Positions 1-64,000 of a stretch of 64,000 bases of DNA are shown here, piece after piece. The translations under genes were made by a program, and so were the position numbers. Every line of letters starts with the position of its first letter. Within the stretch, counting starts at the first letter, position 1. Origin of the DNA: a virus; IMG/VR virus record IMGVR_UViG_3300037882_002024, positions 7,245-71,244 of that record. One strand, 5' to 3'. The notes below the pieces were generated by a model. The model was given only the letters and a program-made list of their open reading frames with translations. It searched no databases and was not told the origin of the DNA.

Positions 1-297
1 ACGCCGCAGCGCTTTCAAATCGACGCGGGCCGCGTCATCGGCCACGAGCTAGGACACGCGTTCGGCATGCCGCATATCGACGCGGGTAATTGGCTGCAGC
101 CTTTCTACGACGTGAATATCAACGGCCCCAAGGCAGGTGATATTCAGTGGATGCAAGCCAACTACGGCCCGCCCAAGCCGACCGCCAAGCCAAAAGACGA
201 AGTGCTGATGCTCGTTGTTTCGGTCAGCCCCGACGACGTGGCGAAGTATCTCGCGAAGGGATATAAAGTCGTTCGCACGCTCGTCGAGCGCGTCTAA
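1..297 (+). CDS. matrixin/M10-like zinc metalloprotease, C-terminal part (5' truncated by window edge)
   Basis: Frame 1 is open from base 1 and reads ...VIGHELGHAFGMPHIDAGNWLQPFYD...DIQWMQANYG, the metzincin HExxHxxGxxH zinc motif followed by a matrixin-like tail. Confidence 0.8.
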   Translation, partial: TPQRFQIDAGRVIGHELGHAFGMPHIDAGNWLQPFYDVNINGPKAGDIQWMQANYGPPKPTAKPKDEVLMLVVSVSPDDVAKYLAKGYKVVRTLVERV

Positions 298-321
298 AAA
301 ACTCCAGCAAGGGGAACTCAA

Positions 322-2322
322 TTGCGATTCGTTTTACTGTTCATGGCAGCGATGCTGGGGCTGGCGCAACCCGCCCTAGCGCAGTCTGTGGCCATTCGTC
401 CTGCGCCCAAAGATGGCTGGAAATACGCCAAGCCCGAAGGCTTCGCGGTGGCCGAAAACAACGCGCGCGCAGCCAACAACTTTCTGATCGAGCAGAGCAA
501 GCGCGACGAAGCGGCGCTCGCCAAAATCAAGGCCATTGAGCTTACAGCGCTCGACGAAACAACGCGCAAGAATGCAGCTAAGCTCCTGCGCGAGTTCGAG
601 CCACTTGCGCCCTTCATTCGGTTCGCCACATTCTACAACGCGCCCGTGGACCTGTTGGCGGAATGGCGCTCTGACTTTGTTTTTTCTCTCAACCATTTGC
701 ATCGCAAGCAGTCGCTGGTATTGCCCGTGGATGTGCCGGGCACCGAAGGCCGCTTGGTGTGGTGGGATATTCGCGACGCCGGATGGTCGATTGCCGCTGT
801 GCAGGCCGCCTTCGAGCGCGAGCCATTTTGCTTGGCGCCTCACCTACTTGGGGAAACCGCCGCGCGGATGAATCTGCTGCTGGGACTAAAGAATTTTAGT
901 CAAACGCGGCTGCATTGCCTTGGCATGGTGCGCGCCGATTGGCTCATTCGTGAGACAGGCGAGACGCTGCGCAGCACAACCTATTACGACCTGTTCTTTG
1001 CGCCGGAGCGCTTCCCTGAGCTTCCGGGCGCCAAAGGTGGCGATCCGTTTACCGTGGCGCAGGCGCTCGTGCCGGGCCTCAAGCGCCCCAAGGTCAAGCG
1101 CCTTGTGCAAGTCGAGGCCATCGAGAAAGAAACCAAGTGGGAGCCTTACAAGCACACTGGTGGCAAGCTACCGGGCTTCGGCGACAAGGAATACCCGCCC
1201 GGCATGTACGAGCTACCGCGCGAGGTTGAAAAGAAAGTTGTCAAAACGGAAGTGCGCGAGGTTGACGATACTTCACCATCCACGGTCATTGTCCCAAATG
1301 TGCCGCGCGTCTTGAAGGGACTGGGGAGTGCCAACGCCAAGGGGCAGGCTGTCGTAGACTTTCCTCAGAACGAAGGCGAATGGGAGAAGGCCTTCGGCGT
1401 CGATAAGGTCAAGGAGCTACAGAAGGCGCAGGCGCTTGACCTTGAGAACGGCGCCGTCGTGGATGGCTTCGAGGCAGGCGGAAGCATTGTTGCGCGCCAA
1501 AATCGGCTGCTGCTGCGCCTGCCTGCGGTCACAGGAAAAAAATCCAGCTATTACTGGAAGACGTTCGATGCCGACAAGACGCTCGCCGAGCAGAACTATT
1601 TTCAAACGCTTGTCTTCGACTTCAAGTTTAAGGCGGGCGAAGTCATCGCCTCGACGCCTTGTGGCGCACAGGCCTACGGACTGTTCAACAACAAAGGCGA
1701 GCGCGCCGAGTTCGTGCCCGAAGAGCTTGCTATTGATCGCACCGACAAGTACGACCATCGCGTGCGCAACCCCGGCTCGTGCATTGTGTGCCACACGTCA
1801 GGCATCAATGCGCCCGATGACCTTGTCAACAAGTTTTTCAAGCAGGGCGGCATATTCAGCGCCCTGTCGAAAGAAAAGCAAGACAAGGTGAAGACCTACT
1901 TTGTGAAGTGGGAAACGAAGCTACGCGCCGACCAAGAATCGTATGCGGAGTTCGTGAAAGACACCACGAAGCGCACGCCTGCACAGAATGCCTCGTCGTA
2001 TGCGTCGATGCGTGAGTATTACGACGATCCAGTGACGTTGGTGAAAGCGGCCGTGGAGCTAGGAACAACCACGCGCGTCGTGCGTATCTTAGCGCGCAAG
2101 AGCGCCGAAGCGCGCGTTGTGTCCCAAGCCCTCTTGCGACCGTTCCCGGTTCCTCGTACAACATGGGACGGGGAAGTTTTTCCCGTGATGATTCTTCTGA
2201 TGGATGCCTTCCGGTCGGCAGAGATACCGCCCGAAGCGCTCAACGATGAAGAAAGGCTCGCAGAGCTTATCGAGAAAGCGCTGCAAAAACTTAGTAAGCC
2301 GCAAGGCAAGGAAGAAAAATGA
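322..2322 (+). CDS. exported 666-aa protein with a single CxxCH heme c motif (uncharacterised planctomycete-type family)
   Basis: TTG start after AAGGGG RBS; Sec signal peptide ending ALA-Q; GEVIASTPCGAQAYGLFNNKGER...VRNPGSCIVCHTSG. Confidence 0.7.
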   Translation: MRFVLLFMAAMLGLAQPALAQSVAIRPAPKDGWKYAKPEGFAVAENNARAANNFLIEQSKRDEAALAKIKAIELTALDETTRKNAAKLLREFEPLAPFIRFATFYNAPVDLLAEWRSDFVFSLNHLHRKQSLVLPVDVPGTEGRLVWWDIRDAGWSIAAVQAAFEREPFCLAPHLLGETAARMNLLLGLKNFSQTRLHCLGMVRADWLIRETGETLRSTTYYDLFFAPERFPELPGAKGGDPFTVAQALVPGLKRPKVKRLVQVEAIEKETKWEPYKHTGGKLPGFGDKEYPPGMYELPREVEKKVVKTEVREVDDTSPSTVIVPNVPRVLKGLGSANAKGQAVVDFPQNEGEWEKAFGVDKVKELQKAQALDLENGAVVDGFEAGGSIVARQNRLLLRLPAVTGKKSSYYWKTFDADKTLAEQNYFQTLVFDFKFKAGEVIASTPCGAQAYGLFNNKGERAEFVPEELAIDRTDKYDHRVRNPGSCIVCHTSGINAPDDLVNKFFKQGGIFSALSKEKQDKVKTYFVKWETKLRADQESYAEFVKDTTKRTPAQNASSYASMREYYDDPVTLVKAAVELGTTTRVVRILARKSAEARVVSQALLRPFPVPRTTWDGEVFPVMILLMDAFRSAEIPPEALNDEERLAELIEKALQKLSKPQGKEEK

Positions 2323-3008
2323 TTCGAGCCAAGCTGTTTTGTTTTGTGTCCTGCGCACTGGCGTTCGGGGCATTCATGTTGCCCGGCGACGCGTTGGCGC
2401 AGAATTGCGCTTGTGGCCAGCGTGTTGTTGTGCAGCCGTCGTATAGCGCGCCCGTGACCTATGTGGCACCGGTGGTGCAGCACGCGCCCTATGTGCCGCA
2501 GCAGGCGTTACGTGAAGTCTTTTACATTCCGACGCCGCAGTTAGTGCAAGCGCGTACCGATTATTCCTTCACGGTGCGCGACGAGGATTATGAGAAAAAT
2601 CGTGACGCGCTCTTGGTCGATGCCATCGTGGGTCGTATCATGCAGCTACAGCAAAAGCAAGCGGTGCCGTTGCAGCAAAATCCGCCCGCGCCTTCTGCAA
2701 GTATCCCTTCGGGAAGCGTTCCATTGGTGGCGGCACCACAGGCGAGCAAAAAGGGCGCGCCTGTTGGCCATGTCCCATCCGCAGCCGTGACGAAAATTTT
2801 CGCCGACCGCTGCAATCGTTGCCACGGCGACAACGGCATTGTTCGCGCAGGCCTGAACCTCACGAACCCGGCGAGCCTCACTTTGGAAGATTGGGCCGCA
2901 TGTCATTCGACCTGCGCCGCTCAAGACATGCCGAAGGACGACCGCCCGCTTTCGTCTGAGGAGCTAACGGCGTTGTTCGCCGAGTACAAGGCTGCGAAGA
3001 AAAAATGA
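2319..3008 (+). CDS. exported protein with C-terminal planctomycete-type cytochrome c domain
   Basis: Signal peptide (ALA-Q); KIFADRCNRCHGDNG..AGLNL and distal DMPK Met-ligand-like motif; ATGA overlap with upstream gene. Confidence 0.75.
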   Translation: MIRAKLFCFVSCALAFGAFMLPGDALAQNCACGQRVVVQPSYSAPVTYVAPVVQHAPYVPQQALREVFYIPTPQLVQARTDYSFTVRDEDYEKNRDALLVDAIVGRIMQLQQKQAVPLQQNPPAPSASIPSGSVPLVAAPQASKKGAPVGHVPSAAVTKIFADRCNRCHGDNGIVRAGLNLTNPASLTLEDWAACHSTCAAQDMPKDDRPLSSEELTALFAEYKAAKKK

Positions 3009-3046
3009 GCCGCAAGGTGTGGCTCAAAGGTAGTTGAGGGAATAGC

Positions 3047-3619
3047 ATGAAACACGTTCTTTTGGCGCTCATGGTTACCGCGCTGGCGGTCATGGGCAGC
3101 AGCAAAGCCCATGCGGGGGACTGCGCCACGGGTGCGCTGGTGGCTCCGCAGATTCAGTACCAGCCGATCCAGACGATCCAGTTGCAGCAAGTGCAGCCGG
3201 TCGTTCATCACGTGCAGACTGTCCAGCCCGTGATCGTGCAACAACAAGTGTCGCCGCAGCAATACTTCCGCGCGCGCACCTACGCACCGGCCCAGCCGGT
3301 TATCTTGCAGCAACAAGCGCCCGTCGTCCACCAGCGGCAGTTCGCGCAAGTGCAGCAACAACAATTTTACCAACAAGCGCAACCGATCTATGCGCAACCT
3401 CAGCGCCAAGTTTTCGGCCAACGCCAAGCCTTCCGGCAGCCGCAGCGCCAAGCGTTGGGGGCAGGCAATAACGTGCTAGGTGGCTTGCTCAGCCCCCAAG
3501 GCATCTTGACTATCGGCGGCGCCGCTCTTGGCGCGTCTCTGTCTGGCGGCTTGGGAGCGCCCGCAGGGGCAGCGATTGGCGCGGGCCTTGGCCAGATCAT
3601 CGGCGGCTTGGGCCGGTAA
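3047..3619 (+). CDS. exported Gln-rich low-complexity protein with C-terminal glycine-zipper-like segment
   Basis: GAGGG RBS; signal peptide (AHA-G); Q/V/P-rich core; GGAALGASLSGGLGAPAGAAIGAGLG tail. Confidence 0.65.
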   Translation: MKHVLLALMVTALAVMGSSKAHAGDCATGALVAPQIQYQPIQTIQLQQVQPVVHHVQTVQPVIVQQQVSPQQYFRARTYAPAQPVILQQQAPVVHQRQFAQVQQQQFYQQAQPIYAQPQRQVFGQRQAFRQPQRQALGAGNNVLGGLLSPQGILTIGGAALGASLSGGLGAPAGAAIGAGLGQIIGGLGR

Positions 3620-3648
3620 ACGGGGCTGTTGAACAGAGAGAAGCGTGG

Positions 3649-3677
3649 GCGCAGGTCGAAAGGCCTGCGCTTTTTTT
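3649..3677 (+). terminator. intrinsic terminator
   Basis: GCGCAGGTC-GAAA-GGCCTGCGC stem-loop followed by T7. Confidence 0.85.
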
Positions 3678-3691
3678 GACCAATTCTAAAA

Positions 3692-3729
3692 AAAAAATAG
3701 TTGACAGGGCATGGGAGTGCGTGTAGAAT
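3692..3729 (+). promoter_or_regulatory. sigma70-type cassette promoter
   Basis: A-tract-TAG-TTGACA(3701)-17 bp-TAGAAT; box at 3761; ACCGAGGCAGG RBS at 3779. Confidence 0.9.
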
Positions 3730-3791
3730 ACCCTCACAAGGCAAGCACAACGCAAGCCAACTAAAAAGTTTTAGTCACACCGAGGCAGGCC

Positions 3792-5069
3792 ATGAAATTA
3801 GCACGACCAGCAAATTGCAATCGTTGCGGGAAGCGAATGGTAGCAGGCAGCAATGTGATCGCCGACGCGTTGGGCGGCTGGTGTCATGCAGGCTACTGTT
3901 CGGCATCCCGCAGCCCCGTTGACGAGCTTGATGGCCTGATTGATGACACGCTCCCAGCTTCGACAGGTGACGCTGCGGATGTTGCTGCAATGGTCGTCAC
4001 CGCGAGCGCAGGCGCTTCGGTAGCCAGCGTGAAGCAGGAAGTATCATTTCAACTTGCAGGCATCAAGAAAGACCTTGAGGGGCAAGTGCATCGCCGCCTC
4101 GAAACAACTTTCAACGAGCAGATTCCCGTTGTGGTGGCCGACATCAAGCGCAGCGTGCAAAGCGGCGTGTCGCCTGTGTTGCAAGAGATGCTGGGGCAGG
4201 CTATCACCGACATGAAGGTGGAGCAACGCCGCCAGATTGCACAGTTCCTCAATCAGGGCATCGTTCGCCAAGAAATTATCATCATCGACGGGCTTACCAA
4301 GCGCGAGATGAAGGGCGAAGTATTTCACGCACGCTTCGAGTGGGTCTTAAAGCTGGCCCGCGCAGGCAAACCGATCTTCATTCCGGGGCCGACGGGGGCA
4401 GGCAAGACGCACTTAGCCGAGCAGGTAGCACGCGCGCTGGGGCTGCAGTTCGGTATGATTAGCTGCTCGCCGGGGATGACCGAAAGCAAGCTCACCGGGC
4501 GCTCGATCCCTAACATTTCCACGGGCGAGGAAGTCTTTCGGACAACAGAGTTCATTAAATGCTACGAAGACGGCGGCGTGTTCCTCTTCGATGAAATGGA
4601 CGCCGCCGACCCTACCGTGCTGCTTGTCATCAATGCAGCCCTTGCGAACGGCATGCTACCGTTGCCCGAACGCAAGGATAAGCCCATCGCGAAGCGCCAT
4701 AAAAACTTTGTGTGTATCGCTGCAGCAAACACGTGGGGCACCGGGGCCGACCGGCAGTATGTAGGCCGCAACCGTCTCGACGAAGCAACGCTCGACCGCT
4801 TCCGCATTGGTATTGTGCCTGTCGATTACTCGCCTGCGGTCGAGCGCCACCTGTGCCCGGACGGCGACCTGTACGACCTGCTGCTCAAGTGGCGTGAAGG
4901 CATCCGCGCGAACCGCTTGGAGCGCGTGCTATCGACGCGCTTCATTCGAGACGCTCACGACATGCTCCAGATCGGGGCCTCGTATGCCGAGATTGCTCAC
5001 GCGTTCTTCTCTGGCTGGCCTGCAGAGCAAGTGCGTAAGGTTTACGGCGGTGACCTGCCTGCGCTCTAG
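3792..5069 (+). CDS. MoxR/CbbQ/CobS-like AAA+ ATPase
   Basis: Walker A GPTGAGKT, Walker B FLFDEMD, AANTWGTGADRQYVGRNRLDEATLDRF sensor/Arg-finger region. Confidence 0.88.
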   Translation: MKLARPANCNRCGKRMVAGSNVIADALGGWCHAGYCSASRSPVDELDGLIDDTLPASTGDAADVAAMVVTASAGASVASVKQEVSFQLAGIKKDLEGQVHRRLETTFNEQIPVVVADIKRSVQSGVSPVLQEMLGQAITDMKVEQRRQIAQFLNQGIVRQEIIIIDGLTKREMKGEVFHARFEWVLKLARAGKPIFIPGPTGAGKTHLAEQVARALGLQFGMISCSPGMTESKLTGRSIPNISTGEEVFRTTEFIKCYEDGGVFLFDEMDAADPTVLLVINAALANGMLPLPERKDKPIAKRHKNFVCIAAANTWGTGADRQYVGRNRLDEATLDRFRIGIVPVDYSPAVERHLCPDGDLYDLLLKWREGIRANRLERVLSTRFIRDAHDMLQIGASYAEIAHAFFSGWPAEQVRKVYGGDLPAL

Positions 5070-5090
5070 CAGGCCTTGCCCGGCGGGGAA

Positions 5091-5128
5091 AAAAAATAGT
5101 TGACATTTCCCGCCGGGCCTGCTAGATT
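5091..5128 (+). promoter_or_regulatory. sigma70-type cassette promoter inside an inverted repeat
   Basis: AAAAAATAG-TTGACA(5100)-17-TAGATT; ACCGAGGCAAG at 5147; arms 5067-5091 and 5106-5124 are complementary. Confidence 0.88.
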
Positions 5129-5159
5129 ACTTCTGCCCCACAAACTACCGAGGCAAGAC

Positions 5160-6035
5160 ATGAACATTGAAGCGATTGACGGCGCGGCCTTTGGCAAGCG
5201 CGGCATATTCTGCAAAATGGCCTTTGACGGCATCGAAGACCAAACAGTAACAGCCGTTGCGTCCTACAGCAAATACCGCACGAACTACGAGTCGGACATC
5301 CGCTACGACGACGCGGCGTTTGTCGGCAGGGATTTTGCAAGTTGGAAGGCCGTCTACGACGCGGTTGTTAGTCCGTGGGAAGAGGGGCTTGGCATCGTTG
5401 ATTCGATCCTTGCAGAGCTTGAGGGCAGCCTGCCCAAGCCGAAAGAGATTCGGCGGCGCGGGCGTTGGTCTGAGGAAGGCGGCGAAGAAGTGAGCGTGGA
5501 TCGCTACCGTGCAGGCGAGCCTTTCTTTTACGAGATTGCTCCGCGCCCTGTGTCAGGGCCGCGCCTTGTCACGCTGGTAGTGCAGATCGGTGGCAACTGC
5601 CACTTGGCAAGCCGCGACCTGTTGATGCGAGGGGCCGTGGCGGTGGCATTGTCCCGCATCCTTGAGGACGCAGGCTATCGCACAGAAATTGTGGGCGTGT
5701 CGGCGGCGTTGCGTGCCTACCAAAATGGCGACGGCCTCATCTGCGTGACGAGCATCAAGAAGGCCTCAGACCCGCTCGACGTTGTGGCGTTGACCAACGC
5801 GTTTTCGGGCTGGTATTTCCGCACTGTTTACTTTGCAACCATGCACGCCAATGGCCTGCGTATCGGCTGGGGCCGAGGCTCGTCGTTTAACATTGATCAG
5901 AAAGTAGCCGAGTACGTGGCCACCGGGGCTGCGCGGCCGTGGTTAGTGAGTGGCTTCTACAGCATCGAAGGCGCTGTGGCTGTAGCCAAGGCGCTCTTGG
6001 AGCAATTAGAGAAAGGCTTGGATGATGTGTGTTAA
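5160..6035 (+). CDS. VWA-like partner of the MoxR-type ATPase
   Basis: ATG right after ACCGAGGCAAG; RLVTLVVQIGGNC...RGAVAVALSRILEDAGYRTEI beta-alpha pattern; directly follows the AAA+ gene. Confidence 0.6.
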   Translation: MNIEAIDGAAFGKRGIFCKMAFDGIEDQTVTAVASYSKYRTNYESDIRYDDAAFVGRDFASWKAVYDAVVSPWEEGLGIVDSILAELEGSLPKPKEIRRRGRWSEEGGEEVSVDRYRAGEPFFYEIAPRPVSGPRLVTLVVQIGGNCHLASRDLLMRGAVAVALSRILEDAGYRTEIVGVSAALRAYQNGDGLICVTSIKKASDPLDVVALTNAFSGWYFRTVYFATMHANGLRIGWGRGSSFNIDQKVAEYVATGAARPWLVSGFYSIEGAVAVAKALLEQLEKGLDDVC

Positions 6036-6474
6036 GTGTGAGCAGAACAGCCGCATGAAGCGGCAGTCGCATGTGGAGTATTACCAATGCGAACGTGAAG
6101 GCGTCCTGATGTCGTTCAATGTCTCGGCGGCGCGGGCGCTGCTGGCCGCAAAGCCACGCGCCCAGCGGCGGGTAGCCGTGGCCCCGTTGCACGAGGCTAC
6201 AACGGAAGGCGCTGCTATCCACGAAGGGCATCTGGCGCACGTGGACATGAGCGACCCTGTGTTCCTTGCGCTGGTACACGACCAAGAGCTAGGCGACGAC
6301 GTGGCGTACCTTATCGACGGCTTGCATCGCGTCGAGCGTGCGCAGCGCGAAGGGCGCGACTACATCGAGGCTTTCTTCTTTGAGGCGATCGAGTCTTCGC
6401 AGTTGCTTATTCCGCCCGAAGTCGCTAGTATGCTTGCAGCGCTCGACGCGCCCAACGGAATGCAAAGTCTGTGA
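6022..6474 (+). CDS. ParB/Srx-like domain protein
   Basis: YLIDGLHRVERA matches the ParB/Srx IDGxHR motif. Confidence 0.55.
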   Translation: MMCVKCEQNSRMKRQSHVEYYQCEREGVLMSFNVSAARALLAAKPRAQRRVAVAPLHEATTEGAAIHEGHLAHVDMSDPVFLALVHDQELGDDVAYLIDGLHRVERAQREGRDYIEAFFFEAIESSQLLIPPEVASMLAALDAPNGMQSL

Positions 6475-6498
6475 CTAAAAAATTTTAGCGAGAGGATT

Positions 6499-7131
6499 AT
6501 GGCCAAGAAAAAGAAAGCCGAAAATGCAGCGCCCGTAGACGCTGTGCAGCCGCCCGCCTTGCCTGCGCTGAACGACCCAAAGTTGGCGCATATCATTGCG
6601 CCCCTGCGTCAATTCGCGGTGCGCGCCGACTCGCTCGTGCATGATCCCACGAACGCGCGCGTTCATGGCGAGCGCAACCTGCAAGCAATCTGCGACTCAC
6701 TGAAGCGCTTCGGGCAGGACCAGCCGCTCGTTGTGCAGCGTCAAGGGATGATTGTTCGCAAGGGGAACGGGCGCCTTGAGGCTGCGCGCGCAATGGGCTG
6801 GGAGTACGTCGCCGCCGTGGTAGTCGAAGAGAGTGATTGGGAAGCTGTGGCGCGCGCGCTGGCCGACAACAGATCGGCAGAGCTAGCGCAATGGGATACC
6901 ACTGTTCTCGGCACCCTGTTCGAGAATCTCAAGCAGCGTGGCGTCAAGCATACCGATCTTGGATGGCAGCCAGAAGAGATTGATATGATTTCCTTCGGAG
7001 CAGGTGGCGCAGAAGGCGATTCGGTTGTACGTGATGCTTCGCCGCCTGACTCGTTCCCCGAAGTTGACGAGAATATCAGGACGGATCATGAGTGCCCGAA
7101 ATGCGGCTACAGGTACTCAGGGGGGATATAG
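6499..7131 (+). CDS. ParB N-terminal-domain protein with C-terminal Zn-ribbon
   Basis: DPTNARVH...SLKRFGQDQPLVV...GNGRLEAARAMGW...ADNRSAELAQWD; ends HECPKCGYRYSG. Confidence 0.8.
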   Translation: MAKKKKAENAAPVDAVQPPALPALNDPKLAHIIAPLRQFAVRADSLVHDPTNARVHGERNLQAICDSLKRFGQDQPLVVQRQGMIVRKGNGRLEAARAMGWEYVAAVVVEESDWEAVARALADNRSAELAQWDTTVLGTLFENLKQRGVKHTDLGWQPEEIDMISFGAGGAEGDSVVRDASPPDSFPEVDENIRTDHECPKCGYRYSGGI

Positions 7132-7133
7132 CT

Positions 7134-8285
7134 ATGAAGCCGCCTTATTCTATTCCGTCTATGAGCGAAATTAAAGCCATTCCGTGGAATGGCTTTAATG
7201 TTGCCTCTACATTTAGCGGCTGTGGTGGATCGTGCCTTGGGTATCGCATGGCTGGCTTTAGGGTTGTGTGGGCAAATGAGTTCGTTCCTATCGCTCAGGA
7301 GTCGTACAGGGCTAATTCCACAACAGATTGTTTTTTGGATTGCCGAGATATTAAGCTAGTAAGGCCAGATGATATTTTGCGCCAGACAGGAATTAAAGTC
7401 GGAGAGCTTGATTTGTTTGATGGATCGCCGCCATGTCAAGCGTTCAGCAACGCTGGAGCGCGCGAGAAAGGGTGGGGCAGGAAGAAGAAGTACGAGCATG
7501 GCGCCCAGCAGTGTAACGAGCAGCTTTTTGACGAATATATCCGCTTGCTTCGCGGCTTGCAGCCGAAAGTTTTTGTTGCAGAAAATGTTGCAGGTCTTGT
7601 GCGCGGGACAGCGAAAGGGTTTTTTCTTGACATCCTCAAGAAGCTGAAAGATTCTGGCTATGTAGTATCTTGCAAAGTTCTTGATGCGCAGTGGTTAGGG
7701 GTTCCGCAAACTCGCCAGCGAGTTATTTTTGTTGGTGTCCGTTGCGACTTGGGTCTTTCGCCAAAGCACCCAGCTCCATTATCGTATCAGTACACAATTC
7801 GCGACGCATTGCCGTGGATTGTTAAATCTACATATGACACCAAGGGAATCTTTAGGGTCAAAGAGACCGCAAATAGTCCACACCCGTGTATTACGTGCTC
7901 TAATATGTATCATTTTGAAATAGAGGCAGAAACAGACATTTCCCGCTTTGCAATTGGCAAGGAGTGGGATAAAATTAAAGCTGGCGAGGCGAGCGAAAAA
8001 TACTTCTCTCTCATAAAGGCGCATCCAGATCGTCCGTCGCCGTGTATTTTGGCAAGCCACGGACAGCCCGGAATTGCCAGTGTCGTTCATCCGACAGAGA
8101 AGAGAAAGTTTACCATTGCCGAAGTAAAGCAAATATGTTCTTTCCCTCAAGACTTTAAGTTAGCTGGTAGTTATGCGCAGCAATGGGAGCGCCTCGGAAA
8201 TAGTGTTCCGCCATTGATGGCGTTTCGAGTTGCGGAAGTTGTCCGCGATGAGATACTGGCAAAGGCAGGAAAGCATGCCAATTAA
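7134..8285 (+). CDS. DNA (cytosine-5)-methyltransferase
   Basis: Motif I FSGCGG, IV DGSPPCQAFS, VI AENV, VIII QTRQRVIFVG, X LGNSVPP. Confidence 0.95.
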   Translation: MKPPYSIPSMSEIKAIPWNGFNVASTFSGCGGSCLGYRMAGFRVVWANEFVPIAQESYRANSTTDCFLDCRDIKLVRPDDILRQTGIKVGELDLFDGSPPCQAFSNAGAREKGWGRKKKYEHGAQQCNEQLFDEYIRLLRGLQPKVFVAENVAGLVRGTAKGFFLDILKKLKDSGYVVSCKVLDAQWLGVPQTRQRVIFVGVRCDLGLSPKHPAPLSYQYTIRDALPWIVKSTYDTKGIFRVKETANSPHPCITCSNMYHFEIEAETDISRFAIGKEWDKIKAGEASEKYFSLIKAHPDRPSPCILASHGQPGIASVVHPTEKRKFTIAEVKQICSFPQDFKLAGSYAQQWERLGNSVPPLMAFRVAEVVRDEILAKAGKHAN

Positions 8286-8889
8286 CAACATTCACGCGAG
8301 CTTCCGTCAGTTCGTGTTGCCTATCGAGAGGCTGCGCCCTAACCCGGAGAACGTGCGCCAGCACGACGAGCGCAATGTCCAGATCATTGCCGATGCGCTA
8401 GAGCGCTTCGGGCAGGACCAGCCGCTCGTGGCGACCAATAACTACCTGCTCGTCAAGGGACACGGGCGCCTGCTCGCCGCCAAAAAATTAGGCTGGACGG
8501 AAATAGCCTGCGTGTTAGTGCCTGACGGCAAGGCTACCGCTACAGCGCGCGCCATCGCCGATCAGCGCGCGTCGGATACTTCCACGTGGGATTTTGCCGC
8601 GCTGGCGCAGGCGGCGCTAGCGTTGCACGCCGACGGGCAGGATATTCACGACTGCGGTTGGGCACCCGGCGAGCTTGCTTTCATCCTTCCCGACACGAAG
8701 CCGAAGACAGCGCAGGCGCCTGCGGTACGCACCACAGCGCCGCGCATGGAAGGCCTGCGCCTTACGCCAGAGCAGCGCCAAGCGTTCGAGGATGCCTACA
8801 AGGTGATCCGCAAAATGGTTGGCGGCGAAGTGAGTGAGGGGCGCGCGCTCGAACTCATCTGTGCCGAGTTCATGTCGGGGGTGCGCTAA
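8275..8889 (+). CDS. ParB N-terminal-domain protein
   Basis: LRPNPENVRQH...ALERFGQDQPLV...GHGRLLAAKKLGW; paralogous to 6499..7131. Confidence 0.8.
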   Translation: MPINNIHASFRQFVLPIERLRPNPENVRQHDERNVQIIADALERFGQDQPLVATNNYLLVKGHGRLLAAKKLGWTEIACVLVPDGKATATARAIADQRASDTSTWDFAALAQAALALHADGQDIHDCGWAPGELAFILPDTKPKTAQAPAVRTTAPRMEGLRLTPEQRQAFEDAYKVIRKMVGGEVSEGRALELICAEFMSGVR

Positions 8890-9341
8890 TGGCTCTGGAC
8901 TGGATGCCGATGGGGGCGCCGCTTGTCGATGCGGCCCCGTTGCCTAATCGGCTGCGCCTGCTGCGTGGCTGGAATCCCGACGAAGATGGGCCGTACCTTG
9001 CAGACGAATACGTCGTTGAGTATTACCAGCCTAATACCAAGTATTACCAAGCGCTCGCGGCGCAACTGCGCACGCAGGCCTTGGCGAATCTCGGCGTGTG
9101 GTTCGTGATCCAGTATTGGGATGACGCGCCCCATGTGCAGTCGTGGCGCACGCACGGTGCGTTTCGGTATTGCTTCGAGGCCCCAGCAGAGTTTGACGAG
9201 CGCGGCCTCGTGCAAGGCGTGAAGGCTGTCGTCGCGATTGTGGGCCGCAAGGACCGCGAAGCCGCCGCCAAGAAGGGGCGCAAGCCCAAGAGCAAGACAC
9301 AGCACGCGCCCAGCCCGCGCAGCGAATGGGAAAAATTCTAA
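8889..9341 (+). CDS. hypothetical protein
   Basis: TAATG coupling to upstream gene; stop lies in the next promoter repeat. Confidence 0.6.
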   Translation: MALDWMPMGAPLVDAAPLPNRLRLLRGWNPDEDGPYLADEYVVEYYQPNTKYYQALAAQLRTQALANLGVWFVIQYWDDAPHVQSWRTHGAFRYCFEAPAEFDERGLVQGVKAVVAIVGRKDREAAAKKGRKPKSKTQHAPSPRSEWEKF

Positions 9342-9376
9342 AAAATAGTTGACATTGTGGCCGCAGATGGTATATT
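9340..9376 (+). promoter_or_regulatory. sigma70-type cassette promoter
   Basis: AAAAAATAG-TTGACA(9349)-16-TATATT with TG extended -10. Confidence 0.85.
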
Positions 9377-9446
9377 GTCTTCACGCAGATGCGAGCGCGC
9401 CCCAGCGCTTAACCGAACCCCTAAGTGGGTTGTCCGCAATCAGTAG

Positions 9447-9857
9447 GTGTTGCGACTTATGGCCGATGACAGATTGCTCCTGATATGCCTCAGCACGCCC
9501 GGCGCGCAGGCCTACTACGATGGCGCAGCCACCTACGCGCAATGGCGCGCTGAGGCCGAATTGCATCACCAAGAACTACTTCTCGTCGTGCGCGAGGCTG
9601 TGAGCTTTTCGCGCACGCGCCTTGAGCCGCCAGAGTTTTTGCAGCACAGGCTTGGAGAGTTTCGGCCGTCCTGCGTGCTGCACTTCGGCGACGGCAAGGC
9701 TGTGCGGTGGGTGTCAGCCTACATACCCGTGGTGGCCGTGAGTGATCCCGGCAATATGCGGCTCGTGCAGGCTGCGACGGAAATAGCCGACATCGCCAAG
9801 GCGGGGTATACGTCTGTGGAAGAGTGCGATGGGTGCGTGACCCTTCGCCGACGCTAA
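9447..9857 (+). CDS. hypothetical protein
   Basis: ORF downstream of promoter; TAA stop supplied by box 9854. Confidence 0.55.
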   Translation: MLRLMADDRLLLICLSTPGAQAYYDGAATYAQWRAEAELHHQELLLVVREAVSFSRTRLEPPEFLQHRLGEFRPSCVLHFGDGKAVRWVSAYIPVVAVSDPGNMRLVQAATEIADIAKAGYTSVEECDGCVTLRRR

Positions 9858-9877
9858 AATTTTTTAGTGAGCATGCC

Positions 9878-10096
9878 GTGAAAGATGAATTTTTGAAGCT
9901 GGCCGAAGAGACGCTTAGCAAGATCGAAGACGATGTGCCGCCCGAGGCAGTAGACAAAGCGCTAGACTTTTTCGAGTCGGTTTCGGAGAAGATCAGCGAC
10001 ATGGTGGAGCGCGTCGAAGCGGGCGCCCCTGTCACTGAGGGCATGATGCAAGCGCTCCAAAACATGAGCGCAGGAGTTGATAAGTGGATACCGTAG
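9878..10096 (+). CDS. small acidic hypothetical protein
   Basis: GTG start after box and GAG; helical acidic sequence. Confidence 0.55.
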   Translation: MKDEFLKLAEETLSKIEDDVPPEAVDKALDFFESVSEKISDMVERVEAGAPVTEGMMQALQNMSAGVDKWIP

Positions 10097-10659
10097 TCGC
10101 TTTTTTGCCGCCTCAATGCTCAACGGTGTGGGCAGGCCTGTATTGGCCGCGTGAGGATTGGCTATGCGACTTTTGGCGCTCCGAGACAGGCAGCTACTTG
10201 ACAGTGTTGCGCAAGGGCATGCAAGCAGCGCGTCGCGACGTGACGCTTATTCCTGCGCCGGTTTCGCTTACGGTGCTGGCGCACTACAGTGACCCGCGCC
10301 CCGTAGAGCCGACCGCGATGTGGAGCGCGTTTGCGCAGCACGAGCCGAAGGCCTTGGTGTTTTGCGGCCTTGTGGCTTACGGGCGTTGGCTAGACTTCTA
10401 TGAGCGCGCTGATGTGGCGCGCCAAAGGATCGTTGAGAGAATCCCGGCCGTTGTTCTGCCGCACCCATTGTCAAGTGCGGCAAGACGGCCTTATTACGAG
10501 GACGCAGGGCGAACCGTGGCAACGGCGACACTATTCCCATTCCACGGAATCCGGCGACTCAAAGTTATCCGAGGTAAGCATGATTGGGAAGAAACGAATT
10601 ACGGCCGCGAGCGTGAACTATGTCGCGATGGCCGTGAAGGCGGGCACGCTGCAAGTTAA
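10084..10659 (+). CDS. hypothetical protein, weak uracil-DNA-glycosylase-fold-like motifs
   Basis: ALVFCGLVAY and VVLPHPLS resemble UDG-superfamily motifs; N-terminal catalytic motif not recognised. Confidence 0.3.
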   Translation: MDTVVAFLPPQCSTVWAGLYWPREDWLCDFWRSETGSYLTVLRKGMQAARRDVTLIPAPVSLTVLAHYSDPRPVEPTAMWSAFAQHEPKALVFCGLVAYGRWLDFYERADVARQRIVERIPAVVLPHPLSSAARRPYYEDAGRTVATATLFPFHGIRRLKVIRGKHDWEETNYGRERELCRDGREGGHAAS

Positions 10660-10975
10660 TTTCAACGCTGTGCCGTGGCTGCGGGACGCCGAAGTGGCCG
10701 AGTTGAAAGAGATTATGGATGGCCAGCGCGGCCACTACCCGCTCTGCCACGCAGCCGAGTACGCCGCCAAGGCCATTGGGGAGCGCCCCGCCATTGGCAA
10801 GCGCTTGGCGTTCTTCTTTGCGGGCCTGCGCAACAAAGCGCGCTATCGCCTGTCGTCAGACTTCGAGGCCACCATCGACCGCGAGGCCATGTTGTGCTGG
10901 CTGCGCGAACACAACAAGGCCGCATGGCTGCGCTTGATGAGCCATCTCAAGGCGCCCGAAGGGGCGCCCGCGTGA
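10580..10975 (+). CDS. hypothetical protein
   Basis: GAGG RBS then ATG 10580. Confidence 0.55.
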   Translation: MIGKKRITAASVNYVAMAVKAGTLQVNFNAVPWLRDAEVAELKEIMDGQRGHYPLCHAAEYAAKAIGERPAIGKRLAFFFAGLRNKARYRLSSDFEATIDREAMLCWLREHNKAAWLRLMSHLKAPEGAPA

Positions 10976-11226
10976 AGGTAGCTATCGACGTAAGTGGCTT
11001 CTCGCCGATGGAAGCTACTTACGTGGCAAGGCTCACCGCAGATGTGCCGACGCTGCAATGGACGGACGCCTGCGTGGCGGATCATAACGAGGCCTCGTGG
11101 ACAGCGCATGAGGCCGAAGTGCTTGGGGCCGTGATGTTGGCGATAGGCTACTTTATCGGCGTCGGCCTGCCGGTCGAAGAAGCCGAGATGCTGGCTAAGA
11201 AAATTGCGAGGCAGTGGTGTGATTAA
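10972..11226 (+). CDS. hypothetical protein
   Basis: GTGA overlap with upstream stop. Confidence 0.5.
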   Translation: MKVAIDVSGFSPMEATYVARLTADVPTLQWTDACVADHNEASWTAHEAEVLGAVMLAIGYFIGVGLPVEEAEMLAKKIARQWCD

Positions 11227-11400
11227 GCGCAGCGGCGATTGGTTGTTCGATAGCAGGCCGGGCGGATGGCTGCTGTGTATTCTTGCGGGGCTGTTGTGCG
11301 CAGCCCTTGCGCTTGGCAGCCTCGTAATCGTGGTGCAGAACGCTGACCTGATTGCGGTGTTCTTCGAGGCGTTGCGAGAGAATCTGTAACCGAGGGAAGC

Positions 11401-11706
11401 ATGAAAGAGATTGAGTACGTGGTGCGCCTGCGCGGCGACCCCAAGAAGCCGTGGAACTATTTGACGAAGGTGCCGACGCCATTCGAGAACGACACCATGC
11501 TGGACGGCAAAGGCAAGATTGCCGAACGCCATGTCTCGCGACCGAACGCAGGCCTTGCGATGCGCATGAGCAAAGAAGACGCCGACGATTGGGTGCGTAA
11601 GGTGTGTTTCTCGCATCCGTGGATCGAAGTCGAGCGCGCCCCGGTGACCGACTTCAAGGCTGCCGAGCTTGTCGATGACCCGTTGGAAGAATTGGCTGCA
11701 GGCTAA
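11401..11706 (+). CDS. hypothetical protein
   Basis: ACCGAGGGAAG RBS variant; TAA stop in box 11703. Confidence 0.65.
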   Translation: MKEIEYVVRLRGDPKKPWNYLTKVPTPFENDTMLDGKGKIAERHVSRPNAGLAMRMSKEDADDWVRKVCFSHPWIEVERAPVTDFKAAELVDDPLEELAAG

Positions 11707-11727
11707 AATAATTTAGTGAGGTTCCCG

Positions 11728-12150
11728 ATGAGATGGCTTCGTTGGTTGTGGCGCTCGCCAGCGCCCCGCGATGCGCGGTTAGAGTTTATGCGCGCGTATG
11801 TGTCCGTGTGGCTGTGCAGTCCCGGTGCAGGTCTTTTCGCCAGCGCAGTGGCCGCAGCGCATGGCCGGTCGAATCCGTGTGCGTCTTGCGCAGGGGCTGC
11901 AAGTGTGCTGGCACGCAAGGCCATCAAGCGCGGCTTGTTCGGGTTGAGCGACAACGAGTTCCTGTTTCTGGTTGCGTCGCCTAGCGACCTGCTTACAGTG
12001 GCTTGCGGCGTGCATTTGCATGGCGGGCCTGCATGGGAAAAGCCAATTGAGAAAGCGCTTACGCTCGCTACGAACAGGCACGTCAGCGAAATTGATTCCA
12101 TGATTGATGAAGGTGCTGCGGCACTGCTCATGAAAACGAGGGCATCATGA
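11728..12150 (+). CDS. hypothetical protein
   Basis: GAGG RBS directly after box 11703. Confidence 0.55.
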   Translation: MRWLRWLWRSPAPRDARLEFMRAYVSVWLCSPGAGLFASAVAAAHGRSNPCASCAGAASVLARKAIKRGLFGLSDNEFLFLVASPSDLLTVACGVHLHGGPAWEKPIEKALTLATNRHVSEIDSMIDEGAAALLMKTRAS

Positions 12151-12476
12151 ATGGCTCACGTATCGTAGGCAAGCGCGAGCCGATGGCCGACCAATACGGT
12201 TGGGCGTGTGTAATTATCATTAGTCCACGAGGCCAGATTTGCGTGCAGTTTACAGCGGGCAAAGACGAGCTTCATATCCGCTGCTCACAACGCGACCCAA
12301 ACCAAGTTCAGGTTGTGTCCGTGGTGGGCAAGGGAATTGCACTTGATGAGATAGCGGCTATTCTAGGTCTGGCTTGCGCTATTCAGGATTGCGTTCAAGA
12401 TAGCGACATCGAGACGTTGCGGCGCATACTCAAGCGCCCGCGCTTAACCCCGCGTCAGATTGTCGAGCGCGGTTAA
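12147..12476 (+). CDS. hypothetical protein
   Basis: ATGA overlap; TAA stop in box 12473. Confidence 0.6.
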   Translation: MNGSRIVGKREPMADQYGWACVIIISPRGQICVQFTAGKDELHIRCSQRDPNQVQVVSVVGKGIALDEIAAILGLACAIQDCVQDSDIETLRRILKRPRLTPRQIVERG

Positions 12477-12496
12477 AAATTTTTAGTGGAGAGAAT

Positions 12497-13183
12497 ATGC
12501 GAAGAGTTAATTTAGCAATCGTGGCCGTTGCAGTGGCGCTGCTGTGCGGCTGCTGCTACTGCGCGCACTGGTACTACGAAGACGCCGAGCGCGAGCGCAA
12601 GCAGTGTGAATGGGCGCCGCACTCTAAAGAGTATCGCGGCGACGCAGGGGAAAGCGCTGAGCCGCCAGTGGCTAAACTGCAGCCGCCAGTGGCTAAACTG
12701 CAGCCGCCTGTCGTGCTGCAGGTGGCGCCCGTCGAGCGCCTGCTGATGCCGGACGACTACAAGCCGAACGAGCGCGCGCAAAAGATTATCGCGCTGCTGC
12801 AAAGCTCCATCGACGTGGAGAAGAACTACGCCGAAGGCTCGATGGACTACGTTGGCTCTGGCCTTCGTATCGTCGGGCTAGGTAAATCGTATCCGCGTGT
12901 TATGACGGCGCGACATACAGTGGTGAGCCGCAAGAATGAAGGCGCGCCAAATGTGTCTATTACGATTATTCATCCAGACTCGATTAACAAGTCGCGAACG
13001 CTGCGCGAGCAAGAGGCCATCATAATTGAGTTGGACAGCACTGACATCACAGATGTTTTTTCGCAAGACGACCTCGGCCACTTTTTCGATCTGGCAGCCG
13101 AGCGCCTGCCGAAGCTCCAGCGGGCCGTAGAAGAGCGCACCCACAAAAAGAAGCTCAAATTGCTTGATGAGGTAAAGCCATGA
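12497..13183 (+). CDS. putative membrane-anchored/lipoprotein-like hypothetical protein
   Basis: GGAG RBS after box; hydrophobic N-terminus ending LLCGC; internal PPVAKLQ duplication. Confidence 0.6.
   Translation: MRRVNLAIVAVAVALLCGCCYCAHWYYEDAERERKQCEWAPHSKEYRGDAGESAEPPVAKLQPPVAKLQPPVVLQVAPVERLLMPDDYKPNERAQKIIALLQSSIDVEKNYAEGSMDYVGSGLRIVGLGKSYPRVMTARHTVVSRKNEGAPNVSITIIHPDSINKSRTLREQEAIIIELDSTDITDVFSQDDLGHFFDLAAERLPKLQRAVEERTHKKKLKLLDEVKP
12661..12708 (+). repeat. 21-bp in-frame tandem duplication
   Basis: GCCGCCAGTGGCTAAACTGCA x2 plus partial third copy. Confidence 0.9.
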
Positions 13184-14061
13184 ACATTCTCGCGCAATGT
13201 GAATTGACTAGCGCCGAAGTCTCCGAGTGGATGGTTCGCCATGCGCCTGCTCACGACGGCGTTACGGTCACGTGGATTGTGATTCTGCTGATGGCGTTGC
13301 TCTGCCTTGTGGGTCGTCTTCGCGATGAGATGGCGCGCGTGCGCCGCTATCGTCAGAGTTTAGACGAGGCTTTCAAGCAAAAGGCGAAGGCCGAAGCGCA
13401 GGCCATTGAAGTCGAAGTGCAGGTGAGCAGCTACAAGGAAAAGCTGACCGCGATGAGCGGCAAGCACAAAGGCATGTGCGACAGGTACGATGCGTTTGTA
13501 GGCGAGGCCGAAGGCTTCGAGCGACAAGCGAAAGCCACCGAAGCTGAGCTACGATTAGAGCTAGCGGGCACGCACCGCGCTATTGATGAGGCCAGCAGTC
13601 GCTACTTGCGCTTGAGCGATGCGATGAAGAGCGCCAACGAAGCCAATGCTGGGGCCAGCGAGGTTATCGAGAAGCTTAAGCGCGAAAACGAAGAGCTTGC
13701 AGGCCGCGCAAACGACTACGCTCAGCAGGTTGCAGAGTTGCACCGTGAAGTAGATCGGCTCATTGAGGCGCGCAGGAAGGATCAGGAAGAGCGCCAGCAA
13801 AGCGAAAGCGACGCCGCCGACGAACGCGAAAAGCTGGCTTCTCGAAGCAGTGTTTTGCGAGCGCAGCTTGACCAGCTTTGCTTCAAGGCCGGACTGTGTT
13901 CGGGGCAGGCGCGCACGATGCAAGCACGATTGCGTACCCTCAAGGATTCCGTAGCGGCCGACTTGAGGTATTGCGAAGACCTGCTAGCGGCTGTTGTGAA
14001 TGTATGTCCACCAGAAGAAGGCGAATCGCCTAGCGCGCAGGATGGCAGCCACGGTAGATAG
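13180..14061 (+). CDS. membrane-anchored coiled-coil protein
   Basis: TM segment VTVTWIVILLMALLCLVG then long heptad-rich E/K/A/R region. Confidence 0.65.
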   Translation: MNILAQCELTSAEVSEWMVRHAPAHDGVTVTWIVILLMALLCLVGRLRDEMARVRRYRQSLDEAFKQKAKAEAQAIEVEVQVSSYKEKLTAMSGKHKGMCDRYDAFVGEAEGFERQAKATEAELRLELAGTHRAIDEASSRYLRLSDAMKSANEANAGASEVIEKLKRENEELAGRANDYAQQVAELHREVDRLIEARRKDQEERQQSESDAADEREKLASRSSVLRAQLDQLCFKAGLCSGQARTMQARLRTLKDSVAADLRYCEDLLAAVVNVCPPEEGESPSAQDGSHGR

Positions 14062-14145
14062 GGTTGGCTTTTTGTTGCCGAGAGAACGAAAGCTCGGCAA
14101 ACGAAGCCGTAGCGCTTGCAAACGGCATCCGCAAGGGAGTCATGT

Positions 14146-14346
14146 ATGGAAAGTGCCGATATTAAGGGCAACGGCTGGGGATGGCCGAGCAGGCTGCGCC
14201 GCGACCATTTCTTTGTGAATGGGCGTTCACTATGCAAAAGGCATGTGTTTTACGGCACTTGCCGAGTTGATCTGATGAGCGACCCAAAGCGGTGCGTCGT
14301 GTGCCAAAGAAGGCGCGAGCGTCAGATTGGTAAAAAATTAGACTAA
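14146..14346 (+). CDS. small Cys/His-rich hypothetical protein
   Basis: GGGAG RBS; HFF...SLCKRH...CVVC; TAA stop in box 14343. Confidence 0.55.
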   Translation: MESADIKGNGWGWPSRLRRDHFFVNGRSLCKRHVFYGTCRVDLMSDPKRCVVCQRRRERQIGKKLD

Positions 14347-14366
14347 AATGTTTTAGTGAGAAAAAG

Positions 14367-14717
14367 ATGACGACGGCGTTTTTGATGGTTTTGCTTTTGG
14401 CGTTCCCGCCGAAGCCCGATTTGGCGTTTCGCTTCAAGGACACCAATGCCACGAAGCTCATCAGCGCGGCAAGGCTTGTCGGCGTGAAGCTCGATGGCCT
14501 GACCATCCTTGGGAAGCCTCTGGCCATCGAGGCAAAGATTCTCAAGGCCGACATCGAGTTGCGTGGCCAGATTGTGACCGCGAAGCTCGAAGGGTTTGCG
14601 GTCCAAGGTGACTGGCTGCGTGCGATCTACGCAGCCTACAACAGGCGCACGGGCGCGTTCTATATCAAGGCTTATGCCTTCGATGGGGTTGTTGAACTCG
14701 AAGGCATCTACAAGTGA
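14367..14717 (+). CDS. exported hypothetical protein
   Basis: Hydrophobic N-terminal signal-like segment; starts just after box. Confidence 0.6.
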   Translation: MTTAFLMVLLLAFPPKPDLAFRFKDTNATKLISAARLVGVKLDGLTILGKPLAIEAKILKADIELRGQIVTAKLEGFAVQGDWLRAIYAAYNRRTGAFYIKAYAFDGVVELEGIYK

Positions 14718-14724
14718 GGGCGCA

Positions 14725-15009
14725 ATGACTGAGGAAGAGGAAGCGCGCGAGTATGTTATTGGCGTCTCGATTATAGTGGCCATTTCAACGGCCGTCCTGT
14801 GGGCGTTCAAGATTTCGAGCGTTGACGATATTATGCCTTGGTGGATGGCCTCTATTATTGCTATCTTGTGGCTGGCCTGCGTGGGGATTTTCTGGCTGCA
14901 AGAGATTGGCCCAAAGATTTTTTTGTGCTGCGTGCGCTGTGCCGTGGCTTGCTCTGGCGAACAGGTTGCTCGGGCACTCGTTTCGATGGTTCGATCAAGG
15001 AGAGACTAA
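14725..15009 (+). CDS. small membrane protein
   Basis: GAGGG RBS; two predicted TM segments. Confidence 0.5.
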   Translation: MTEEEEAREYVIGVSIIVAISTAVLWAFKISSVDDIMPWWMASIIAILWLACVGIFWLQEIGPKIFLCCVRCAVACSGEQVARALVSMVRSRRD

Positions 15010-15173
15010 TGACCTTGGCGCAAACGGATAACTCTGGATGGTCGTGCGCTGCTGCTGTGATAGTGCTTATCGTCTGTTGTGCGGCGTATTCTATTTACAA
15101 TCGCCGATGCGAGATGAAAGAGCGCACATGGGAAGCCAACGAGAAGCGGCGCAAAGATCGCGGGGCAAAGTAA
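15009..15173 (+). CDS. small single-TM protein
   Basis: TAATG coupling; TM then basic tail. Confidence 0.45.
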   Translation: MTLAQTDNSGWSCAAAVIVLIVCCAAYSIYNRRCEMKERTWEANEKRRKDRGAK

Positions 15174-15179
15174 GTTTAG

Positions 15180-15308
15180 CCCAGAGGCGACGGGGATGGC
15201 GACCCGTTACGATGCCAAGCAGAGATGCACTACGCGATCAGGCGGGCGCTGCAAGTCTGTGCGTTAGCGGGTAAAGGTGCAAGCCGGTTCGATTCCGGCC
15301 CTTTGGGA
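15180..15308 (+). ncRNA. tRNA-like RNA with 8-bp acceptor stem and enlarged central domain
   Basis: CCCAGAGG(15180)/CCTTTGGG(15300) acceptor; D-like arm GACGGG/CCCGTT; canonical T-arm GCCGG-TTCGATT-CCGGC; about 74 nt replace the anticodon/variable arms; intergenic. Confidence 0.6.
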
Positions 15309-15379
15309 TGCCGCAATGACGCGGCGACAGCGCGCAAGCGCTGCAAGCAATATGCGCGCAAGCGCAGAAAGGTTATGCG

Positions 15380-15838
15380 ATGAAGAGTTTTCTGATGGCG
15401 ACGGCAATGCTGCTGTTGGCAGGTTATGCCACGGCACAAGAGAAGCCAGAGCCGAAGTTGGTGCCGATGTTGCCCGCGACGAATCCCGACAAGGTTGAGC
15501 CGAAGGCGCTCGATGTCGTGGGCGTGCAAGTTGTCAATGGCGTGTGTTTGATTTTCGATCCCGCCGACAATGGCGTGTTCCGCGTTCCGGCCACGGACCA
15601 CAAAGGCATCGAAAGCGTGCGCGCGCATATCGCCAAGAAGAAGGCCACGGGCGAAGTGACGGTGTACGTGGAGCAACAAGCGGCCTGCGCGGGCGGCGTC
15701 TGTGCAGTCCAAAGCCAGACCACCTGCGTCGGCGGGCAATGCGGCCAAGTGACGCAGCCTCTCGGTAACATCGTCACGCAGCCGTTGCGTGTGATTCAGC
15801 AAGCATGCCCGAATGGCCGGTGCCCTAACCCGCGCTAA
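15380..15838 (+). CDS. exported protein with Cys-pair-rich C-terminus
   Basis: Signal peptide (ATA-Q); CAGGVC...CVGGQC...CPNGRCP. Confidence 0.65.
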   Translation: MKSFLMATAMLLLAGYATAQEKPEPKLVPMLPATNPDKVEPKALDVVGVQVVNGVCLIFDPADNGVFRVPATDHKGIESVRAHIAKKKATGEVTVYVEQQAACAGGVCAVQSQTTCVGGQCGQVTQPLGNIVTQPLRVIQQACPNGRCPNPR

Positions 15839-15844
15839 GCGTCG

Positions 15845-16282
15845 GTGTGGCTAAAAGTTTTTAGTGACATGGCAAGCGCTCTTCGGGGCGCTTGCTCTTT
15901 TTGGAGAGCTACTGTGAGAGAGAATTTTAGCATTCAGATCGAGGGCACCACGCTGAGCATTGTGCCCAACCCTGTGGGGCAGGGCATCGGCTTGGTGGTG
16001 ACGCGTGGGACATCGGCCGCATTCCATCGGCAGATGCTCACGGCGCATATGCGCGGCGCGGTGACGCGCGCCGCCGTCGAGCTTCACTTGCTCACCTACG
16101 AGAGCATCTATCGCGCGCAGTACGACGCTTTCGCTGATTTCGCGGCCTGCTTTGTCAATACGGCGTTTGCAGCCACGTACAACGAGCAGTCGGAAGTGGT
16201 CAAAGAAGACATCGCGGCGCTGATGCTAACGAACATGGCGCGCTCGATTGCGGGGCATTGCGACACGATCCTAAACGCCTAG
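15845..16282 (+). CDS. hypothetical protein
   Basis: ORF between neighbours; real start probably ATG 15869 after box 15851. Confidence 0.5.
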   Translation: MWLKVFSDMASALRGACSFWRATVRENFSIQIEGTTLSIVPNPVGQGIGLVVTRGTSAAFHRQMLTAHMRGAVTRAAVELHLLTYESIYRAQYDAFADFAACFVNTAFAATYNEQSEVVKEDIAALMLTNMARSIAGHCDTILNA

Positions 16283-16295
16283 TCGAGGGGCTGCT

Positions 16296-17408
16296 GTGGT
16301 CATTGATGATTGCGACGCGCAGGGGCTGCTACGGGCCATCAAAGACGATCCGGATGACGACGCGCCCCGTCTGATTTTGGCCGACCGCTACGACGAGCTT
16401 GACTATGGCGCGTCGGCCAATTTCATCCGTGAGTCCGTGGCCGCAGGGCAGGCTAGCCGCGATTGCGCACAGCGATTTGGAGTGTGCGTCTGCGAGACGA
16501 GTGATAGTTGCGCGGCCTGCTCACACTCCACGGCCTTCGTGAAGTTGTGGGGCGATAAGCAACGATGCTTTCACACAGGAGTATGGAACGGCGTCTTCTC
16601 TCCCAACGATACGGTTGCTAGTGAAGGCTCAGCGCAGTGGCTCAGAGACACAATCGGGTGGCGCTTCGACGTGCATGGCAAGACTGCTAATCGGGAGTAT
16701 TGCCACATGAGAGCGCAGGAGATGGCCTACACCGCAGGCAATGCGCCCTATATGCGCGAGAACCTTTCCAATGGCGTGTTGTGCGCCACGGAGCATGACG
16801 CGGACAATACGGTGCTGCACTTGCGTCGAGGCCTGCCTGAGTATCTGGAAGTTAGCCTCAGCCGACTCTATATGCCACCCATCAAAAGGGCGCTGTCGTT
16901 GTTCCCAATCAGGCAAGTGCTGATTGCCGATGCGCGTCCCGTGGTCGTGGGTCGAGCGCGTCGCAGCCGCACCAACGCGGTTAGTGCCGAAGGGTATGCG
17001 CAGAGCGTGATGGCCAGCATGATGGGCGGGCGCTTCGTAACGCGGGAACCGCGAAACTATCCGCCTTCACAGAGGCCACCGGATGCAGTGCATATAGGCG
17101 TTGACGGCGATGTTTACGTGGTGCCCTACGGATGCACTCTGCATCAGCCTTGGCATGCGATTGGCGAAACACCGCAGTATCGTTGGTATCGAGACGACTA
17201 CGCGCTGCTCGGCTCGGGCATGGATGTTGGCGTCACCGCCCGTATCAAACGAGACATCTTCGATGGTCTGCAAGGCGGGCGCAAGATGGATATTCAAGTC
17301 GGGCGTCACATGATTCAGGTGTGCGACTACGGAACGCCATTCGTGGCATATGCAGCCCTGTGCGACGCGGTTTTCTCTATCTGTCAAATGCCCGCTGGAA
17401 CGTCGTAG
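16296..17408 (+). CDS. TIGR02996-like (Gemmata repeat-companion) domain protein
   Basis: N-terminus GLLRAIKDDPDDDAPRLILADRYDE matches the LRAI..xPDDDxPRLxxADWLxE pattern. Confidence 0.8.
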   Translation: MVIDDCDAQGLLRAIKDDPDDDAPRLILADRYDELDYGASANFIRESVAAGQASRDCAQRFGVCVCETSDSCAACSHSTAFVKLWGDKQRCFHTGVWNGVFSPNDTVASEGSAQWLRDTIGWRFDVHGKTANREYCHMRAQEMAYTAGNAPYMRENLSNGVLCATEHDADNTVLHLRRGLPEYLEVSLSRLYMPPIKRALSLFPIRQVLIADARPVVVGRARRSRTNAVSAEGYAQSVMASMMGGRFVTREPRNYPPSQRPPDAVHIGVDGDVYVVPYGCTLHQPWHAIGETPQYRWYRDDYALLGSGMDVGVTARIKRDIFDGLQGGRKMDIQVGRHMIQVCDYGTPFVAYAALCDAVFSICQMPAGTS

Positions 17409-17457
17409 GGTTGTCGTGTATAAAGACTGCGTCGCTCGTCAATTTCAAAGGTGGTAT

Positions 17458-18603
17458 ATGTTCGCATTGGTGGTTAATGACTTCGCGGCGGTGTTGTTCC
17501 TCGTCTGCTGTGCAGGCCTTGCGTACTTGGCCATTATTGGCGCAGGTGCCAGCAAGGGCGTTCTGGAGCGCTGCGACGCGCACAATGCGTCGTACCAGCA
17601 GTTCCATGATCGGTCCCATAAGGCGCTGCAAGACATCGACAAGCAACTAAAATTTCTTAGTGGCCAAGTGGACCAGTGGCCCGAAGGGGTTTTGGTCGGC
17701 GTTGGCTTACTAGGGCTGCAAGCTGACCTTAGCCGTTGGAGCCAACAGACGTTCGGGACGGACGCCCAGCGCGGCCCCATTGGTGCGCTCAAGCACTTGG
17801 CCAAAGAAGCATTGGAAGCTCTGCAGGCCTACGAGCAAGGCCTCGCAGACAGCGAAGCGCTTGGCGCTGTACACATCGACGAGCAGGGGCGCAAGATACT
17901 CGCAGAAATTGCGCTTGGCAAGTTGTCGTTTGAGCTTGCCGACTGCCTTATCATCTGGCTGGACGCCGTGCGGCGCTGTGGCCTTGACGTGTATCGCATC
18001 TTATCTTTTGCCGAAGAAAAGATGGTAATCAACAAGCAGCGCGAGTGGCCCAAGCCTACTTCACCGACGGAGCCTGTGGAGCATGTGCGCACCGAGGCGG
18101 CGCCTGTCGCGGAACAAGGATACCCAAACTATCCGCCAGCGATGGGCGAGTACCTACGCAGCGTTGGCGGCCTGATAATGAAAAGCATGCGCTGCACGCG
18201 TTGCGGGAAAACTTACGGGTGGTGTCGTCGCATTTACCAGCGCAGCAATGTTAGTCGTGACGGCGACCGTGATGGTTTTGTGCGCCACAAGGCCACCGAA
18301 GTGCAGACGACATGGGTTTTCGATAGTTGCCAAGGGGCGCAATGCACGCTGGCCCCGTATGAGTTCAATTACACATACAAGACGGGCGCCTTGCAAGCCG
18401 CGAGCGACGCAGGCCTTTGTACCATCGACGACATCATGGAAGCGTACCCTGCCCATCGGCCTGTCAGCGAGGCCGAAGACAGAATGCTAAGCGGCCTTGA
18501 CCTTGGCCAAGGTTCGCTCCTGCGAGCGCTCTGGCTGGAGCAAAAACAAGGGACACAAGAGGCCAAGCCACTAAAAGAATTTAGTGAAGAGGCTGCCGCA
18601 TGA
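17458..18603 (+). CDS. TM-anchored protein with DUF550-like (dATP/dGTP pyrophosphohydrolase, MazG-like) domain
   Basis: WSQQTFG...GPIGALKHLAKEALEA...ELADCLIIWLDAVRR...KMVINKQREWP. Confidence 0.7.
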   Translation: MFALVVNDFAAVLFLVCCAGLAYLAIIGAGASKGVLERCDAHNASYQQFHDRSHKALQDIDKQLKFLSGQVDQWPEGVLVGVGLLGLQADLSRWSQQTFGTDAQRGPIGALKHLAKEALEALQAYEQGLADSEALGAVHIDEQGRKILAEIALGKLSFELADCLIIWLDAVRRCGLDVYRILSFAEEKMVINKQREWPKPTSPTEPVEHVRTEAAPVAEQGYPNYPPAMGEYLRSVGGLIMKSMRCTRCGKTYGWCRRIYQRSNVSRDGDRDGFVRHKATEVQTTWVFDSCQGAQCTLAPYEFNYTYKTGALQAASDAGLCTIDDIMEAYPAHRPVSEAEDRMLSGLDLGQGSLLRALWLEQKQGTQEAKPLKEFSEEAAA

Positions 18604-18908
18604 ATGCTGTCGAACGCGCGATCATACTGCTTGGCGAAGGCTTGGGCGCCTTGCCGCTGCGGGCGCGCTGTTATCTGGAGCGGTGCATGCGTCATCATCT
18701 AATGGACGTGTTTAGGCAAGACCTGCCTGCTGACTTGTTTGATGTAGAAGACGAGACGCTGCTAGCTGTGACGCACTATGTGGTCATCGTTGAAGGCTTG
18801 TGGCTGCCGCCGCACCTGCACTATTACGCGCCTGATGTGCAGGCGCTGGATTGGTTTGATTCTTCGTGGAGCTACGACGCGTCGCGTGGTTTAATTTGGC
18901 CACCATGA
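18600..18908 (+). CDS. hypothetical protein
   Basis: ATGA overlap with upstream gene. Confidence 0.5.
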   Translation: MNAVERAIILLGEGLGALPLRARCYLERCMRHHLMDVFRQDLPADLFDVEDETLLAVTHYVVIVEGLWLPPHLHYYAPDVQALDWFDSSWSYDASRGLIWPP

Positions 18909-19168
18909 GAGGCGCGCCGTTCTCATACTCCACGGTCTTACGAGGCATCAACGTGAATAAACTGCATTACATGGTTGTCAAGGATTACCCCGGAAGGTTC
19001 GACCGTATCGTAGCCGCGCTTCTTGCTGACGGTTGGAAGTTACAAGGCGGGGTTAGCGCCGTCGGCGATAGTAACGGAAATGTGCAACAATACGCACAGG
19101 CCTTGGTGATGGAAGTCGCTATCGAGAGCGCTCTGCTGTCAGGAGAAGAGAAGGCACATGGCACGTAA
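18905..19168 (+). CDS. DUF1737-like small protein
   Basis: YMVV...IVAALLADGWKLQGGVS...YAQALV. Confidence 0.6.
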   Translation: MRGAPFSYSTVLRGINVNKLHYMVVKDYPGRFDRIVAALLADGWKLQGGVSAVGDSNGNVQQYAQALVMEVAIESALLSGEEKAHGT

Positions 19169-19436
19169 GAAGCTCAGCGAGTACGCCGTCGAGCATCTGC
19201 GTCAATCGAGCAACCCTGCCGTGATGACAGGGGACGATGGCCTGCTACACGAGATAGCTACCAAGGCAGGCCGCAAGTCGAATCCGGCGATCATGCCGTG
19301 GACCGAGGCAGACAGGATATTCGCAGCCCTCTGGCAGACGCCGGGTGAGCTAGTGCGCGGGTGCACAGTCAACGGTCGCAACCAGCGGGTCAGGATATTA
19401 CGCCTGCCCGAAACCCAAGTGAAGAAAAGGAAGTGA
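19158..19436 (+). CDS. hypothetical protein
   Basis: AGGAG/GAAGG RBS; coupled to neighbours. Confidence 0.55.
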   Translation: MARKKLSEYAVEHLRQSSNPAVMTGDDGLLHEIATKAGRKSNPAIMPWTEADRIFAALWQTPGELVRGCTVNGRNQRVRILRLPETQVKKRK

Positions 19437-19441
19437 GAGTT

Positions 19442-20110
19442 ATGGCACACACAAAAGAGCAGGCCATCGAGTGGCTGACGCAGGCCGTGAAGAGCTTGCG
19501 CGCACAACTGCAGGCATTAGAGCCAGAGGCCATCGAAGAGCGCCAGCCTAAGCGCGGCGACATTGCGCTAGACACGCCAGCGTTCCTGTGCAAGGTGCAA
19601 CTGGTGTTCGTGGAGCGCTTGCGCTTTTTGCTTGAGCAAGGCCACAACATCTTCGGGGCCGAGTACGGGGCTGTGGAGTATGCGGAGAAGTTCATCGAGT
19701 ACGCCATCGGGGACACAGGGCGACTCTACTACGGCATGGCGCCGATGGACTATTCAGCTATCGTGATGAACGAGCTAGGCTACGAGCGCGGCGATGCGAA
19801 GGCTGACAATCACAAGGCGCTGTCGCGGGCGCTTGAGGCTGCGTGTCCTGACATTGTGCCCGGCACAGGCTTTGTGGTGTCGCCAGCACTGTGCGTGATG
19901 AACTCGAAAAGCGGCTGGGTGTTGTGTGCGCGCATCTATCAGGATCGCGACGACGGCGAGCTTGCTCCAGCATCGGCACCGTATGCCGAAGAGGCGCAGC
20001 CCATCGTCTTGGCGCCACTGCCGAGCCTGACGGCGTGGCGCCACATACAGGCCTTCGTGAAGGAAGCCAGCGAAGCCGAAGCGACCCAAGAGAAAGGCGC
20101 AGGCACATGA
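19442..20110 (+). CDS. hypothetical protein
   Basis: AGGAAG RBS; ATG 19442. Confidence 0.6.
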   Translation: MAHTKEQAIEWLTQAVKSLRAQLQALEPEAIEERQPKRGDIALDTPAFLCKVQLVFVERLRFLLEQGHNIFGAEYGAVEYAEKFIEYAIGDTGRLYYGMAPMDYSAIVMNELGYERGDAKADNHKALSRALEAACPDIVPGTGFVVSPALCVMNSKSGWVLCARIYQDRDDGELAPASAPYAEEAQPIVLAPLPSLTAWRHIQAFVKEASEAEATQEKGAGT

Positions 20111-20424
20111 AGCGGCGCGCGCATCATGTCGGGCGGCTGCGCATCCGTGCGGCCGCGATCCTCAACAAGCTCATGCCCGAATGGTATGTGTTGCCGGAAG
20201 ACATTAGGCCCGCCACAGGCCGATGGCGAACGGACTGGACGTTCGATGTGTACCGCTGGGAATTGTATTGTGTACGGCGCAAGCCCGACGGAACGCCGAA
20301 CCACAATTTGCCTGTAGCGGTTGGGTGCTGGAACACGTTGACTCAATTTGTGCGTGAGGCCCCGAGGCTAGGCATGCACGTTGAACACGATGTCATTTAC
20401 TTGGGGAGAACAGGAAATGGATAA
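20107..20424 (+). CDS. hypothetical protein
   Basis: ATGA overlap; Trp-rich. Confidence 0.5.
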   Translation: MKRRAHHVGRLRIRAAAILNKLMPEWYVLPEDIRPATGRWRTDWTFDVYRWELYCVRRKPDGTPNHNLPVAVGCWNTLTQFVREAPRLGMHVEHDVIYLGRTGNG

Positions 20425-20635
20425 CGGGCAACAGGATGTTATTTATGCGGCCTTGTTAGTGGCGGGGTTCGCAGCGCTGGTTTTTTTGGTGTGTGCTTTC
20501 TTGGTCATAGGCAGGGCGATTGACAATATCGACCGAGTGCTTGCTGACCTGTCTAGTGTGCGCAGTAAGCTCGACAATATGGAAGACGCGATACAGGCTA
20601 TTCGCAAGCAGGCTAGCGGCCCGAAATTCCGCTAA
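20417..20635 (+). CDS. small TM plus coiled-coil protein (paralogue A)
   Basis: GGGAG RBS; single TM; ends GPKFR at box 20632. Confidence 0.6.
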   Translation: MDNGQQDVIYAALLVAGFAALVFLVCAFLVIGRAIDNIDRVLADLSSVRSKLDNMEDAIQAIRKQASGPKFR

Positions 20636-20765
20636 AATAATTTAGCGCGACAGACCTTCGTGAAGGAAGCGGAAAATTCTTAGCAAGGAAGATTCATGGG
20701 CTAAGGCGAAAAGCGCGCGCGTTAGCATATTCGCGAATAGCATCAAGAGGGCGCTAGAACCAGAG

Positions 20766-20861
20766 ATGGCCATTACTTGCCAGAAATGCAGCTCCAATGA
20801 TACGTGCGAGTTCGCTTTCGACGACTATAATACAGACGGCGATTGTCTCGCAATTAAGTAG
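20766..20861 (+). CDS. 31-aa Cys-rich peptide
   Basis: MAITCQKCSSNDTCEFAFDDYNTDGDCLAIK, below the ORF-track length cutoff. Confidence 0.35.
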   Translation: MAITCQKCSSNDTCEFAFDDYNTDGDCLAIK

Positions 20862-20879
20862 CCTATGGGAGAGCAAAGG

Positions 20880-21122
20880 ATGGACAGCACAAAGGCCTAC
20901 GAGCAGATTCGGCTTGTGACGATTATGCTGGCGGTGAGTTACGCAGCGCTTGGCGTTGGTGTTGTGTCGATCGTGTTAGCAGGTCGCTACGCACTTGGGC
21001 AGTTGCGCTACATGATCGGTGAATTGCGCCAAGACCTGTGTCATGCGCGAAACCAAATCTGCAAACTGGAAGGCGAGATACAGTTATTCCGCTCGCTGAC
21101 GAACGGCCCGAAATTCCACTAA
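20880..21122 (+). CDS. small TM plus coiled-coil protein (paralogue B)
   Basis: GGGAG RBS; single TM; ends GPKFH at box 21119. Confidence 0.6.
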   Translation: MDSTKAYEQIRLVTIMLAVSYAALGVGVVSIVLAGRYALGQLRYMIGELRQDLCHARNQICKLEGEIQLFRSLTNGPKFH

Positions 21123-21201
21123 AATAATTTAGCGCGACAGCCCCGTGATTGACGCCGCAACGCCAAGCGGCTAGAATCCATGTCGCGCTAAATTATTTTA
21201 C
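21119..21201 (+). promoter_or_regulatory. terminase promoter bracketed by a 20-bp perfect inverted repeat containing two boxes
   Basis: TTGACG(21149)-17-TAGAAT(21172); 21120-21139 is the exact reverse complement of 21181-21200. Confidence 0.85.
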
Positions 21202-21214
21202 TCAGGGAGTACCT

Positions 21215-22063
21215 ATGGCAGCCCACGATATTTTGGACGCGCCCGATGTCGAGAAGGAAGTGCCGGAAGGCATCATCGACGACGGCGTATGCAACGAGTA
21301 TCACGAGAACGGCAAGCGTTGTCGGCGGCGTTGCATGCGTGGGGAGTTCTACTGTAAGACTCATTCTAATGTGCCGCGCAGGCAGCAAAAAACGTATATG
21401 TACTCGAAGCACTTGCCGACGCACTTGCGTAACGCGTACAAGCGCATTGCGGAGTCGGGCGACCTGCTAACGCATCAGCACGATATTGCACTGATGCAAG
21501 TGCGCTGCAATGAGCTAGCAGGGCGCTTGGCCAGTGGGGAGAGTAACGACCGCTGGCACAGTCTGCGCGAACAGTTCGAGCGCTTCCGCAATGCGAATCG
21601 GATGATGGGTTCCCCGGACGAGGCCACGCGCCAGCAGGCAGCGGTAGAGCAGCGTGAGGCTCTGCAGGCCGTTGACCAAATTATTTCGTCAGGCGTCGCT
21701 GATGAAGCTAATTGGGATGACCTGCAAAACGCGATTAGCTTCAAGAGTGAATTGCAAGCCAAGGAGTGGAAGCGCCTGCGTGAGATGCAAGCCGTGGCCA
21801 CTGCTGAGCAGGTGCGCACCCTCGTGTTCGCTATCACCACCAGCGTGCTGCGCAACGTCCCCGACGCGAATCAGCGACGCGCTATCGTGACCGATATTAT
21901 GACGCTGCGCGTGTTCGACGTGTCGATTGCGTCACCGTTTCCCGAAGGCATGACTAACGATGGCCGACAAGGTAAGCCGCCAGCGGACAATCAACGAGAT
22001 TCTCAACCCATCGGAGACGCCCGACCCGCTGGGCAGCCCGATGATGGCGCAGCTACTCAATGA
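21215..22063 (+). CDS. putative terminase small subunit
   Basis: GGGAG RBS; N-terminal Cys/His cluster (C...CRRRC...YCKTH) then helical body; immediately upstream of and overlapping TerL. Confidence 0.55.
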   Translation: MAAHDILDAPDVEKEVPEGIIDDGVCNEYHENGKRCRRRCMRGEFYCKTHSNVPRRQQKTYMYSKHLPTHLRNAYKRIAESGDLLTHQHDIALMQVRCNELAGRLASGESNDRWHSLREQFERFRNANRMMGSPDEATRQQAAVEQREALQAVDQIISSGVADEANWDDLQNAISFKSELQAKEWKRLREMQAVATAEQVRTLVFAITTSVLRNVPDANQRRAIVTDIMTLRVFDVSIASPFPEGMTNDGRQGKPPADNQRDSQPIGDARPAGQPDDGAATQ

Positions 22064-24968
22064 ATTTTGCTCGATGATCGAGCCGCCCAGCGAAGAGCTT
22101 CTGACGCTGCAGAACAAGTACGAGAACAGTTTCTACGAATTTACCAAGGCCATGTGGCCGATCATCGAGCCTGCGGCCCCGTGGGTCGATGGCTATATCG
22201 TGCAGTGCGAGTGTGAGCATTGGGAAGCCGTCCTACGCGGCGACATCAAGAAGCTCATCATCAATCAACCTCCACGGCATGGGAAGCCCGTGGACGAACG
22301 GGCACTCGTCCTGATGGCCAGCGGCCAAAGGAAGATGCTACGAGATGTTGTTGTTGGCGATGCCGTTATCACTCACAAGGGGCGCGCCAAGAAAGTAACA
22401 GCAGTCTATGAGCAAGGTCTGCTGCCTGTGCTGCGCATCATGACGAACGCCGGGCGGGTAGTGCGCGCTGCATATGACCACCCTTTCCTAACGGCAGATG
22501 GATGGAAGCGCGCCGATCAGCTTCGACTTGGTGATTCTCTGGCCGTGGTGTCGATGTACGGCGGCTTTGATAAGTCATCGGACTATATGACCGATTACGA
22601 GTTCCGCTTGGCTGGCTATTTCATCGGCGACGGTGCCACTAAAATATATAAGTCATCGAGCGCTTGTAGCATCACATGCAAAGACGCTGTCGAAGGCGCT
22701 GACCTTATGGCCTGCGCAGCGGCAATGGGCTTTGCGGTCAACCACACGCCGCGCAACTATCGCTATAACTTTTCAGACGGCGCGCGTAGTTGGTTGCATG
22801 CTGTAGGGATTGCTGGCCACGGCTCGTACACCAAGCGCGTTCCCGAATTTGTTTTCCGTGGCAGCAATGACCAAGTAGCGCAGTTTGTTGGGGCCTACTT
22901 TGCGTGTGATGGTTATGTAAGCGCCAAGGGGCGCGGCCGCGAAAAGAGGATGCGAGAGGATTTAGAGTTTAGCTTTTCGAGTGTCAGTCGTGCGCTTCTT
23001 GAGGACGTGCAGCACTTGCTTGCGCGTCTTGGGATCATGATGCGGCTGCGTGCTAAGCGCCAAAAGATGGCCGATGGATCGAGCTACGACAGTTTTTTGT
23101 TGGTTGCCACCAGCCAAGAAGAGGTTGCTAAATTCGCTGATCGTATTCCCGTTCGGCACACAAAAGCTACGCGGCTTGCCAAAGAGAGGTTTCAGCGACA
23201 GCGCTTTAATGAGGCCTTGCACGCAGACAGCATCGTAGTAATTGAGCCGGACGGCGAAGCCGTTTGTCGGTGCCTGTCAGTGGACGACGATCAAACGTTT
23301 ACGGCAAGCGACCTCGTTGTTCACAACAGCATACGCGCAGCGGTAGCGTTCTGCACGTGGACATGGACGCAGAAGCCGCACTACCGCTTCATTTACGCAA
23401 GCTACTCGGACATGCTGGTAAAGCGGGACAGCATCCGCAGCCGCGACGTTATCCTGCATGAGTGGTATCGCAATTTTTGGGGCAACAAATTCCGGCTGAA
23501 ATACGACCGCAACACGCAGCACGTATTCGAGAATACGCAACGAGGCTTCCGCTTTGCCACCACGCCCGGCGGCGTGGCGACAGGGGAAGGCGCCGAGATT
23601 ATCATTGGCGATGACCTTGTGAGCGCCGAGGGGGCACGCAGCAAAGCCGAGAACGAACTCGTGTACCGCTTCTGGACACAGACGCTCGGTAGCCGCGTGA
23701 ACGATCCATCGAACGTGGCGCGCGTGCTTACCATGCAGCGCTTTAACCGTGCTGACATCGCGGGGCGCATGATCGCCGAGGAGCATGGCTACGAAACGCT
23801 CGTGCTTCCCTTCGAGTGCGAGCGTAAGCGCTACTTCCTGCCGACCAAAGAGAATGCTGTTGACAGGCCCCGTGATGCCATCGTGCCGACGAAGTTGCAG
23901 CTAGCCGACCCGGCCTTGATGGATAACCGCAAGGAAGGCGAGCTATTGTGGCCTGAGCGATTTTCGCCTACGGCGGCGAAAGAGTTCAAGCTGAGTATTG
24001 GGGCAGGCGTTCCGGGACAGCTACAGCAGCGTCCTAGCGCTGAAGGCGGCTCGATTGTGCGCTCGGAGCGCTTCCAGCTATGCTACGAGACGTGGATCGA
24101 CGGTGCGCTGCACTTCGTTCTAGGCGAGGCCACCGAAGACACGCGCCCGCGCGTCGTGAAGGCGTCCGATTGCTTTTGGTTTCAGTGCGCTGATACTGCG
24201 CAGACAGCTACGACGAGTAATGACCCGACTGCTATCGGCACGTTCTGCCGCACGCCGTCCGGGGAGTTGATTGTTTACCACATCTTCTGCGAGCATCTGG
24301 AGTATCCGGACCAATGGCCCGCGATGTGTGAGCTACGCGTGGGACGCGCTGCATGGGACCGCTACAACCAGCGCTGGGCAGTGCGCGGGGCTGCGTTCCC
24401 GTGGCCGTGTCCTTTATCGTGGCAGGGCGTCGAGCCGAAGTCTACCGGGGAAAGCCTTATCCAGACAGCCCGGCGCGTCGGGATTGCCTTGCACCGCTTG
24501 AATGTGTACGCAGGCGACAAGCAGCAGCGTGGCGCGCCATTGGTGATGATGTATGAGCAAGGCATGGTATACCACTTGGCGTCCGGCCCGTGGCGCGTGG
24601 ACATGGAAGAACAGATAAGCGAGTTCCCCAATGCAGCCCACGACGACATCTTCGACATCGTGAGCTACGCGGCGATGGAGTGCCAAACGATGGCGCTTAC
24701 CATCTACAAAGGCGACTTGATTTACAACGCTAGCGTTGGCGAAACAATGGCACGCAATGCCGAAGCGAGCGTACCGGACGTGTTTCGCGACCGTGGAAAT
24801 GAGAGGCGTGATCGGTTGGCCGAGCCGGTCAAAGAGGCTGTGGGCGAAGTCGATGAGATTGCAGCTACACTTGCGGCGCTCGAAGCAGGCTACCAGCGTC
24901 AGCAAGTACAGGCCAACGAGCAGACATCGCCGCTTGACGACATCTTGCGTAGGCTGAATGGTGGCTAA
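21960..24968 (+). CDS. terL: terminase large subunit, intein-containing
   Basis: Walker A NQPPRHGK|S split by intein; YASYS, Walker B IIIGDD, VLTMQR, QQRP, nuclease CADTA and FPNAAHDDIFD; start may be ATG 22041. Confidence 0.95.
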   Translation: MADKVSRQRTINEILNPSETPDPLGSPMMAQLLNEFCSMIEPPSEELLTLQNKYENSFYEFTKAMWPIIEPAAPWVDGYIVQCECEHWEAVLRGDIKKLIINQPPRHGKPVDERALVLMASGQRKMLRDVVVGDAVITHKGRAKKVTAVYEQGLLPVLRIMTNAGRVVRAAYDHPFLTADGWKRADQLRLGDSLAVVSMYGGFDKSSDYMTDYEFRLAGYFIGDGATKIYKSSSACSITCKDAVEGADLMACAAAMGFAVNHTPRNYRYNFSDGARSWLHAVGIAGHGSYTKRVPEFVFRGSNDQVAQFVGAYFACDGYVSAKGRGREKRMREDLEFSFSSVSRALLEDVQHLLARLGIMMRLRAKRQKMADGSSYDSFLLVATSQEEVAKFADRIPVRHTKATRLAKERFQRQRFNEALHADSIVVIEPDGEAVCRCLSVDDDQTFTASDLVVHNSIRAAVAFCTWTWTQKPHYRFIYASYSDMLVKRDSIRSRDVILHEWYRNFWGNKFRLKYDRNTQHVFENTQRGFRFATTPGGVATGEGAEIIIGDDLVSAEGARSKAENELVYRFWTQTLGSRVNDPSNVARVLTMQRFNRADIAGRMIAEEHGYETLVLPFECERKRYFLPTKENAVDRPRDAIVPTKLQLADPALMDNRKEGELLWPERFSPTAAKEFKLSIGAGVPGQLQQRPSAEGGSIVRSERFQLCYETWIDGALHFVLGEATEDTRPRVVKASDCFWFQCADTAQTATTSNDPTAIGTFCRTPSGELIVYHIFCEHLEYPDQWPAMCELRVGRAAWDRYNQRWAVRGAAFPWPCPLSWQGVEPKSTGESLIQTARRVGIALHRLNVYAGDKQQRGAPLVMMYEQGMVYHLASGPWRVDMEEQISEFPNAAHDDIFDIVSYAAMECQTMALTIYKGDLIYNASVGETMARNAEASVPDVFRDRGNERRDRLAEPVKEAVGEVDEIAATLAALEAGYQRQQVQANEQTSPLDDILRRLNGG
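22287..23327 (+). mobile_element. 347-aa intein with LAGLIDADG homing endonuclease (class-3-like, Pro start)
   Basis: Begins PVDERALV right after the Walker A Lys; block B AAYDHPF; LAGYFIGDG and FVGAYFACDG; block F CRCLSV; ends VVHN followed by Ser. Confidence 0.92.
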
Positions 24969-24991
24969 AATAATTTAGTAACGAGGGCACT

Positions 24992-25411
24992 ATGACAGAG
25001 CGCATCATCACACAGTACGCGCGTGACGTTTGGATGCAGAACTACGGAAACGAAGCGTCGCTCGCGCTGCTAGAGCAGATTTTTACAAGTGCAGTGCTTG
25101 CGCCGAGCGATGTGCGCAATGTGCTTGAAAGGCCGTATCATATTAGAGGGGCCAGCGTGGTAGTGATGGTCAGCGATGGCTTGCCCGGAATTGCGTTGCT
25201 CGCGCACAAGAGCCGCAAGGGGCGCAGGTTGTTGCTGATGAATATGTTCGACATCGCAGGCGTGCTTGCAACCATCGAACGCGAACGGCAAGATGTGCCG
25301 CGCGAAGGGCATTACAGTAACTACGAGCGTGAATTACGAAGGGCATTCCGTGGAACTAAGAAACGACGAAACGACCACGCGCGTCGCGCTGTGCGACTTG
25401 TGCCAGATTAA
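24992..25411 (+). CDS. hypothetical protein
   Basis: GAGGG RBS after box 24965. Confidence 0.6.
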   Translation: MTERIITQYARDVWMQNYGNEASLALLEQIFTSAVLAPSDVRNVLERPYHIRGASVVVMVSDGLPGIALLAHKSRKGRRLLLMNMFDIAGVLATIERERQDVPREGHYSNYERELRRAFRGTKKRRNDHARRAVRLVPD

Positions 25412-25583
25412 CGCGGCTGCGTTCTACTACAGTCCCAAGAAAATTAACCTTTGCCAGTCGTGCATCAAGCGGCGCGAGCGCAACCCCAAAACAGTGGTCA
25501 ACGTGGGGCGCAGCCGGGGCCGCAACGGGCCGTGCCACTGCGGGAGTGGCAAGAAGTTTAAGCATTGTTGCAAGGGGAAGTAA
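25266..25583 (+). CDS. SEC-C motif protein
   Basis: GRSRGRNGPCHCGSGKKFKHCC plus upstream CDLC/CQSC; real start probably GTG near 25329-25350. Confidence 0.75.
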   Translation: MQPSNANGKMCRAKGITVTTSVNYEGHSVELRNDETTTRVALCDLCQINAAAFYYSPKKINLCQSCIKRRERNPKTVVNVGRSRGRNGPCHCGSGKKFKHCCKGK

Positions 25584-25798
25584 TGACGATGCCGCATCTG
25601 GCCAACTGCGCGCACCAAGGTGATGGATGGTGCCTCGATTGTGTGCGCCCCCTGTATGAGGCACGTTGCGATAGCATCAGCAAAGTGTTGAGCGCCGCGA
25701 CGCTGCTTGCCTTGGTAAATGGTTTCACTCGCGAGCAGGTTGAGCGGCTTACGGTGGCGCAAATTCAAGAGCTACTAACTGAGAGAGGGTTAGCATGA
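25583..25798 (+). CDS. hypothetical protein
   Basis: TAATG coupling; CxH...CxxC. Confidence 0.55.
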   Translation: MTMPHLANCAHQGDGWCLDCVRPLYEARCDSISKVLSAATLLALVNGFTREQVERLTVAQIQELLTERGLA

Positions 25799-26202
25799 AG
25801 AGTGTTCAAGACTTTTGCGCTGCGATGGAGCGCTATCGCGTTAAAGGCGTGGATGGTGAAGACGGCAAAGGCGCGCGCAATGGGTTGTTTCATATCCCGA
25901 TGCAGCTAGGCAAAGACCGCTACAACCTTGTCGTGGTGTGCAGCGACGCAATGCGCTGGATGGAAGACGGCTTGCAAGGCCAGTCTTTCGACCACGTGTC
26001 GATCAGCTTACAGAACAGTCCGCGTTGGCCAACGCACGCCGAGATAAAGATTGCGCGCGACCTTGTGTTTGGCCCCAACGAAGTCGTTGTGCAGTTCCAT
26101 CCGACCAAGGGGCGCACGCCAAGCGCCAAGCTGGTGATTCATTTGTGGTGTGCTTTGAATCCTGACGCTGTTGCCGTTCCTGACCCCAAGGCCGTGAACT
26201 AA
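25795..26202 (+). CDS. conserved phage hypothetical protein (DUF7694-like)
   Basis: FDHVSIS...RWPTHAEI...DLVFGPNEVVVQFHP...HLW pattern. Confidence 0.6.
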   Translation: MKSVQDFCAAMERYRVKGVDGEDGKGARNGLFHIPMQLGKDRYNLVVVCSDAMRWMEDGLQGQSFDHVSISLQNSPRWPTHAEIKIARDLVFGPNEVVVQFHPTKGRTPSAKLVIHLWCALNPDAVAVPDPKAVN

Positions 26203-26233
26203 CACGCGGCTAAAATCTTTTAGTGAGCAGTCG

Positions 26234-26947
26234 ATGCAGAGCCGCGAAGTAGCCGCAAGTGAGCGCCCGATTATTTTGTGTGGGGCCTGTGGCAGCCAGC
26301 AAGTGATATTCTCTTCTGCGCAAGTGGTGTGCGCCAACTGTGCCGTCTCGCTGGCGGTGCTAGGGGAAGCGGGGCGCATGACCCTTAACGAGAAGGCCAT
26401 CAACTTGCGTCCGCTGATTGATTGCGGGCGCATTACTTATGCGCGTAGCGGCCAACGCGTCATGTATATTTGGAATAACCAGCCACGTCGCATTGCCGCG
26501 CATGACAGCGAGCCACTTGAGGCTACTGCTGTTGAGTTAGAGACAATTGAGGACGCAGGTGCGTTGCTCACTAGCCACAAAATTCAGATTGCAGCATTCT
26601 TTTCTGCTTGCCAACAGCGCGCCGAGCATGTAGCAGAGCTAGGCGGGCGCATCACTATCGTGACATCGCCACCGGAATCGAGCAAGGGCTGCGGCGATGT
26701 GCGCATGATTGTTGAGGCGCACACGCATGAACCAACAGACGACCGCAACAGCGGCGTGGTGTTCCGCACATTCCGGGGGTGCCCGCGCTGCGGTGAGGCG
26801 CACCAGATGGTAGCGTTTTGGCGTTATGCACGGCCAACAGTTGTTGATGGGAGAGCCAAGGTGTCGCACTTCGCGAGTTGCCCTAGCACTGGCGAGCCGA
26901 TAAACCTAATCACTAACGGGAGAAGCAAAGGTGAAAAAATCGCATGA
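26234..26947 (+). CDS. hypothetical protein with Zn-ribbon motifs
   Basis: CGAC...CANC and CPRCG...CPSTG; starts after box 26210. Confidence 0.55.
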   Translation: MQSREVAASERPIILCGACGSQQVIFSSAQVVCANCAVSLAVLGEAGRMTLNEKAINLRPLIDCGRITYARSGQRVMYIWNNQPRRIAAHDSEPLEATAVELETIEDAGALLTSHKIQIAAFFSACQQRAEHVAELGGRITIVTSPPESSKGCGDVRMIVEAHTHEPTDDRNSGVVFRTFRGCPRCGEAHQMVAFWRYARPTVVDGRAKVSHFASCPSTGEPINLITNGRSKGEKIA

Positions 26948-27173
26948 GGACAGCAGCGACAGAAGCGACGGCAGCGACGGCAGCACGCGCTTGGATGCAA
27001 TTGGGTCGATGCCTAACTTGGCCCTCAGAGGTTACGTCGTCTGCGGCATCGGTGAGAGCCAAGCCTACACTGAGGGGCGCCAAGCAAAAGTTGCTGGCCA
27101 GCTACCTAGCGCTTGCCCTTACAGAAATGGAGCGCCCGACTATGCGCAATGGTACAGGGGATACAGTGAGTAA
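26931..27173 (+). CDS. ribosome modulation factor (Rmf/CrpP)-like protein
   Basis: AYTEGRQAKVAGQLPSACPY...AQWYRGYSE parallels Rmf A..RGYQAG..G.....CPY.......WLGGW.E. Confidence 0.55.
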   Translation: MKKSHEDSSDRSDGSDGSTRLDAIGSMPNLALRGYVVCGIGESQAYTEGRQAKVAGQLPSACPYRNGAPDYAQWYRGYSE

Positions 27174-27576
27174 CGAGAGCAGCGCCTACGATTGGGCCGA
27201 CAACGCGTTAGCTGAGAAGGCGTCCGCGCACCGCAAGGGGCGCATCAAGCTGGGCCTGTGGAAGCGCTGCAAGGCGCATCTAGCAGGCTGGCTGGCAGGG
27301 CGCCGCGACGCTGCAAGGGTGGAGCTAGCGGTCGAGGCCGTAGCCTATTCATACTCCACGGCCCTGATGCGCGTAGCCGATCTTGAGGCCGAGCTAAGCC
27401 GCAAGACTAACGAGGCGCTTGGCCTCAAAGCAGAACTCGAAGCCTGTGAGAGCAGTCTGAAAATCTCACAGTTGGAAGTAACCTTGTTAGCCGAAGCGAA
27501 CAACCGGAACATTGAGCGCATCCGAGCGGAGCGCGCCGTTGTTGCAGAGCTAACCAACGGAGCGAAAGTGCAATGA
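27166..27576 (+). CDS. coiled-coil hypothetical protein
   Basis: GTG 27166 after AGGGG, overlapping upstream stop. Confidence 0.55.
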   Translation: MSNESSAYDWADNALAEKASAHRKGRIKLGLWKRCKAHLAGWLAGRRDAARVELAVEAVAYSYSTALMRVADLEAELSRKTNEALGLKAELEACESSLKISQLEVTLLAEANNRNIERIRAERAVVAELTNGAKVQ

Positions 27577-28079
27577 CGAAGGTAAAATTTTTTAGTGGCA
27601 TGCTGCTAGGCGTCATGCTAGCAACCGCCGCGATGGTATCCGTAGACTTGCGCGCTCAGCCGAAGGGCAAAGAGCCAGAGCTTAAGGTGGTGGTGCCGGT
27701 TGACTTGCCGAAGTCGCCGCCCGCCGGACCGAAGGATGACGCGCTCTATGTGTGGCAACAGCCAGAGCGTGGCTATCAGTCCGTCATCATCTTGAAGGCT
27801 ACGGCACCAGATCGGCTAGAATGCGGCCTGCTCGTGCCGATTACGCTGCGACTCAAAGACATCGAGGCCGTGCCGGGGAGAGAGCAAGACATTATGAAGG
27901 CGCTTGGTGACGAGGCCGTAGGGCGCCTGATGACTGCAGCGCTGGCAGGGCGCGTGGAAGACGGCTCAACCTACGCTGATTTTTGGGCAGGCAAGGAACG
28001 CGGCTGGCTGTCCGATTCGATGCTTAAGAGCGGCCTGTATCGCAAGAAGCAAGTCGTCATTCCGCCAGCGAAAAAATAG
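27573..28079 (+). CDS. exported hypothetical protein
   Basis: Signal peptide (LRA-Q); contains box 27582 in-frame. Confidence 0.6.
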   Translation: MTKVKFFSGMLLGVMLATAAMVSVDLRAQPKGKEPELKVVVPVDLPKSPPAGPKDDALYVWQQPERGYQSVIILKATAPDRLECGLLVPITLRLKDIEAVPGREQDIMKALGDEAVGRLMTAALAGRVEDGSTYADFWAGKERGWLSDSMLKSGLYRKKQVVIPPAKK

Positions 28080-28104
28080 CGCAGGGCAGGCAACAAGGTA
28101 ATCG

Positions 28105-28135
28105 AGAAGCGGCCACATGGCCGCTTCTTTTTTTT
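28105..28135 (+). terminator. intrinsic terminator
   Basis: AGAAGCGGCC-ACAT-GGCCGCTTCT followed by T-run. Confidence 0.85.
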
Positions 28136-28145
28136 GGAGTTCATA

Positions 28146-28937
28146 ATGATTCGTTGGCTACTGCGCGTCACAGGCCTTGCCTTCCTGATTCGGCGCACCG
28201 AGTTTAACCGTCCGCGCTTGAGCTTGCAGCTAATCAAGTTTGGCAACGATAGCGAACTCACAGGCCGTTGGACGCTGTGCGTGCTTAACCAGTTCGTGCG
28301 CCTGTGGGATTCACGCACGCCTTTGGTCGATCCTGATGGCATGCTCGACGGCTATGGCGTGTATTACTGCAGCGATTTGAAGACGCTCGTATTATGCTGG
28401 GGTTCCATACGCTCGCGTGGCTCAAGGCATTGGCGTATTCCGATGCCGTGGCAACGACGACGCCTGACGCACGAGGCCTTGCTGAAAGACGGTACGTGGC
28501 GCAAGCTCGCGTGGATTGAGGGCTGGTTGTCATGGCGCGGGCTGCGTTACGCGCAGAGTCCGTGGAAACCAGAAGAGCTTGCAGCCCTTGCAGGCCAGCA
28601 GCCGGACCCGCCTTACCCCGATGTGGTGCCTCAGTGGGTAAACGTGAGGCCGTTCTTTTATCGCTTGCGCAGTGGAGCGCATCAAGATACAGTAGCCACC
28701 ATCACCTGTGACCGATCGAAGTATACTTGGGCGCTATTCTGTTGGTTGCGTTTGCCTATCGTGACGAGGTGCCATCGTGCGCTGTGGTTCAGCTTAGCTG
28801 ACGAGATTGGCGCAGGCGTTGGGAGTTATAAGGGCGGCACCGTTGGCGCAGGCGATTATCTTAAGCGCGGCGAGTTGCCTTTGCTGGGCGCGCTGCGCAT
28901 CGAGATTGAATGGTCGAAGCGCCATCGTTTCGGGTAA
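28146..28937 (+). CDS. Trp-rich hypothetical protein
   Basis: GGAG RBS; 263 codons. Confidence 0.6.
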   Translation: MIRWLLRVTGLAFLIRRTEFNRPRLSLQLIKFGNDSELTGRWTLCVLNQFVRLWDSRTPLVDPDGMLDGYGVYYCSDLKTLVLCWGSIRSRGSRHWRIPMPWQRRRLTHEALLKDGTWRKLAWIEGWLSWRGLRYAQSPWKPEELAALAGQQPDPPYPDVVPQWVNVRPFFYRLRSGAHQDTVATITCDRSKYTWALFCWLRLPIVTRCHRALWFSLADEIGAGVGSYKGGTVGAGDYLKRGELPLLGALRIEIEWSKRHRFG

Positions 28938-29103
28938 AGTCGTGACAAACATGCAGCGCGACCATTATTGCTGTCGTTGGCGTGGTGTGGCAGACGTTGA
29001 ATCGGCAGCCGTCTTGTGTAGCATCATCGAGAGCAGTCACGACGCAGCCGTGCGAGCGCCATGACGCCTTGGCTAAAATTTTTTAGTAAATTGGGGACAG
29101 CTA

Positions 29104-30150
29104 ATGGCAATGCAGATTGGTCTTTTGAAGTCGTACACCGACGTCATTGCGCGCATGTATCAAGAAATGAGCCGCGTGTTAGGCGTCACGGGCGGGAGCT
29201 ATGCCGGGGGCAGTATGCTGGAGCTTGCCAACAGGCTGCTCAATCTCACAGTGGTCACCAGCGATGACTATGACGTTGAGGAAGATTTTAACAAGCTGAG
29301 CTACGACCTGCGCACCAACGTCACCGCCGACAAGGTTTGGCTGCGCAACTTTTGGGACAGCATTCAACAGCTAGACGACCACTATCAAGAGCATGGACCC
29401 ACAGGCATCAACAGCGCGGTGGTGTCGCTGCAAACCATGCTAGAGTATTGCAACACGCCCGGCGGCGGGGAGAAGTTTATGCACATGCTTAGCCCGTATT
29501 TCAGCGACTTGGTCTATATGATGACAGGCACGCGGCCTGCTGAGCCGTGGTACTATCACGGCAAAGGCATCGAGTTTAACTTGACCAGTGGCAGCATGGC
29601 CTCGCGTGCCGTGGGCGGCGCGTTCACGCATAACGAAGACTATGACCCGAACTACGCCGAGCTAGTCCCGCTGGTCGAAGTCATCACAGCGTTTAGTGGC
29701 GGGAGCGCGCCGCCCACGGTAACGATTGCAGGAACCGACGACGAAGGCGAAACCACAACGACGTGGACCTGCACACTGACAGGCAACAACCCCACAGGCC
29801 CCACATCCACAACGCTGAGCGCCGACCTTGCCACTGAAGGCTTTGTACGCGTCACGGTGGGGCTTGGTTCGATAACGGGCGTGGTCCGTGGAAGCGTGTT
29901 GGTGATCGCCTACGGCACCACCAAGCAAGAGACAGTCGTGGTGGAGAGCGTCAGCGGCAGCGACATAACCGCCGTGTTCCGCTACGATCATTCGTCGGGG
30001 GACAACGTGGATGTGATCCCGACTCACGAGACAACGCCGAGCGTGGCGAACCGCCGCATTCGCAGCGTGTCGAACATCACCATCGGCACCACAGGGCACG
30101 TTGCGGGCACCGTCCTTGTGGCCGGGCGCTGTGATCGTGTGGCTGCATAA
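29104..30150 (+). CDS. hypothetical protein, possibly virion-associated
   Basis: GGGGA RBS after box 29073; Thr/Gly/Val-rich beta-type C-terminal half. Confidence 0.6.
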   Translation: MAMQIGLLKSYTDVIARMYQEMSRVLGVTGGSYAGGSMLELANRLLNLTVVTSDDYDVEEDFNKLSYDLRTNVTADKVWLRNFWDSIQQLDDHYQEHGPTGINSAVVSLQTMLEYCNTPGGGEKFMHMLSPYFSDLVYMMTGTRPAEPWYYHGKGIEFNLTSGSMASRAVGGAFTHNEDYDPNYAELVPLVEVITAFSGGSAPPTVTIAGTDDEGETTTTWTCTLTGNNPTGPTSTTLSADLATEGFVRVTVGLGSITGVVRGSVLVIAYGTTKQETVVVESVSGSDITAVFRYDHSSGDNVDVIPTHETTPSVANRRIRSVSNITIGTTGHVAGTVLVAGRCDRVAA

Positions 30151-30160
30151 GGGGCCTCGT

Positions 30161-30427
30161 ATGTATTTTGTTGTTGTCACGGGCGCAATTGCGTGGGCCT
30201 TGACGATGTTGTGGATGATCCTGTGCATTCACCGACTTCGGCTTGCGCGCGAGCGCCAAGAACGCTATGACGCAGAGCGCATCAAAGCGCCTTGGTTAGG
30301 TGGCCCGCCGAACCCCAGCGCGAAGCCGTGCAAGCCTTGTCGCGGCTCTGGCGGAAATCATTACAGTGCTGACGGCAGTTGCCTTGACTGCCTCGGCACA
30401 GGAGTTGAAAAATGCAAGATACACTAA
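30161..30427 (+). CDS. single-TM protein with DnaJ-type CxxCxGxG zinc-finger repeats
   Basis: TM then CKPCRGSGG and CLDCLGTG. Confidence 0.55.
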   Translation: MYFVVVTGAIAWALTMLWMILCIHRLRLARERQERYDAERIKAPWLGGPPNPSAKPCKPCRGSGGNHYSADGSCLDCLGTGVEKCKIH

Positions 30428-30518
30428 TCGGCCTCGCGCTCGTCGCGGGCCTTGTCATTGCAGGCGTCATCATGCTAGGGCTGGTGATGCCTGCGCTCAT
30501 TTCGAGGAGTCGCAGGCG

Positions 30519-30818
30519 ATGATTCTCAAACCGGTTGGCGAAAAAATTTTAGTCCGTCTCGACGACGGCGAGCGCACTATCGGCCAGATTGTCTTGCCGG
30601 ACAGCGCCGTGCAGTTCCCGAATCGTGGCGTTGTCGCGGCGTTAGGGGATGGCCGCAACGAAGGCGATGGCCTTCTCCCCTACATGGTCATGGTCGGCGA
30701 CCGCATCCTCTTCGACCGCTATGCAGGCATCGAGGTCACCGGGGCCGATGATGGCAAGCGCTACAAGATGATGCGCGAGCAAGACATCGTTGCCATCGAC
30801 ACAGGAGCAAGAGAGTGA
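30519..30818 (+). CDS. groES: co-chaperonin GroES
   Basis: MILKPVGEKILV...IVLPDSA...GVVAALGDG...VGDRILFDRYAGIEV...MREQDIVA; GAGGAG RBS. Confidence 0.93.
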   Translation: MILKPVGEKILVRLDDGERTIGQIVLPDSAVQFPNRGVVAALGDGRNEGDGLLPYMVMVGDRILFDRYAGIEVTGADDGKRYKMMREQDIVAIDTGARE

Positions 30819-31087
30819 AGAGTATCTTAGATAGCGCGTGCGCTGCGGTGTACGAGTGGAGCGACGGCTCGCAGGTGCGCAAGGTGGGAGAGTTCTGGCT
30901 AGCCATCAAGGTGGACGGCGCCTATCTCACACTCCACGGGTCAACGATGGCTGGGCAGACGCCCGAAAGCCTTCACAATGCGTGTCGCTTTGAAACGGCA
31001 TCACTTGCCGCTGCTGAGTTGCGCCGCAGAGGCCTTGGGCCTGCACGCGAAGAGATGACCACAGAGCCAGCAAGCGCGGGGGCGTGA
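30815..31087 (+). CDS. hypothetical protein
   Basis: GTGA overlap with groES stop. Confidence 0.5.
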   Translation: MKSILDSACAAVYEWSDGSQVRKVGEFWLAIKVDGAYLTLHGSTMAGQTPESLHNACRFETASLAAAELRRRGLGPAREEMTTEPASAGA

Positions 31088-31159
31088 GGCTGGGAGAGCG
31101 CAGCCTCGCTACGCTCTGCCACATGGCGCCGGGGCAAAGTTTTTACAATGCTCCGGCGC

Positions 31160-31201
31160 TTAAAAATAATTAGTTGACATCTGCCGAAGTGATGCTAGGA
31201 T
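31160..31201 (+). promoter_or_regulatory. sigma70 promoter of the ncRNA/tRNA locus with box abutting the -35
   Basis: TTAAAAATAATTAG(31160)-TTGACA(31174)-16-TAGGAT with TG extension. Confidence 0.8.
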
Positions 31202-31207
31202 ACTTAC

Positions 31208-31921
31208 ATCAAAGACGCAAGGCCGATGCAAATGTGCTGACAGCTTTGCCGATGAGATGCTCAGGAGTCAGAGTATAACTGACCACGATCTGAGCCGTGC
31301 GTTATTACGGCCCGCCGAGGAACAGGGGCGCACCTTGTCCGCTCTGGAGTCCGAGGGTAAATGACCGCGCGGGAAGGCGTTTAACGAGCGGCGTTGGGAG
31401 TGTTGCTTCGGCAGCACAGCGCCTAAAAAGCATCCGGTGGTGGGAGACCTTAGCGAGAGCTACGAGGCACCTGAAAAACATCCGGCGCGAGAGCGCCTAA
31501 AATATCGGTTGCGTTCTTCTGGTGAACAGGCCAGACCTGTGCATTCCTGCTGCACGAACGCATTTGCGGGCCGTCTTAGCGCTTGTTGGAAACCTGCGCT
31601 ATGGCATTCCTTGGCCCGCACCCCTAAACTGGCTTGGTGTTTTGTTGTAAGGGCGCCAAGTCAGGGGCTGCAAGGAATGGTCATCTTGCAGCCCATTTGA
31701 ACGCTAGCGCGCGAAAGCTCTTGATTGGGCAACGGGAGCAAGTAGCGCGCTAGCTACCTAATACCCTTAAATGGGTAAGGCGAAGGCTTCGGCCTAGCCA
31801 TCACTAGGCCTGTGCGCCGCTCAGACATGACGCACAGACAATCCTAGGCCACCGCAGCAGTCCCTCCGTTTGCTGCGGTGCAAGGTGAAAGGCCTGCTGA
31901 AAGGCTGAGTAACCTTCTTCA
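31208..31921 (+). ncRNA. large, highly structured ncRNA candidate (GOLLD/ROOL-like size and context)
   Basis: No RBS-led ORF; many helices: GTGTTGC-TTCG-GCAGCAC, AGC-GAGA-GCT, GGCGC-GAGA-GCGCC, TGCGGGCC/GGCCCGCA, 12-bp 31630-31663, GGGCTGCAAG/CTTGCAGCCC, GCTAGCGCGC/GCGCGCTAGC with GAA/AGTA internal loop, ACCGCAGCA/TGCTGCGGT; directly upstream of tRNAs. Confidence 0.7.
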
Positions 31922-31995
31922 GTGGCACTTGTGTAAGGGAAACATACCGGCTCGTTAGGCCGGCGATGGGAGTTCGATTCTCTCGTGCCACACCA
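31922..31995 (+). tRNA. tRNA-Asn(GTT) with encoded CCA and atypical C33
   Basis: GTGGCAC/GTGCCAC acceptor, GTGT/ACAT D-stem, CCGGC-TCGTTAG-GCCGG, GGGAG-TTCGATT-CTCTC, ACCA 3' end. Confidence 0.85.
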
Positions 31996-32060
31996 CACAC
32001 GCCGCAGTCGCGGCTCACGATGCTCTGTAAAGGGCGCTCCGCAAGGGGTTGACAACGATG

Positions 32061-32102
32061 CCCGGCTGGTCGGTTTTCGAGGCCAAGGCCAGCCGGGTTT
32101 TT
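32061..32102 (+). terminator. terminator-like hairpin
   Basis: CCCGGCTGGTC...GGCCAGCCGGG followed by T5. Confidence 0.6.
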
Positions 32103-32175
32103 GATGCGATAGCTTAAACGGTAAAGCAACCGCCCTCTAAGCGGCACTACTGAGGTTCGACCCCTCTTCGCATCC
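32103..32175 (+). tRNA. tRNA-Arg(TCT)-like with atypical C33
   Basis: GATGCGA/TCGCATC acceptor, GCTT/AAGC D-stem, CCGC-CCTCTAA-GCGG, GAGG-TTCGACC-CCTC. Confidence 0.75.
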
Positions 32176-32176
32176 T

Positions 32177-32283
32177 ATCCACGAAGCCGGAAACGCGGAC
32201 GCGCGACGTTAGGCACGTTCTGGCCGCAATGCTGGCAGCGGGTTTACGGAACCAATTCGCAGGTGCAACGCCTGCCGTGGATA
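32177..32283 (+). tRNA. tRNA-like RNA (GTT loop) with ~41-nt branched variable region
   Basis: ATCCACG/CGTGGAT acceptor, CCG/CGG D-stem, CGCGC..ACGTTAG..GCACG anticodon-like arm, T-arm GCAGG-TGCAACG-CCTGC. Confidence 0.55.
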
Positions 32284-32285
32284 CT

Positions 32286-32358
32286 GCGCTCTGTGGGCAA
32301 CCGGAGAAGCCGCCCCGCTTAGGTGGGGAGAATGCTGGTTCAATTCCAGCCGGGCGCA
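32286..32358 (+). tRNA. degenerate tRNA-like RNA, anticodon ambiguous (CTTAGG loop)
   Basis: GCGCTC/GGGCGC acceptor with bulge, GGC/GCC D-stem, CCCCG/TGGGG stem with 6-nt loop, GCTGG-TTCAATT-CCAGC. Confidence 0.6.
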
Positions 32359-32366
32359 TTGCAAGT

Positions 32367-32469
32367 AGGGTCGTGCCCGAGTTGTCTAAGGGTGACCGGA
32401 TGCAAGACGCAACCTCTGGCGCACCGGGCCGATAGAGGGTGCGCCACAGGTGCGAATCCTGTCGCCCTG
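32367..32469 (+). tRNA. class-II-like tRNA-like RNA with poorly paired anticodon arm (GCA loop) and long variable stem
   Basis: AGGG/CCCT acceptor extended by GCAAGT/GCTTGC; D-arm TGCCCGAGTTGTCTAAGGG; variable stem TGGCGCACC/GGTGCGCCA; T-arm ACAGG-TGCGAAT-CCTGT. Confidence 0.55.
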
Positions 32470-32488
32470 CTTGCTTTTTAGGTGCATC

Positions 32489-32725
32489 ATGAAGGCCATC
32501 TTTTTGCTCGTAACACTTCTCGGCGCAGGCTGCGCGCAATCCAACCTCGAAGACGCTCAGCGGCGCTGGCAGCCCCAGCATGGTCGCGAGCAAGAGCGCA
32601 AGACGTACACAGTAAAGCGTCGCACGCCATCAGGCGTCATCATCACCTACACCGTGACGCCTAACTACAAGCCGGAAGACTTCAAGCATGCGCGCACCTA
32701 CAAGGTGCCTGTGCGCGCTGACTAA
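32489..32725 (+). CDS. small predicted lipoprotein
   Basis: MKAIFLLVTLLGAGC lipobox; TAA stop in box 32722. Confidence 0.6.
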   Translation: MKAIFLLVTLLGAGCAQSNLEDAQRRWQPQHGREQERKTYTVKRRTPSGVIITYTVTPNYKPEDFKHARTYKVPVRAD

Positions 32726-32783
32726 ATTATTTTAGCCACTTCTCAGAAAAATAGTTGACAGAGCGCAAGGGGGCGGCTATAGT
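32722..32783 (+). promoter_or_regulatory. box plus cassette promoter
   Basis: Box 32722, AAAAATAG-TTGACA(32755)-17-TATAGT; leader hairpin CAAGGCCA/TGGCCTTG; AGAGGCAAG RBS. Confidence 0.9.
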
Positions 32784-32832
32784 ATCTTCACAAGGCCAAC
32801 AACTGGCCTTGAACCAAACCAAGAGGCAAGCC

Positions 32833-33270
32833 ATGCAAGAGTTCATCAGCCAAATCGAAGCCAGCCAAGAAGTTTTCGCCCGCAACACTGCCGACCAAAT
32901 CAAGAAGCTGCAAGACGCCGAAGCCAAGCGCAACCTGCTGGTGGAAATGCTGAAAGCGCGTCTGGTAACGCTGGTGCCTGCGCTGGAGAAGCGAGGCCTC
33001 AATCTGACCGACCTGCGCTTCTACCTGAACGACAACGGCAGCCTTGTGGTTTCAGCCAAAGGCGTCCCTTACGCCGGAAGCAAATTCAGGTTCATCAAGT
33101 TTGCAGGCTACGACGCTCAAGGGCGCGGCCGCAACCGCAAAACGCTGGACGCCAAGAAAGACAAGCTCGAAGAGGCGCTGGGCGTGTTCGTGAACGAGTT
33201 TAGCTTGGAAGCCAAGGACGTGGACGCCAACAACCGCGTCCTGCTCTGCTGGAACGAAGTGGTGACGTAA
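32833..33270 (+). CDS. hypothetical protein (first gene of cassette)
   Basis: ATG after GAGGCAAGCC. Confidence 0.7.
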   Translation: MQEFISQIEASQEVFARNTADQIKKLQDAEAKRNLLVEMLKARLVTLVPALEKRGLNLTDLRFYLNDNGSLVVSAKGVPYAGSKFRFIKFAGYDAQGRGRNRKTLDAKKDKLEEALGVFVNEFSLEAKDVDANNRVLLCWNEVVT

Positions 33271-33334
33271 GCAGAGCAGGACAGCCTGCCCGTCGCCCTT
33301 CACTAAAATTTTTTACTCTGCTTTGGGGACTGCA

Positions 33335-33535
33335 ATGAGCAACGTGTTTACCTCTTTGACCGACCTGCGCATTTGGGTTAATGACCAAACGAGCGGCCGG
33401 GATGGATGGGGCAGCATTGAGCGCGAGGAAGTAGTGCGAGCGATCCGCAGGATGCGGGCGCGGCCTAACTGGAACGAAGACTGGCGCGAGTTCCTTGACA
33501 GCCTACCCGACCTCGGCGAATTGGCCGGCCTGTAA
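33335..33535 (+). CDS. hypothetical protein
   Basis: GGGGA RBS after box 33303. Confidence 0.55.
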   Translation: MSNVFTSLTDLRIWVNDQTSGRDGWGSIEREEVVRAIRRMRARPNWNEDWREFLDSLPDLGELAGL

Positions 33536-33610
33536 GCAGCACGCGTGCGGCACTTGTGATGGGGCTGCACGCCTTCCAACATCCACGGTCATTATTACTC
33601 TGAGGCTCCT

Positions 33611-33787
33611 ATGTTGAATTTTGCAAGACTGCGCTTGGTGCTGATGAAAGACGGGCGCTTAGTACGCACGCAGGTCTACACGCATCAAGGCGCCTGCCTT
33701 GTTGGTGACCCAACGGCCTACATCATGTTGGGCGGCGAGCTTGTGTGGGTGCGCCCCGGTGAGTCTGTGTCGTTCATTGAGGCCTAA
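33611..33787 (+). CDS. small hypothetical protein (58 aa)
   Basis: GAGG RBS; MLNFARLRLV...SFIEA, below ORF-track cutoff. Confidence 0.45.
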   Translation: MLNFARLRLVLMKDGRLVRTQVYTHQGACLVGDPTAYIMLGGELVWVRPGESVSFIEA

Positions 33788-33807
33788 AACTAACCAAGGG
33801 GAAAGCC

Positions 33808-34359
33808 ATGTTCACGGACATCGAAAAGCAAGCGATCTACGAGCAGGTGCGCGCCAACGTGTTGGCCAAGTGCGGCCGTGGTCAAGGGCAGTGTCTCGAA
33901 TTTGCTATGCAGACGCTCCGGGCCATACAGGACGCACGGGGCCGCGCGGTGCGTGCCATCTTGCAGGCAGGCACTGCAGGCTGGCCATACATCGCCGACG
34001 AGGATGATGATGGCGTGATGCCGACGCACTTCACGTATATGTGGGACGACGCGTGTAACGCGATGGAGCGCCTGCGCGCAGGCATGCTAAACGGCTTCGT
34101 GCGTGACGGCAAGATTCTAGCAGCCCTGCCAGAGATTCACATTTGGGTTGCGCTGCCGCAGACCGGTGAGATAATCGACATGGCCACAGGGTTTTGGCCA
34201 GAGGCTGCTAAAGAGGCAATGGGAGTCGAGTGGCAGTGCGAACGACCGCCTGCCTTCCTGTGGGCCACGGCTGCACAGATGCCCGCGCGGGCGCGCTACG
34301 AGCCGAGTATGAGCGCCATTCAATTTGTCTTGACGCTGCTGCGCCAGATCACTGCATAA
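33808..34359 (+). CDS. hypothetical protein
   Basis: AGGGGA RBS; contains HIWVALP...IIDMAT. Confidence 0.65.
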   Translation: MFTDIEKQAIYEQVRANVLAKCGRGQGQCLEFAMQTLRAIQDARGRAVRAILQAGTAGWPYIADEDDDGVMPTHFTYMWDDACNAMERLRAGMLNGFVRDGKILAALPEIHIWVALPQTGEIIDMATGFWPEAAKEAMGVEWQCERPPAFLWATAAQMPARARYEPSMSAIQFVLTLLRQITA

Positions 34360-34372
34360 CAGGAGCGGGACC

Positions 34373-34663
34373 GTGGAACAGCTTACCCGTGAATCCATCC
34401 TCGCCACGAGGCCTCTGGATCGCCCGAAGGTGCTGGTGCGCTATAGCGCCATTAAGCGCTACGAGGATGGCCCCGACATCGCCGAGCACAGGCAGACGAC
34501 CGCGCGCATTGACATCGACGAAGGCGAGCCGTGGGCCTGCTTCGGCGCAGGCGGCGCATCCTACGCGTTTAGCTGCACGTGGGACGCTCTGCTGGAAAGC
34601 CTCAACGCCTGCTACGCGTGCCCTTTGATCTACACCGGCGCGCCGGTGGTCTACGAGTGCTAA
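34373..34663 (+). CDS. hypothetical protein
   Basis: AGGAG RBS; TAA stop in box 34660. Confidence 0.6.
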   Translation: MEQLTRESILATRPLDRPKVLVRYSAIKRYEDGPDIAEHRQTTARIDIDEGEPWACFGAGGASYAFSCTWDALLESLNACYACPLIYTGAPVVYEC

Positions 34664-34721
34664 ATTATTTTAGCCACTTCCAAGAAAAATAGTTGACATC
34701 AGCATGGCAGGTGGCTATATT
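34660..34721 (+). promoter_or_regulatory. box plus cassette promoter
   Basis: Box 34660, AAAAATAG-TTGACA(34693)-17-TATATT; leader hairpin ACAGGCGCA/TGCGCCTGT; ACCGAGGCAAG 34754. Confidence 0.9.
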
Positions 34722-34768
34722 GATCTTACAGGCGCAGTTGTTGCGCCTGTCCAACCGAGGCAAGGCAA

Positions 34769-35053
34769 ATGAACGCTAACCAACTATTCACGATCATTGA
34801 CCGCCAACAAGCCGCGATCATTCAAGACGTTTGCAATGCGACCAGCGCCGCAGAAATGCAAGCGGCTGTGAGCAAGATGGCTCTGGTGACCGACCTGTGG
34901 CGCGAAGCAGGGCGCGAAGTGGCTGTCGGATGTGTAGCGCGAGCCATCATCAATATGTGCGACTTTCGCGCTAAGAACGCCGGGACAACGAAGGAAGAGC
35001 GAGTAGCCTTCTGCCTTATCCCAGCCATGCTGAAAGAGGCTAAAATTTATTAG
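34769..35053 (+). CDS. hypothetical protein
   Basis: ATG after RBS repeat; TAG stop in box 35040. Confidence 0.7.
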   Translation: MNANQLFTIIDRQQAAIIQDVCNATSAAEMQAAVSKMALVTDLWREAGREVAVGCVARAIINMCDFRAKNAGTTKEERVAFCLIPAMLKEAKIY

Positions 35054-35077
35054 TCATTCTCAGAAAAATAGTTGACA
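35040..35077 (+). promoter_or_regulatory. truncated cassette promoter (box, A-tract and -35 only)
   Basis: Box 35040, AAAAATAG-TTGACA(35072); no -10-like hexamer at 17 bp and no leader/RBS repeat. Confidence 0.7.
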
Positions 35078-35314
35078 ACTGCCCGCGAAGCCGTCAAGCA
35101 GGACGATGCAGACAGCGCCCTCGTTCGTTTGGCGCGGTGCCTGCTCGTTAAGGCCAAGCCAGCAGGCCTTAACGCGCTGCTTGATGACTACGAACCGATC
35201 TTTATCGACGCCGTCGAGCCTCACGTTGACAGCGTCGCTATCTACGCACACGGCCTCAAGATCATCGTCAAGGCGGCGCTGGTCAGCGAGGCCCCACAGG
35301 AGAAGGCAGTATGA
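35072..35314 (+). CDS. hypothetical protein, start uncertain
   Basis: Open frame beginning at the TTG of the truncated promoter; ends in ATGA overlap with the kinase gene. Confidence 0.4.
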   Translation: MTTAREAVKQDDADSALVRLARCLLVKAKPAGLNALLDDYEPIFIDAVEPHVDSVAIYAHGLKIIVKAALVSEAPQEKAV

Positions 35315-35949
35315 AGCTGATGATCGTAATGCAGGGCGCGCCCGGTAGCGGAAAGTCCACCGAGGCCAAGCGCCTGCAAGCAGAGTTCGGGATCGACGCC
35401 ATCGTGAGCGCTGACGACTACCACACAGGCGCTGACGGAGTTTACCGCTTCGACTATCGGCGTGTCGGGGAGTGCCACGAGAGGGCGCAGAACGCCGCGC
35501 GGCTTCTGATGATGGAGAGCAAGTCGCTCATCGTCGACAACACGAACATATGGGCGTGGGAAGCCAAGCCGTATGTTGTGCCTGCTGTACTCCACGGGTA
35601 TCTTATCGCCTTTGTCCGGTGCCATGAGAATCGACCGAACATTCATGGCGTGCCCGAGGACAAGGTGCGTCAGATGCGAGACAGCATGGAGCCGCTAACT
35701 GTTCAGCACTGCCTTTCGGCGCTGCGGCCAAACTCGGCAGCGTCGGCAATGAAAGCCGCTCGCGAAGGAAGCTACAGCCTTTGCAAGGCTGCTGGCGCTG
35801 CGCTTGGTTCAGGGCCTATTCCGATGCTAAGCGCTCCGGCTGCTGTCATCGGCGAGCCGAGTCCGTACAACTACTCTGCGGCCAAGCTGGCCGAGCAAAG
35901 CTACGCAGGGGGCAAGAGTGAAAATCAGAATGTACCTGATGACGTGTGA
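35311..35949 (+). CDS. P-loop kinase (AAA_33 / polynucleotide kinase-like)
   Basis: MQGAPGSGKST, IVSADDY, SLIVDNTN, NIHGVP. Confidence 0.8.
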   Translation: MKLMIVMQGAPGSGKSTEAKRLQAEFGIDAIVSADDYHTGADGVYRFDYRRVGECHERAQNAARLLMMESKSLIVDNTNIWAWEAKPYVVPAVLHGYLIAFVRCHENRPNIHGVPEDKVRQMRDSMEPLTVQHCLSALRPNSAASAMKAAREGSYSLCKAAGAALGSGPIPMLSAPAAVIGEPSPYNYSAAKLAEQSYAGGKSENQNVPDDV

Positions 35950-36547
35950 CGGGCGTGAAGACGCGCTGAGCGAGACGCTGTGCAGCCTCGCGGAGTCGGA
36001 TTGGCCAGAGATGGCCGTGGTGGTCCGCGACGTGCATCGCCTGCCCGACCGCAAGGCCTCGCAGACTGCTACGGCGCTGCGCATCTTCGAGATGGCGCAA
36101 GGCCCCGAGTGCGACTACGTAGCCTTCTGCGAGGACGACATCCTGTTCAACAAGTCGATCTACGAGAATCTGTGCAACTGGAAGCCTCTGCAAGACGGCG
36201 CGCTGGTGGCGTCGGCGTACCATGATAAGGCTGTAGAGAAGGCGCCCGGTAACACGATTCTCGTGCCCTACGACCGCGTGGCAGGCTCGCAATTTTTGCT
36301 TGTGAAGAAAAGCTGGCTACCCGAATTGCTTGCGTGGTGGCCTTGCGTCGGCGACGACCTGATGCAAGACCTGCGCGTGTACCGGGCGCTTGGCATGCAA
36401 CACTCGCATGTCTACTTGCACGCGCCGACACTCGTGCAGCATCAGAGCAGGCCTTCGACGTGGGGCGGCGGGGCGCACCGTAGTCCTGTGTGGAATCCTT
36501 TCTGGCGGCACGACGAAAAGATTTTAGTCCATTCTGAAAAAAAATAG
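35918..36547 (+). CDS. glycosyltransferase-like protein (GT-A fold)
   Basis: MYLMTCDGRE, YVAFCEDDILF (xED/DxD-like), PTLVQH. Confidence 0.6.
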   Translation: MKIRMYLMTCDGREDALSETLCSLAESDWPEMAVVVRDVHRLPDRKASQTATALRIFEMAQGPECDYVAFCEDDILFNKSIYENLCNWKPLQDGALVASAYHDKAVEKAPGNTILVPYDRVAGSQFLLVKKSWLPELLAWWPCVGDDLMQDLRVYRALGMQHSHVYLHAPTLVQHQSRPSTWGGGAHRSPVWNPFWRHDEKILVHSEKK

Positions 36548-36575
36548 TTGACAAGAGCGCCCCGGCTGCTAAGAT
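36514..36575 (+). promoter_or_regulatory. box plus cassette promoter
   Basis: Box 36514, A-tract-TAG-TTGACA(36548)-16-TAAGAT; ACCGAGGCAAG 36596. Confidence 0.88.
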
Positions 36576-36608
36576 ACTTACATCGCCCAACCCAAACCGA
36601 GGCAAGCC

Positions 36609-36824
36609 ATGAGCAAGATCAAAGTAAGCGACTACTGTGCAATTGACGGCAAGCCGGGCCAAATCCGCTACATCAAAGAAGACGGTCCCTACACGTGGTA
36701 TGGCGTGAGCCTGCTTAACGAAGGCGAACGCGTTGATGAGTGGCAGGCCTGCCAAATCCAAGTGCTGACGCCAAGTGAAGGCGGACGGCTTGCAGCTAAA
36801 TGGATGGCTGAAAACAAAAAGTAG
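36609..36824 (+). CDS. hypothetical protein
   Basis: ATG after RBS repeat. Confidence 0.7.
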   Translation: MSKIKVSDYCAIDGKPGQIRYIKEDGPYTWYGVSLLNEGERVDEWQACQIQVLTPSEGGRLAAKWMAENKK

Positions 36825-36875
36825 CACAGTGCAAGGCGGACTAAAAATTTTTAGTCCGTTTTCTTTCTTGACCTT

Positions 36876-37235
36876 GTGACCGTGGAGCGTGCAATGGGCA
36901 TCCAACTTCAAAAAGATAAGCAGCGCATTTACTTTATCGGCGACACGGAAGGCCTGCGCGACAAGATTCGCGTACTCGGCGGGCGCTATGACTTCAAGCG
37001 CAACCAGTGGTGGGTAAGCGCTGTGATGCAAAGCGAGGCGGTGGCCATGCTCATCGAGGCGCAGAGTGACAAGGCGCCTGCCTGCGCGGCGAGCTTGCAG
37101 GTAGTCGGCGAAGTGCAGCGCAACGGGATCACGTACTATGTGGTGAGCTTTGCCGATCATGGCAAGCGCGTGCGCTTTGTCTCGGCCCCGGACGCCGAAG
37201 GGCGCTTTCGCGACTTCTACGCCATGCCTTGGTAG
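36876..37235 (+). CDS. hypothetical protein (LGGRYD...WWV motif)
   Basis: ORF after box 36841; start uncertain. Confidence 0.5.
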   Translation: MTVERAMGIQLQKDKQRIYFIGDTEGLRDKIRVLGGRYDFKRNQWWVSAVMQSEAVAMLIEAQSDKAPACAASLQVVGEVQRNGITYYVVSFADHGKRVRFVSAPDAEGRFRDFYAMPW

Positions 37236-37331
37236 AGTTCAAGGTTCACGGCAAAATTTTCGTGAAGGCATCCGAACTCACGCAAGGCTGGAACTAAGCG
37301 ACTTACAGGAAGCAATTGTTCGCCCGCACAC

Positions 37332-37763
37332 ATGACAGAGGAAGGCATGACTGAGAAAGAGCTAAACGATCTAGCCGATGTGTACGACGGCTGCGAGCTT
37401 CGGCTGATTGACCCGCAGCAGCCTTGGCTAGGCTACAAAGTCGGGGACACAGGCGCGGTAATTTACCGCGACGGCGTTGGTGGCTTGATGCGTCTAATGC
37501 GCATCAAGAAGGTCGGCAGGCGCCGTTTTATCGCGACGCGCGCGGAAGTTGTGCAAAGCCTCATAGCCAATGGAGAAGGCGCAGCAGCCGAACGCGCTCG
37601 CAAAGCAGACGAGGCGCTGGCGTATTGGGAGCGGCGTTTTTGCGACGCCTTCGGTGTGGACCCGCAGGCGCTCCAGTTCAAGCGGATCGCCGTGCGCGAG
37701 ACAATGCGCGACCTGCAAGCGTGGGCAGGGTGCCACGGCTGGGAAGACGGAGCGCCAGAGTAA
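37332..37763 (+). CDS. hypothetical protein
   Basis: GAGGAAGG RBS favours ATG 37347. Confidence 0.55.
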   Translation: MTEEGMTEKELNDLADVYDGCELRLIDPQQPWLGYKVGDTGAVIYRDGVGGLMRLMRIKKVGRRRFIATRAEVVQSLIANGEGAAAERARKADEALAYWERRFCDAFGVDPQALQFKRIAVRETMRDLQAWAGCHGWEDGAPE

Positions 37764-37784
37764 TTACAACGTCCAGCGCCCCGG

Positions 37785-37845
37785 CTAAAAATTGTTGACG
37801 CTGCAGGGCTGCACTGAGATAATGACAGTCACTAAAAATTTTTAG
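37785..37845 (+). promoter_or_regulatory. cassette-type promoter with box at the transcription start
   Basis: AAAAATTG-TTGACG(37795)-17-GATAAT; box 37832. Confidence 0.7.
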
Positions 37846-37858
37846 CCGGGAGCTTGCA

Positions 37859-38350
37859 ATGGACCGAGACGCAGTGGTAGCAACAGCTAAGACGTGGGGC
37901 GCACGCTTCGAGTTCTTCGATACGCGCAGCGTGTCCTTTTTGATGCCGAGTGAAGCAGCGGCCATAGAATGCTTCAAGCTCGTGCCGTGGCAAAGCACGA
38001 AGCCTGTGTGCTACCCTACAGGCTGGGCGGTCACGGTGTATCTTGACAGGCCCCGCATCGACAGTGTGCCGAGCGACGTGTTACCTGCACCCCTGCTTCT
38101 CTCCACGGGCCGGAGCGTTGTGTTTCATTGGAGTCAAGACGCAGGCGGGCCGCTCGCGTGGTTTATCTCGCCGCGCGGCCATGTAAGGCCCGACGAGCAA
38201 GCGCAGGCTGCAATGGTGCTACGCGTGTGGATGAAGCAAACGAATCGTATCGTAGAAGGAATTGACGATGGACCAATTTTACCGAACGGAAGTCTACCCG
38301 ACGCGCGCGCATTTGGCGAGCAACGAGGGTTTGATTGCAGTGGTCTATGA
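37859..38350 (+). CDS. hypothetical protein
   Basis: GGGAG RBS after box. Confidence 0.6.
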   Translation: MDRDAVVATAKTWGARFEFFDTRSVSFLMPSEAAAIECFKLVPWQSTKPVCYPTGWAVTVYLDRPRIDSVPSDVLPAPLLLSTGRSVVFHWSQDAGGPLAWFISPRGHVRPDEQAQAAMVLRVWMKQTNRIVEGIDDGPILPNGSLPDARAFGEQRGFDCSGL

Positions 38351-38540
38351 GGGGCGCTCGTTCGACGTGGCAATTGCTACGGCACACGAGCAGGCAGACG
38401 CTTACGGTGGCGTTGCGGACGTCAAGATGTCGTGCCCCACGAAGGTGACGACTTACGCGCATGCTAAGCGTGAGCCGGACACGCTCTACGACATGGTGCG
38501 CGGCGAGCAGGACTGCGACGAAGGCGACGCCGGAGCATAA
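38262..38540 (+). CDS. hypothetical protein
   Basis: AAGGA RBS; overlaps upstream ORF. Confidence 0.45.
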   Translation: MTMDQFYRTEVYPTRAHLASNEGLIAVVYEGRSFDVAIATAHEQADAYGGVADVKMSCPTKVTTYAHAKREPDTLYDMVRGEQDCDEGDAGA

Positions 38541-38571
38541 CAACCTATCGCCCGAACGAAAGGAAATAACG

Positions 38572-39069
38572 ATGGCTAAGGAGCCGAAGCAAGACAAGAA
38601 GAAAGACGCGCACGAGCTTGCGCTAGAGAGCGCAGCCAACAAAGTGGCCGACGAGTGCGCAGGCCTCGTGCTGGTGTGGGCCGATTGGGCCTTTGCGTAT
38701 CGTCTGCGCCTGCAGGATGAAAGCAGCGCCGCCACAAAGCCTCTCGGCTTTGCGACCAAGCCGATTGGTGACAAAATCATCATGATGGGGCGCGTGTTCG
38801 ATCATGGCGACGGGCTGCTCGTTATCTGCCCGGTGGCTTACCGGGAAGAGCACGAAGCGCGGCGGGCACGTGAGGCGCGCGCCAATCGGCTGCGCTGGTA
38901 TGAATTTTGGGACGGGGAGTTCAGTAAGGCAGGCAACGCGCCCGATGCCGACTACGCCACCGAGCGCGCAGCGGTGTACGACCTGCTGATCGAGTGGTCC
39001 AGAGATAGCAAGTTCGACGCACCTTGCCCTGCGAGCAGCACAGCGCCGCCGATGGAGAACAGCGTATGA
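38572..39069 (+). CDS. hypothetical protein
   Basis: AAAGGA RBS; ATG 38572. Confidence 0.6.
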   Translation: MAKEPKQDKKKDAHELALESAANKVADECAGLVLVWADWAFAYRLRLQDESSAATKPLGFATKPIGDKIIMMGRVFDHGDGLLVICPVAYREEHEARRAREARANRLRWYEFWDGEFSKAGNAPDADYATERAAVYDLLIEWSRDSKFDAPCPASSTAPPMENSV

Positions 39070-39440
39070 GTAGCCATAGTCAAGAGCCTTGGCAGCCGGA
39101 TGATCGTATTTGCGAAGGCGTTTCTTATTCTGTGATGCTGAGACCGGATGGAAAGATTCTGTTTACTTCGGATAACTCCGAGGTAAGCGAGATTCACGAA
39201 GACTTTGACGAAGAAGGTTTTCGTACTCAGTGGGACCAACAGGCCCGCGATGACTTTCAGCGTGCGTCTGTGTGCGTCAACGCCTGCACTGGCTTTGCGG
39301 CCCCTGAGTTCGTGCCCGCTGTAGTTGCTGCAGCGCAATCGCTATCAAAAGCGATCGTTTTGAAAGATGCGCAAAAAGAGCTTGACGCCAAAAAAGATTT
39401 AGCCAAAGCAATGGCTGCGTTACGAGGCGCCCCATTATGA
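39066..39440 (+). CDS. hypothetical protein
   Basis: ATGA overlap. Confidence 0.55.
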   Translation: MSSHSQEPWQPDDRICEGVSYSVMLRPDGKILFTSDNSEVSEIHEDFDEEGFRTQWDQQARDDFQRASVCVNACTGFAAPEFVPAVVAAAQSLSKAIVLKDAQKELDAKKDLAKAMAALRGAPL

Positions 39441-39760
39441 GCAGCCCTCAAGCAATTGCGCAGGCCTTCGCCGAAACGAACTGGCTTAATTTTACGGGCG
39501 ACGCAAGCTCCGGAGCTGTCTTCGACCGCGAGCGCGTGTTTCGCTACATGCTCTACCGTGTGAAAAAATGCTTAACTTGTACCAATCCATCCGACAAGCC
39601 GTTTTGCCGCCAAGCCGCTGACGGCAAGGTCAACGAAGCCTGCATTGATCGTTGTCATGGCAACCACCTAGGCATCCTGAGCGCTGAGTACGTGGCGTGG
39701 TACAATCGCCCGGAAGCCGAAGGCCTGCGACGCTCAATGGAAAAATTCCTCAAAAAATAG
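39437..39760 (+). CDS. hypothetical protein
   Basis: ATGA overlap; TAG stop in a relic promoter repeat. Confidence 0.55.
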   Translation: MSSPQAIAQAFAETNWLNFTGDASSGAVFDRERVFRYMLYRVKKCLTCTNPSDKPFCRQAADGKVNEACIDRCHGNHLGILSAEYVAWYNRPEAEGLRRSMEKFLKK

Positions 39761-39792
39761 TCCAGACACCTGCCCAGCACTACGGAGATGCA

Positions 39793-40173
39793 ATGCAACC
39801 ACTCACCTGCGATGAATGCTCCGGGGCCTGCTGTCAGTTTGTCAGCACGCCACCGGGCTTGTTCCCGATCTTCGCCTCACCGAAGTGGGACGGCCTCTAC
39901 ATGGCCGACACCGAAGACTATATTCATTGGGCCAGCATGCCTGCCGCGCTCCAAGACGAGCTACGCGCTGTGTACGCCGAGCGCCGCGAGGATGGACAGG
40001 CCTGCGTGTGGCTGCACGAAGGGCGCTGCAAGCACTACGTCCACAGGCCGGAAGCGTGCCGCAATGCTGTGACGGTAGGCGACGCAGCCTGTCTTGAGGC
40101 CCGCGACCAAGTGATCCAGCTTAACCTCGAACGGTTGCAATTATCTTTGCCAAAATTGAAGAAAAATAGTTGA
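39793..40173 (+). CDS. YkgJ-family Cys-cluster (Zn/Fe-chelating) protein
   Basis: CDECSGACC ... CVWLHEGRCKHYVHRPEACR. Confidence 0.75.
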   Translation: MQPLTCDECSGACCQFVSTPPGLFPIFASPKWDGLYMADTEDYIHWASMPAALQDELRAVYAERREDGQACVWLHEGRCKHYVHRPEACRNAVTVGDAACLEARDQVIQLNLERLQLSLPKLKKNS

Positions 40174-40198
40174 CAGTAGGGCAGGAAGCGGCTAAGCT
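40161..40198 (+). promoter_or_regulatory. cassette promoter
   Basis: AAAAATAG-TTGACA(40170)-17-TAAGCT; leader hairpin; ACCGAGGCAAG 40233. Confidence 0.88.
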
Positions 40199-40246
40199 AT
40201 TTTCACAGGCGCAACAACTGAGCCTAGCACTAACCGAGGCAAGACA

Positions 40247-40576
40247 ATGGCCACCATGATGACGTTCGCCGAAGCCTGTGAAAAACAACACCTGTACCAC
40301 TCGTACTACACCGTCTGGATCGTGAAGCCTGACGGCACGCGTATCTATCTGACGCATACCGCGCGCAAGTCAGGCAGTGGGCTGCTGGCGCTCTTCACCG
40401 GCGATTATGACGGCTACCGTGAGGCCTTACGCAAGGCCTTGCGCGAGGCTGGCGTGAACCCGGAAACCTGTCCGCTCGTCAAGAAGACGAAGAACGCATT
40501 GATCCTTGGCGACCTGTGGAAGGTCGAGTTTGGTGGCACCATCCGCCAAGAAGCTGCGGCTAGCAATAGCCGATAA
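40247..40576 (+). CDS. hypothetical protein
   Basis: ATG after RBS repeat. Confidence 0.7.
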   Translation: MATMMTFAEACEKQHLYHSYYTVWIVKPDGTRIYLTHTARKSGSGLLALFTGDYDGYREALRKALREAGVNPETCPLVKKTKNALILGDLWKVEFGGTIRQEAAASNSR

Positions 40577-40650
40577 CCTAAGTCGGGCAATTCGCCTTAG
40601 ACTTTAATTCCGCGCAGGCCTGCAAGCCTGCGCTATTTTAGGAGCGATCT

Positions 40651-41625
40651 ATGGGAACAATGGAACGGCGCTACGGAAGCAAGCGGCCCGCTGTAATTGC
40701 GAGCTTTCGCCTGCTAGGGCTAGCGCCAACGTATGCGGCTGGTGAACTAGAGCAACTGCCGTTTGGCAAGCCAAAGCACGTGTGGCTTTCCGCAACCAAG
40801 CGACTGGAGCGACACACTTTTCGTGGCGTTCCCGGCAACGGAATTACGATCCTTTTACCCGGCGCAGAACAGGATTCTCTGAGCGCCTTGCCAGCAGGAT
40901 GCGCTTGGGTTTGGCGTGTCTGCAAGAGGATCGGAAGCCGTGACCGCAAGGACGGCATTGAGATTGTAGTAACGCATTGGCGCGCGACAGACTGCGCGCA
41001 ATGGGAAGAAGCCTATCTAGGCGTTGATATGGGCAGCGATGTCATGACGATTATCGCTCGAACAGAGGACGGCCAGCACTTGTGGCAACAAGACTTTCGG
41101 CGCCTGCCGACCAGCTTGGAGAATTACGAGCTACGACGAATCTTTGAGTGGCAGCGGAACAAATTTTACGCTCACTTAACCTACCGCGAAACCGAGGAGA
41201 TTGCGCTAGCATTCTTAGGCTCCGTTGATCCAAGCTGGACCCTTAATGCTGCAAACCGCCTTGCTTCGCGCCTGCTGTACGGTTATGCGCGCGATACGGG
41301 ATGGCGCAAGCTAGCACTGCACGAGCAAGAGCGCTATGGCGTTACTGGCCAGTGGCACAAACAAGCGCAGCTTGATCTAATCAAGGGTGAGGCTGCAATC
41401 AGGGACTCAACAGGGGTCGGGGGATACACCAAGCAGGCAGCCAGCGGCCAAGTTCCCATCTACGGCGATTCTGCGCTTGTGGCTGTTGCTGAAGACTATG
41501 CCGACCGTCATGGCCTGCCTGCCGAAGTGCGCGCGCACATGCCAGCCAAAGCCTTTGCAATCTGGCTTCGCACGCAAGGTTGTGAAGAGCTAGCCAAAGC
41601 AGTCGAGGCTTGTGCGCCGTTTTAG
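40651..41625 (+). CDS. hypothetical protein (324 aa)
   Basis: AGGAG RBS; long ORF, no motif recognised. Confidence 0.65.
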   Translation: MGTMERRYGSKRPAVIASFRLLGLAPTYAAGELEQLPFGKPKHVWLSATKRLERHTFRGVPGNGITILLPGAEQDSLSALPAGCAWVWRVCKRIGSRDRKDGIEIVVTHWRATDCAQWEEAYLGVDMGSDVMTIIARTEDGQHLWQQDFRRLPTSLENYELRRIFEWQRNKFYAHLTYRETEEIALAFLGSVDPSWTLNAANRLASRLLYGYARDTGWRKLALHEQERYGVTGQWHKQAQLDLIKGEAAIRDSTGVGGYTKQAASGQVPIYGDSALVAVAEDYADRHGLPAEVRAHMPAKAFAIWLRTQGCEELAKAVEACAPF

Positions 41626-41640
41626 GAAACAGACAGGCGA

Positions 41641-41703
41641 CTAAATTATTTTAGTCGCTTTCAAAAAAAAATAGTTGACAGAGCAACCAGTCTCGGCTAT
41701 AGT
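41641..41703 (+). promoter_or_regulatory. box plus cassette promoter
   Basis: Box 41641, A-tract-TAG-TTGACA(41675)-17-TATAGT; ACCGAGGCAAG 41745. Confidence 0.9.
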
Positions 41704-41758
41704 ATTAGCACAGGGGCAGAAGTTGCCCTTAAACCTTAAACCAAACCGAGGCAAGACA

Positions 41759-42016
41759 ATGGAACGCATCGCAATTACAACCCTTCCCCGTGGCTCGTGG
41801 AAATATCAAGACGCCTTCGGTATCGCGCACTATGTCGCGGTCAAGGCCAAGGCTGGCTTCTACTACTGGAAGCGTGTGGCCTGCTCCAAGAAATACAGCG
41901 CCCCGCAGTTGCGGCGAATGGGATACGACGCCAGCAATGCCGGGGGCATCAACAAGCAACGCCTGACCCGCGCCGAAGTGGCCTTTGCAGTCTTCGCGCA
42001 AGCGCAAATGGTGTAA
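41759..42016 (+). CDS. small basic hypothetical protein
   Basis: ATG after RBS repeat. Confidence 0.7.
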   Translation: MERIAITTLPRGSWKYQDAFGIAHYVAVKAKAGFYYWKRVACSKKYSAPQLRRMGYDASNAGGINKQRLTRAEVAFAVFAQAQMV

Positions 42017-42075
42017 CGTAAACAAGCCAACAAGGCCACTAAAAAATTTTAGTGGCCTTTACTCAGGAGCAAGAA

Positions 42076-42324
42076 ATGAACGAAGCCTCATTGCCGAAGT
42101 GGGCGCAAGAACGCTTAGAGCGCTTTCGCAGCGACTTGCAGAAAGCACGCGAGCCGCTGCTCAAAGAGCTAGGAGTGCTGCGCCCCAAGGTTGAGTTGCT
42201 AGAAGCGCGCAACGCCGCGCTAGTGGAATTGCTACAGGCTGCCGCTAGGGGCGGGCACCTTGCCGCCGCCGACATCGTGCGGACACTCGAAGGCTACGAG
42301 CTACAACTCGTCAAGGCCGACTAA
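42076..42324 (+). CDS. coiled-coil hypothetical protein
   Basis: AGGAG RBS after extended palindrome 42032-42059. Confidence 0.6.
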   Translation: MNEASLPKWAQERLERFRSDLQKAREPLLKELGVLRPKVELLEARNAALVELLQAAARGGHLAAADIVRTLEGYELQLVKAD

Positions 42325-42336
42325 CCCGGAGCTAGG

Positions 42337-42798
42337 ATGTTTACGCGTTACTGCCTGTCGATCATCGACGGCGTGCTTTGTGTGCGCTGCACGCTGGCCA
42401 ACTACAGCCAGCCGATTGTTGCGCATCTGCACTGGCCAGCCCGCGAGAAGGCTGCGGACGTTGCGAGAACGCTCGGCCTTCCTGATTCCACGGGCCTCGT
42501 GACCGTGGACGTGACAGGCGGACATGACGGCTGCTATACGGCCTACAGCCAGCCAGACCAATTCGGGAGCCGCTACATGGCGCTGATCCACACCGTAGAC
42601 GGGGCACGCACGCAGCCGATTCTAACCGAAGAGCACCGCATCGTCGTGAAGTCTACGCGGCGCAACCCTGTCACCTACCGCAACGGCTTCTTCTTCAAGG
42701 CCATGGCGGCAGGCGAGACGCGCTTGCCGTGGACCGAGTTCGTGGACAGCTACGGGAGCCTGTTGCCATGGCCATGGTTCAAATTTCTGAAAAAATAG
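42337..42798 (+). CDS. hypothetical protein
   Basis: GGAG/AGG RBS; TAG stop in next promoter repeat. Confidence 0.6.
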   Translation: MFTRYCLSIIDGVLCVRCTLANYSQPIVAHLHWPAREKAADVARTLGLPDSTGLVTVDVTGGHDGCYTAYSQPDQFGSRYMALIHTVDGARTQPILTEEHRIVVKSTRRNPVTYRNGFFFKAMAAGETRLPWTEFVDSYGSLLPWPWFKFLKK

Positions 42799-42827
42799 TT
42801 GACAGCAGGAGCTAAGTCGGCTAAGCT
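42790..42827 (+). promoter_or_regulatory. cassette promoter
   Basis: AAAAAATAG-TTGACA(42799)-17-TAAGCT; GTCGCCCAA leader; ACCGAGGCAAG 42847. Confidence 0.88.
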
Positions 42828-42858
42828 ATTCTTGTCGCCCAACCAAACCGAGGCAAGT

Positions 42859-43119
42859 ATGAAGACTCTGCAAACGGCTGCTAACAACAACGCGATCAAC
42901 AACGTCAAGCTGGTGTTCAAAAAGTCCACCGTCAAGAAGTTTGCCTATCTGATTAACGAGGGCAAAGACGAGGCTGTGCTGGAGTTCCTGCGCTCCTGTG
43001 TGGCCGTGGCTCACTGCAAGGATTCCTTTGCAGCCGTCTTGGTACATTCGGGCCAGCGCTACACGAGCACGGGCCAGATTCACAACGCGCTGCGCGCATA
43101 CTACCAAGCCAAAGAATAG
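42859..43119 (+). CDS. hypothetical protein
   Basis: ATG after RBS repeat. Confidence 0.7.
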   Translation: MKTLQTAANNNAINNVKLVFKKSTVKKFAYLINEGKDEAVLEFLRSCVAVAHCKDSFAAVLVHSGQRYTSTGQIHNALRAYYQAKE

Positions 43120-43166
43120 CCTAAAATCTTGTAGTCGCCCTTCCTCAATGAACCGGAGCCAGTGCA

Positions 43167-43685
43167 ATGCCTTTTCACTTTGACGAATCGGAGCAAGACA
43201 CGCGCGGCGGGCGTGGCAAGACAACGCGCCGCAAGGGCACCAAAACCAATCGCGGGCCATACGGCCTGTGGCTCGCGCAGTGCAAAGAAGAGGACGCGCC
43301 CCGCTTGGCTGCCGAGAAGGCCGCGCGGCTGGAGCAAGAGCGCTTGGCCAAGATCGAGCGCGAGCGCGTGACGGACGAGTGCCTTGCGCTGGAGCCTTTT
43401 ATCCGTTACGGCGTCTACGAGACGCATACGCGAGCCACGAACGTAGCCGGTTACGCGCTTCGCGGAGACGTGTTCACGATGACAGTACGAACGGGGCTGT
43501 ACGAGGCAGAGGCCGAAGCAATCGGCATGGTTGAATTGGCCTTGCGGTACAAAGAGCAAGGCAAGTGGCCTCGTGACGGATCGACCTACGAAGTGCGTGC
43601 TGTGCTGTGCAAGTGGCGCGTTCATGCCGTGACGAAAAAAGGCGAGCGCCACATCAGCATCAAGCCCGTCGATGAGCAAAACTAA
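43167..43685 (+). CDS. hypothetical protein
   Basis: GGAG RBS; TAA stop in box 43682. Confidence 0.6.
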   Translation: MPFHFDESEQDTRGGRGKTTRRKGTKTNRGPYGLWLAQCKEEDAPRLAAEKAARLEQERLAKIERERVTDECLALEPFIRYGVYETHTRATNVAGYALRGDVFTMTVRTGLYEAEAEAIGMVELALRYKEQGKWPRDGSTYEVRAVLCKWRVHAVTKKGERHISIKPVDEQN

Positions 43686-43713
43686 AATAATTTAGTCGCC
43701 CGGAGCAACTGCG

Positions 43714-43893
43714 ATGAAGAGGAAAAAGAAGCAAGTGACCTTCGAGTGCCTTGGCGCTCTTGCGCAAGAGCGCGCGCTCGTTGATTACATCAATTTTTGG
43801 GCGCAGGAAGGGCAGGCTATCACCGAAGAGCAAGCGCGTGACCTGCTGCAAGGCGAGTCGTTTGCCGAAGACGGGACCAAGGTGGAACAATGA
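43714..43893 (+). CDS. small hypothetical protein (59 aa)
   Basis: GGAG RBS after box; MKRKKKQ...TKVEQ; ATGA overlap with next gene. Confidence 0.5.
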   Translation: MKRKKKQVTFECLGALAQERALVDYINFWAQEGQAITEEQARDLLQGESFAEDGTKVEQ

Positions 43894-44435
43894 AACCTCT
43901 CGAACGCACAACGCTGCCGGGGCTGTGGCGCTTCTGGCTCTGCATGGTAGACGATACGCTGTGCGTCGGGACGCTCAGCGCCCACAGCACGCAGCCGCGC
44001 TTTGCAATTGCCTGCATGCCGACCGTCGATCAAGGCGTCTTTGGCCTTACGCAGATGGCTTACCGCTTTCACGCCGGAGGCCTGCGAGACAAATTTTTGC
44101 GGCTAGCGCAGGTAGCTTACGTTATGCCGCAGACGGTAGCCGTGGAGTGTGAGCAAATGCGCGCAGGGTACACGGACTATGTGTCGTATGCCTGCCCGTA
44201 CAAGGTGCCGCCCATCTACCGCGCTTACCTCGACGCGCCGAGGCCTGCGCGCGTGCGCAAGGCCTCAGAGGTATGGTGGGACAACGGGCACTGGCACAAA
44301 CGGACAAACGCCAGCGCGCAGGCCGAGCGCATCGAGTGGGCGGCAGCGCTTCCCAAGCTACCTACTGAGTGCATGCACTACTACGAGCGCAAGCGCACCA
44401 CCGATGAAATTCTCGACGATCTGATGGGAGAGTAG
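43890..44435 (+). CDS. hypothetical protein
   Basis: ATGA overlap. Confidence 0.6.
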   Translation: MKPLERTTLPGLWRFWLCMVDDTLCVGTLSAHSTQPRFAIACMPTVDQGVFGLTQMAYRFHAGGLRDKFLRLAQVAYVMPQTVAVECEQMRAGYTDYVSYACPYKVPPIYRAYLDAPRPARVRKASEVWWDNGHWHKRTNASAQAERIEWAAALPKLPTECMHYYERKRTTDEILDDLMGE

Positions 44436-44585
44436 CATGTGGAGAGTAGAAGTAACATCGTCGCGCTACGATCATGCCGTGCTAGGCATTTTCTGGCACC
44501 GAGACGAAGAGCAGGCGCGCAGCCACGCAGCCGAGTTCGAGCATCACGGCTTCGGGGCAAAGGTTGTGGCGCCAGAATAATTCTG

Positions 44586-44623
44586 GAAAAATAGTTGACA
44601 GATGCCCGAGCGCCCGCTATATT
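44586..44623 (+). promoter_or_regulatory. cassette promoter
   Basis: AAAAATAG-TTGACA(44595)-17-TATATT; GTCGCCAA leader. Confidence 0.88.
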
Positions 44624-44671
44624 GTTCTTACAGTCGCCAACACTTAACCAATGCAAGACGGAGTCAAGACC

Positions 44672-45046
44672 ATGTCCGAGAACAAGTCCGAACCTATGTG
44701 CATCCTCATCACCTACTCGCTGTGCAAGGCCACGCTGCGGGGCCTCACGGTAGCCAACTCGGAGCGCGACCTACGCAACAAAATGGGCATGCGAATCGAG
44801 AACGAGTGCTGGGGCACGCTCTGCCCGGTTTCCGCGCACGTCGAACTGGATTTTAACCGCGACGAAGACAAGATCACGGTAGACATCACGGACGTGGACA
44901 GCGTCGCGTTGGCGCGGTGGCTGACGGCCGATGAATGCAATCTGAGCTACCTGAAAGACCTAACCAAATCCGCGCAAGTGGCCATGCTGGAGTTCATCGC
45001 GGAACAACTTGGAGAGCTACGCGTAGACGACAACGCAGACGACTAA
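44672..45046 (+). CDS. acidic hypothetical protein
   Basis: GGAG RBS; TAA stop in box 45043. Confidence 0.65.
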   Translation: MSENKSEPMCILITYSLCKATLRGLTVANSERDLRNKMGMRIENECWGTLCPVSAHVELDFNRDEDKITVDITDVDSVALARWLTADECNLSYLKDLTKSAQVAMLEFIAEQLGELRVDDNADD

Positions 45047-45104
45047 ATTATTTTAGCCGCTTGTCAGAAAAGAAGTTGACAAGCGGCCGTCCGCCCGCTA
45101 TATT
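45043..45104 (+). promoter_or_regulatory. box plus cassette promoter
   Basis: Box 45043, AAAAGAAG-TTGACA(45076)-17-TATATT; GTCGCCCAA leader; ACCGAGGCAAG 45128. Confidence 0.9.
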
Positions 45105-45143
45105 GATTTTGCAGTCGCCCAAAACCAACCGAGGCAAGTCATC

Positions 45144-45326
45144 ATGAAGCTCATTCGCGTTATGGAAGGTCTTTATCGCTCCGAGTGCGGCGGCATTCGT
45201 GTGGCCAAAGAAGCATGGAATAAAGACCTGCCTTGGGTTGTTTGCTGGACCGACTTCCTTTCTGCGCGGCATGAAAACAGATTCAAGACCCTCGCTGAGT
45301 GCCGCGCTTACTTGGCAGGCAAATAG
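45144..45326 (+). CDS. small hypothetical protein
   Basis: ATG after RBS repeat. Confidence 0.65.
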   Translation: MKLIRVMEGLYRSECGGIRVAKEAWNKDLPWVVCWTDFLSARHENRFKTLAECRAYLAGK

Positions 45327-45337
45327 GAATCAAAAAA

Positions 45338-45544
45338 ATGAACGCGATTTTCAATGAACAAGTGGTGGCCGAGCTTCTTGAGACGGCCTATGAGCTTGAC
45401 GGCCAAGGCCTCTTGCTGACGCACAGCGCGCAAGACAACGCCAGCATCGAAGAGCTATATCAACAGGGGCACCTTCGCTACGAAGGCGGGGCCTATCACA
45501 TTACGCGCAGTGGCCGGGCGCTGCTGCGCGACCTGAAACGGTGA
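45338..45544 (+). CDS. small hypothetical protein, winged-helix-like tail
   Basis: ELYQQGHLRYEGGAYHITRSGRALL resembles a wHTH wing; weak. Confidence 0.45.
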   Translation: MNAIFNEQVVAELLETAYELDGQGLLLTHSAQDNASIEELYQQGHLRYEGGAYHITRSGRALLRDLKR

Positions 45545-45547
45545 GAC

Positions 45548-45868
45548 ATGGCTAAGAAGAAAAAACAGAACATATTTCAGATCGTGCGCGCCGCTCGCCA
45601 AAAGTACGACGGCGCGTGCATCTTCGTTGCCGCCGAAGCCAACGACGGCTACTTTGTAGAAGGCCCCGACGCTGACCTTGTGGGCACCGTCGTGAAGCGT
45701 GAGCCTGTGGTGGAGATGCGCGCAGGCAAAGAAGTGTCGCGCCTACTCTTCATTCCACGGGAAACGCTTTACGCGCCCACCGGCATGGTGATGGGCTTTC
45801 AGCAGGTTGTGCAGGAGCTTTCTAAGCAGCGCCACCGCGTCATCAAGATCGACTACACGGAAAGCTAG
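45548..45868 (+). CDS. stand-alone MutS domain-I-like protein
   Basis: KYDGACIF...YFVEGPDA..V...FIP......VQELSKQRHRV resembles the MutS mismatch-recognition domain. Confidence 0.4.
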   Translation: MAKKKKQNIFQIVRAARQKYDGACIFVAAEANDGYFVEGPDADLVGTVVKREPVVEMRAGKEVSRLLFIPRETLYAPTGMVMGFQQVVQELSKQRHRVIKIDYTES

Positions 45869-45884
45869 GGCAAAAGATTCTGGA

Positions 45885-45929
45885 AAAAAATAGTTGACGA
45901 CGTCCGCGCAGCAGGCTAAAGTATTTTAG
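45885..45929 (+). promoter_or_regulatory. cassette promoter with box overlapping the -10
   Basis: AAAAAAATAG-TTGACG(45894)-17-TAAAGT; -10 lies inside box 45916; ACCGAGGCAAG 45948. Confidence 0.85.
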
Positions 45930-45960
45930 TCGCCCAACAACTAACCTACCGAGGCAAGCC

Positions 45961-46371
45961 ATGAACCGTTCTTTCATCACCGCAGGCAAGGCAATCTTCA
46001 CCATCAGCAACCCCAGCGGCGAGCGCTACACGTTCCGCGTCACTCACAAACCTGCAAGCAACGGCTACGCAGAGGCTTTCTTTGTGTCGCTGCTAACAGG
46101 CAGCGACAACGAGAACGACTACACTTATTTGGGCATGATGAACCGAGTCACAGGCACCGTGGCCTTGACGAAGAAGAGCGCCTACAAAGACGATAGCAAG
46201 CCGGTGCGTGTGATCCGTTGGGCGCTCGGCCTCATCTGGAGTGGCAAGGCCTTTCCAGAAGGCTACAGCGCTTGCCATGAGGGTAAGTGCGGGCGCTGCG
46301 CGCGGCTGCTCACGGTGCCCGAGTCTGTGCAATCGGGCTTTGGGCCAGAGTGCATTAAGCTGGTGTTTTGA
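45961..46371 (+). CDS. DUF6011-like Zn-finger protein
   Basis: C-terminal HEGKCGRCARLLTVPESVQSGFGPEC. Confidence 0.7.
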   Translation: MNRSFITAGKAIFTISNPSGERYTFRVTHKPASNGYAEAFFVSLLTGSDNENDYTYLGMMNRVTGTVALTKKSAYKDDSKPVRVIRWALGLIWSGKAFPEGYSACHEGKCGRCARLLTVPESVQSGFGPECIKLVF

Positions 46372-46378
46372 TTATACC

Positions 46379-46415
46379 CCTAGGGGCTTGATGGTGTAGC
46401 CATCAAGCCCCTAGG
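46379..46415. repeat. 16-bp perfect hairpin without T-tail
   Basis: CCTAGGGGCTTGATGG-TGTAG-CCATCAAGCCCCTAGG. Confidence 0.85.
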
Positions 46416-46430
46416 AAACCAAGGAAAGCC

Positions 46431-46640
46431 ATGAACGAACGATACGAAGAGATGTTGCGCAGCTTCCCGCACTGCGTCGATAACTTGCAGATGCCGACCG
46501 ACGAGCGCGGGCTGATTAAAACAGCCCGCGCACTTCTTAGCAAGCTACGCGCCAACAAAAGCAACCCGCGTCGCAACCACATCAGCGCGCTAGAGCGCTG
46601 GCTAAAAATTTTTAGTGAGTCAAGCCGTGCCTGCATCTAG
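46431..46640 (+). CDS. hypothetical protein
   Basis: AAGGA RBS; contains box 46602 in-frame. Confidence 0.55.
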   Translation: MNERYEEMLRSFPHCVDNLQMPTDERGLIKTARALLSKLRANKSNPRRNHISALERWLKIFSESSRACI

Positions 46641-46911
46641 CGCCATTCTGTGCAGCCTCGGTGGCAAAGACTTCGAGTGTATCGCACAGGTCACCGAGAT
46701 TTTCGGCATGGGCAATCGCTTTTATGCGTTGTTCGATGCCGACAATTCACTAGGCGCCAACCGCGTCGATGTGCTGTGCCAACAAGGCATGTGTACCATG
46801 CGGCTGTATGGCGTGCATGGCAAAGCCTTTGGCCTGCTTCACCAATCGAGCGTCGCGCTCGATGACTTGAGGCAGGCCTTTTGCAACGCAACCGGAATTG
46901 AGATACCATGA
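46615..46911 (+). CDS. hypothetical protein
   Basis: GTG start after box; overlapped chain. Confidence 0.45.
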   Translation: MSQAVPASSAILCSLGGKDFECIAQVTEIFGMGNRFYALFDADNSLGANRVDVLCQQGMCTMRLYGVHGKAFGLLHQSSVALDDLRQAFCNATGIEIP

Positions 46912-47228
46912 TCGACCTTGCAGCCTTTCAGCATGCGCACCCATTTGATGTCGCGTCCTACGAGCGGCTTATCGCTCGCGTGGAGTTGTTGCCTTTGCAG
47001 CGCGACGCTGGCGGGGCTGCAGTGATTTTGCACGAGGGCGCCTACACGCCACAGAGGAATAGGCAGACAAAAGCAGTCCGAATGAGGCTGCACAGACTGC
47101 GAGTAACAATCGTCGTGGGCTGCAATGTCTCCGTGGGATCGATCTTGGGCGCCAAGCCGCATACTGATTACAACCCATTGCCGAGATACCTCGATGAAGA
47201 AAAAAGCACAGGCCCCGCAGCAACTTGA
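46908..47228 (+). CDS. hypothetical protein
   Basis: ATGA overlap. Confidence 0.5.
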   Translation: MIDLAAFQHAHPFDVASYERLIARVELLPLQRDAGGAAVILHEGAYTPQRNRQTKAVRMRLHRLRVTIVVGCNVSVGSILGAKPHTDYNPLPRYLDEEKSTGPAAT

Positions 47229-47985
47229 CGCGCTCGCTTACGTGGCGCAGAACGGCGACGTCCCCAAGCTCAGTGATGGCAAGGGGCCGAAGCCGTGGCA
47301 CTATCGCGGCTGGCTCGTGCCTTACATCTCGCAGATTGATGATCGGTTTTGGGGGCGCTACCGTTACCACAAAGACACGATTGAGGCCGGACGCCTGCTA
47401 GATGCCCCGATCCCGCGAATTGCGTTTAGCCGTCGTGCCACCGATGTTACCAAGCATCTTAACGAGTGCTGTCGGCTGATCGGCTACGACAACGGCGGCT
47501 GGGGCGACTTTACGCGCCTGCTCGAATGGCTGTGCTTTGCGGTGCGCGCATCCTCTGACTATCCACGGCATATCGACGAAAAGGCGCAAGAGGCCTTATA
47601 TCGCAAGCTCAACGTCGGGCCGATGATTCAGCAGCCCTACGACTATCTTGGCGATTGGGTTGCAGAGCGCATCGGAAGCGGCTCGTGGAACCCCAACGCG
47701 TTCTTCCCGACGCCGCACGAGGTGGTCGAATTGATGGTGCAAATGCAGATGGGGCAAGGGGAAGACCTGCGCGCGAAGACAGTGTGCGACCCCTGCACAG
47801 GCTCGGGCCGCATGCTCATGCACGCGAGCAATTACTCGCTGCGGCTGTACGGCATTGATATTGACCCGATTGCGGTGGCAATGTGTAAAATAAATGCGGC
47901 GCTTTACGTTCCGTGGCTGGCCTTCCCGATTCCTGATGCTTTCTTTGTGCAGCGCTATCGAGAGTCGTGCAGTATCTTTTGGTGA
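47194..47985 (+). CDS. N6-methylase-like protein retaining only the SAM-binding half
   Basis: FFPTPHEVVELM, VCDPCTGSGRML, LYGIDID..AVAMCKIN; ends before any NPP(Y/F) catalytic motif. Confidence 0.7.
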   Translation: MKKKAQAPQQLDALAYVAQNGDVPKLSDGKGPKPWHYRGWLVPYISQIDDRFWGRYRYHKDTIEAGRLLDAPIPRIAFSRRATDVTKHLNECCRLIGYDNGGWGDFTRLLEWLCFAVRASSDYPRHIDEKAQEALYRKLNVGPMIQQPYDYLGDWVAERIGSGSWNPNAFFPTPHEVVELMVQMQMGQGEDLRAKTVCDPCTGSGRMLMHASNYSLRLYGIDIDPIAVAMCKINAALYVPWLAFPIPDAFFVQRYRESCSIFW

Positions 47986-48392
47986 GCAGCGTGTACTATT
48001 TCGGATGTTTTGGCGAGAGCGGGCACTATCTATGGCGTGTCGGCATGCAATGGATCATGAAGAGCGAGCGTGAGGCGTTGCCGTTTCGGGAGAGCCTTCT
48101 CGACGGGCCTTTGATTCCCAAACAGGCCGACGCGAATCAAGTGCAGGGGCACGCGTACCGCAGCGAAGTCAATGGCCACACGATCATCACTTTTTGGGAC
48201 CGCACCGGCGATAGTCGCCCCGGAAGCAAAAGCGTGTTCGTCGTGGAAGGAAACCTTAGCATGCGCGAGGTAATCGAGCGCGCGCGCCTCGCGTTCCCTG
48301 CAGTGTTTCGCCGCTTCACGTTTTCGATTGTGTCGCAAGAGCAGCTAGCCATTCCGGGCGACGAGTGGCGCTTGATATGGGAGCCTAACTAG
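47967..48392 (+). CDS. hypothetical protein
   Basis: Overlapped chain; YYFGC...GHYLW...FWDRTGDSRPGS. Confidence 0.55.
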   Translation: MQYLLVSSVYYFGCFGESGHYLWRVGMQWIMKSEREALPFRESLLDGPLIPKQADANQVQGHAYRSEVNGHTIITFWDRTGDSRPGSKSVFVVEGNLSMREVIERARLAFPAVFRRFTFSIVSQEQLAIPGDEWRLIWEPN

Positions 48393-48401
48393 CGAGGAAT
48401 C

Positions 48402-48632
48402 ATGAAGAACATTTTTGAGCAAAGTCACGATGAGCTTATGATGACAGTGCGCAGGTTGCGGCGCATGTTGCACCACATCGGCGAGCTTGTTGAGCCTGTG
48501 GAGAGCTTCGAGCGCGCCAGTGGCGCCGCGCTCTGCCCGAACTGCGGCCTTGAGTTGCGCGACCACCCGGAGCAGCGTGGCGCTACTGGCGTTACGGTTA
48601 TCTCTTGCGACGGCAGACGCTGGAAGTTGTAA
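48402..48632 (+). CDS. small Zn-ribbon hypothetical protein
   Basis: GAGG RBS; CPNCG ... SCDG. Confidence 0.55.
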   Translation: MKNIFEQSHDELMMTVRRLRRMLHHIGELVEPVESFERASGAALCPNCGLELRDHPEQRGATGVTVISCDGRRWKL

Positions 48633-48639
48633 GGCCGCG

Positions 48640-48704
48640 TAGACAGCGCGCAGGCCCCCCGCTAAAATCAAGTCGTCGCACCGGCAGCGACTAAAATAAT
48701 TTAG
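48640..48704 (+). promoter_or_regulatory. portal-operon promoter with downstream box
   Basis: TAGACA(48640)-17-TAAAAT(48663); box 48691 just before the RBS. Confidence 0.65.
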
Positions 48705-48714
48705 TGGGGAAGCG

Positions 48715-51700
48715 ATGAGCAACGCATTGAAGCAGGCGCTAGGCGCCAAATCATTTGGGCTGCGGGCGCCTGACATCGGCTCGACGCCGATGCTGTTCGG
48801 CAGCGCCCGAGGCGCCGGGCTGGGACTGGGGACAAGCCCCAGCAATACGCTGACGCATCACAACGAACAGTATCGGCACTATGCGGGCTGGGTATACGCT
48901 TCGATTCGGCCTATTGCGCAGTCGGTGGCACGGCAGGCGGTGCGCGTCGCCCGTGTGCCCAAACGCCGAAATGCACGCACCGCGCCCATGACAGCCAAGA
49001 GCCACATTTTTACCTCGCAGGGGCCAGTATCCAAAGATCGCGCAGCGCAAGAATTGTGGCTGCGGCGCACCTTGCCGGGGGCGCTCAAGTCGCACGCCGA
49101 GACAGCCGAGATTCTCGAATGGCACCCGATCCTCGACATCATCAACAAGCCTAACCCCATCATGGCGCGCTGGGCATTGTTCCTCACCACCGTGGCCAGC
49201 ATCGACCTTACAGGCAAGGCCTACTGGTGGATAAAGCAAGGTGACGAAGACGGCGAGCCTCTGCAAATCTGGCCGATGCCAAGCCATTGGGTTGCGCCAG
49301 TTCACACGAAGCAAAAGCTCTTCGAGTCGTGGGATATTCGGCCCGATGGCGCCAGCAAGCCCATCAACGTTCCACGGAAACAAGTCGTGTGCTTCTACAC
49401 GCCCGACCCTGCAAACCCGTTCAACGCTTATGCCACGCTGCAAGCGCAGGCCCGCGCCGTCATCAGCGACGAGGCGATTGCCGAGGCGCAGCGCCAATCA
49501 TTTCAGCGCGGCATCTTCCCCGGCTTGGCTGTGGTGATGGGCAGGCTTCCCGATGCGATGGGCAACGCAGGCGCAGGTGAGCGCCCCTTGCTCACCAACG
49601 ATCAGCGCCAGCAAATTACCATCGGCATCAAGCAGATGTTTCAGGGCGTGTACAACTACGACGAGCCGTTGATTTTGGATCAGTTGATCCAAGACATCAA
49701 GCGCATCACGCAGTCGCCGCGCGAGATGGACTTCATGCAAAGCGGCCTTGCCACCAAAGAAAAAATCACACAGGCCTTTGGCACCAACCCCATCGTGATG
49801 GGGCAAGTAGAGAACGCATCGCGTAACAGCGCTGCGACGGCTCAGCAAATCTTTTACGACCTAGCGGTAAACCCGAAGATCGCGTTGATGAGCGAGTTCC
49901 TGTCGATGTGGTTCAGCCCGGAGTTTAGCACGCCTGACGAGGAATTGCTGCTTTACATCGAAGAGGCGCGTTCAAGCGATCCCGATTCCGACCGGGAAGA
50001 CTATCGGCTACTGAAAGACCACTTCGCCATTGATCGCAACGAAATGCGCGCAGGCCTGCGCGGCTTGCCGCCAATTGACAGCGGCGAAATGATCGCGGTG
50101 CCTGCGGGCCTGACATGGATGGATATTGCGGATGTGCAAGACACCAACATGGCGCCGATGCTGCTTGACGCTGAGGCTGCGCCTGTGGCTAGCGAAGACC
50201 CAAAGCCGACCGACGAAGAAAAGCCCAAAGAGAATCAGCAGCAGGACGAGCAGGTGCCCGACGCAGGCGCGGCGGCGCTCAACGGCGCGCAAATTGCTAG
50301 CCTGCTTTTGGTCATCAAAAAGATCACGTCCGGCGAGCTTACGCGCGAAGTGGCGATGGCCATTCTTGGGGCCTCGTTCCCAACAATGGACGAGGCTGTT
50401 TTAGCCAAGATCATCGAAGGCGTTGTTGTCAAGCCGCCTGCGCCCACTGTCGATGAAGTGCGCAGCGTCGTTGCGCAGGCTCTACAGGCCCGCGAAGACG
50501 AAGAGCTAACAGACCGCATTGGCACCAAGGCCCCGGTGCCGAACATCGCGCAAAACGAAGCGTATGATTGCGGCGCTGCTGCAGCGCGTGCCGTGGCTGA
50601 GCATTACGAAATGGTCCACGAATGGACGTCACAGGATTTTGTGATGGCACTCAACACTTCGGACGAGGCAGGCACCGAGCCGCGCCACATCGTTGACCTT
50701 TTCAAGCACAACGGTTGCGACGTGCAGTACGGCAAGCATTGGACGCTAGGCAGGCTCTTCGACAGCCTGCGGCGCGGTGTTCCGGTGGTGTGCTGCATTC
50801 AAGGCCTGACCTTTGGCGACGACGACGACCGCGCCAAACAGCAGAACGGCCATTGGGTTGTTGTCGATGGGGCTGCGGACAATCGCATCTTCTACATGGA
50901 CCCGTCCACAGGGGCGCATGAGCAAGCCGATTGGCAAACATGGAAAGACAATTGGAAGGATCGAGGCGTTGACGGGACGCCTTACGAGCGATACGGGATC
51001 GCCGTCGGCCCGCCGCCCAAACCCGTTGTTGACGAGCAGAGCAACACGATGAACGCGCGCGCTTGCGTGCTGCGCCTCAAGTCGCATGGCTACTATTGCC
51101 GCGCCAAGTCGCTGGGCCTCGCAGACAGGATCGCCGAAATCAAGGGATTCTTCAAGGCGCAACATCAAACCATTTACACAGCGCTAATGACGTACTATCG
51201 ACGCCAGCGCGCCGCCATCGAAGCGAAGCTCGATGACTGGTCGAAGAGCGTCAGTTTTGATGGCATTGCGCCGATGACTGGCGACCTGCTAGCCACGTGG
51301 CCTTACGACGGCCAGAAGGCCACCGACCAAGAAGATAGCGCCATGCAGCTAGTAGACAGCCTGCTCCCGTTGCATGCGACGACAGCGCGGCTCGTTGGAG
51401 CGGTGCGCGACGCTATCTTGCAGGTGGCACTCAATGCGGCAGGCAAGGAATACAGCGACCTTGAGCCGATGGCCGACGAGGAAAAAGCCAAGCGCAAGCC
51501 AAAGGTGGACCGCACGCCTTTGCCAAAACCGATTCGAGAAGTATGCCACGATTATCTCGGCCGCGTAGTCGCCGAACCGTATTGGGAAGACATGACGTAT
51601 CGGGTGCGCCTGCAGATGGCTCGTTCGATCCGACGAGGCCTCGCGCATGGTGAAGATCGCGCCGCCATTGCGCTGCGCGTGCTGGCGGTCGTGAGCGAAG

Positions 51701-51999
51701 GAAACGACGCCGTGCGTGCCGACCTCATCGCCACCACTGAGGCCAACGGCGCGTACAACCTTGGGCAACACGCCACACGGGCGCACCTGATTGCGCAGGG
51801 CGCCAACATCACTAAGCTATGGCAGGTTGTCGAAGATGGCCGCGAGCGGGCCAGCCATGACGAAGCGAACGGGCAGGAAGTGAAGCACAAAAACAAATTC
51901 CGCGTCGGCAAAGAATGGTGCTTGTATCCGGGGGCGCAGAATCTTTCGCCGGGAGAGCGCTGTCGGTGCCGCTGCACAGCGATCAGCATTCCGCACTAA
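48715..51999 (+). CDS. portal protein fused to a C39-like cysteine peptidase and a MuF (SPP1 gp7-like) head morphogenesis domain
   Basis: HK97-type portal (WVYASIRPIAQSVA, HPILDIINKPNP, GKAYWW, AFGTNPIV); peptidase Q..YDC619..GH713W..MD729P; MuF IATTEAN..KLW..DGRER.SH..YPG..CRCRC. Confidence 0.88.
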   Translation: MSNALKQALGAKSFGLRAPDIGSTPMLFGSARGAGLGLGTSPSNTLTHHNEQYRHYAGWVYASIRPIAQSVARQAVRVARVPKRRNARTAPMTAKSHIFTSQGPVSKDRAAQELWLRRTLPGALKSHAETAEILEWHPILDIINKPNPIMARWALFLTTVASIDLTGKAYWWIKQGDEDGEPLQIWPMPSHWVAPVHTKQKLFESWDIRPDGASKPINVPRKQVVCFYTPDPANPFNAYATLQAQARAVISDEAIAEAQRQSFQRGIFPGLAVVMGRLPDAMGNAGAGERPLLTNDQRQQITIGIKQMFQGVYNYDEPLILDQLIQDIKRITQSPREMDFMQSGLATKEKITQAFGTNPIVMGQVENASRNSAATAQQIFYDLAVNPKIALMSEFLSMWFSPEFSTPDEELLLYIEEARSSDPDSDREDYRLLKDHFAIDRNEMRAGLRGLPPIDSGEMIAVPAGLTWMDIADVQDTNMAPMLLDAEAAPVASEDPKPTDEEKPKENQQQDEQVPDAGAAALNGAQIASLLLVIKKITSGELTREVAMAILGASFPTMDEAVLAKIIEGVVVKPPAPTVDEVRSVVAQALQAREDEELTDRIGTKAPVPNIAQNEAYDCGAAAARAVAEHYEMVHEWTSQDFVMALNTSDEAGTEPRHIVDLFKHNGCDVQYGKHWTLGRLFDSLRRGVPVVCCIQGLTFGDDDDRAKQQNGHWVVVDGAADNRIFYMDPSTGAHEQADWQTWKDNWKDRGVDGTPYERYGIAVGPPPKPVVDEQSNTMNARACVLRLKSHGYYCRAKSLGLADRIAEIKGFFKAQHQTIYTALMTYYRRQRAAIEAKLDDWSKSVSFDGIAPMTGDLLATWPYDGQKATDQEDSAMQLVDSLLPLHATTARLVGAVRDAILQVALNAAGKEYSDLEPMADEEKAKRKPKVDRTPLPKPIREVCHDYLGRVVAEPYWEDMTYRVRLQMARSIRRGLAHGEDRAAIALRVLAVVSEGNDAVRADLIATTEANGAYNLGQHATRAHLIAQGANITKLWQVVEDGRERASHDEANGQEVKHKNKFRVGKEWCLYPGAQNLSPGERCRCRCTAISIPH

Positions 52000-52122
52000 G
52001 GGGCCTCATGGACATCATGCTATTTTTTTTGGTAATGAACAATCTGCACTGGATCGTAGCCGCCATCTTTGTGGCGGCTGCCGCCTACATCCTGCGCGTC
52101 TGGCTGTGGCTACGGAGTAACA

Positions 52123-52365
52123 ATGGGCGATGTTAGCCGGTTTGAAACGAACCGTAAGGGCACGATGGCCGTGGAGTGGCTGCAGTTGCACCTAGCCGAA
52201 AAGCAGGGCACAGACTTCACGGGGCGTATCGTGGTAGAACTCATTTACCACGATGGCTACCCAACGAAAGCGCGCTTCGTTGATGAAACCACCGTCTGCG
52301 ATATGAGCGACGAGGAGCGCACAGCGTACATCGAAAAAAACAAAAAAATACCGCCCGCCACTTGA
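52123..52365 (+). CDS. hypothetical protein
   Basis: GGAG RBS; ATG 52123. Confidence 0.55.
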   Translation: MGDVSRFETNRKGTMAVEWLQLHLAEKQGTDFTGRIVVELIYHDGYPTKARFVDETTVCDMSDEERTAYIEKNKKIPPAT

Positions 52366-52412
52366 CACGGAGCAAAACGCCGTGTAGGGTGAAGCTAGCT
52401 AAAATTTTTTAG
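52362..52412 (+). promoter_or_regulatory. prohead-protease promoter with box at the start site
   Basis: TTGACA(52362)-17-TAGGGT; box 52399. Confidence 0.75.
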
Positions 52413-52460
52413 TCGGCTAACGGATAACCACCTACAAGCCGACGCACCTGCTCGAAACGA

Positions 52461-54509
52461 GTGGGCGCGTCGGCTTTCTGCATTTATGGAGCGCTGCGCG
52501 TGGACGAAATTCTCGCATTGGTCAACAAGCGCGGCATGGTCCGCAATTCCATCTCCACGGCCTTACCCTACCTTCGCACCGTAGACTCGGCCATCAGTGG
52601 GGCACGTGCAGGCACGTTGACGCCGCGCGACCTGTCGTTATACTCCGGGGCCTCGTGGCAGGCGGCGATGAAGCACGCCGCCGAAACGCTGGTCTATCGC
52701 AACGAAGGCATGCGCTATCTCAAAGCCGCATCCAACGAAGCTGATGCTAAGAGCGGCCTGACGCCTGTGGCCACGTTCGAGGCGGTCATCACGTCGATCA
52801 AGCAAGATCGCGATAACGATGTCTTGCACCCGGAAGGCGCCGAGGTCGATCCCTACGCACCGCTGCTGTGGCAGCACAACCCGCTGGAGCCTATCGGCAA
52901 GCTCACCAAGGTGCTGAGCAAGAGCAAGGACAATGTTACGGCAGCGCTGGCCATCGCCGACATCCCGCTCGGTCGTGATGCCGCTTATTTGGTGGAGTTC
53001 GGATCGCTGCGCATTTCGCATGGCTTCCGCGCGCACGAGTTCAAGCCGATCAAATCTGGCAGCGACGTCGTTGGCTTCGAGGTCTTGAAGTACGACGTGA
53101 TGGAAGTGTCGCTGGTATCGGTGCCCAGCAATACCGACGCTGTCATCACGGCGTTCGCGCGTGGCAAGCTCACCAGCCCGGTGTGCAAAAGCTGGGGGCG
53201 CAGCCTGTATGCGTCGCGACCGATTGTCGTGCGTGGCGGCTTCGGTGGCTTCAAGAAGGCTGCAGCGAACATGGCCAAGGTGAAGGCCAAGCCGAAGACA
53301 GGGCGCAAGCTGGACACGAAGGCCAGCGACGACTTTGAGGAGCAACTAGCCGCCGCCGCATCGACCATCGTACACAGCAATGACTACGGCTATTGCTTCT
53401 ACGCGCAGCCCGATTCGGCGAAGGAAGAATACCAAGTCTTCTGGACTGCTGCTGACTCGGACGGCGATGGCCAAACGGCTGACGGGACGCCGTTCACCAC
53501 GATGGACGATGTCAAGTCGATCCTGAGCAACGTCCCCGGTGTCGCCAGCGTGACCATCGAATCCGAAGCAACGCCGCCCAAGGGCGAAGGCTGGCGCATG
53601 GTCTACCCGGAGATGCGGGATTGGGCCGAAGACAGCGCCGACGACGAGCAAGGCAACGAGGACAGCGAAGGCAGTGATGAAAGCGCCGAGGGGCAAGAAA
53701 GCGAAGAGGGTAAAGGCAAGAAGCCAAAGTCGAAACACGCGCTCGCGGGCGGCAAAGACAGCCCCGTGCAAGGCTCGTTCGAGGCCATCGCATCAGCGCT
53801 GTCGCGCATGGTGTTCGAGTACCTGAATGCCAACGGCGTGCCCGTGGACGAGAAGAAAAATTGGGTGTACGTGGCGGCGACCTACGCGGATAGCGTCGTG
53901 GTGGCGGTCGGCGAAAACGGCACAGGCCGAATGACGTATTACCAGATCGCCTACACGATGAACGGCGACGACCCGGTGTTGAGCGGCAAGCCCATCGCGG
54001 TCGAACTCAACACGGTGCTGCAGCGCGTCGAAGACGAAGCCAACGAAGAGCAGCCACAAGAGGCTAGCGGCGAAACGGACCCGGCGCAAGCGCACGCGCA
54101 CCCGCGCCTCAAGATGAGTTGGACGATTGCCAAAAATCCTGCGCGCCAAGGACTCAAGGGCAAGTTGACGCGCAAGGATTCGAGCAAGCTCAAAGAAGCT
54201 CAAGAGCATCTCGAAGAGGCCATCGGATCGGGCAAGATGCCGAGTACCATCAAGACGCTGGTGCAGCGCGGCGCCGACCTTGTGGCCGATGTCATGAAGT
54301 CGGATGGCTCGGAAGCCACCGATGAAGATACAGGCTCGATGGAAGGCCTTAGCGGCGAGTCGCGCGCCATCATGGCGCAGGCTCGCAAGGCAGCCGCCGA
54401 GAAAGCGCCCTACGCGCTGGCCCTCGCACTGGAAGCGCTCGCGGCGCAAATCTGCAAAGAGGCCAAAGAAGCCGACGAAAGCCAGTTGGTTCAGTTGCTG
54501 ACTGCGTAA
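52461..54509 (+). CDS. HK97-family prohead protease with long acidic C-terminal extension
   Basis: DRDNDVL, PLLWQHN..PIGK, ISHGF, EVSLVSVPSN; start may be ATG 52537. Confidence 0.85.
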   Translation: MGASAFCIYGALRVDEILALVNKRGMVRNSISTALPYLRTVDSAISGARAGTLTPRDLSLYSGASWQAAMKHAAETLVYRNEGMRYLKAASNEADAKSGLTPVATFEAVITSIKQDRDNDVLHPEGAEVDPYAPLLWQHNPLEPIGKLTKVLSKSKDNVTAALAIADIPLGRDAAYLVEFGSLRISHGFRAHEFKPIKSGSDVVGFEVLKYDVMEVSLVSVPSNTDAVITAFARGKLTSPVCKSWGRSLYASRPIVVRGGFGGFKKAAANMAKVKAKPKTGRKLDTKASDDFEEQLAAAASTIVHSNDYGYCFYAQPDSAKEEYQVFWTAADSDGDGQTADGTPFTTMDDVKSILSNVPGVASVTIESEATPPKGEGWRMVYPEMRDWAEDSADDEQGNEDSEGSDESAEGQESEEGKGKKPKSKHALAGGKDSPVQGSFEAIASALSRMVFEYLNANGVPVDEKKNWVYVAATYADSVVVAVGENGTGRMTYYQIAYTMNGDDPVLSGKPIAVELNTVLQRVEDEANEEQPQEASGETDPAQAHAHPRLKMSWTIAKNPARQGLKGKLTRKDSSKLKEAQEHLEEAIGSGKMPSTIKTLVQRGADLVADVMKSDGSEATDEDTGSMEGLSGESRAIMAQARKAAAEKAPYALALALEALAAQICKEAKEADESQLVQLLTA

Positions 54510-54561
54510 TGTCAGTGAGTTGTTGACTAAACTTTTTTAGTTGTTTTGAAAAGGGTATGCA

Positions 54562-56130
54562 ATGAAGATCACGATTGCGCTCAAGGCGTTCTTGCTCGGC
54601 AAGGGGCTGGTCAGCGCGAATGCACCGGAAACCGATGTTCGCAGCGCGGCGCTCAAGGCGCTCAGCGATGGCAAGATGACCACGGCGGAGCTTAACGACC
54701 TGTGTCGCGAAGAAAACGGCGCAGGCACACTCGACGCGCTGGTAGCCAAGGCGCTCAACGAGAAGCTGGCGGCGCTCAATCTCGCGCCAGCAGAGACGAA
54801 GAACGCCACCGAGAAAGCCTTCGACGCCGCCATGTCGGGCTTCAAGACCAAAGACAGCACGACAGCGTCGGCCTTCGGCGGCGTGGCCTTCGGGATCAAT
54901 CCCGAAGTGAAGAGCATCGGCGATATGTACTCGAAGAGTCGCTCCGAGTTGTTCTTGCCGGAGCGCACGCGCAGCGGCATGAAGCGCGTCGATGCGGGGC
55001 GCCCGGCCATGTTCAACGGCGAGCGCCTGTACGGCACGTCGCAGATGGGCAAGGCGGTTGCGCAGGCCTACTTCAAATGGCAGATCGCTTGCACGAGCCA
55101 GCCGAATGATATTCCGCGCGGCCTGCGCATGACCGATCACGACAAAGAAATTTTGAAGTTTGCGCTGCACGAGTGCGAATGGACAGGCCTCATCAATCCG
55201 CACCCCGAAGACGGCGGCGGGATTGCGGTCAAGCGGCGCAAGCTCCAAGAATTTGAAGTGAAGGCGCTGCTCGACGATGCCACCAGCGGCGGTATCGAAA
55301 TCGCACCCATCGAGTTCGACGACGTGTTGGTGACGACGCCGGTGTTGTTTGGCGAACTCTTCCCGTTGGTCAACGTAGTGGACGTGGCGCGGGGGCGGCG
55401 CATGAAGGGCGGCACCGTGGGCAACCCCACCTTCGGGGCTACGGGCGAAGGCACGGGCATCACCGCCTTCGATACGACAGCCTTCGTCGCGTCGTTCGAC
55501 ACGACGATTTACGTGGCCAGCGCGTCGATGGAAATCGGGATGGATTTTGAGGAAGATTCGCCCACGAATATCGGCGGCATCATCATCGACAAGTTCGGCG
55601 AAAAGGCAATGGAGTGGTACGACCGCGTCATCGCCGTTGGCAACGGGACCACGGAGCCGCAAGGTATCTCACTGGCTACGGGTACGACCGTTGTGCCCTC
55701 AGACTTTTCCACAAGTGGCCCGCCAACCGTTAGCGACTACGAAGGCTTGATGTTCGGCGTCAACAAAGCGTACCGCAATACCAAGGGCAGCCGCAACGTG
55801 TACATTGCCAACGAAGTGTCGTACCGCAACGCGCGCGCCATTCCGGTCGGCCCCGCCGACGAGCGCCGCGTCTTCGGCATGACGCATGGCGACTACCAGA
55901 TTCTAGACACGCCGTACAAAGTCCAGAATGACATCACGAACAGCACGATCATGTACGCCAACCTTGGTTACTACCGGCTATACCGACGCCTCGGTGTCAC
56001 GGTGCGCAACGAGACGGGCGGCAACTACTTGGCCAGCCGCAACCAGCGCCTCATCGTGGTGCGCCTGCGCACTGGTGGCAAGTTGGAGCAAGGCGGGGCG
56101 GCAGCCATCATGACCGACGCCAAGTCGTAA
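54562..56130 (+). CDS. major capsid protein (HK97 fold) with N-terminal scaffold/delta domain
   Basis: SGGIEIAPIEF, P-domain region, AVGNGTTEPQGI, GDYQILDTPY, YANLGYYRLYRR; follows portal and protease. Confidence 0.88.
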   Translation: MKITIALKAFLLGKGLVSANAPETDVRSAALKALSDGKMTTAELNDLCREENGAGTLDALVAKALNEKLAALNLAPAETKNATEKAFDAAMSGFKTKDSTTASAFGGVAFGINPEVKSIGDMYSKSRSELFLPERTRSGMKRVDAGRPAMFNGERLYGTSQMGKAVAQAYFKWQIACTSQPNDIPRGLRMTDHDKEILKFALHECEWTGLINPHPEDGGGIAVKRRKLQEFEVKALLDDATSGGIEIAPIEFDDVLVTTPVLFGELFPLVNVVDVARGRRMKGGTVGNPTFGATGEGTGITAFDTTAFVASFDTTIYVASASMEIGMDFEEDSPTNIGGIIIDKFGEKAMEWYDRVIAVGNGTTEPQGISLATGTTVVPSDFSTSGPPTVSDYEGLMFGVNKAYRNTKGSRNVYIANEVSYRNARAIPVGPADERRVFGMTHGDYQILDTPYKVQNDITNSTIMYANLGYYRLYRRLGVTVRNETGGNYLASRNQRLIVVRLRTGGKLEQGGAAAIMTDAKS

Positions 56131-56147
56131 GAGCAGCAGAAAACAAA

Positions 56148-56171
56148 GGTGGCTAAAATGTTTTAGCCACC
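56148..56171. terminator. box embedded in an 11-bp hairpin after the capsid gene
   Basis: GGTGGCTAAAA-TG-TTTTAGCCACC followed by ACTTTG. Confidence 0.5.
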
Positions 56172-56237
56172 ACTTTGCTTGCAATATGCAAGCCGTATCG
56201 GGCGACGAGCGCCCTGTTTTTCAAAAAGGATTCCATT

Positions 56238-56846
56238 ATGTTCCTGTATATTACCGGCGGTGGCCGTGGGAAACTGACGCAGACAGCCGGGACGCGCATT
56301 CAAGCGCTGATTGGTGGTGTTGGCAAATTCTTCACGTGTGTCACCAATTTTCGCGTGACCACGGCGGGCACAGCGCACACAGTAACGCTGATGCGTGGCG
56401 CCTCGCGAACATCGGTAGCTACTGAGCTTGCCGCCGCCGGGACTGCGTTAGTTGTTGCTGCGGCGCTTACGGATGGCGCTGGCGCTGCCATCGCAGCCAA
56501 CGACCTTGTTGGGGTTCGCCTTGATGATGGCTCGTGGCATTTGTCGGTCGTTTCCGCGTGGACTTCGGGGACATTGACAATCACGCTTGCCACGGCAATC
56601 CCGACCGGGCGCACTGCCAAAAAAGGCGCGCTCGTTGTGAATTATGGCGTTGCTGGTGACGCTTTCCATTCAGCGCATCAGCACAACAGTGGCGCGGGCG
56701 CGACCAACAACTTCCCGGCTGTTGCTGTTGATGCGGCCCCGCTGGTTCACGGCACAGGCGCCGGTGAGCCGATTCTGCTCGACATTGACAACGCTACGGC
56801 GGCTAGCACCTTGGAGCAATGTAGCTTTGGCTGCATGAAGTATTAA
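56238..56846 (+). CDS. putative virion (head decoration-like) protein
   Basis: AAGGA RBS; Ala/Gly/Thr-rich; directly after MCP. Confidence 0.55.
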   Translation: MFLYITGGGRGKLTQTAGTRIQALIGGVGKFFTCVTNFRVTTAGTAHTVTLMRGASRTSVATELAAAGTALVVAAALTDGAGAAIAANDLVGVRLDDGSWHLSVVSAWTSGTLTITLATAIPTGRTAKKGALVVNYGVAGDAFHSAHQHNSGAGATNNFPAVAVDAAPLVHGTGAGEPILLDIDNATAASTLEQCSFGCMKY

Positions 56847-56850
56847 CAAA

Positions 56851-56886
56851 GCCGTGTCGATGGAGCCTAGGCTCCATCGACACGGC
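56851..56886. repeat. 36-bp perfect palindrome
   Basis: GCCGTGTCGATGGAGCCT|AGGCTCCATCGACACGGC, intergenic. Confidence 0.92.
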
Positions 56887-56906
56887 AATTGCACAGGTCA
56901 ATCCAA

Positions 56907-59435
56907 ATGCGCTGTATCGCGCTAATCAACTACGATCCGGCAACAGCGGCAACCGCATCTACGGCTACGCTGCTGGCAATGACCGCTATCGACACGACTA
57001 ATCTGCGGCACACGTTCACGGTACCAGCTTCGGGCAAGGTGCGCGTCGTCCTTGAGTGCACTATTCACGGTGGCTCAGCCCATCCGCAAATTCTGATTGG
57101 CGTGCTCCAAAGCTCAACTGTTATTTGTCGCGTGCCGCCGCGCTATAACACTTTCAGCGCAACATCAACAGCCTTGAATCGAGCACGCGCCGAGTTCACG
57201 ATTACTGGCCTCACGCCCGGCGCATCGCTCACGTGGGACGCAGCCTACAGCGTTGAGACAATCGTAGCCGCAACCGCCATCAAGTGGGGCGGGCCGAACA
57301 ACGCAACCGCCAATGACGCGTTTGGCGCGTTCTCGTTCGAGTTGTGGGACGCCGACCCGTACCCCGCGAATTTCTCGGCGCAGAGCATTGACAGCAACGG
57401 GCGCGTAGACACCATCAAGATTGCAGGCACGACGCAGACAGCGCGTGACATCGGCGAGAGCGTTCTTGTGTCTGCTGGTACGGGGGCCGGTCAACTGGAC
57501 TTTACGAGTGGACGCCTAAACGTGAACACCACTCACGCTGCTGGGACTGCATGGAACTCAGGGGCATTAACCGGGGCTACGATTGGCTCGGGGTATGTCA
57601 GCGCAATTACGAACGGCCTAGCGACGTCGAGCGAAGTGCTGCCGATGGCAATGGAGGTGTCATCTATATTCACCGACACTGGAACTAGCATCCCAGCAAC
57701 GTTGGTTACAATTGCGGGCTATCTCGACACAGAAATTGCAGACATCAAAGCAGTTACAAACAAACTCGACACCACAATAGAGCTTGACGGCTCTGTGTAT
57801 CGCTACACGACCAACGCACTTGAACAAGCCCCTTCCGGCGGTGGCGGTGGAACAGACTGGACTACTGACGAGAAAGCAGCAATCCGCTCAATCCTCGGTA
57901 TCCCAGCAAGCGGTACGACGCCCGACGATCCGACGGTCGGCATCCTTGACACGATCCGCGACGCCGTCGGCGCGGTAGACGGCGTGGTTGATGCGATTCT
58001 TGTGGATACAGCCGAGATTGGCGCCGCCGGTGCGGGGCTGACATCGCTCCCGTGGAACACGGCGTGGGACGCCGAAGTGCAAAGCGAATGCGCTGATGCA
58101 CTCGCGGCATATGGTGCCTCAACCTATGGCGGCGCTGACACAAGCGGAATAACAACGCTACTTGACCGACTTACTAGCGCTCGCGCATCGTATTTTGACA
58201 AGCTAAACATCACGGGCAGCGTTGCTAGCAGCGGTGAAGTGACCGCAATTCAAAACAACACGAGAATCGCATTCATCGTACCTGAGCAGGTGATTCGGCC
58301 CGCATCAGGGACGACGACAGTTTACGTGCGGGTGTATCTGTACGACGCGACTGGCAACATGGAAGCGCCGGACAGCGCGCCGACAATCGAGCTACGCAAT
58401 GCGGTTGGGGCTGATCTGACTGCACGCCTCGCGTCGCCGACAGGAACGCTCGAATCGACGGGCGTCTACCGGTGGGCATACACGAGTAGTGCGGCGGATA
58501 ATTTAGAACAGATTCTTTGGTCGCTCACTATTGTTGAAGGTGGGGCGACGCGGTCCAACGGCCGCGCGTCGTGGATCGCGGACACGTATACCACAGATTT
58601 TACGTCGAGTGACCGAACAACACTCAATGCCATTGCTGGTTTTGTCGATTCGATGCCAGCCGATGTACGCACGGAATTGGCGGCAGAATTGGCCCGCATT
58701 GACGTAGCGACAAGCACACGCCTTGCCACTGCTGGCTACACCACGCCGCCGACGGTGGGCCAAATCGACACGCAGCTAAGCAGCGCTCATGGGGCTGGCT
58801 CGTGGGCTACGGCAGTAGGCTTTGCTGTTGCTGGCGATGAAATGGCGATCACAACCAGCAGCGCTAACGCATTAGTTAGCGCAACAGCGGGCGCCGCTGC
58901 TACTGCAATTACAATTGACCACGGCAGCGGTAGCTACGTTCGTAACACTGAGCCGCCGACGGTGGGCCAAATCGACACGCAGCTAAGTGGCACTCACGGC
59001 GCTGGCCAGTGGATTACAGCGGTGGGGTTTTCGACACATTCAGCGTCAGACGTATGGTTGTCTGGGACGCGAACGCTCTCCGCATTCGGCTTCGCGGTGG
59101 ACACCAACGCCAACGCGACCGAAGTCGCGATCAAAGCGAAGACCGACAACCTGCCTGCAAGCCCCGCCGCTGTCGGCTCCGCCATGACGCTGACGAGCGG
59201 CGAACGCGATGCGGCGGCTACGGCGCTACTTGACCTAACGAACGGCGTTGAGGCGTCTATCACGGTGCGCGGAGCACTACGGGCAATTGCCTCAGCGCTC
59301 GCGGGCGTACTTTCTGGAGCGGGCGGGAGCGGCAACGCGACCGTTACCGTGCGGGCCGTTGGCAACGCCGGGACGACGCGGCTCACGGTCGAGACGGACG
59401 AGGACGGCAATCGCACGAGTGTCACGCTGGGGTAA
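56907..59435 (+). CDS. large Thr/Ala/Gly/Ser-rich virion protein (head or neck fibre-like)
   Basis: Composition, Ig-like segment (VYVRVYLYD..TGVYRWAYT), internal repeat, position in structural cluster. Confidence 0.65.
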   Translation: MRCIALINYDPATAATASTATLLAMTAIDTTNLRHTFTVPASGKVRVVLECTIHGGSAHPQILIGVLQSSTVICRVPPRYNTFSATSTALNRARAEFTITGLTPGASLTWDAAYSVETIVAATAIKWGGPNNATANDAFGAFSFELWDADPYPANFSAQSIDSNGRVDTIKIAGTTQTARDIGESVLVSAGTGAGQLDFTSGRLNVNTTHAAGTAWNSGALTGATIGSGYVSAITNGLATSSEVLPMAMEVSSIFTDTGTSIPATLVTIAGYLDTEIADIKAVTNKLDTTIELDGSVYRYTTNALEQAPSGGGGGTDWTTDEKAAIRSILGIPASGTTPDDPTVGILDTIRDAVGAVDGVVDAILVDTAEIGAAGAGLTSLPWNTAWDAEVQSECADALAAYGASTYGGADTSGITTLLDRLTSARASYFDKLNITGSVASSGEVTAIQNNTRIAFIVPEQVIRPASGTTTVYVRVYLYDATGNMEAPDSAPTIELRNAVGADLTARLASPTGTLESTGVYRWAYTSSAADNLEQILWSLTIVEGGATRSNGRASWIADTYTTDFTSSDRTTLNAIAGFVDSMPADVRTELAAELARIDVATSTRLATAGYTTPPTVGQIDTQLSSAHGAGSWATAVGFAVAGDEMAITTSSANALVSATAGAAATAITIDHGSGSYVRNTEPPTVGQIDTQLSGTHGAGQWITAVGFSTHSASDVWLSGTRTLSAFGFAVDTNANATEVAIKAKTDNLPASPAAVGSAMTLTSGERDAAATALLDLTNGVEASITVRGALRAIASALAGVLSGAGGSGNATVTVRAVGNAGTTRLTVETDEDGNRTSVTLG
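58745..58987 (+). repeat. 36-bp identical intragenic direct repeat
   Basis: GCCGCCGACGGTGGGCCAAATCGACACGCAGCTAAG at 58745-58780 and 58952-58987 (PPTVGQIDTQLS..HGAG.W). Confidence 0.9.
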
Positions 59436-59438
59436 GTG

Positions 59439-59669
59439 ATGTTCCCGACCAGACTATTTCCGTTGCGGCTGTTTGGGTGGCGCTTGTTTGGAAGAGTGGC
59501 GCCTGCTTTGGCGCCACACGTAGTTATTGACGGCCCGGTATTTGGCCGTGTGTTTGACGGCAGTTGCGATTCGCGTGTATTTGATAGCCAAGAGCCAAGC
59601 CGTGTCATTGGCGGTGCTGTTGAAAGCAGGATTTTTGACGGCAGCATAGCGCAACGAATCATCAATTAG
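59439..59669 (+). CDS. small virion-associated hypothetical protein
   Basis: F.xR.F repeats at N-terminus; between fibre-like and adaptor-like genes. Confidence 0.5.
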   Translation: MFPTRLFPLRLFGWRLFGRVAPALAPHVVIDGPVFGRVFDGSCDSRVFDSQEPSRVIGGAVESRIFDGSIAQRIIN

Positions 59670-59676
59670 GGGCAAC

Positions 59677-60030
59677 ATGGAAAGGCCGCAAATAGCCATA
59701 ACACTGCCAAAAATTGTCAGCGAAGAAATTTTTTTCGTTTTTGACTTTCAGCAGTTCCCGGAAGTCGTAGCAGGAGAAACAATCTCGGACCCTGTCGTAT
59801 CAACAGTAGAGGCCAACCCCTCTACTGTGCTGACAGGAACACTGACAATTGGCGCTCATGCGGTAACGAGCGAAGATATTATTGATGGGGAGAAAACAGT
59901 TCCAGCCGGAAAGGGCGTTTCTTGCCTGATTAAAAATGGAACAAGAAGCGCCATCTATACTGTTGATTGCATAGTGTCGCTTTCGGGCGGCGGTAAGAGA
60001 ACTCGCCGTGGATACATCAAGGTCATGTGA
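59677..60030 (+). CDS. phage fibre-tail adaptor-like protein
   Basis: K..SEEIFFVFDF...GETIS...G....YTVDC....GG..R pattern. Confidence 0.55.
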   Translation: MERPQIAITLPKIVSEEIFFVFDFQQFPEVVAGETISDPVVSTVEANPSTVLTGTLTIGAHAVTSEDIIDGEKTVPAGKGVSCLIKNGTRSAIYTVDCIVSLSGGGKRTRRGYIKVM

Positions 60031-60048
60031 CTTACTTGCAAGGCAGCA

Positions 60049-60657
60049 ATGGACAAGGAAACGATTATCGTTGGACTTCTTTCCGCAGTTACAGCAGTCG
60101 CGATTGCTGTACTTGCTGGTACCAAAAAAGTGATCGACGAGTACGCTTCGATGCTCATTGCGAGGATCAGAAAAAGGCGTTATTCGCGAGGGTTGTTTGG
60201 ACTCGCTGAATTTATGTTTGCCTTTGAGTCGTTGTGCGACCTTGCATGTATTGAGAGATACATGCTGATGGAAGGCAAGGACAGCGGCGGTTTGCCGGAA
60301 GCCGGAAAGCCTTACACGGCACGATGTCTTTATGGCGGAACAAAAATAAAAGAAAGACAAGACCCGTCAAAAATCTATGGCTTCGACCTTGAGATCGACG
60401 GTGCATATGTAAGTATGCTGAATGTGATTGTAAATCAAGGTTATGTGCGACTCGTCTGCCAGACAATGGAGCCGTGTTTGCTTAAGCGCTACTACACCGC
60501 CGAGGGTGTAGCAGAGGTCGTGGTAGGGCTTGTTGGGATTGTTGACAATAGGCTTCTTTACGTGTCACTCGGAAAATATACAGGGAGTTTCGCTGATACG
60601 GAAATAACCGCTATTGGGCTAGGCTTACAGCGCTTGCGAGCGCAGTTGAATAAGTAG
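60049..60657 (+). CDS. single N-terminal TM protein
   Basis: IIVGLLSAVTAVAIAVLAG then soluble domain; function unknown. Confidence 0.55.
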   Translation: MDKETIIVGLLSAVTAVAIAVLAGTKKVIDEYASMLIARIRKRRYSRGLFGLAEFMFAFESLCDLACIERYMLMEGKDSGGLPEAGKPYTARCLYGGTKIKERQDPSKIYGFDLEIDGAYVSMLNVIVNQGYVRLVCQTMEPCLLKRYYTAEGVAEVVVGLVGIVDNRLLYVSLGKYTGSFADTEITAIGLGLQRLRAQLNK

Positions 60658-60835
60658 GCTGTCAGCCTATGATGGCTAAGCGATAAGGATTATCGCTTGG
60701 CGCGGGTGGGAAAAAACCGTAAGATACGGTACGCTTAGAAGCGCGCGTTGTACGAAGCAACTTGATAAATCAGCATTGACGTTGACAGCTTGCGCCTTAT
60801 TCCCGCTAAAATTTTTTAGTCATTTGGAGTCTGAT

Positions 60836-61417
60836 ATGGCCGATGAGAAGAAGGGCGATAAAAAGGACGAGCCGCGTAGCTCGTTCGTGCCGCTGTTATT
60901 CGAGATTGAGATCGGCAACGACAAAAATCGCGCCGTGTTGTTTCAGCCAACACAAGAGCGGCTGCGAGGCGCATGGAAGCGCTCCAATCTCAACAGCGAT
61001 GAATTGACCGAAGTGACGCAGCGATTGCCAGATATTCCCGGCTTGCGCATCATGCTCGATGCCAAATCCGGGCGCGCTGTCATTTACGATCCGCTGGGGA
61101 TGCCGGAAAACGAGGCCGTCTTACAGCAGGCTGCGGCGCTAGCCAAAGAAGTGTTTGGCACCAATTGCGGGCCGGTTAAAGAGCGGCAGTACACAGAAAT
61201 GAAGCCTGACGACATTAAGACTTGGGCGCATTGGATGAGGCGCCTTATCCAAGGCTCCAATGCACGCCTTACCAAAGGCGTGGCGCCAAGCGAAAACGAA
61301 GTCAAGAGCATGGAAGGCAAGGCAGGCGCAGGGCGCTTCGACTCGTCGTCGAGGGCGTTCAAATTTACTGAGGATGCGGAGGATTATTTTAATCGCATTC
61401 TCAACAGCGCACGCTAG
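60836..61417 (+). CDS. hypothetical protein
   Basis: GGAG RBS after TTGACA(60782) and box 60806. Confidence 0.65.
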   Translation: MADEKKGDKKDEPRSSFVPLLFEIEIGNDKNRAVLFQPTQERLRGAWKRSNLNSDELTEVTQRLPDIPGLRIMLDAKSGRAVIYDPLGMPENEAVLQQAAALAKEVFGTNCGPVKERQYTEMKPDDIKTWAHWMRRLIQGSNARLTKGVAPSENEVKSMEGKAGAGRFDSSSRAFKFTEDAEDYFNRILNSAR

Positions 61418-61441
61418 GCCTCTTGCCGGGGGAGGCCGGGC

Positions 61442-61663
61442 GTGCGCTGGCATTACAGTAATGTCGGCGGCGCCCGGTTCGTATTTGCGGAGATGGTCAT
61501 GGTCGGCACAGCAGCAAACAAAGCAATGAACAGCGACAGGCCTTGCCAGTTCTGCAAAGGAACCAAGATTGTCGAGTCTAAAGACGCCAGCGGGCGAACA
61601 CAAGCCTCTCCATGTCCACGGTGCGGTGGCACCGGAACTGCCAAGGCACTCACACAAAAGTAA
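61442..61663 (+). CDS. small DnaJ-type zinc-finger protein
   Basis: CQFCKGTK...CPRCGGTG; real start probably later in frame. Confidence 0.55.
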   Translation: MRWHYSNVGGARFVFAEMVMVGTAANKAMNSDRPCQFCKGTKIVESKDASGRTQASPCPRCGGTGTAKALTQK

Positions 61664-61672
61664 GGGGATGCG

Positions 61673-62449
61673 ATGGCTATCGAAACCTTAGCGACCCTCG
61701 ACGAGCTTAGAGAGTTCCTTGGGATTACCACGCCTACGGCCCAGCAGACGATGGTTTTGGATGTGGTGCGCAGGGGAGCGCAAAAAACGATCGACAACTT
61801 CCTTGGCGCTTCGCTGATTCAAGCAACTCACACCGAATACTATCCGCAGCGAGCGCATCTCAGCCCGCACTCCGAGTTAATTGACTCTTTCGAGCGCAGC
61901 GGCAACAAAGTTGTTCCGTTGCAGCGCTACGTTAGTAATCGGCGCATACTCCAATTGGCGAAGCTCCCGGTGCGCTCTATCGTGAGCGTCTATGAGAACG
62001 CAGATGCGTGGAGCACCGAAGGCGGCGATTGGCCTGTGGCTAACTTGCTCGATGGCGATAGCTACTTCATCGACGCGCTGGAAAACGGCATTTCGTGGAG
62101 TGGTTTTCTCATTAACAATACGGGGCCGTGGAGTGCGGTTGAGCGCTCGATTAAGGTGCAATACGTGGCAGGCTTCACCGCCGAAGAAATCAACAACGAT
62201 TACCCCGACCTGCGCTATGCCTATTTCTCACTTTGCCAAGTGGACTACAACCAAGCGATGATGCAGATGATGGGCCGAAGCGTCGTCGGGTCGGGAGTCG
62301 GACTGATTACAGCCGAGCATATTGACACATGGGGCGTACAATACGACGCGACCACGAACGCGCAACTGTATGGGTTCACGGGTCGAATGCCTCTGATGGT
62401 GGCGCGCACACTTGAGCCTTACGTTAATTTTACGAGGTTCATCGGATGA
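61673..62449 (+). CDS. head-tail connector/adaptor (gp6/gp15-like)
   Basis: LATLDELREFLGI...IDNFLG..LI, LQLAKLPVRSIVSV, IKVQYVAGF, L.PYV. Confidence 0.75.
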   Translation: MAIETLATLDELREFLGITTPTAQQTMVLDVVRRGAQKTIDNFLGASLIQATHTEYYPQRAHLSPHSELIDSFERSGNKVVPLQRYVSNRRILQLAKLPVRSIVSVYENADAWSTEGGDWPVANLLDGDSYFIDALENGISWSGFLINNTGPWSAVERSIKVQYVAGFTAEEINNDYPDLRYAYFSLCQVDYNQAMMQMMGRSVVGSGVGLITAEHIDTWGVQYDATTNAQLYGFTGRMPLMVARTLEPYVNFTRFIG

Positions 62450-62805
62450 GCTTGCAGAGCGTCACCAGCATTCACGAAGTATGGGTTTTGGAGCCAAGCC
62501 GCCAGCGCGACGCCAACGGCGGCATCTTGCTGACTTACATGCGCACGCGGTCATATCCGGCGCGTGTCTGCCCGGTTGACGCAAAAACGGCGGCTGACCT
62601 TTTTATCCGCTCTGTCATCGTCTCGCACAAAATATACCTTTCGGTCGATCCCGGCAACATCAGCGAGAATATGCGTTTGGAATACAACGGGACCGTTCTT
62701 AATGTGACTGGCCCCGTCATCAATGTCAATGGCTTAGATCGACTATGGATCGTGTACGCCGATGCGCGCGGGCGCTACAATCCCAGCACGGAGCTAATTG
62801 AATGA
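62446..62805 (+). CDS. head closure protein (SPP1 gp16-like)
   Basis: RDANGG.......YPARV...NMRLEYNG..LNV pattern and synteny. Confidence 0.65.
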   Translation: MSLQSVTSIHEVWVLEPSRQRDANGGILLTYMRTRSYPARVCPVDAKTAADLFIRSVIVSHKIYLSVDPGNISENMRLEYNGTVLNVTGPVINVNGLDRLWIVYADARGRYNPSTELIE

Positions 62806-63275
62806 AAGTTACGCGCATTGGCAGGGTCGGATACATCAACGTCTACCTTGACGAGTACACGGCTGATTTTGACAAGCAGCTTACCGAGCGGATGCGCGCC
62901 TGCGCGCGCGCGGCCTTTCAGCACATCCGTAGCAAGACATCGAAGCCGGGGCCGGGGAATAGCAGAGCCGGGGAGTACCCGCGTAAACAGTCTGGCGGCT
63001 TGAACCGTGGCTATAAAATCACTTTCATCAAAAATGGTCACGGCTTCAAGATGTACACAAAAACGCCGCAAGGCATCTTCATGGAAAAGGGCGTGAAGGG
63101 CGGTAAGATCATTAGGCCTAAGCGCGGCCGCTTTCTGCGCTTTGTTGGGCGCGACGGCAGAATCCGTTACGCCAAATTTGTGCGACAGGGACGCATTGAA
63201 GCGCGGGCGCCACTTCGCAGAACGCTCATTGAAAGCACTGCTAACTTTATTCGTATCCTTGGGGCGCCTTACTAA
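62802..63275 (+). CDS. neck/tail-completion protein (HK97 gp10-like)
   Basis: Basic; SRAGEYP..QSG.L...; FMEKG; AR.PLR; TAA stop in box 63272. Confidence 0.6.
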   Translation: MKVTRIGRVGYINVYLDEYTADFDKQLTERMRACARAAFQHIRSKTSKPGPGNSRAGEYPRKQSGGLNRGYKITFIKNGHGFKMYTKTPQGIFMEKGVKGGKIIRPKRGRFLRFVGRDGRIRYAKFVRQGRIEARAPLRRTLIESTANFIRILGAPY

Positions 63276-63289
63276 AAGATTTTAGTCAT

Positions 63290-63739
63290 ATGGAAGAGCT
63301 ATCATTTAGCGAAGAATTATTTACGGCGCTCAACACACGCCTTGCGGCTACTCCGTTTGGAGAAACGTGTACTGGCGGCTGGAGCCTTGGCGATGTTCCC
63401 GAAGAGAGGCCGACGCCACCGTATATGATTGTGCTGCCAGTAGAAGAGATAACCAAGCAGTACACTTCTAAGCGCATGGCGGTTGATGTTATTTTTGCGT
63501 GCCAAATTGTAACTCGGACATTTGCGAGCGGCCAGCAGGTTGTTCGCAAGTGCAAAAAGTATATCACGAATGCGCCGCTAGTGTTTGACAGCGTCGAGCA
63601 GGTGGCGCAGCAAATGAATTTATCAGCGATGCGAGTTATCAATATCGAGTACAACAGAGAGGAAGAGCTTGACGACTGGACAGCGACCATTTACTATAAG
63701 GGTGAGATGTCACAAAAGACAATTCACTCACCGGAATAG
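63290..63739 (+). CDS. tail terminator protein
   Basis: PPYMIV...Q; synteny between neck and tail tube genes. Confidence 0.6.
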   Translation: MEELSFSEELFTALNTRLAATPFGETCTGGWSLGDVPEERPTPPYMIVLPVEEITKQYTSKRMAVDVIFACQIVTRTFASGQQVVRKCKKYITNAPLVFDSVEQVAQQMNLSAMRVINIEYNREEELDDWTATIYYKGEMSQKTIHSPE

Positions 63740-63786
63740 CGGTTCTTTTTTATGCTCCGGCAAGAGGCTAAAAAAGGGATACTATC

Positions 63787-64000
63787 ATGGCTGGTGTTGG
63801 ATTTTCAGGAAAAGACGGGGACGTGAAAATTGGGTCAACAGCCATTTGCGAAATCAAAGGCTGGTCATTCAACCCCAAGGCGACCAATCCGCGCTATGCG
63901 TCGAACAAGACAGCAGGCTACAAGCGCACCGTCGCAGGCGTCAAAGAGGGCAGTGGCACCATGAGCGGTGTCTACGACCTCACGACGCCGCACCACGGCG
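63787..64000 (+). CDS. major tail tube protein (3' truncated by window edge)
   Basis: MAGVGFSGKDGDVKIGSTAICEIKGWSF...YKRTVAGVKEGSGTMSGVYD. Confidence 0.75.
   Translation, partial: MAGVGFSGKDGDVKIGSTAICEIKGWSFNPKATNPRYASNKTAGYKRTVAGVKEGSGTMSGVYDLTTPHHG

Follow-up and report, generated by a model that had tools for sequence, protein, structure and literature searches.

A palindromic box dispersed across the gene junctions of an uncultured phage: a possible operator network

Stoperators of the Cluster A mycobacteriophages were reportedly described by Brown et al. in 1997, with the bound L5 gp71 repressor said to block transcription. Genomes of this kind carry dozens of copies of one short operator in the gaps between genes, often touching stop or start codons, with more at promoters (PMC4351075). 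Cluster O mycobacteriophages harbour a 17-bp dyad, TGTTCGG-N3-CCGAACA, in more than 30 dispersed copies with invariant arms, a free centre and no assigned function; integrase is absent from these phages, proteins with ParB-like domains are encoded, and many of the repeats are intergenic (PMC4351075). The KorB and KorA operators of RK2 are also multi-copy palindromes, which serve global repressors acting both near to and far from promoters (PMC11790492).

The stretch analysed here, termed the window, comprises 64,000 nt of the 87.7-kb genome of an uncultured phage (IMG/VR record IMGVR_UViG_3300037882_002024, positions 7,245 to 71,244). It contains 39 copies of a box with the consensus CTAAA-N4-TTTAG, whilst the genome as a whole contains 53, where about two would be expected. 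Strand-matches to the 14-mer at up to three mismatches number 77, against 1.8 expected from shuffles. The box is a palindrome of 14–20 bp that reads, together with its flanks, approximately YGR-CTAAAA-NN-TTTTAG-YCR. Symmetry of the flanks reaches 3 bp past the 14-mer, with a purine at −1 in 51 of the 53 boxes and a pyrimidine at the first base past the box (+14, counting the box's first base as 0) in every one.

Similarity to stoperators lies in the many intergenic copies genome-wide, here 53 in short gaps, and in the copies at promoters. Stoperators are, however, 13-bp, asymmetric sites oriented with transcription, whereas the phage box is palindromic, with asymmetry only at outer positions in three relatives (L007, L013 and L024). 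The phages that carry them are, moreover, temperate and have a known immunity repressor, whilst here lysogeny genes were not found and the binder is only putative. Like the Cluster O repeats, the box exists as more than 30 dyad copies with fixed arms and a free centre. Around a third of the Cluster O repeats are intragenic, and the repeats show no link to start codons or promoters; by contrast, the position of the box is conserved at junctions and after the late promoter, even as its sequence changes between relatives. With regard to RK2, the half-site letters (TTTAGC/GCTAAA) are the same as those of the box, but point inward in the plasmid operator (TTTAGC-G-GCTAAA) and outward in the phage (GCTAAAA..TTTTAGC), and a dozen sites compare with about fifty. 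This resemblance in letters may be due to chance.

Box variants in related phages

Related metagenomic phages carry equivalent palindromes, the arms of which have changed symmetrically (TAAAA, TCAAA, TCAGA, TAAGA) whilst the central bases are free. The variants include:

L007: CTAAAACGTTTTAC
L013: GTAAAA-NN-TTTTAT
L001/2: GTCAAACGTTTGAC
L011, L012, L014 and L016: cGG-CTCAGA-NN-TCTGAG-CCg
L015: CTAAGA-NN-TCTTAG

The CTCAGA box is common to phages with capsid proteins only 36–65 % identical to that of the window; box type thus does not track capsid similarity. At the outer positions, an asymmetry oriented with transcription is apparent in L007 (6:0), L013 (about 8:2) and L024 (5:1), which a simple homodimer site would not predict.

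A profile scan of the genome collection returned only distant relatives, in Planctomycete bins, and it is by the genome-bin labels of its relatives that the lineage is linked to Planctomycetes. Scanning the same collection with the capsid protein alone produced nothing, as did searches of GenBank phages by DNA and by capsid protein, and an IMG/VR terminase search. The box-plus-promoter pattern yielded chance matches only in IMG/VR, within AT-rich contigs, and none of the public sequencing runs searched contained more than 6 % of the phage words. A host regulon was rejected, as exact CTCAGA-type sites in an 8.1-Mb Gemmata bin are few and clustered (18 on five contigs; 0 for the reversed-pattern control). 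The box-rich end of one contig in this bin (C24) was also considered as a prophage. Host genes adjoin it, but it has no proteins in common with the phage, and it gives no evidence for lysogeny. Resemblances to IHF, sigma54 and integron attC sites were set aside, as these do not accommodate every box type.

Gene junctions, terminators and RNA structure

The box is found at around 40 % of the phage's gene junctions, and nearly all copies come after one gene's stop codon and before the ribosome-binding site of the next gene. In at least 16 of the 53 the upstream ORF stops at the box's own TAA, and in about 25 a start codon follows 10–21 nt downstream. The recurring unit is an early promoter, then one to three genes, then a box. 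Typical junction boxes, and several boxes associated with terminator-like structures, are as follows:

6475–6488 (strand not assigned): typical junction box, stop codon just upstream, ATG 10 nt after
9854, 11703, 12473, 14343, 24965, 26210, 29073, 43682 and 63272: junction boxes laid out like that at 6475
15851–15900, plus strand: box 15851, with a strong intrinsic terminator directly after it, then GGAG and a start codon
36833–36862, plus strand: box 36841 within a terminator-like hairpin
42032–42062, plus strand: hairpin lengthened by 7 bp, with box 42039 forming its apex, then TTT
56148–56180, plus strand: immediately downstream of the capsid gene, a GC-extended hairpin, its apex formed by box 56153, ending in a T-rich tail

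A further box, at position 276 of the genome, is followed immediately by a terminator in the same manner as that at 15851. Placement at the apices of terminator-like hairpins, or just before terminators, hints at a role in RNA or termination. The box is not in itself an intrinsic terminator, as GC extension with a T run, or an adjoining terminator, accompanies only 5 to 8 of the 53 copies.

As every gene lies on one strand, all boxes are transcribed, and each could act in the transcript as a small hairpin, be it an antiterminator akin to nut/boxB, a target for a processing nuclease or a stabiliser punctuating polycistronic RNA. The lambda N/nut system provides a parallel, as it too employs small, phage-specific palindromes downstream of promoters that differ in sequence between related phages, and the present genome likewise has terminators needing read-through. 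Six to eight boxes fall within or just before terminator hairpins, GGAG and a start codon directly after terminators imply read-through, and the late leader starts with a box and finishes in a terminator-like hairpin. The transcription-oriented asymmetry of certain variants and the stable hairpins of CTCAGA-type relatives also favour such a role. Lambda, however, has two nut sites with a recognised loop, whereas here there are about fifty, with a free centre, weak hairpins and no selection for pairing seen. The two sides of the flanks vary independently, with 24 Watson–Crick pairs observed against 25.7 expected and 8 A–C pairs against 7.4, so that covariation is absent; nor were compensated arm variants found, the pair being broken in almost all of the one-mismatch boxes (n=13). 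Median predicted fold energies are −3.6 kcal/mol here, where hairpins are marginal, −1.4 in L007, where they are essentially absent, and −12.8 in CTCAGA-type relatives, which makes a shared function based on RNA folding unlikely. Furthermore, fixed arms around free central 'loop' bases form the pattern of a DNA spacer rather than of a recognised RNA loop. On balance, we regard action through an RNA hairpin as unlikely.

Boxes upstream of, and across, promoters

The initial annotation paired six boxes with a TTGACA located 32–34 bp beyond the box start, and each pair was recovered exactly:

32722–32783, plus strand: box 32722–32735, A-tract, TTGACA at 32755, N17, TATAGT; box to −35 distance 33; the upstream gene stops at a TAA inside the box
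34660–34721, plus strand: box 34660–34673, TTGACA at 34693, N17, TATATT; distance 33
35040–35077, plus strand: truncated cassette with a one-mismatch box at 35040, A-tract and TTGACA at 35072, no −10 or leader; distance 32
36514–36575, plus strand: one-mismatch box at 36514, within the last part of the preceding ORF, TTGACA at 36548, N16, TAAGAT; distance 34
41641–41703, plus strand: box 41641–41654, part of a short hairpin with GC flanks and TTTC after it, TTGACA at 41675, N17, TATAGT; distance 34
45043–45104, plus strand: box 45043–45056, TTGACA at 45076, N17, TATATT; distance 33

In class I activation the activator canonically binds on the same face of the helix, its site centred near −61.5, near −71.5 or at a position still further upstream. 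If the spacer is taken as 17 bp and transcription as starting 7 nt past the −10, the box in these six cassettes is centred at −61.5 (approximately −68 to −55). From this it had been proposed that one protein activates early cassettes through the alpha C-terminal domain, and represses where the box overlies −10/+1. The tight spacing in six cassettes, together with a box at −30 (counted from the −35 hexamer) before the 21149 promoter, is consistent with such a switch, as is the finding that, of the four upstream boxes in relatives, three are at −34 or −23, positions that differ by about one helical turn. The repressing positions that it calls for, over −10/+1 as under the rule for CRP-type activators, are moreover real and conserved. 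Box-like upstream sequence is, however, absent from nine of the 15 promoters of the same class, including the following:

3701–3774, plus strand: no upstream box; box 3761 lies in the leader at about +26
5100–5128, plus strand: no box
9349–9376, plus strand: no box
40170–40198, plus strand: no box; overlaps the end of the upstream gene
42799–42827, plus strand: no box
44595–44623, plus strand: no box

Boxed and unboxed cassettes display equal mutual similarity and do not form separate subfamilies. CRP-type class I promoters are typically weak without their activator, whereas the cassette cores are, at the level of sequence, near-consensus (TTGACA-N16/17-TATAGT/TATATT) with an A-tract at about −38 to −46, and so probably need no activator. 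Spacing is also not maintained in related phages, where upstream boxes occur at −23, −23, −15 and −34; in the closest relative, L024, both of the cassette-type promoters lack a box at −33, and the DUF6011 gene has its box over the −10 here but at −23 in its L013 orthologue. As the box sits on or just after the previous stop codon and abuts a promoter module of about 19 bp, the 32–34 bp distance is accounted for by that alone. Finally, no promoter lies close to about 35 of the 53 boxes, meaning that any rule of promoter position covers only a minority of sites. Thus, the activating half of the proposed switch is unsupported, and the switch as a whole is an improbable explanation; the −61.5 coincidence should not be taken as evidence of class I activation.

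The repressing half fares better. Boxes that overlap or follow the −10/+1 region of several weaker promoters before morphogenesis genes are present as initially described; the promoters, boxes and leader concerned are listed below:

21119–21201, plus strand: TTGACG at 21149, N17, TAGAAT, with one box at −30 (21119) and another at about +5 (21188); the downstream gene is the one before the large terminase
37795–37845, plus strand: TTGACG at 37795, N17, GATAAT, with box 37832 at about +3
45894–45929, plus strand: TTGACG-N17-TAAAGT, its −10 coinciding with the left half of box 45916; the DUF6011 gene follows
48640–48704, plus strand: weaker TAGACA at 48640, N17, TAAAAT; box 48691 follows at about +17 and leaves 10 nt to the portal ATG
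52340–52412, plus strand: conserved late promoter with an A-rich upstream tract, TTGACA at 52362, N17, TAGGGT and box 52399 at about +3
52413–52500, plus strand: conserved leader ending in a hairpin and T-rich run, just before the protease-scaffold start codon
60782–60819, plus strand: TTGACA at 60782, 19 bp, then the box's −10-like TAAAAT; box 60806 is 16 nt before a start codon

Two cases stand only in part: box 60806 has the −10-like overlap, but 19 bp separate it from its TTGACA, and box 54527 overlaps a TTGACT that has no −10 at usable spacing downstream. Repression is plausible, and is strengthened by the late promoter. Six related phages share this sigma70-type promoter ahead of the protease-scaffold/capsid operon, with an invariant TTGACA, and in each of the six that phage's own version of the box starts 8–17 bp past the −10. 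The small protein encoded just upstream of this promoter is not a conserved DNA binder.

The box could instead be a middle or late promoter, or initiator, in which host polymerase, together with a phage factor, would use TAAAAT as a −10 and produce very short leaders. The left half of the box matches the −10 consensus at five of six positions; a box takes the place of the −10, with a −35 located 17 bp upstream, at 45916, at genome position 76041 and at L013:2979; and many boxes are 10–21 nt upstream of start codons. The CTCAGA and GTCAAA versions are not −10-like, however. Terminators come directly after boxes 15851 and genome 276, whilst several boxes lie inside terminators, and no box separates terminator from start codon for the genes after the terminators at 15871, 28104 and 40612. 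Where the ATG is 10 nt away, the ribosome-binding site would also remain untranscribed unless transcription started inside the box, and scanning of about 90 proteins revealed no polymerase or sigma gene. A promoter function for the box is, in our assessment, very unlikely.

Candidate binders and a possible operator role

Pfam and PHROG scans of about 90 proteins likewise detected no integrase or other lysogeny gene, and only one weak helix–turn–helix (HTH). The latter is an XRE/Cro-type protein of 118 aa, encoded outside the window (genome 85947–86303); a word-based homologue search found only the protein itself, whilst an exhaustive search found two orthologues, both syntenic. Atlas look-ups of two small proteins beside boxes were uninformative. 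A further pair of proteins is encoded within the window:

6499–8889, plus strand: two ParB_N-like proteins (6499–7131 and 8275–8889) flanking a DNA methyltransferase

These three proteins are candidate box binders, but only leads, and the ParB_N-like pair are weak candidates for binding the palindrome. The ParB_N-like pair bears on another reading of the box, as a DNA site of a different kind, either for ParB/KorB/Noc-like CTP-dependent clamp loading with spreading and silencing at a distance, or as a recombinational boundary between modules. The cognate protein of such a clamp site would combine a CTP-binding N domain with an HTH domain. Both proteins harbour a GxGRxxAA motif and match Noc and Spo0J weakly, sites of the ParB family are multi-copy palindromes of 13–16 bp, and Cluster O phages have both ParB-like proteins and dispersed palindromes, the latter numbering more than 30 (PMC4351075). 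Boxes also fall at gene and domain borders, including inside the fused portal and protease-scaffold ORFs of relatives. Conversely, the ParB_N matches of 24.3 and 20.1 bits are below the Pfam cut-off of 26.3, the position of the genes on either side of a methyltransferase is frequently seen and probably has nothing to do with regulation, the half-sites are turned outward compared with those of the KorB operator, and gene order around boxes is conserved among relatives with no sign of frequent shuffling. We consider both forms of this reading quite unlikely.

Our preferred explanation, put forward tentatively, is that a symmetric phage regulator, acting as a repressor or roadblock, uses the box as its operator on double-stranded DNA. 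The analysis establishes the anatomy, distribution and symmetry of the motif, its location close to promoters and a position that is kept whilst the sequence changes; from these we infer that a protein binds it, that the phage encodes this binder and that the outcome is repression. In favour are the enrichment at junctions, the symmetry without pairing, the weak RNA hairpins, the joint change of both arms across the lineage, the late promoter, the unit structure, the few and clustered sites in the Gemmata bin and the existence of a candidate binder. Against it stand the transcription-oriented asymmetry in some relatives, the boxes within or before terminators and the mismatch between box type and capsid similarity. 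The binder would be symmetric, probably dimeric, sequence-specific and encoded by the phage lineage, with a mainly negative effect, as a box covering the −10, the start or the first bases of the transcript would prevent initiation or escape. Promoters controlled in this way would include those of the late protease–capsid operon, the terminase region, the portal gene and the 37859 and DUF6011 genes. At junctions without a promoter the box would serve as a roadblock or insulator, such that the one-strand genome would be cut into short units of a promoter, one to three genes and a box; the six boxes centred at −61.5 would then be the junction boxes of the preceding genes, abutting strong, self-sufficient promoter modules. 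As regards timing, a genome-wide repressor is hard to place in a lytic cycle, and no lysogeny gene was found among about 90 proteins scanned.

A more elaborate form of the operator explanation, possible but doubtful, is a co-evolving operator code, in which about fifty palindromic sites for one regulator would act as roadblocks at nearly every non-overlapping junction and gate the conserved sigma70 late promoter, with relatives switching specificity through symmetric changes to the half-sites. Such a system would be a palindromic, possibly lytic-cycle, counterpart of the mycobacteriophage stoperators, and its regulator might be a ParB/KorB-like clamp.

Almost nothing is known of gene regulation in the phages of Planctomycetes, for which the box provides a clear and testable regulatory element. 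It offers a single motif family, a late promoter with a putative operator just past the −10, near the inferred start, and natural specificity variants in relatives that allow half-sites to be swapped. It may also help to explain the dispersed palindromes of other phages, such as those of Cluster O.

Placement of the box in the viral genome

With up to three mismatches allowed, the 14-mer palindrome CTAAA-N4-TTTAG (the box) has 77 strand-matches in the window, where shuffled sequence would yield 1.8, and 39 sites there carry at most one arm mismatch. The window belongs to one viral contig (the genome; 87,710 bp, 57% G+C, with all genes on one strand), which holds 53 boxes. In at least 16 cases the TAA within the box ends the upstream ORF, in about 25 a start codon follows 10–21 nt downstream, and, on a rough gene model, no gap shorter than 14 nt holds a box but roughly every second longer one does. 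Most boxes, moreover, have no sigma70-like promoter nearby, so that the box marks gene junctions in general. A box-containing repeat of ~38 bp (cggcccgaaattccR-box-cgcgacag) occurs twice, at 20617–20653 and 21104–21140, 487 bp apart, on either side of an ORF of 80 aa that shortly precedes the terminase region.

Boxes upstream of the cassette promoters

The initial annotation had proposed that one protein activates early cassettes from -61.5, the class I position of CRP-like activators, and represses morphogenesis genes where the box overlaps the -10 or +1. The box-to-TTGACA distance of 32–34 bp is exact at all six cassettes (box, A-tract, TTGACA and -10), and centring at -61.5 holds given a 17-bp spacer. 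The copy with its -35 at 35072 lacks a -10 and leader and is a truncated cassette; in this region (35040–35314) box, A-tract and TTGACA are present, and the TTG of the hexamer could start an 80-aa ORF.

These promoters belong to one repeat family of 15 in the genome, laid out as A-tract, ATAG, TTGACA, N16/17, -10, leader, AACCGAGGCAAG and then ATG. Six of the 15 have a box at -32 to -34 and the other nine nothing box-like upstream, with boxed and unboxed promoters equally alike (mean identity 0.55, 0.52 and 0.54). The common module extends ~19–20 bp 5′ of the -35, as far as a TTCT motif ahead of the A-tract, and the box sits 4–6 bp beyond this edge; the constant spacing thus arises because a junction box abuts a compact promoter module. 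On sequence, the near-consensus cassette promoters are not what activator dependence would predict. In related metagenomic contigs, boxes ahead of promoters are placed at -23 (two cases, L013), -15 (L012) and -34 (L014), the DUF6011 gene has its box over the -10 in the window but at -23 in L013, and neither of two cassette-family promoters in L024 has a box at -33. A face-of-helix effect draws weak support from three of the four relative spacings being about one helical turn apart, four being too few to weigh. With most family promoters unboxed, near-consensus cores, and a spacing that is explained by abutment and varies in relatives, class I activation is unsupported.

Boxes at promoters, leaders and terminators

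The other box sites named in the initial annotation are all real:

45916, supplies the promoter's -10
37832, 21188 and 52399, start near +3 to +5
3761, starts near +26
48691, starts near +17
60806, -35 19 bp away
54527, TTGACT without a following -10

The box may, as at the first of these sites, have a promoter-like role. Six phages have in common a sigma70-type promoter, its TTGACA invariant, ahead of the protease-scaffold/capsid operon, and in each a box of that phage's own version starts 8–17 bp after the -10:

52362, TTGACA of the window's late promoter; N17 and TAGGGT follow, and box 52399 starts near +3

Nothing else speaks as strongly for repression as this conserved promoter with its box. 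Of the proposed dual switch, repression by position is therefore plausible and gains comparative support, whereas the activating half does not.

Downstream lies a conserved leader ending in a terminator-like hairpin. Some 100 nt are kept across phages (window 52413–52500, L011:4931–5052, L012:7668–7787, L014:7747–7869), the hairpin and a T-rich run standing directly before the ribosome-binding site of the protease-scaffold gene; the leader resembles an attenuator, which would require antitermination. Elsewhere, GGAG and a start codon come immediately after strong intrinsic terminators (15871–15900, 28104–28146, 40612–40651; genome 85904–85947), leaving no room for a promoter, so that the downstream genes must depend on read-through.

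The box may instead act at the RNA level. A subset forms the apex of a GC-extended hairpin with a T run, or lies just before a terminator (56153, 42039, 36841, 41641, 15851; genome 276, 1619, 85909), and predicted hairpins, weak in this genome (median -3.6 kcal/mol), are nearly absent in L007 (-1.4) but strong in CTCAGA-type relatives (-12.8). Symmetric base preferences reach three further positions on either side, with R at -1 in 51 of 53 boxes and Y at +14 (the first base past the box, whose own first base is 0) in all 53. The sides nevertheless vary independently, with 24 flank Watson–Crick pairs observed against 25.7 expected and no depletion of A–C flank pairs across the 53 boxes; no compensated double variants of the arms exist, and nearly all one-mismatch boxes break a pair. 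Flank symmetry lacking covariation, uncompensated arms and weak hairpins better fit a double-stranded site, probably read by a symmetric protein, than an RNA fold.

Relatives and candidate regulators

Metagenomic homologues of the capsid protein number in the hundreds, distant ones falling in bins labelled Gemmata, Pirellulaceae and other Planctomycetes. All related contigs of sufficient length carry a counterpart of the palindrome at comparable locations, its arms changing jointly and its centre free:

L007, CTAAAACGTTTTAC
L001 and L002, GTCAAACGTTTGAC
L013, GTAAAA-NN-TTTTAT
L011, L012, L014 and L016, cGG-CTCAGA-NN-TCTGAG-CCg
L015, CTAAGA-NN-TCTTAG
L024 (of the relatives, the nearest in the recombination-gene region, which lies outside the window), CTAAAA-WW-TTATAG

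Some boxes lie in frame within fused ORFs, at matching offsets that look like domain borders: portal in L011, L012 and L014, and protease-scaffold in L011 and L012 (L011:3353, 6278; L012:6094, 9016; L014:5125). L013 has a gene boundary at these places, which suggests fusions that retained the junction box. Four genes are inserted amongst the structural genes of L011, three for Endonuclease VII and one for an HNH protein (7165–7557, 9380–9916, 14246–14773, 15625–16224); three of them stop at a box or beside one, and the HNH gene has none nearby. A PAS-domain protein of ~200–225 aa is conserved in the structural block of several relatives, at L012 (13820–14497), L013 (14023–14622) and L014 (14856–15533).

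A host-wide motif was rejected, since an 8.1-Mb Gemmata bin holds only 18 occurrences of the CTCAGA form, on five contigs. About 15 such palindromes cluster beside ordinary host genes on its contig C24 (L022:4536–20000 and L023; 48.5–80 kb); many of them have one mismatch, and some form part of a longer common repeat. That region has no protein in common with this phage and may represent a further mobile element that employs this motif.

About 90 proteins scanned against Pfam and PHROG yielded no polymerase, sigma factor or integrase. One candidate binder, a 118-aa protein outside the window, resembles an XRE/Cro-type HTH protein by language-model features, structure neighbours and a weak PDB match, and its syntenic orthologues adjoin SSB, exonuclease and ERF genes. 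At 6499–8889, a DNA methyltransferase lies between two small ParB_N-like proteins, candidate binders only, which have a GxGRxxAA motif, the first also ending in a zinc-ribbon-like CPKC motif. Pfam matches include the CBASS inhibitor Acb3 (PF25187, 28146–28937) and a dATP/dGTP pyrophosphohydrolase (PF04447, 17458–18603), the family used by phages replacing adenine.

The box may also have a ParB-type or recombination role. The half-site letters are those of RK2 KorB/KorA operators, but in everted order (PMC11790492). In their distribution the boxes resemble Cluster A mycobacteriophage stoperators and also the 17-bp dyad repeats, themselves unexplained, of Cluster O phages (PMC4351075). The likeliest single reading, a tentative one, is that the box is the DNA operator for a regulator specific to this lineage, which would act as a repressor or roadblock; the box network would then be a variant of dispersed phage operator networks.

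Follow-up and report, generated by a model that had tools for sequence, protein, structure and literature searches.

How head proteins are loaded and freed for injection is known in only a few model phages, for example in T4, where a capsid-targeting sequence is cut by gp21. In prophage packaging modules, the papain-like peptidase Tox-PL1 is fused to the head protein MuF, and processing during assembly or release has been proposed as its role (Zhang et al. 2012, PMC3482391). Metallopeptidases embedded in polyvalent proteins have been proposed to release the domains of these proteins (Iyer et al. 2017, PMC5512222), and the MuF polymorphic toxins of temperate phages bear their cargo on the C-terminal side of MuF, with an immunity gene downstream (Jamet et al. 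2017, PMC5576092). Here, we analyzed a stretch of 64,000 nucleotides (the window) of an IMG/VR virus contig in which a single ORF (48715-51999, + strand), open throughout, encodes a protein of 1094 aa, P0001, that comprises a portal, a C39-like peptidase and MuF.

Comparison with described systems

A clan-CA cysteine peptidase is joined to MuF both in P0001 and in Tox-PL1-MuF, which has portal, terminase and capsid genes as neighbours. The two peptidases belong to different papain-like clades, with the signature NC-H-DxQ in Tox-PL1 and the C39-like Q-x5-C...H...D in P0001, and no Tox-PL1-type match was found in P0001 by Pfam at E ≤ 1. In P0001 the peptidase is, moreover, flanked by the portal and MuF and joined to both.

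Polyvalent proteins and related effector fusions (PMC5512222; Iyer et al. 2022, PMC9503650) resemble the present family: enzymes are attached to MuF or the portal, and their packaging in the head is predicted. The ART, NUDIX, 2H, InPase, GNAT and ART-PolyVal domains that accompany C39 in relatives of P0001 are those described in these two papers. Their hub peptidase, however, is a zincin-like metallopeptidase, and the terms "papain" and "C39" are absent from both. Relatives include true polyvalent architectures with this C39 clade; P0001 itself consists only of carrier, peptidase and carrier. With the MuF polymorphic toxins, P0001 shares a MuF encoded with or beside the portal and an extra enzymatic domain, and peptidase cargo is mentioned there as a class (PMC5576092); the six text supplementary files of that paper contain no mention of C39 or "peptidase". 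By contrast, P0001 terminates with MuF and has its peptidase on the N-terminal side of it, and a specific immunity gene was not detected.

The fold and the Q/C/H/D arrangement of the domain are shared with the C39 double-glycine leader peptidases of ABC exporters (ComA PEP, PCAT1, LahT150). Both are covalently tethered to a translocation channel, which in P0001 is the DNA portal. Unlike the bacteriocin-processing C39 peptidases sensu stricto, P0001 has no identified double-glycine leader substrate, and no ABC transporter domain was found in P0001 or in 91 scanned relatives. The Pei enzymes are methanogen prophage lysins with wall-binding repeats, acting on archaeal pseudomurein. PeiR and PeiW are, like the C39 domain of P0001, phage-encoded and match it in catalytic fold, but they are only 17-18% identical to it, and P0001 differs in its head context and in having no pseudomurein-binding repeats (Pfam).

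Domain organization of P0001 and its genomic context

The features of the locus are as follows:

48640-48668, +: promoter-like TAGACA-17-TAAAAT (consensus match only)
within 48640-48714, +: RBS-like GGGGAAG directly 5' of the P0001 ATG (consensus match only)
48715-48846, +: Gly-rich N-terminal segment, aa 1-44, predicted disordered (pLDDT, alignment)
48847-50124, +: HK97/SPP1-type portal domain, aa ~45-470 (PF04860, phrog_2662, high pLDDT at aa 46-470)
50134-50277, +: acidic, Pro-rich linker, aa 474-521, predicted disordered (pLDDT <50); candidate protease-accessible site
50278-50511, +: small helical "LNGAQ" module, aa 522-599, four helices, without a Pfam family
50530-51009, +: C39-like papain-fold cysteine peptidase, aa 606-765, with Q613/C619/H713/D729 (Pfam, conservation, PDB profiles, AF2, Foldseek)
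51022-51099, +: C39-MuF junction, aa 770-795, predicted disordered (pLDDT, alignment); candidate cleavage region
51100-51996, +: full-length MuF/gp7-type head protein, aa ~796-1094 (PF04233 core at aa 970-1090, phrog_2468)
52120-52365, +: small conserved ORF, 81 aa, between the portal and protease genes
52461-54509, +: prohead serine protease, 682 aa, with Peptidase_S78 at aa 133-231
54562-56130, +: HK97-fold major capsid protein, 522 aa

A Pfam search of P0001 returned four matches, all above the curated cut-offs. Phage_portal (PF04860) covers aa 132-446 (E 1e-31, 110.8 bits, cut-off 39.1), Peptidase_C39_2 (PF13529) aa 608-730 (E 8e-9, 36.6 bits, cut-off 24) and Phage_Mu_F (PF04233) aa 970-1090 (E 5e-12, 46.9 bits, cut-off 29.6), together with a marginal match to Peptidase_C39 (PF03412) at aa 610-734 (E 6e-5, 23.3 bits, cut-off 22). 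The PHROGs concur, assigning a portal (phrog_2662, 5e-56, aa 50-516) and a head morphogenesis protein (phrog_2468, 1e-22), and aa 46-470 give a confident portal-like structure model. These results bear out a previous sequence-only reading, which had described one uninterrupted 1094-aa frame with an HK97-type portal at about aa 45-470, an acidic linker, a C39 domain at nt ~50530-51010 and MuF. The linker is indeed present and predicted to be disordered, and a family-specific HMM built here places the C39 domain at aa 606-765, which is the same range.

The C39 module is bounded on both sides by linkers that are predicted to be disordered. The acidic linker is variable among the aligned relatives, and the C39-MuF junction opens with the tail motif that terminates the relatives consisting of portal and C39 only. 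MuF bears no additional C-terminal cargo domain, the protein stopping with MuF at aa 1094, and the layout contains no effector domain besides the peptidase. The Gly-rich N-terminal segment is typical of the portal lineage of P0001, including relatives without C39. Its stretch at aa 25-45 was considered as a double-glycine leader and rejected, as it also occurs in P0010-P0012, which are devoid of C39. Production of a separate MuF by internal restart was likewise discarded, the recurrent RBS motif of this phage, CCGAGGCAAG, being absent within the ORF.

P0001 is encoded in a phage head module in which the S78 protease and then the major capsid protein lie downstream, while the large terminase gene is found 24 kb upstream. 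Head maturation is canonically the task of the S78 prohead protease, which could alternatively perform the cleavage; the C39 domain is an accessory module next to this separate enzyme, and not the head-maturation protease. The small ORF between the two genes has no PHROG or family match. It was examined as a possible inhibitor or immunity protein of C39 and rejected, because a homologue also lies 3' of a portal-MuF gene without C39 (L005).

The peptidase domain

By model and alignment, the peptidase domain of P0001 has the papain/C39 fold, and its catalytic residues are all in place. The AF2 model of the domain has a pLDDT of 92.7 and adopts the papain/C39 fold, and Foldseek relates it with a probability of 1.00 to PeiR, LahT150, ComA PEP, PCAT1 and staphopain, in agreement with the papain fold that had been proposed from the letters. 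Residues Q613, C619, H713 and D729 align to the QxxxxDCG, H and DP motifs of ComA PEP in a profile comparison. The description of this set as intact stands: it is conserved in a family alignment of 121 sequences, with C619 and H713 invariant and Q613 and D729 at least 90% conserved, and Q613, C619 and H713 are invariant across the eight closest relatives. D729, however, is replaced by Cys in the close relatives P0007 and P0009 and is, therefore, not strictly invariant.

The top PDB match by both profile and fold is the prophage pseudomurein endoisopeptidase PeiR (profile E 1.9e-14; Foldseek E 1e-7). The C39 leader peptidases ComA PEP, PCAT1 and LahT150 follow with profile E values of 3e-13 to 7e-12 and query-normalised Foldseek TM values of 0.61-0.64. 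Sequence and fold also link the domain to papain-like toxins (CdiA and PAAR systems) and to the AvrRpt2 and staphopain families. The predicted viral structures that match best are lysins, LysA, tape-measure proteins and phi29 gp13-type proteins, with 12-17% identity and rmsd values of 4.5-8.8 Å over the top ten.

Distribution of the C39 domain in uncultured phages

A search of a library of 1.84 billion representative proteins retrieved 1238 relatives of the C39 domain, and architectures were derived from the best 150 clusters. These best 150 of 1238 include 30 portal-C39, 23 C39-MuF, 13 MuF-C39 and 8 portal-C39-MuF clusters and 1 portal-MuF-C39 cluster, so that C39 is N-terminal to MuF in 23/36 two-domain MuF fusions. 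A portal or MuF fusion, in any order, is found in about half of these 150 representative clusters. The commonest architecture in this set is portal-C39 with short linkers (30-60 aa), and about 50 of its clusters are stand-alone C39 proteins of ~190 aa, most of which lack signal peptides. The 8 portal-C39-MuF clusters in the same set stem from at least two distant portal lineages, and the portals joined to C39 cover three Pfam families (PF04860, PF05136 and PF06074). A protease between portal and MuF, an arrangement not known to the previous reading, is hence not singular, and the peptidase is a widespread add-on of portal and MuF proteins. Judged from these sequences, the portal- and MuF-borne C39 is a variant, widespread rather than one-off, of the known theme of enzymes fused to MuF or portal.

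A partner-domain scan of 91 long C39 relatives identified ADP-ribosyltransferase, NUDIX, 2H/Acb1-like, InPase, PI3/PI4-kinase-like, Tpt1, GNAT and ART-PolyVal domains, and C39 is often internal, as in the X-C39-ART order of P0017 and P0018. None of the 91 contains a PG-binding, LysM, SH3, lysozyme, amidase, transglycosylase, glycosidase or other cell-wall-binding partner.

The unbroken portal-C39-MuF order of P0001 recurs in the metagenomic homologues P0002, P0003 and P0004, with 57-41% identity to P0001. The closest of them, P0002, has an extra domain of ~270 aa after MuF, which has no counterpart in the PDB and only weak leads in the Atlas. In P0010, which lacks C39, MuF is followed by a weak, anthrax-lethal-factor-like metallopeptidase match (E 0.0046, below cut-off). 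Some close relatives are portal-C39 proteins with no MuF within 16 kb around the gene, and others are portal-MuF proteins without any peptidase. Therefore, release of MuF, which had been suggested as one possible purpose of the peptidase, cannot be its conserved function. The portal-MuF relatives imply that MuF can do without release or is set free by the S78 protease.

The tree of C39 domains requires at least 47 architecture switches, compared to 80-90 with shuffled labels, and follows the portal clade within the P0001 lineage. A tblastn search of 50,697 GenBank phage records found this C39 subfamily in no cultured phage; the matches are confined to three uncultured huge-phage records, in one of which (LR756511) the domain is a stand-alone ORF of 196 aa. 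The only relative in a prokaryote genome is a portal in a MAG, 29% identical. Taken by sequence, this C39-like clade is large, catalytically intact and so far uncharacterised, and in uncultured phages it travels on portal and MuF, the two known carriers of proteins packaged in the head, often in company with domains of injected effectors.

A putative capsid-internal processing peptidase

The C-terminus of portal proteins points to the capsid interior, and MuF proteins of the SPP1 gp7 type are internal head proteins bound to the portal. A peptidase placed between the two would, therefore, be carried within the capsid, in up to twelve copies. We tentatively propose that it is an accessory capsid-internal enzyme that cuts flexible linkers of head-packaged proteins, including its own, with the resulting pieces leaving together with the DNA, and we assign a probability of roughly 45% to this reading. 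The peptidase would cut the disordered linkers that border it (aa 474-521 and 770-795), either in cis or across neighbouring subunits. The C39 and MuF pieces, once cut off from the portal ring, would be free to exit with the DNA, and in relatives the same reaction would free the attached effector domains. After entry, the peptidase may also cut host proteins.

Self-processing of P0001 is plausible in view of its disordered linkers on either side of the C39 module and of the internal position of C39, N-terminal to MuF, which is the place of a releasing peptidase and not that of a terminal cargo. The partner domains of the relatives correspond to the repertoire of head-packaged polyvalent effectors (PMC5512222, PMC9503650), and the additional domain of P0002 and the weak metallopeptidase match of P0010, both after MuF, are also consistent with processing. 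Against it stand the 30 portal-C39 clusters in which nothing further is left to be freed and the ~50 stand-alone clusters (best 150 of 1238), as well as the absence of the domain from cultured GenBank phages at the sensitivity of tblastn. In addition, neither a cleavage site nor a conserved double-glycine-type motif was found at the junctions of P0001, and the alignment and neighbourhood comparison revealed no motif, at a junction or in a neighbour, that sets the C39-bearing relatives apart.

The C39 clade is joined to the portal and to MuF in every order and shares chains with ADP-ribosyltransferase, NUDIX, 2H and InPase effectors. It is thus a candidate for a general enzyme that releases or processes the head-packaged effectors of uncultured phages, and would constitute a second hub peptidase alongside the metallopeptidase of polyvalent proteins. 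The gene of P0001 represents a simple, three-part example.

Alternative roles of the C39 domain

The domain might instead be an injected effector protease, a cargo comparable to the toxin and enzyme domains of MuF proteins, that cuts specific host proteins in the cytoplasm, as targets for counter-defence or takeover, and has no part in self-processing. The neighbouring S78 protease gene would provide for its delivery, by freeing C39 from the portal, or else C39 would be ejected still joined to MuF. Close relatives vary in the presence and position of C39 (portal-C39, portal-C39-MuF, portal-MuF-C39 and portal-MuF), and the number of architecture switches in the tree is typical of exchangeable cargo. 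The links to CdiA/PAAR papain-like toxins, AvrRpt2 and staphopain point in the same direction, and enzymes destined for injection are known to ride on MuF and portal (PMC5576092, PMC5512222, PMC9503650). However, C39 precedes MuF in most of the two-domain fusions, whereas in the described MuF toxins the cargo is C-terminal (PMC5576092). Neither a cognate inhibitor nor an immunity gene was detected, the small downstream ORF occurring also beside a C39-free portal-MuF gene, and twelve covalently tethered copies per virion would be unusual for an effector. We regard this role as possible but, on balance, doubtful.

T7 gp16 is expelled through the tail, and its transglycosylase domain acts on the host wall. 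A comparable entry-associated function, in which the expelled peptidase would cut peptide stems or cross-links of the host wall, is suggested by PeiR as the best PDB match and by the lysins, LysA, tape-measure and phi29 gp13-type proteins among the predicted viral structures. Lysozyme domains joined to portal and capsid proteins are also on record (PMC5512222). Nevertheless, the ComA and PCAT leader peptidases score nearly as high as PeiR, the viral structural matches are distant in both identity and rmsd, and stand-alone members mostly lack signal peptides. With a wall-related partner in 0/91 long relatives, and with partners whose cytoplasmic substrates are nucleotides, NAD or RNA, this function appears unlikely. 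The same scan leaves unsupported the specific suggestion that the peptidase cuts the planctomycete surface, and no planctomycete-specific family was found among the window ORFs tested.

A further alternative is a permanently tethered assembly factor, with twelve C39 domains that stay on the portal crown and trim scaffold or core proteins in the procapsid, or that serve as an inactive binding module. The prevalence of short-linker portal-C39 proteins fits such a factor, and the agreement of the C39 tree with the portal clade in the P0001 lineage suggests a stable structural partnership. Close relatives with portal-MuF only, however, build heads without C39, for which the domain is dispensable, and a dedicated S78 protease is present. 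The same domain also rides on MuF and on effector polyproteins, and the strict conservation of the catalytic residues speaks against a mere binding module. A tethered role is, accordingly, distinctly improbable.

By analogy with PCAT, a portal-tethered C39 at the inner mouth of the channel could clip an anchor or targeting peptide off MuF or effectors while these are threaded out. We consider this very improbable; if true, it would couple proteolysis to protein ejection and represent a new, translocation-coupled step of infection.

Authenticity of the fusion

The portal-C39-MuF fusion is confirmed as genuine. An artefact of assembly or sequencing that joined separate portal, peptidase and MuF genes is extremely improbable, because P0002, P0003 and P0004 independently show the same continuous order in other samples and with other assemblers, which also speaks against a missed stop, portal-C39 fusions occur in dozens of clusters, and the ORF has no frame break and a uniform base composition. 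The public runs contain only contig fragments of 150-310 bases of the region, no record spanning a junction. Fragments from two freshwater metagenomes (X2 and X4) are identical to the window, and two other runs, X1 and X3, contain related fragments.

Domain organization of the fusion protein

The gene at window positions 48715-51999 (+) is a single open frame of 1094 codons without a break, and its product (P0001) joins a portal, a papain-like C39 peptidase and a MuF (SPP1 gp7-type) head protein. The four Pfam matches each exceed the curated cut-off, and the PHROGs assignments are consistent with them. A full-length AlphaFold model based on a 51-row alignment has a mean pLDDT of 77.9.

Features of the portal fusion gene (window positions) and of P0001 (aa; limits from the full-length AlphaFold model unless Pfam is named)
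48640-48668, promoter-like TAGACA-17-TAAAAT upstream of the ORF (consensus match only)
Directly 5' of the ATG, ribosome-binding-site-like GGGGAAG (consensus match only)
aa 1-45, disordered N-terminus
aa 46-470, portal
aa 132-446, Phage_portal (Pfam, E 1e-31)
aa 474-521, acidic linker, disordered
aa 524-599, four-helix module
aa 603-766, C39 domain
aa 608-730, Peptidase_C39_2 (Pfam, E 8e-9)
aa 610-734, Peptidase_C39 (Pfam, E 6e-5)
aa 770-795, disordered C39-MuF junction
aa 796-1094, MuF
aa 970-1090, Phage_Mu_F (Pfam, E 5e-12)

The helical module (aa 522-599, window 50278-50511; about 75 residues), which has a conserved LNGAQ(I/V) motif at its start, matched no Pfam family. It precedes C39 in P0001 and its homologues P0002, P0004, P0005 and P0006 and follows it in P0102, and is therefore a separate mobile unit. 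The Gly-rich portal N-terminus was rejected as a C39-linked feature, since relatives without C39 have it too.

Structure and conservation of the peptidase

The isolated C39 domain, modelled with 121 relatives, reached a pLDDT of 92.7, and Foldseek assigned it to the papain/C39 fold. The top matches were PeiR (pseudomurein endoisopeptidase), LahT150, ComA PEP and PCAT1, followed by staphopain and AvrRpt2. The family profile matches PeiR (1.9e-14), ComA PEP (3.4e-13) and PCAT1 (7e-12), with the QxxxxDCG, GH and DP motifs lined up. Residues C619, G620, G712, H713 and W747 are invariant in the family alignment, and Q613, D729, P730, D749 and Q696 are at least 90% conserved, D729 being replaced by Cys in two close relatives. 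As judged from sequence, this pattern is that expected of an active enzyme. The Pfam assignment, conservation, model and Foldseek result thus bear out a papain fold with intact catalytic residues.

Distribution of the peptidase domain

A phmmer search of 1.84 billion representative proteins with aa 596-772 returned 1238 relatives at E<=1e-3, 289 of them at E<=1e-10. Portal, MuF and C39 HMMs, built iteratively from the matches, were applied to the best 150 and to the matches of the first search.

Architectures in the HMM survey (best 150 plus the first search's matches)
portal-C39, 30 proteins
C39-MuF, 23 proteins
MuF-C39, 13 proteins
portal-C39-MuF, 8 proteins
portal-MuF-C39, 1 protein
C39 alone or with other domains, 80 proteins (about 50 stand-alone, <320 aa)

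The triple order also occurs in distantly related portals (P0035, P0059, P0096, P0067). Pfam tallies of all 91 long C39 relatives place the domain on lambda-type (PF05136) and Mu-type (PF06074) portals as well, and beside ADP-ribosyltransferases, NUDIX, 2H/Acb1-like, InPase, PI3/PI4-kinase-like, Tpt1, GNAT and ART-PolyVal domains, in architectures such as X-C39-ART, C39-NUDIX and 2H-C39. A FastTree phylogeny of the C39 domains requires at least 47 architecture changes, compared with 80-90 under shuffled labels, which marks a domain that is mobile yet clustered. The P0001 C39 falls among the C39 domains of its own portal clade. In P0008 the C39 lies at the C-terminus and is of different origin. 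In a tblastn search of 50,697 GenBank phage records the domain was found in three uncultured huge phages only, in one of which (LR756511) it is a stand-alone ORF. The P0001 peptidase belongs to a large, undescribed, uncultured clade.

Genomic context

The source record is an 87.7-kb linear IMG/VR contig (estimated completeness 85%) with nearly all genes on the same strand. The fusion gene is followed directly by a conserved small ORF and by the genes for an S78 prohead protease and an HK97-fold capsid protein.

Other head-module genes and the large terminase (window positions)
21960-24968, large terminase, 1002 aa, 24 kb upstream of the portal gene and not adjoining it
52120-52365, ORF of 81 aa with a FET.RK...EWL.LQ motif, between the portal and S78 genes
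52461-54509, S78 prohead protease, 682 aa, S78 domain confined to aa 133-231
54562-56130, capsid protein, about 250 aa preceding the HK97-fold part

The 81-aa ORF has no PHROG match; it is conserved at the same place in the related loci L003, L011 and L013, more weakly in L005, and was rejected as a C39-specific partner because it is not confined to C39-bearing relatives. L011 and L013 encode S78 and capsid proteins of the same sizes as here. The terminase has an N-terminal extension of about 450 aa with a weak match to a helicase PHROG. The motif CCGAGGCAAG (<=1 mismatch) occurs at 17 sites in the window against 6.7 expected, 14 of the 17 on the + strand and none within the portal ORF; they include 5148, 34755, 36597, 40234, 41746, 42848, 45129 and 45949.

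Possible role of the peptidase

In P0005 and P0009 (40-43% identity) the protein consists of portal and C39 and stops directly after the peptidase; their 16-kb neighbourhoods contain the same small ORF as well as the S78 protease and capsid genes, and no MuF was found there. Conversely, P0011, P0012, L005 and L006 have portal-MuF without a peptidase. The peptidase is therefore accessory, MuF release is not its conserved role, and MuF can function, or be freed by another protease, without C39. The sequence-only reading is supported in part: the fusion and the intact peptidase stand, but the claimed uniqueness is not supported, given the surveyed fusions, nor is MuF release as the peptidase's purpose, given these relatives.

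In SPP1, gp7 is reportedly ejected at infection. The C-terminal crown of the portal points into the capsid interior. SPP1 studies cited in PMC5576092 describe gp7 as bound, in one or two copies, to the portal within the head. The peptidase between them would thus be capsid-internal. We tentatively favour, at a probability of roughly 45%, limited proteolysis: C39 would cut head-packaged proteins at limited sites, its own flanking linkers among them, and after ejection might also act on host proteins. This reading draws on the co-occurrence of C39 with many different injected-type effectors, its often internal position and the disordered linkers on both sides. That C39 is purely cargo, freed by the S78 protease, would suit its shuffling between architectures and its toxin relatives, and seems somewhat unlikely. 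A cell-wall peptidase serving host entry would agree with the PeiR match and lysin-like structural matches in BFVD, but wall-related partners (peptidoglycan-binding, LysM, lysozyme, amidase and transglycosylase domains by Pfam) occur in 0 of the 91 long relatives; such a role is improbable, and the planctomycete envelope proposed earlier as a target is not supported. A C39 that stays permanently tethered as an assembly factor is very doubtful.

Enzymes riding on portal or MuF are a known theme, which this gene varies. The papain-like Tox-PL1 that Zhang et al. (2012, PMC3482391) described in prophage packaging modules, joined to MuF and with a suggested processing role, belongs to a different clade from this C39. 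Effector domains joined to MuF and portal are described by Iyer et al. (2017, 2022; PMC5512222, PMC9503650), as are embedded metallopeptidases proposed to free the domains of polyvalent proteins; papain-like or C39 peptidases are mentioned in neither text. Jamet et al. (2017, PMC5576092) define MuF toxins as having their cargo at the C-terminus, together with immunity genes; C39 appears neither in their text nor in their supplements. Full-text literature searches turned up no publication that names a portal-C39 fusion. In the 617-aa portal of mycobacteriophage Jabs, aa 476-617 are structurally unresolved (bioRxiv 10.64898/2026.07.24.740622), a segment that resembles, by size alone, the added C39 part of portal-C39 proteins of ~620 aa (for example P0052).

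Continuity of the fusion in relatives

P0002 (57% identity, 96% coverage), P0003 and P0004, all from samples other than that of P0001, have the same unbroken portal-C39-MuF order, so a fusion produced by assembly or sequencing is very unlikely. Together with the 1094 open codons and the Pfam and PHROGs domains, they confirm the single-frame fusion.

After MuF, P0002, the closest relative, has a further domain of ~270 aa (aa 1135-1406) with at most a weak GNAT-like lead, and P0010 (aa 1132-1209) a weak, sub-threshold match to an anthrax-lethal-factor-like metallopeptidase. In the IMG/VR relative L004 (137-3165), portal (137-2146) and MuF (2011-3165) overlap in different frames; a sequencing frameshift, programmed frameshifting or the presence of two genes might each account for this.

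Public runs hold merely short fragments of the region, and therefore no read crosses a junction. Compared with window 48600-52500, fragments in X1 (a 2013 RNA-seq library) and X3 are about 90-97% identical to the gene's conserved parts and those in freshwater metagenomes X2 and X4 are identical to the window; relatives of the phage therefore occur in other samples.
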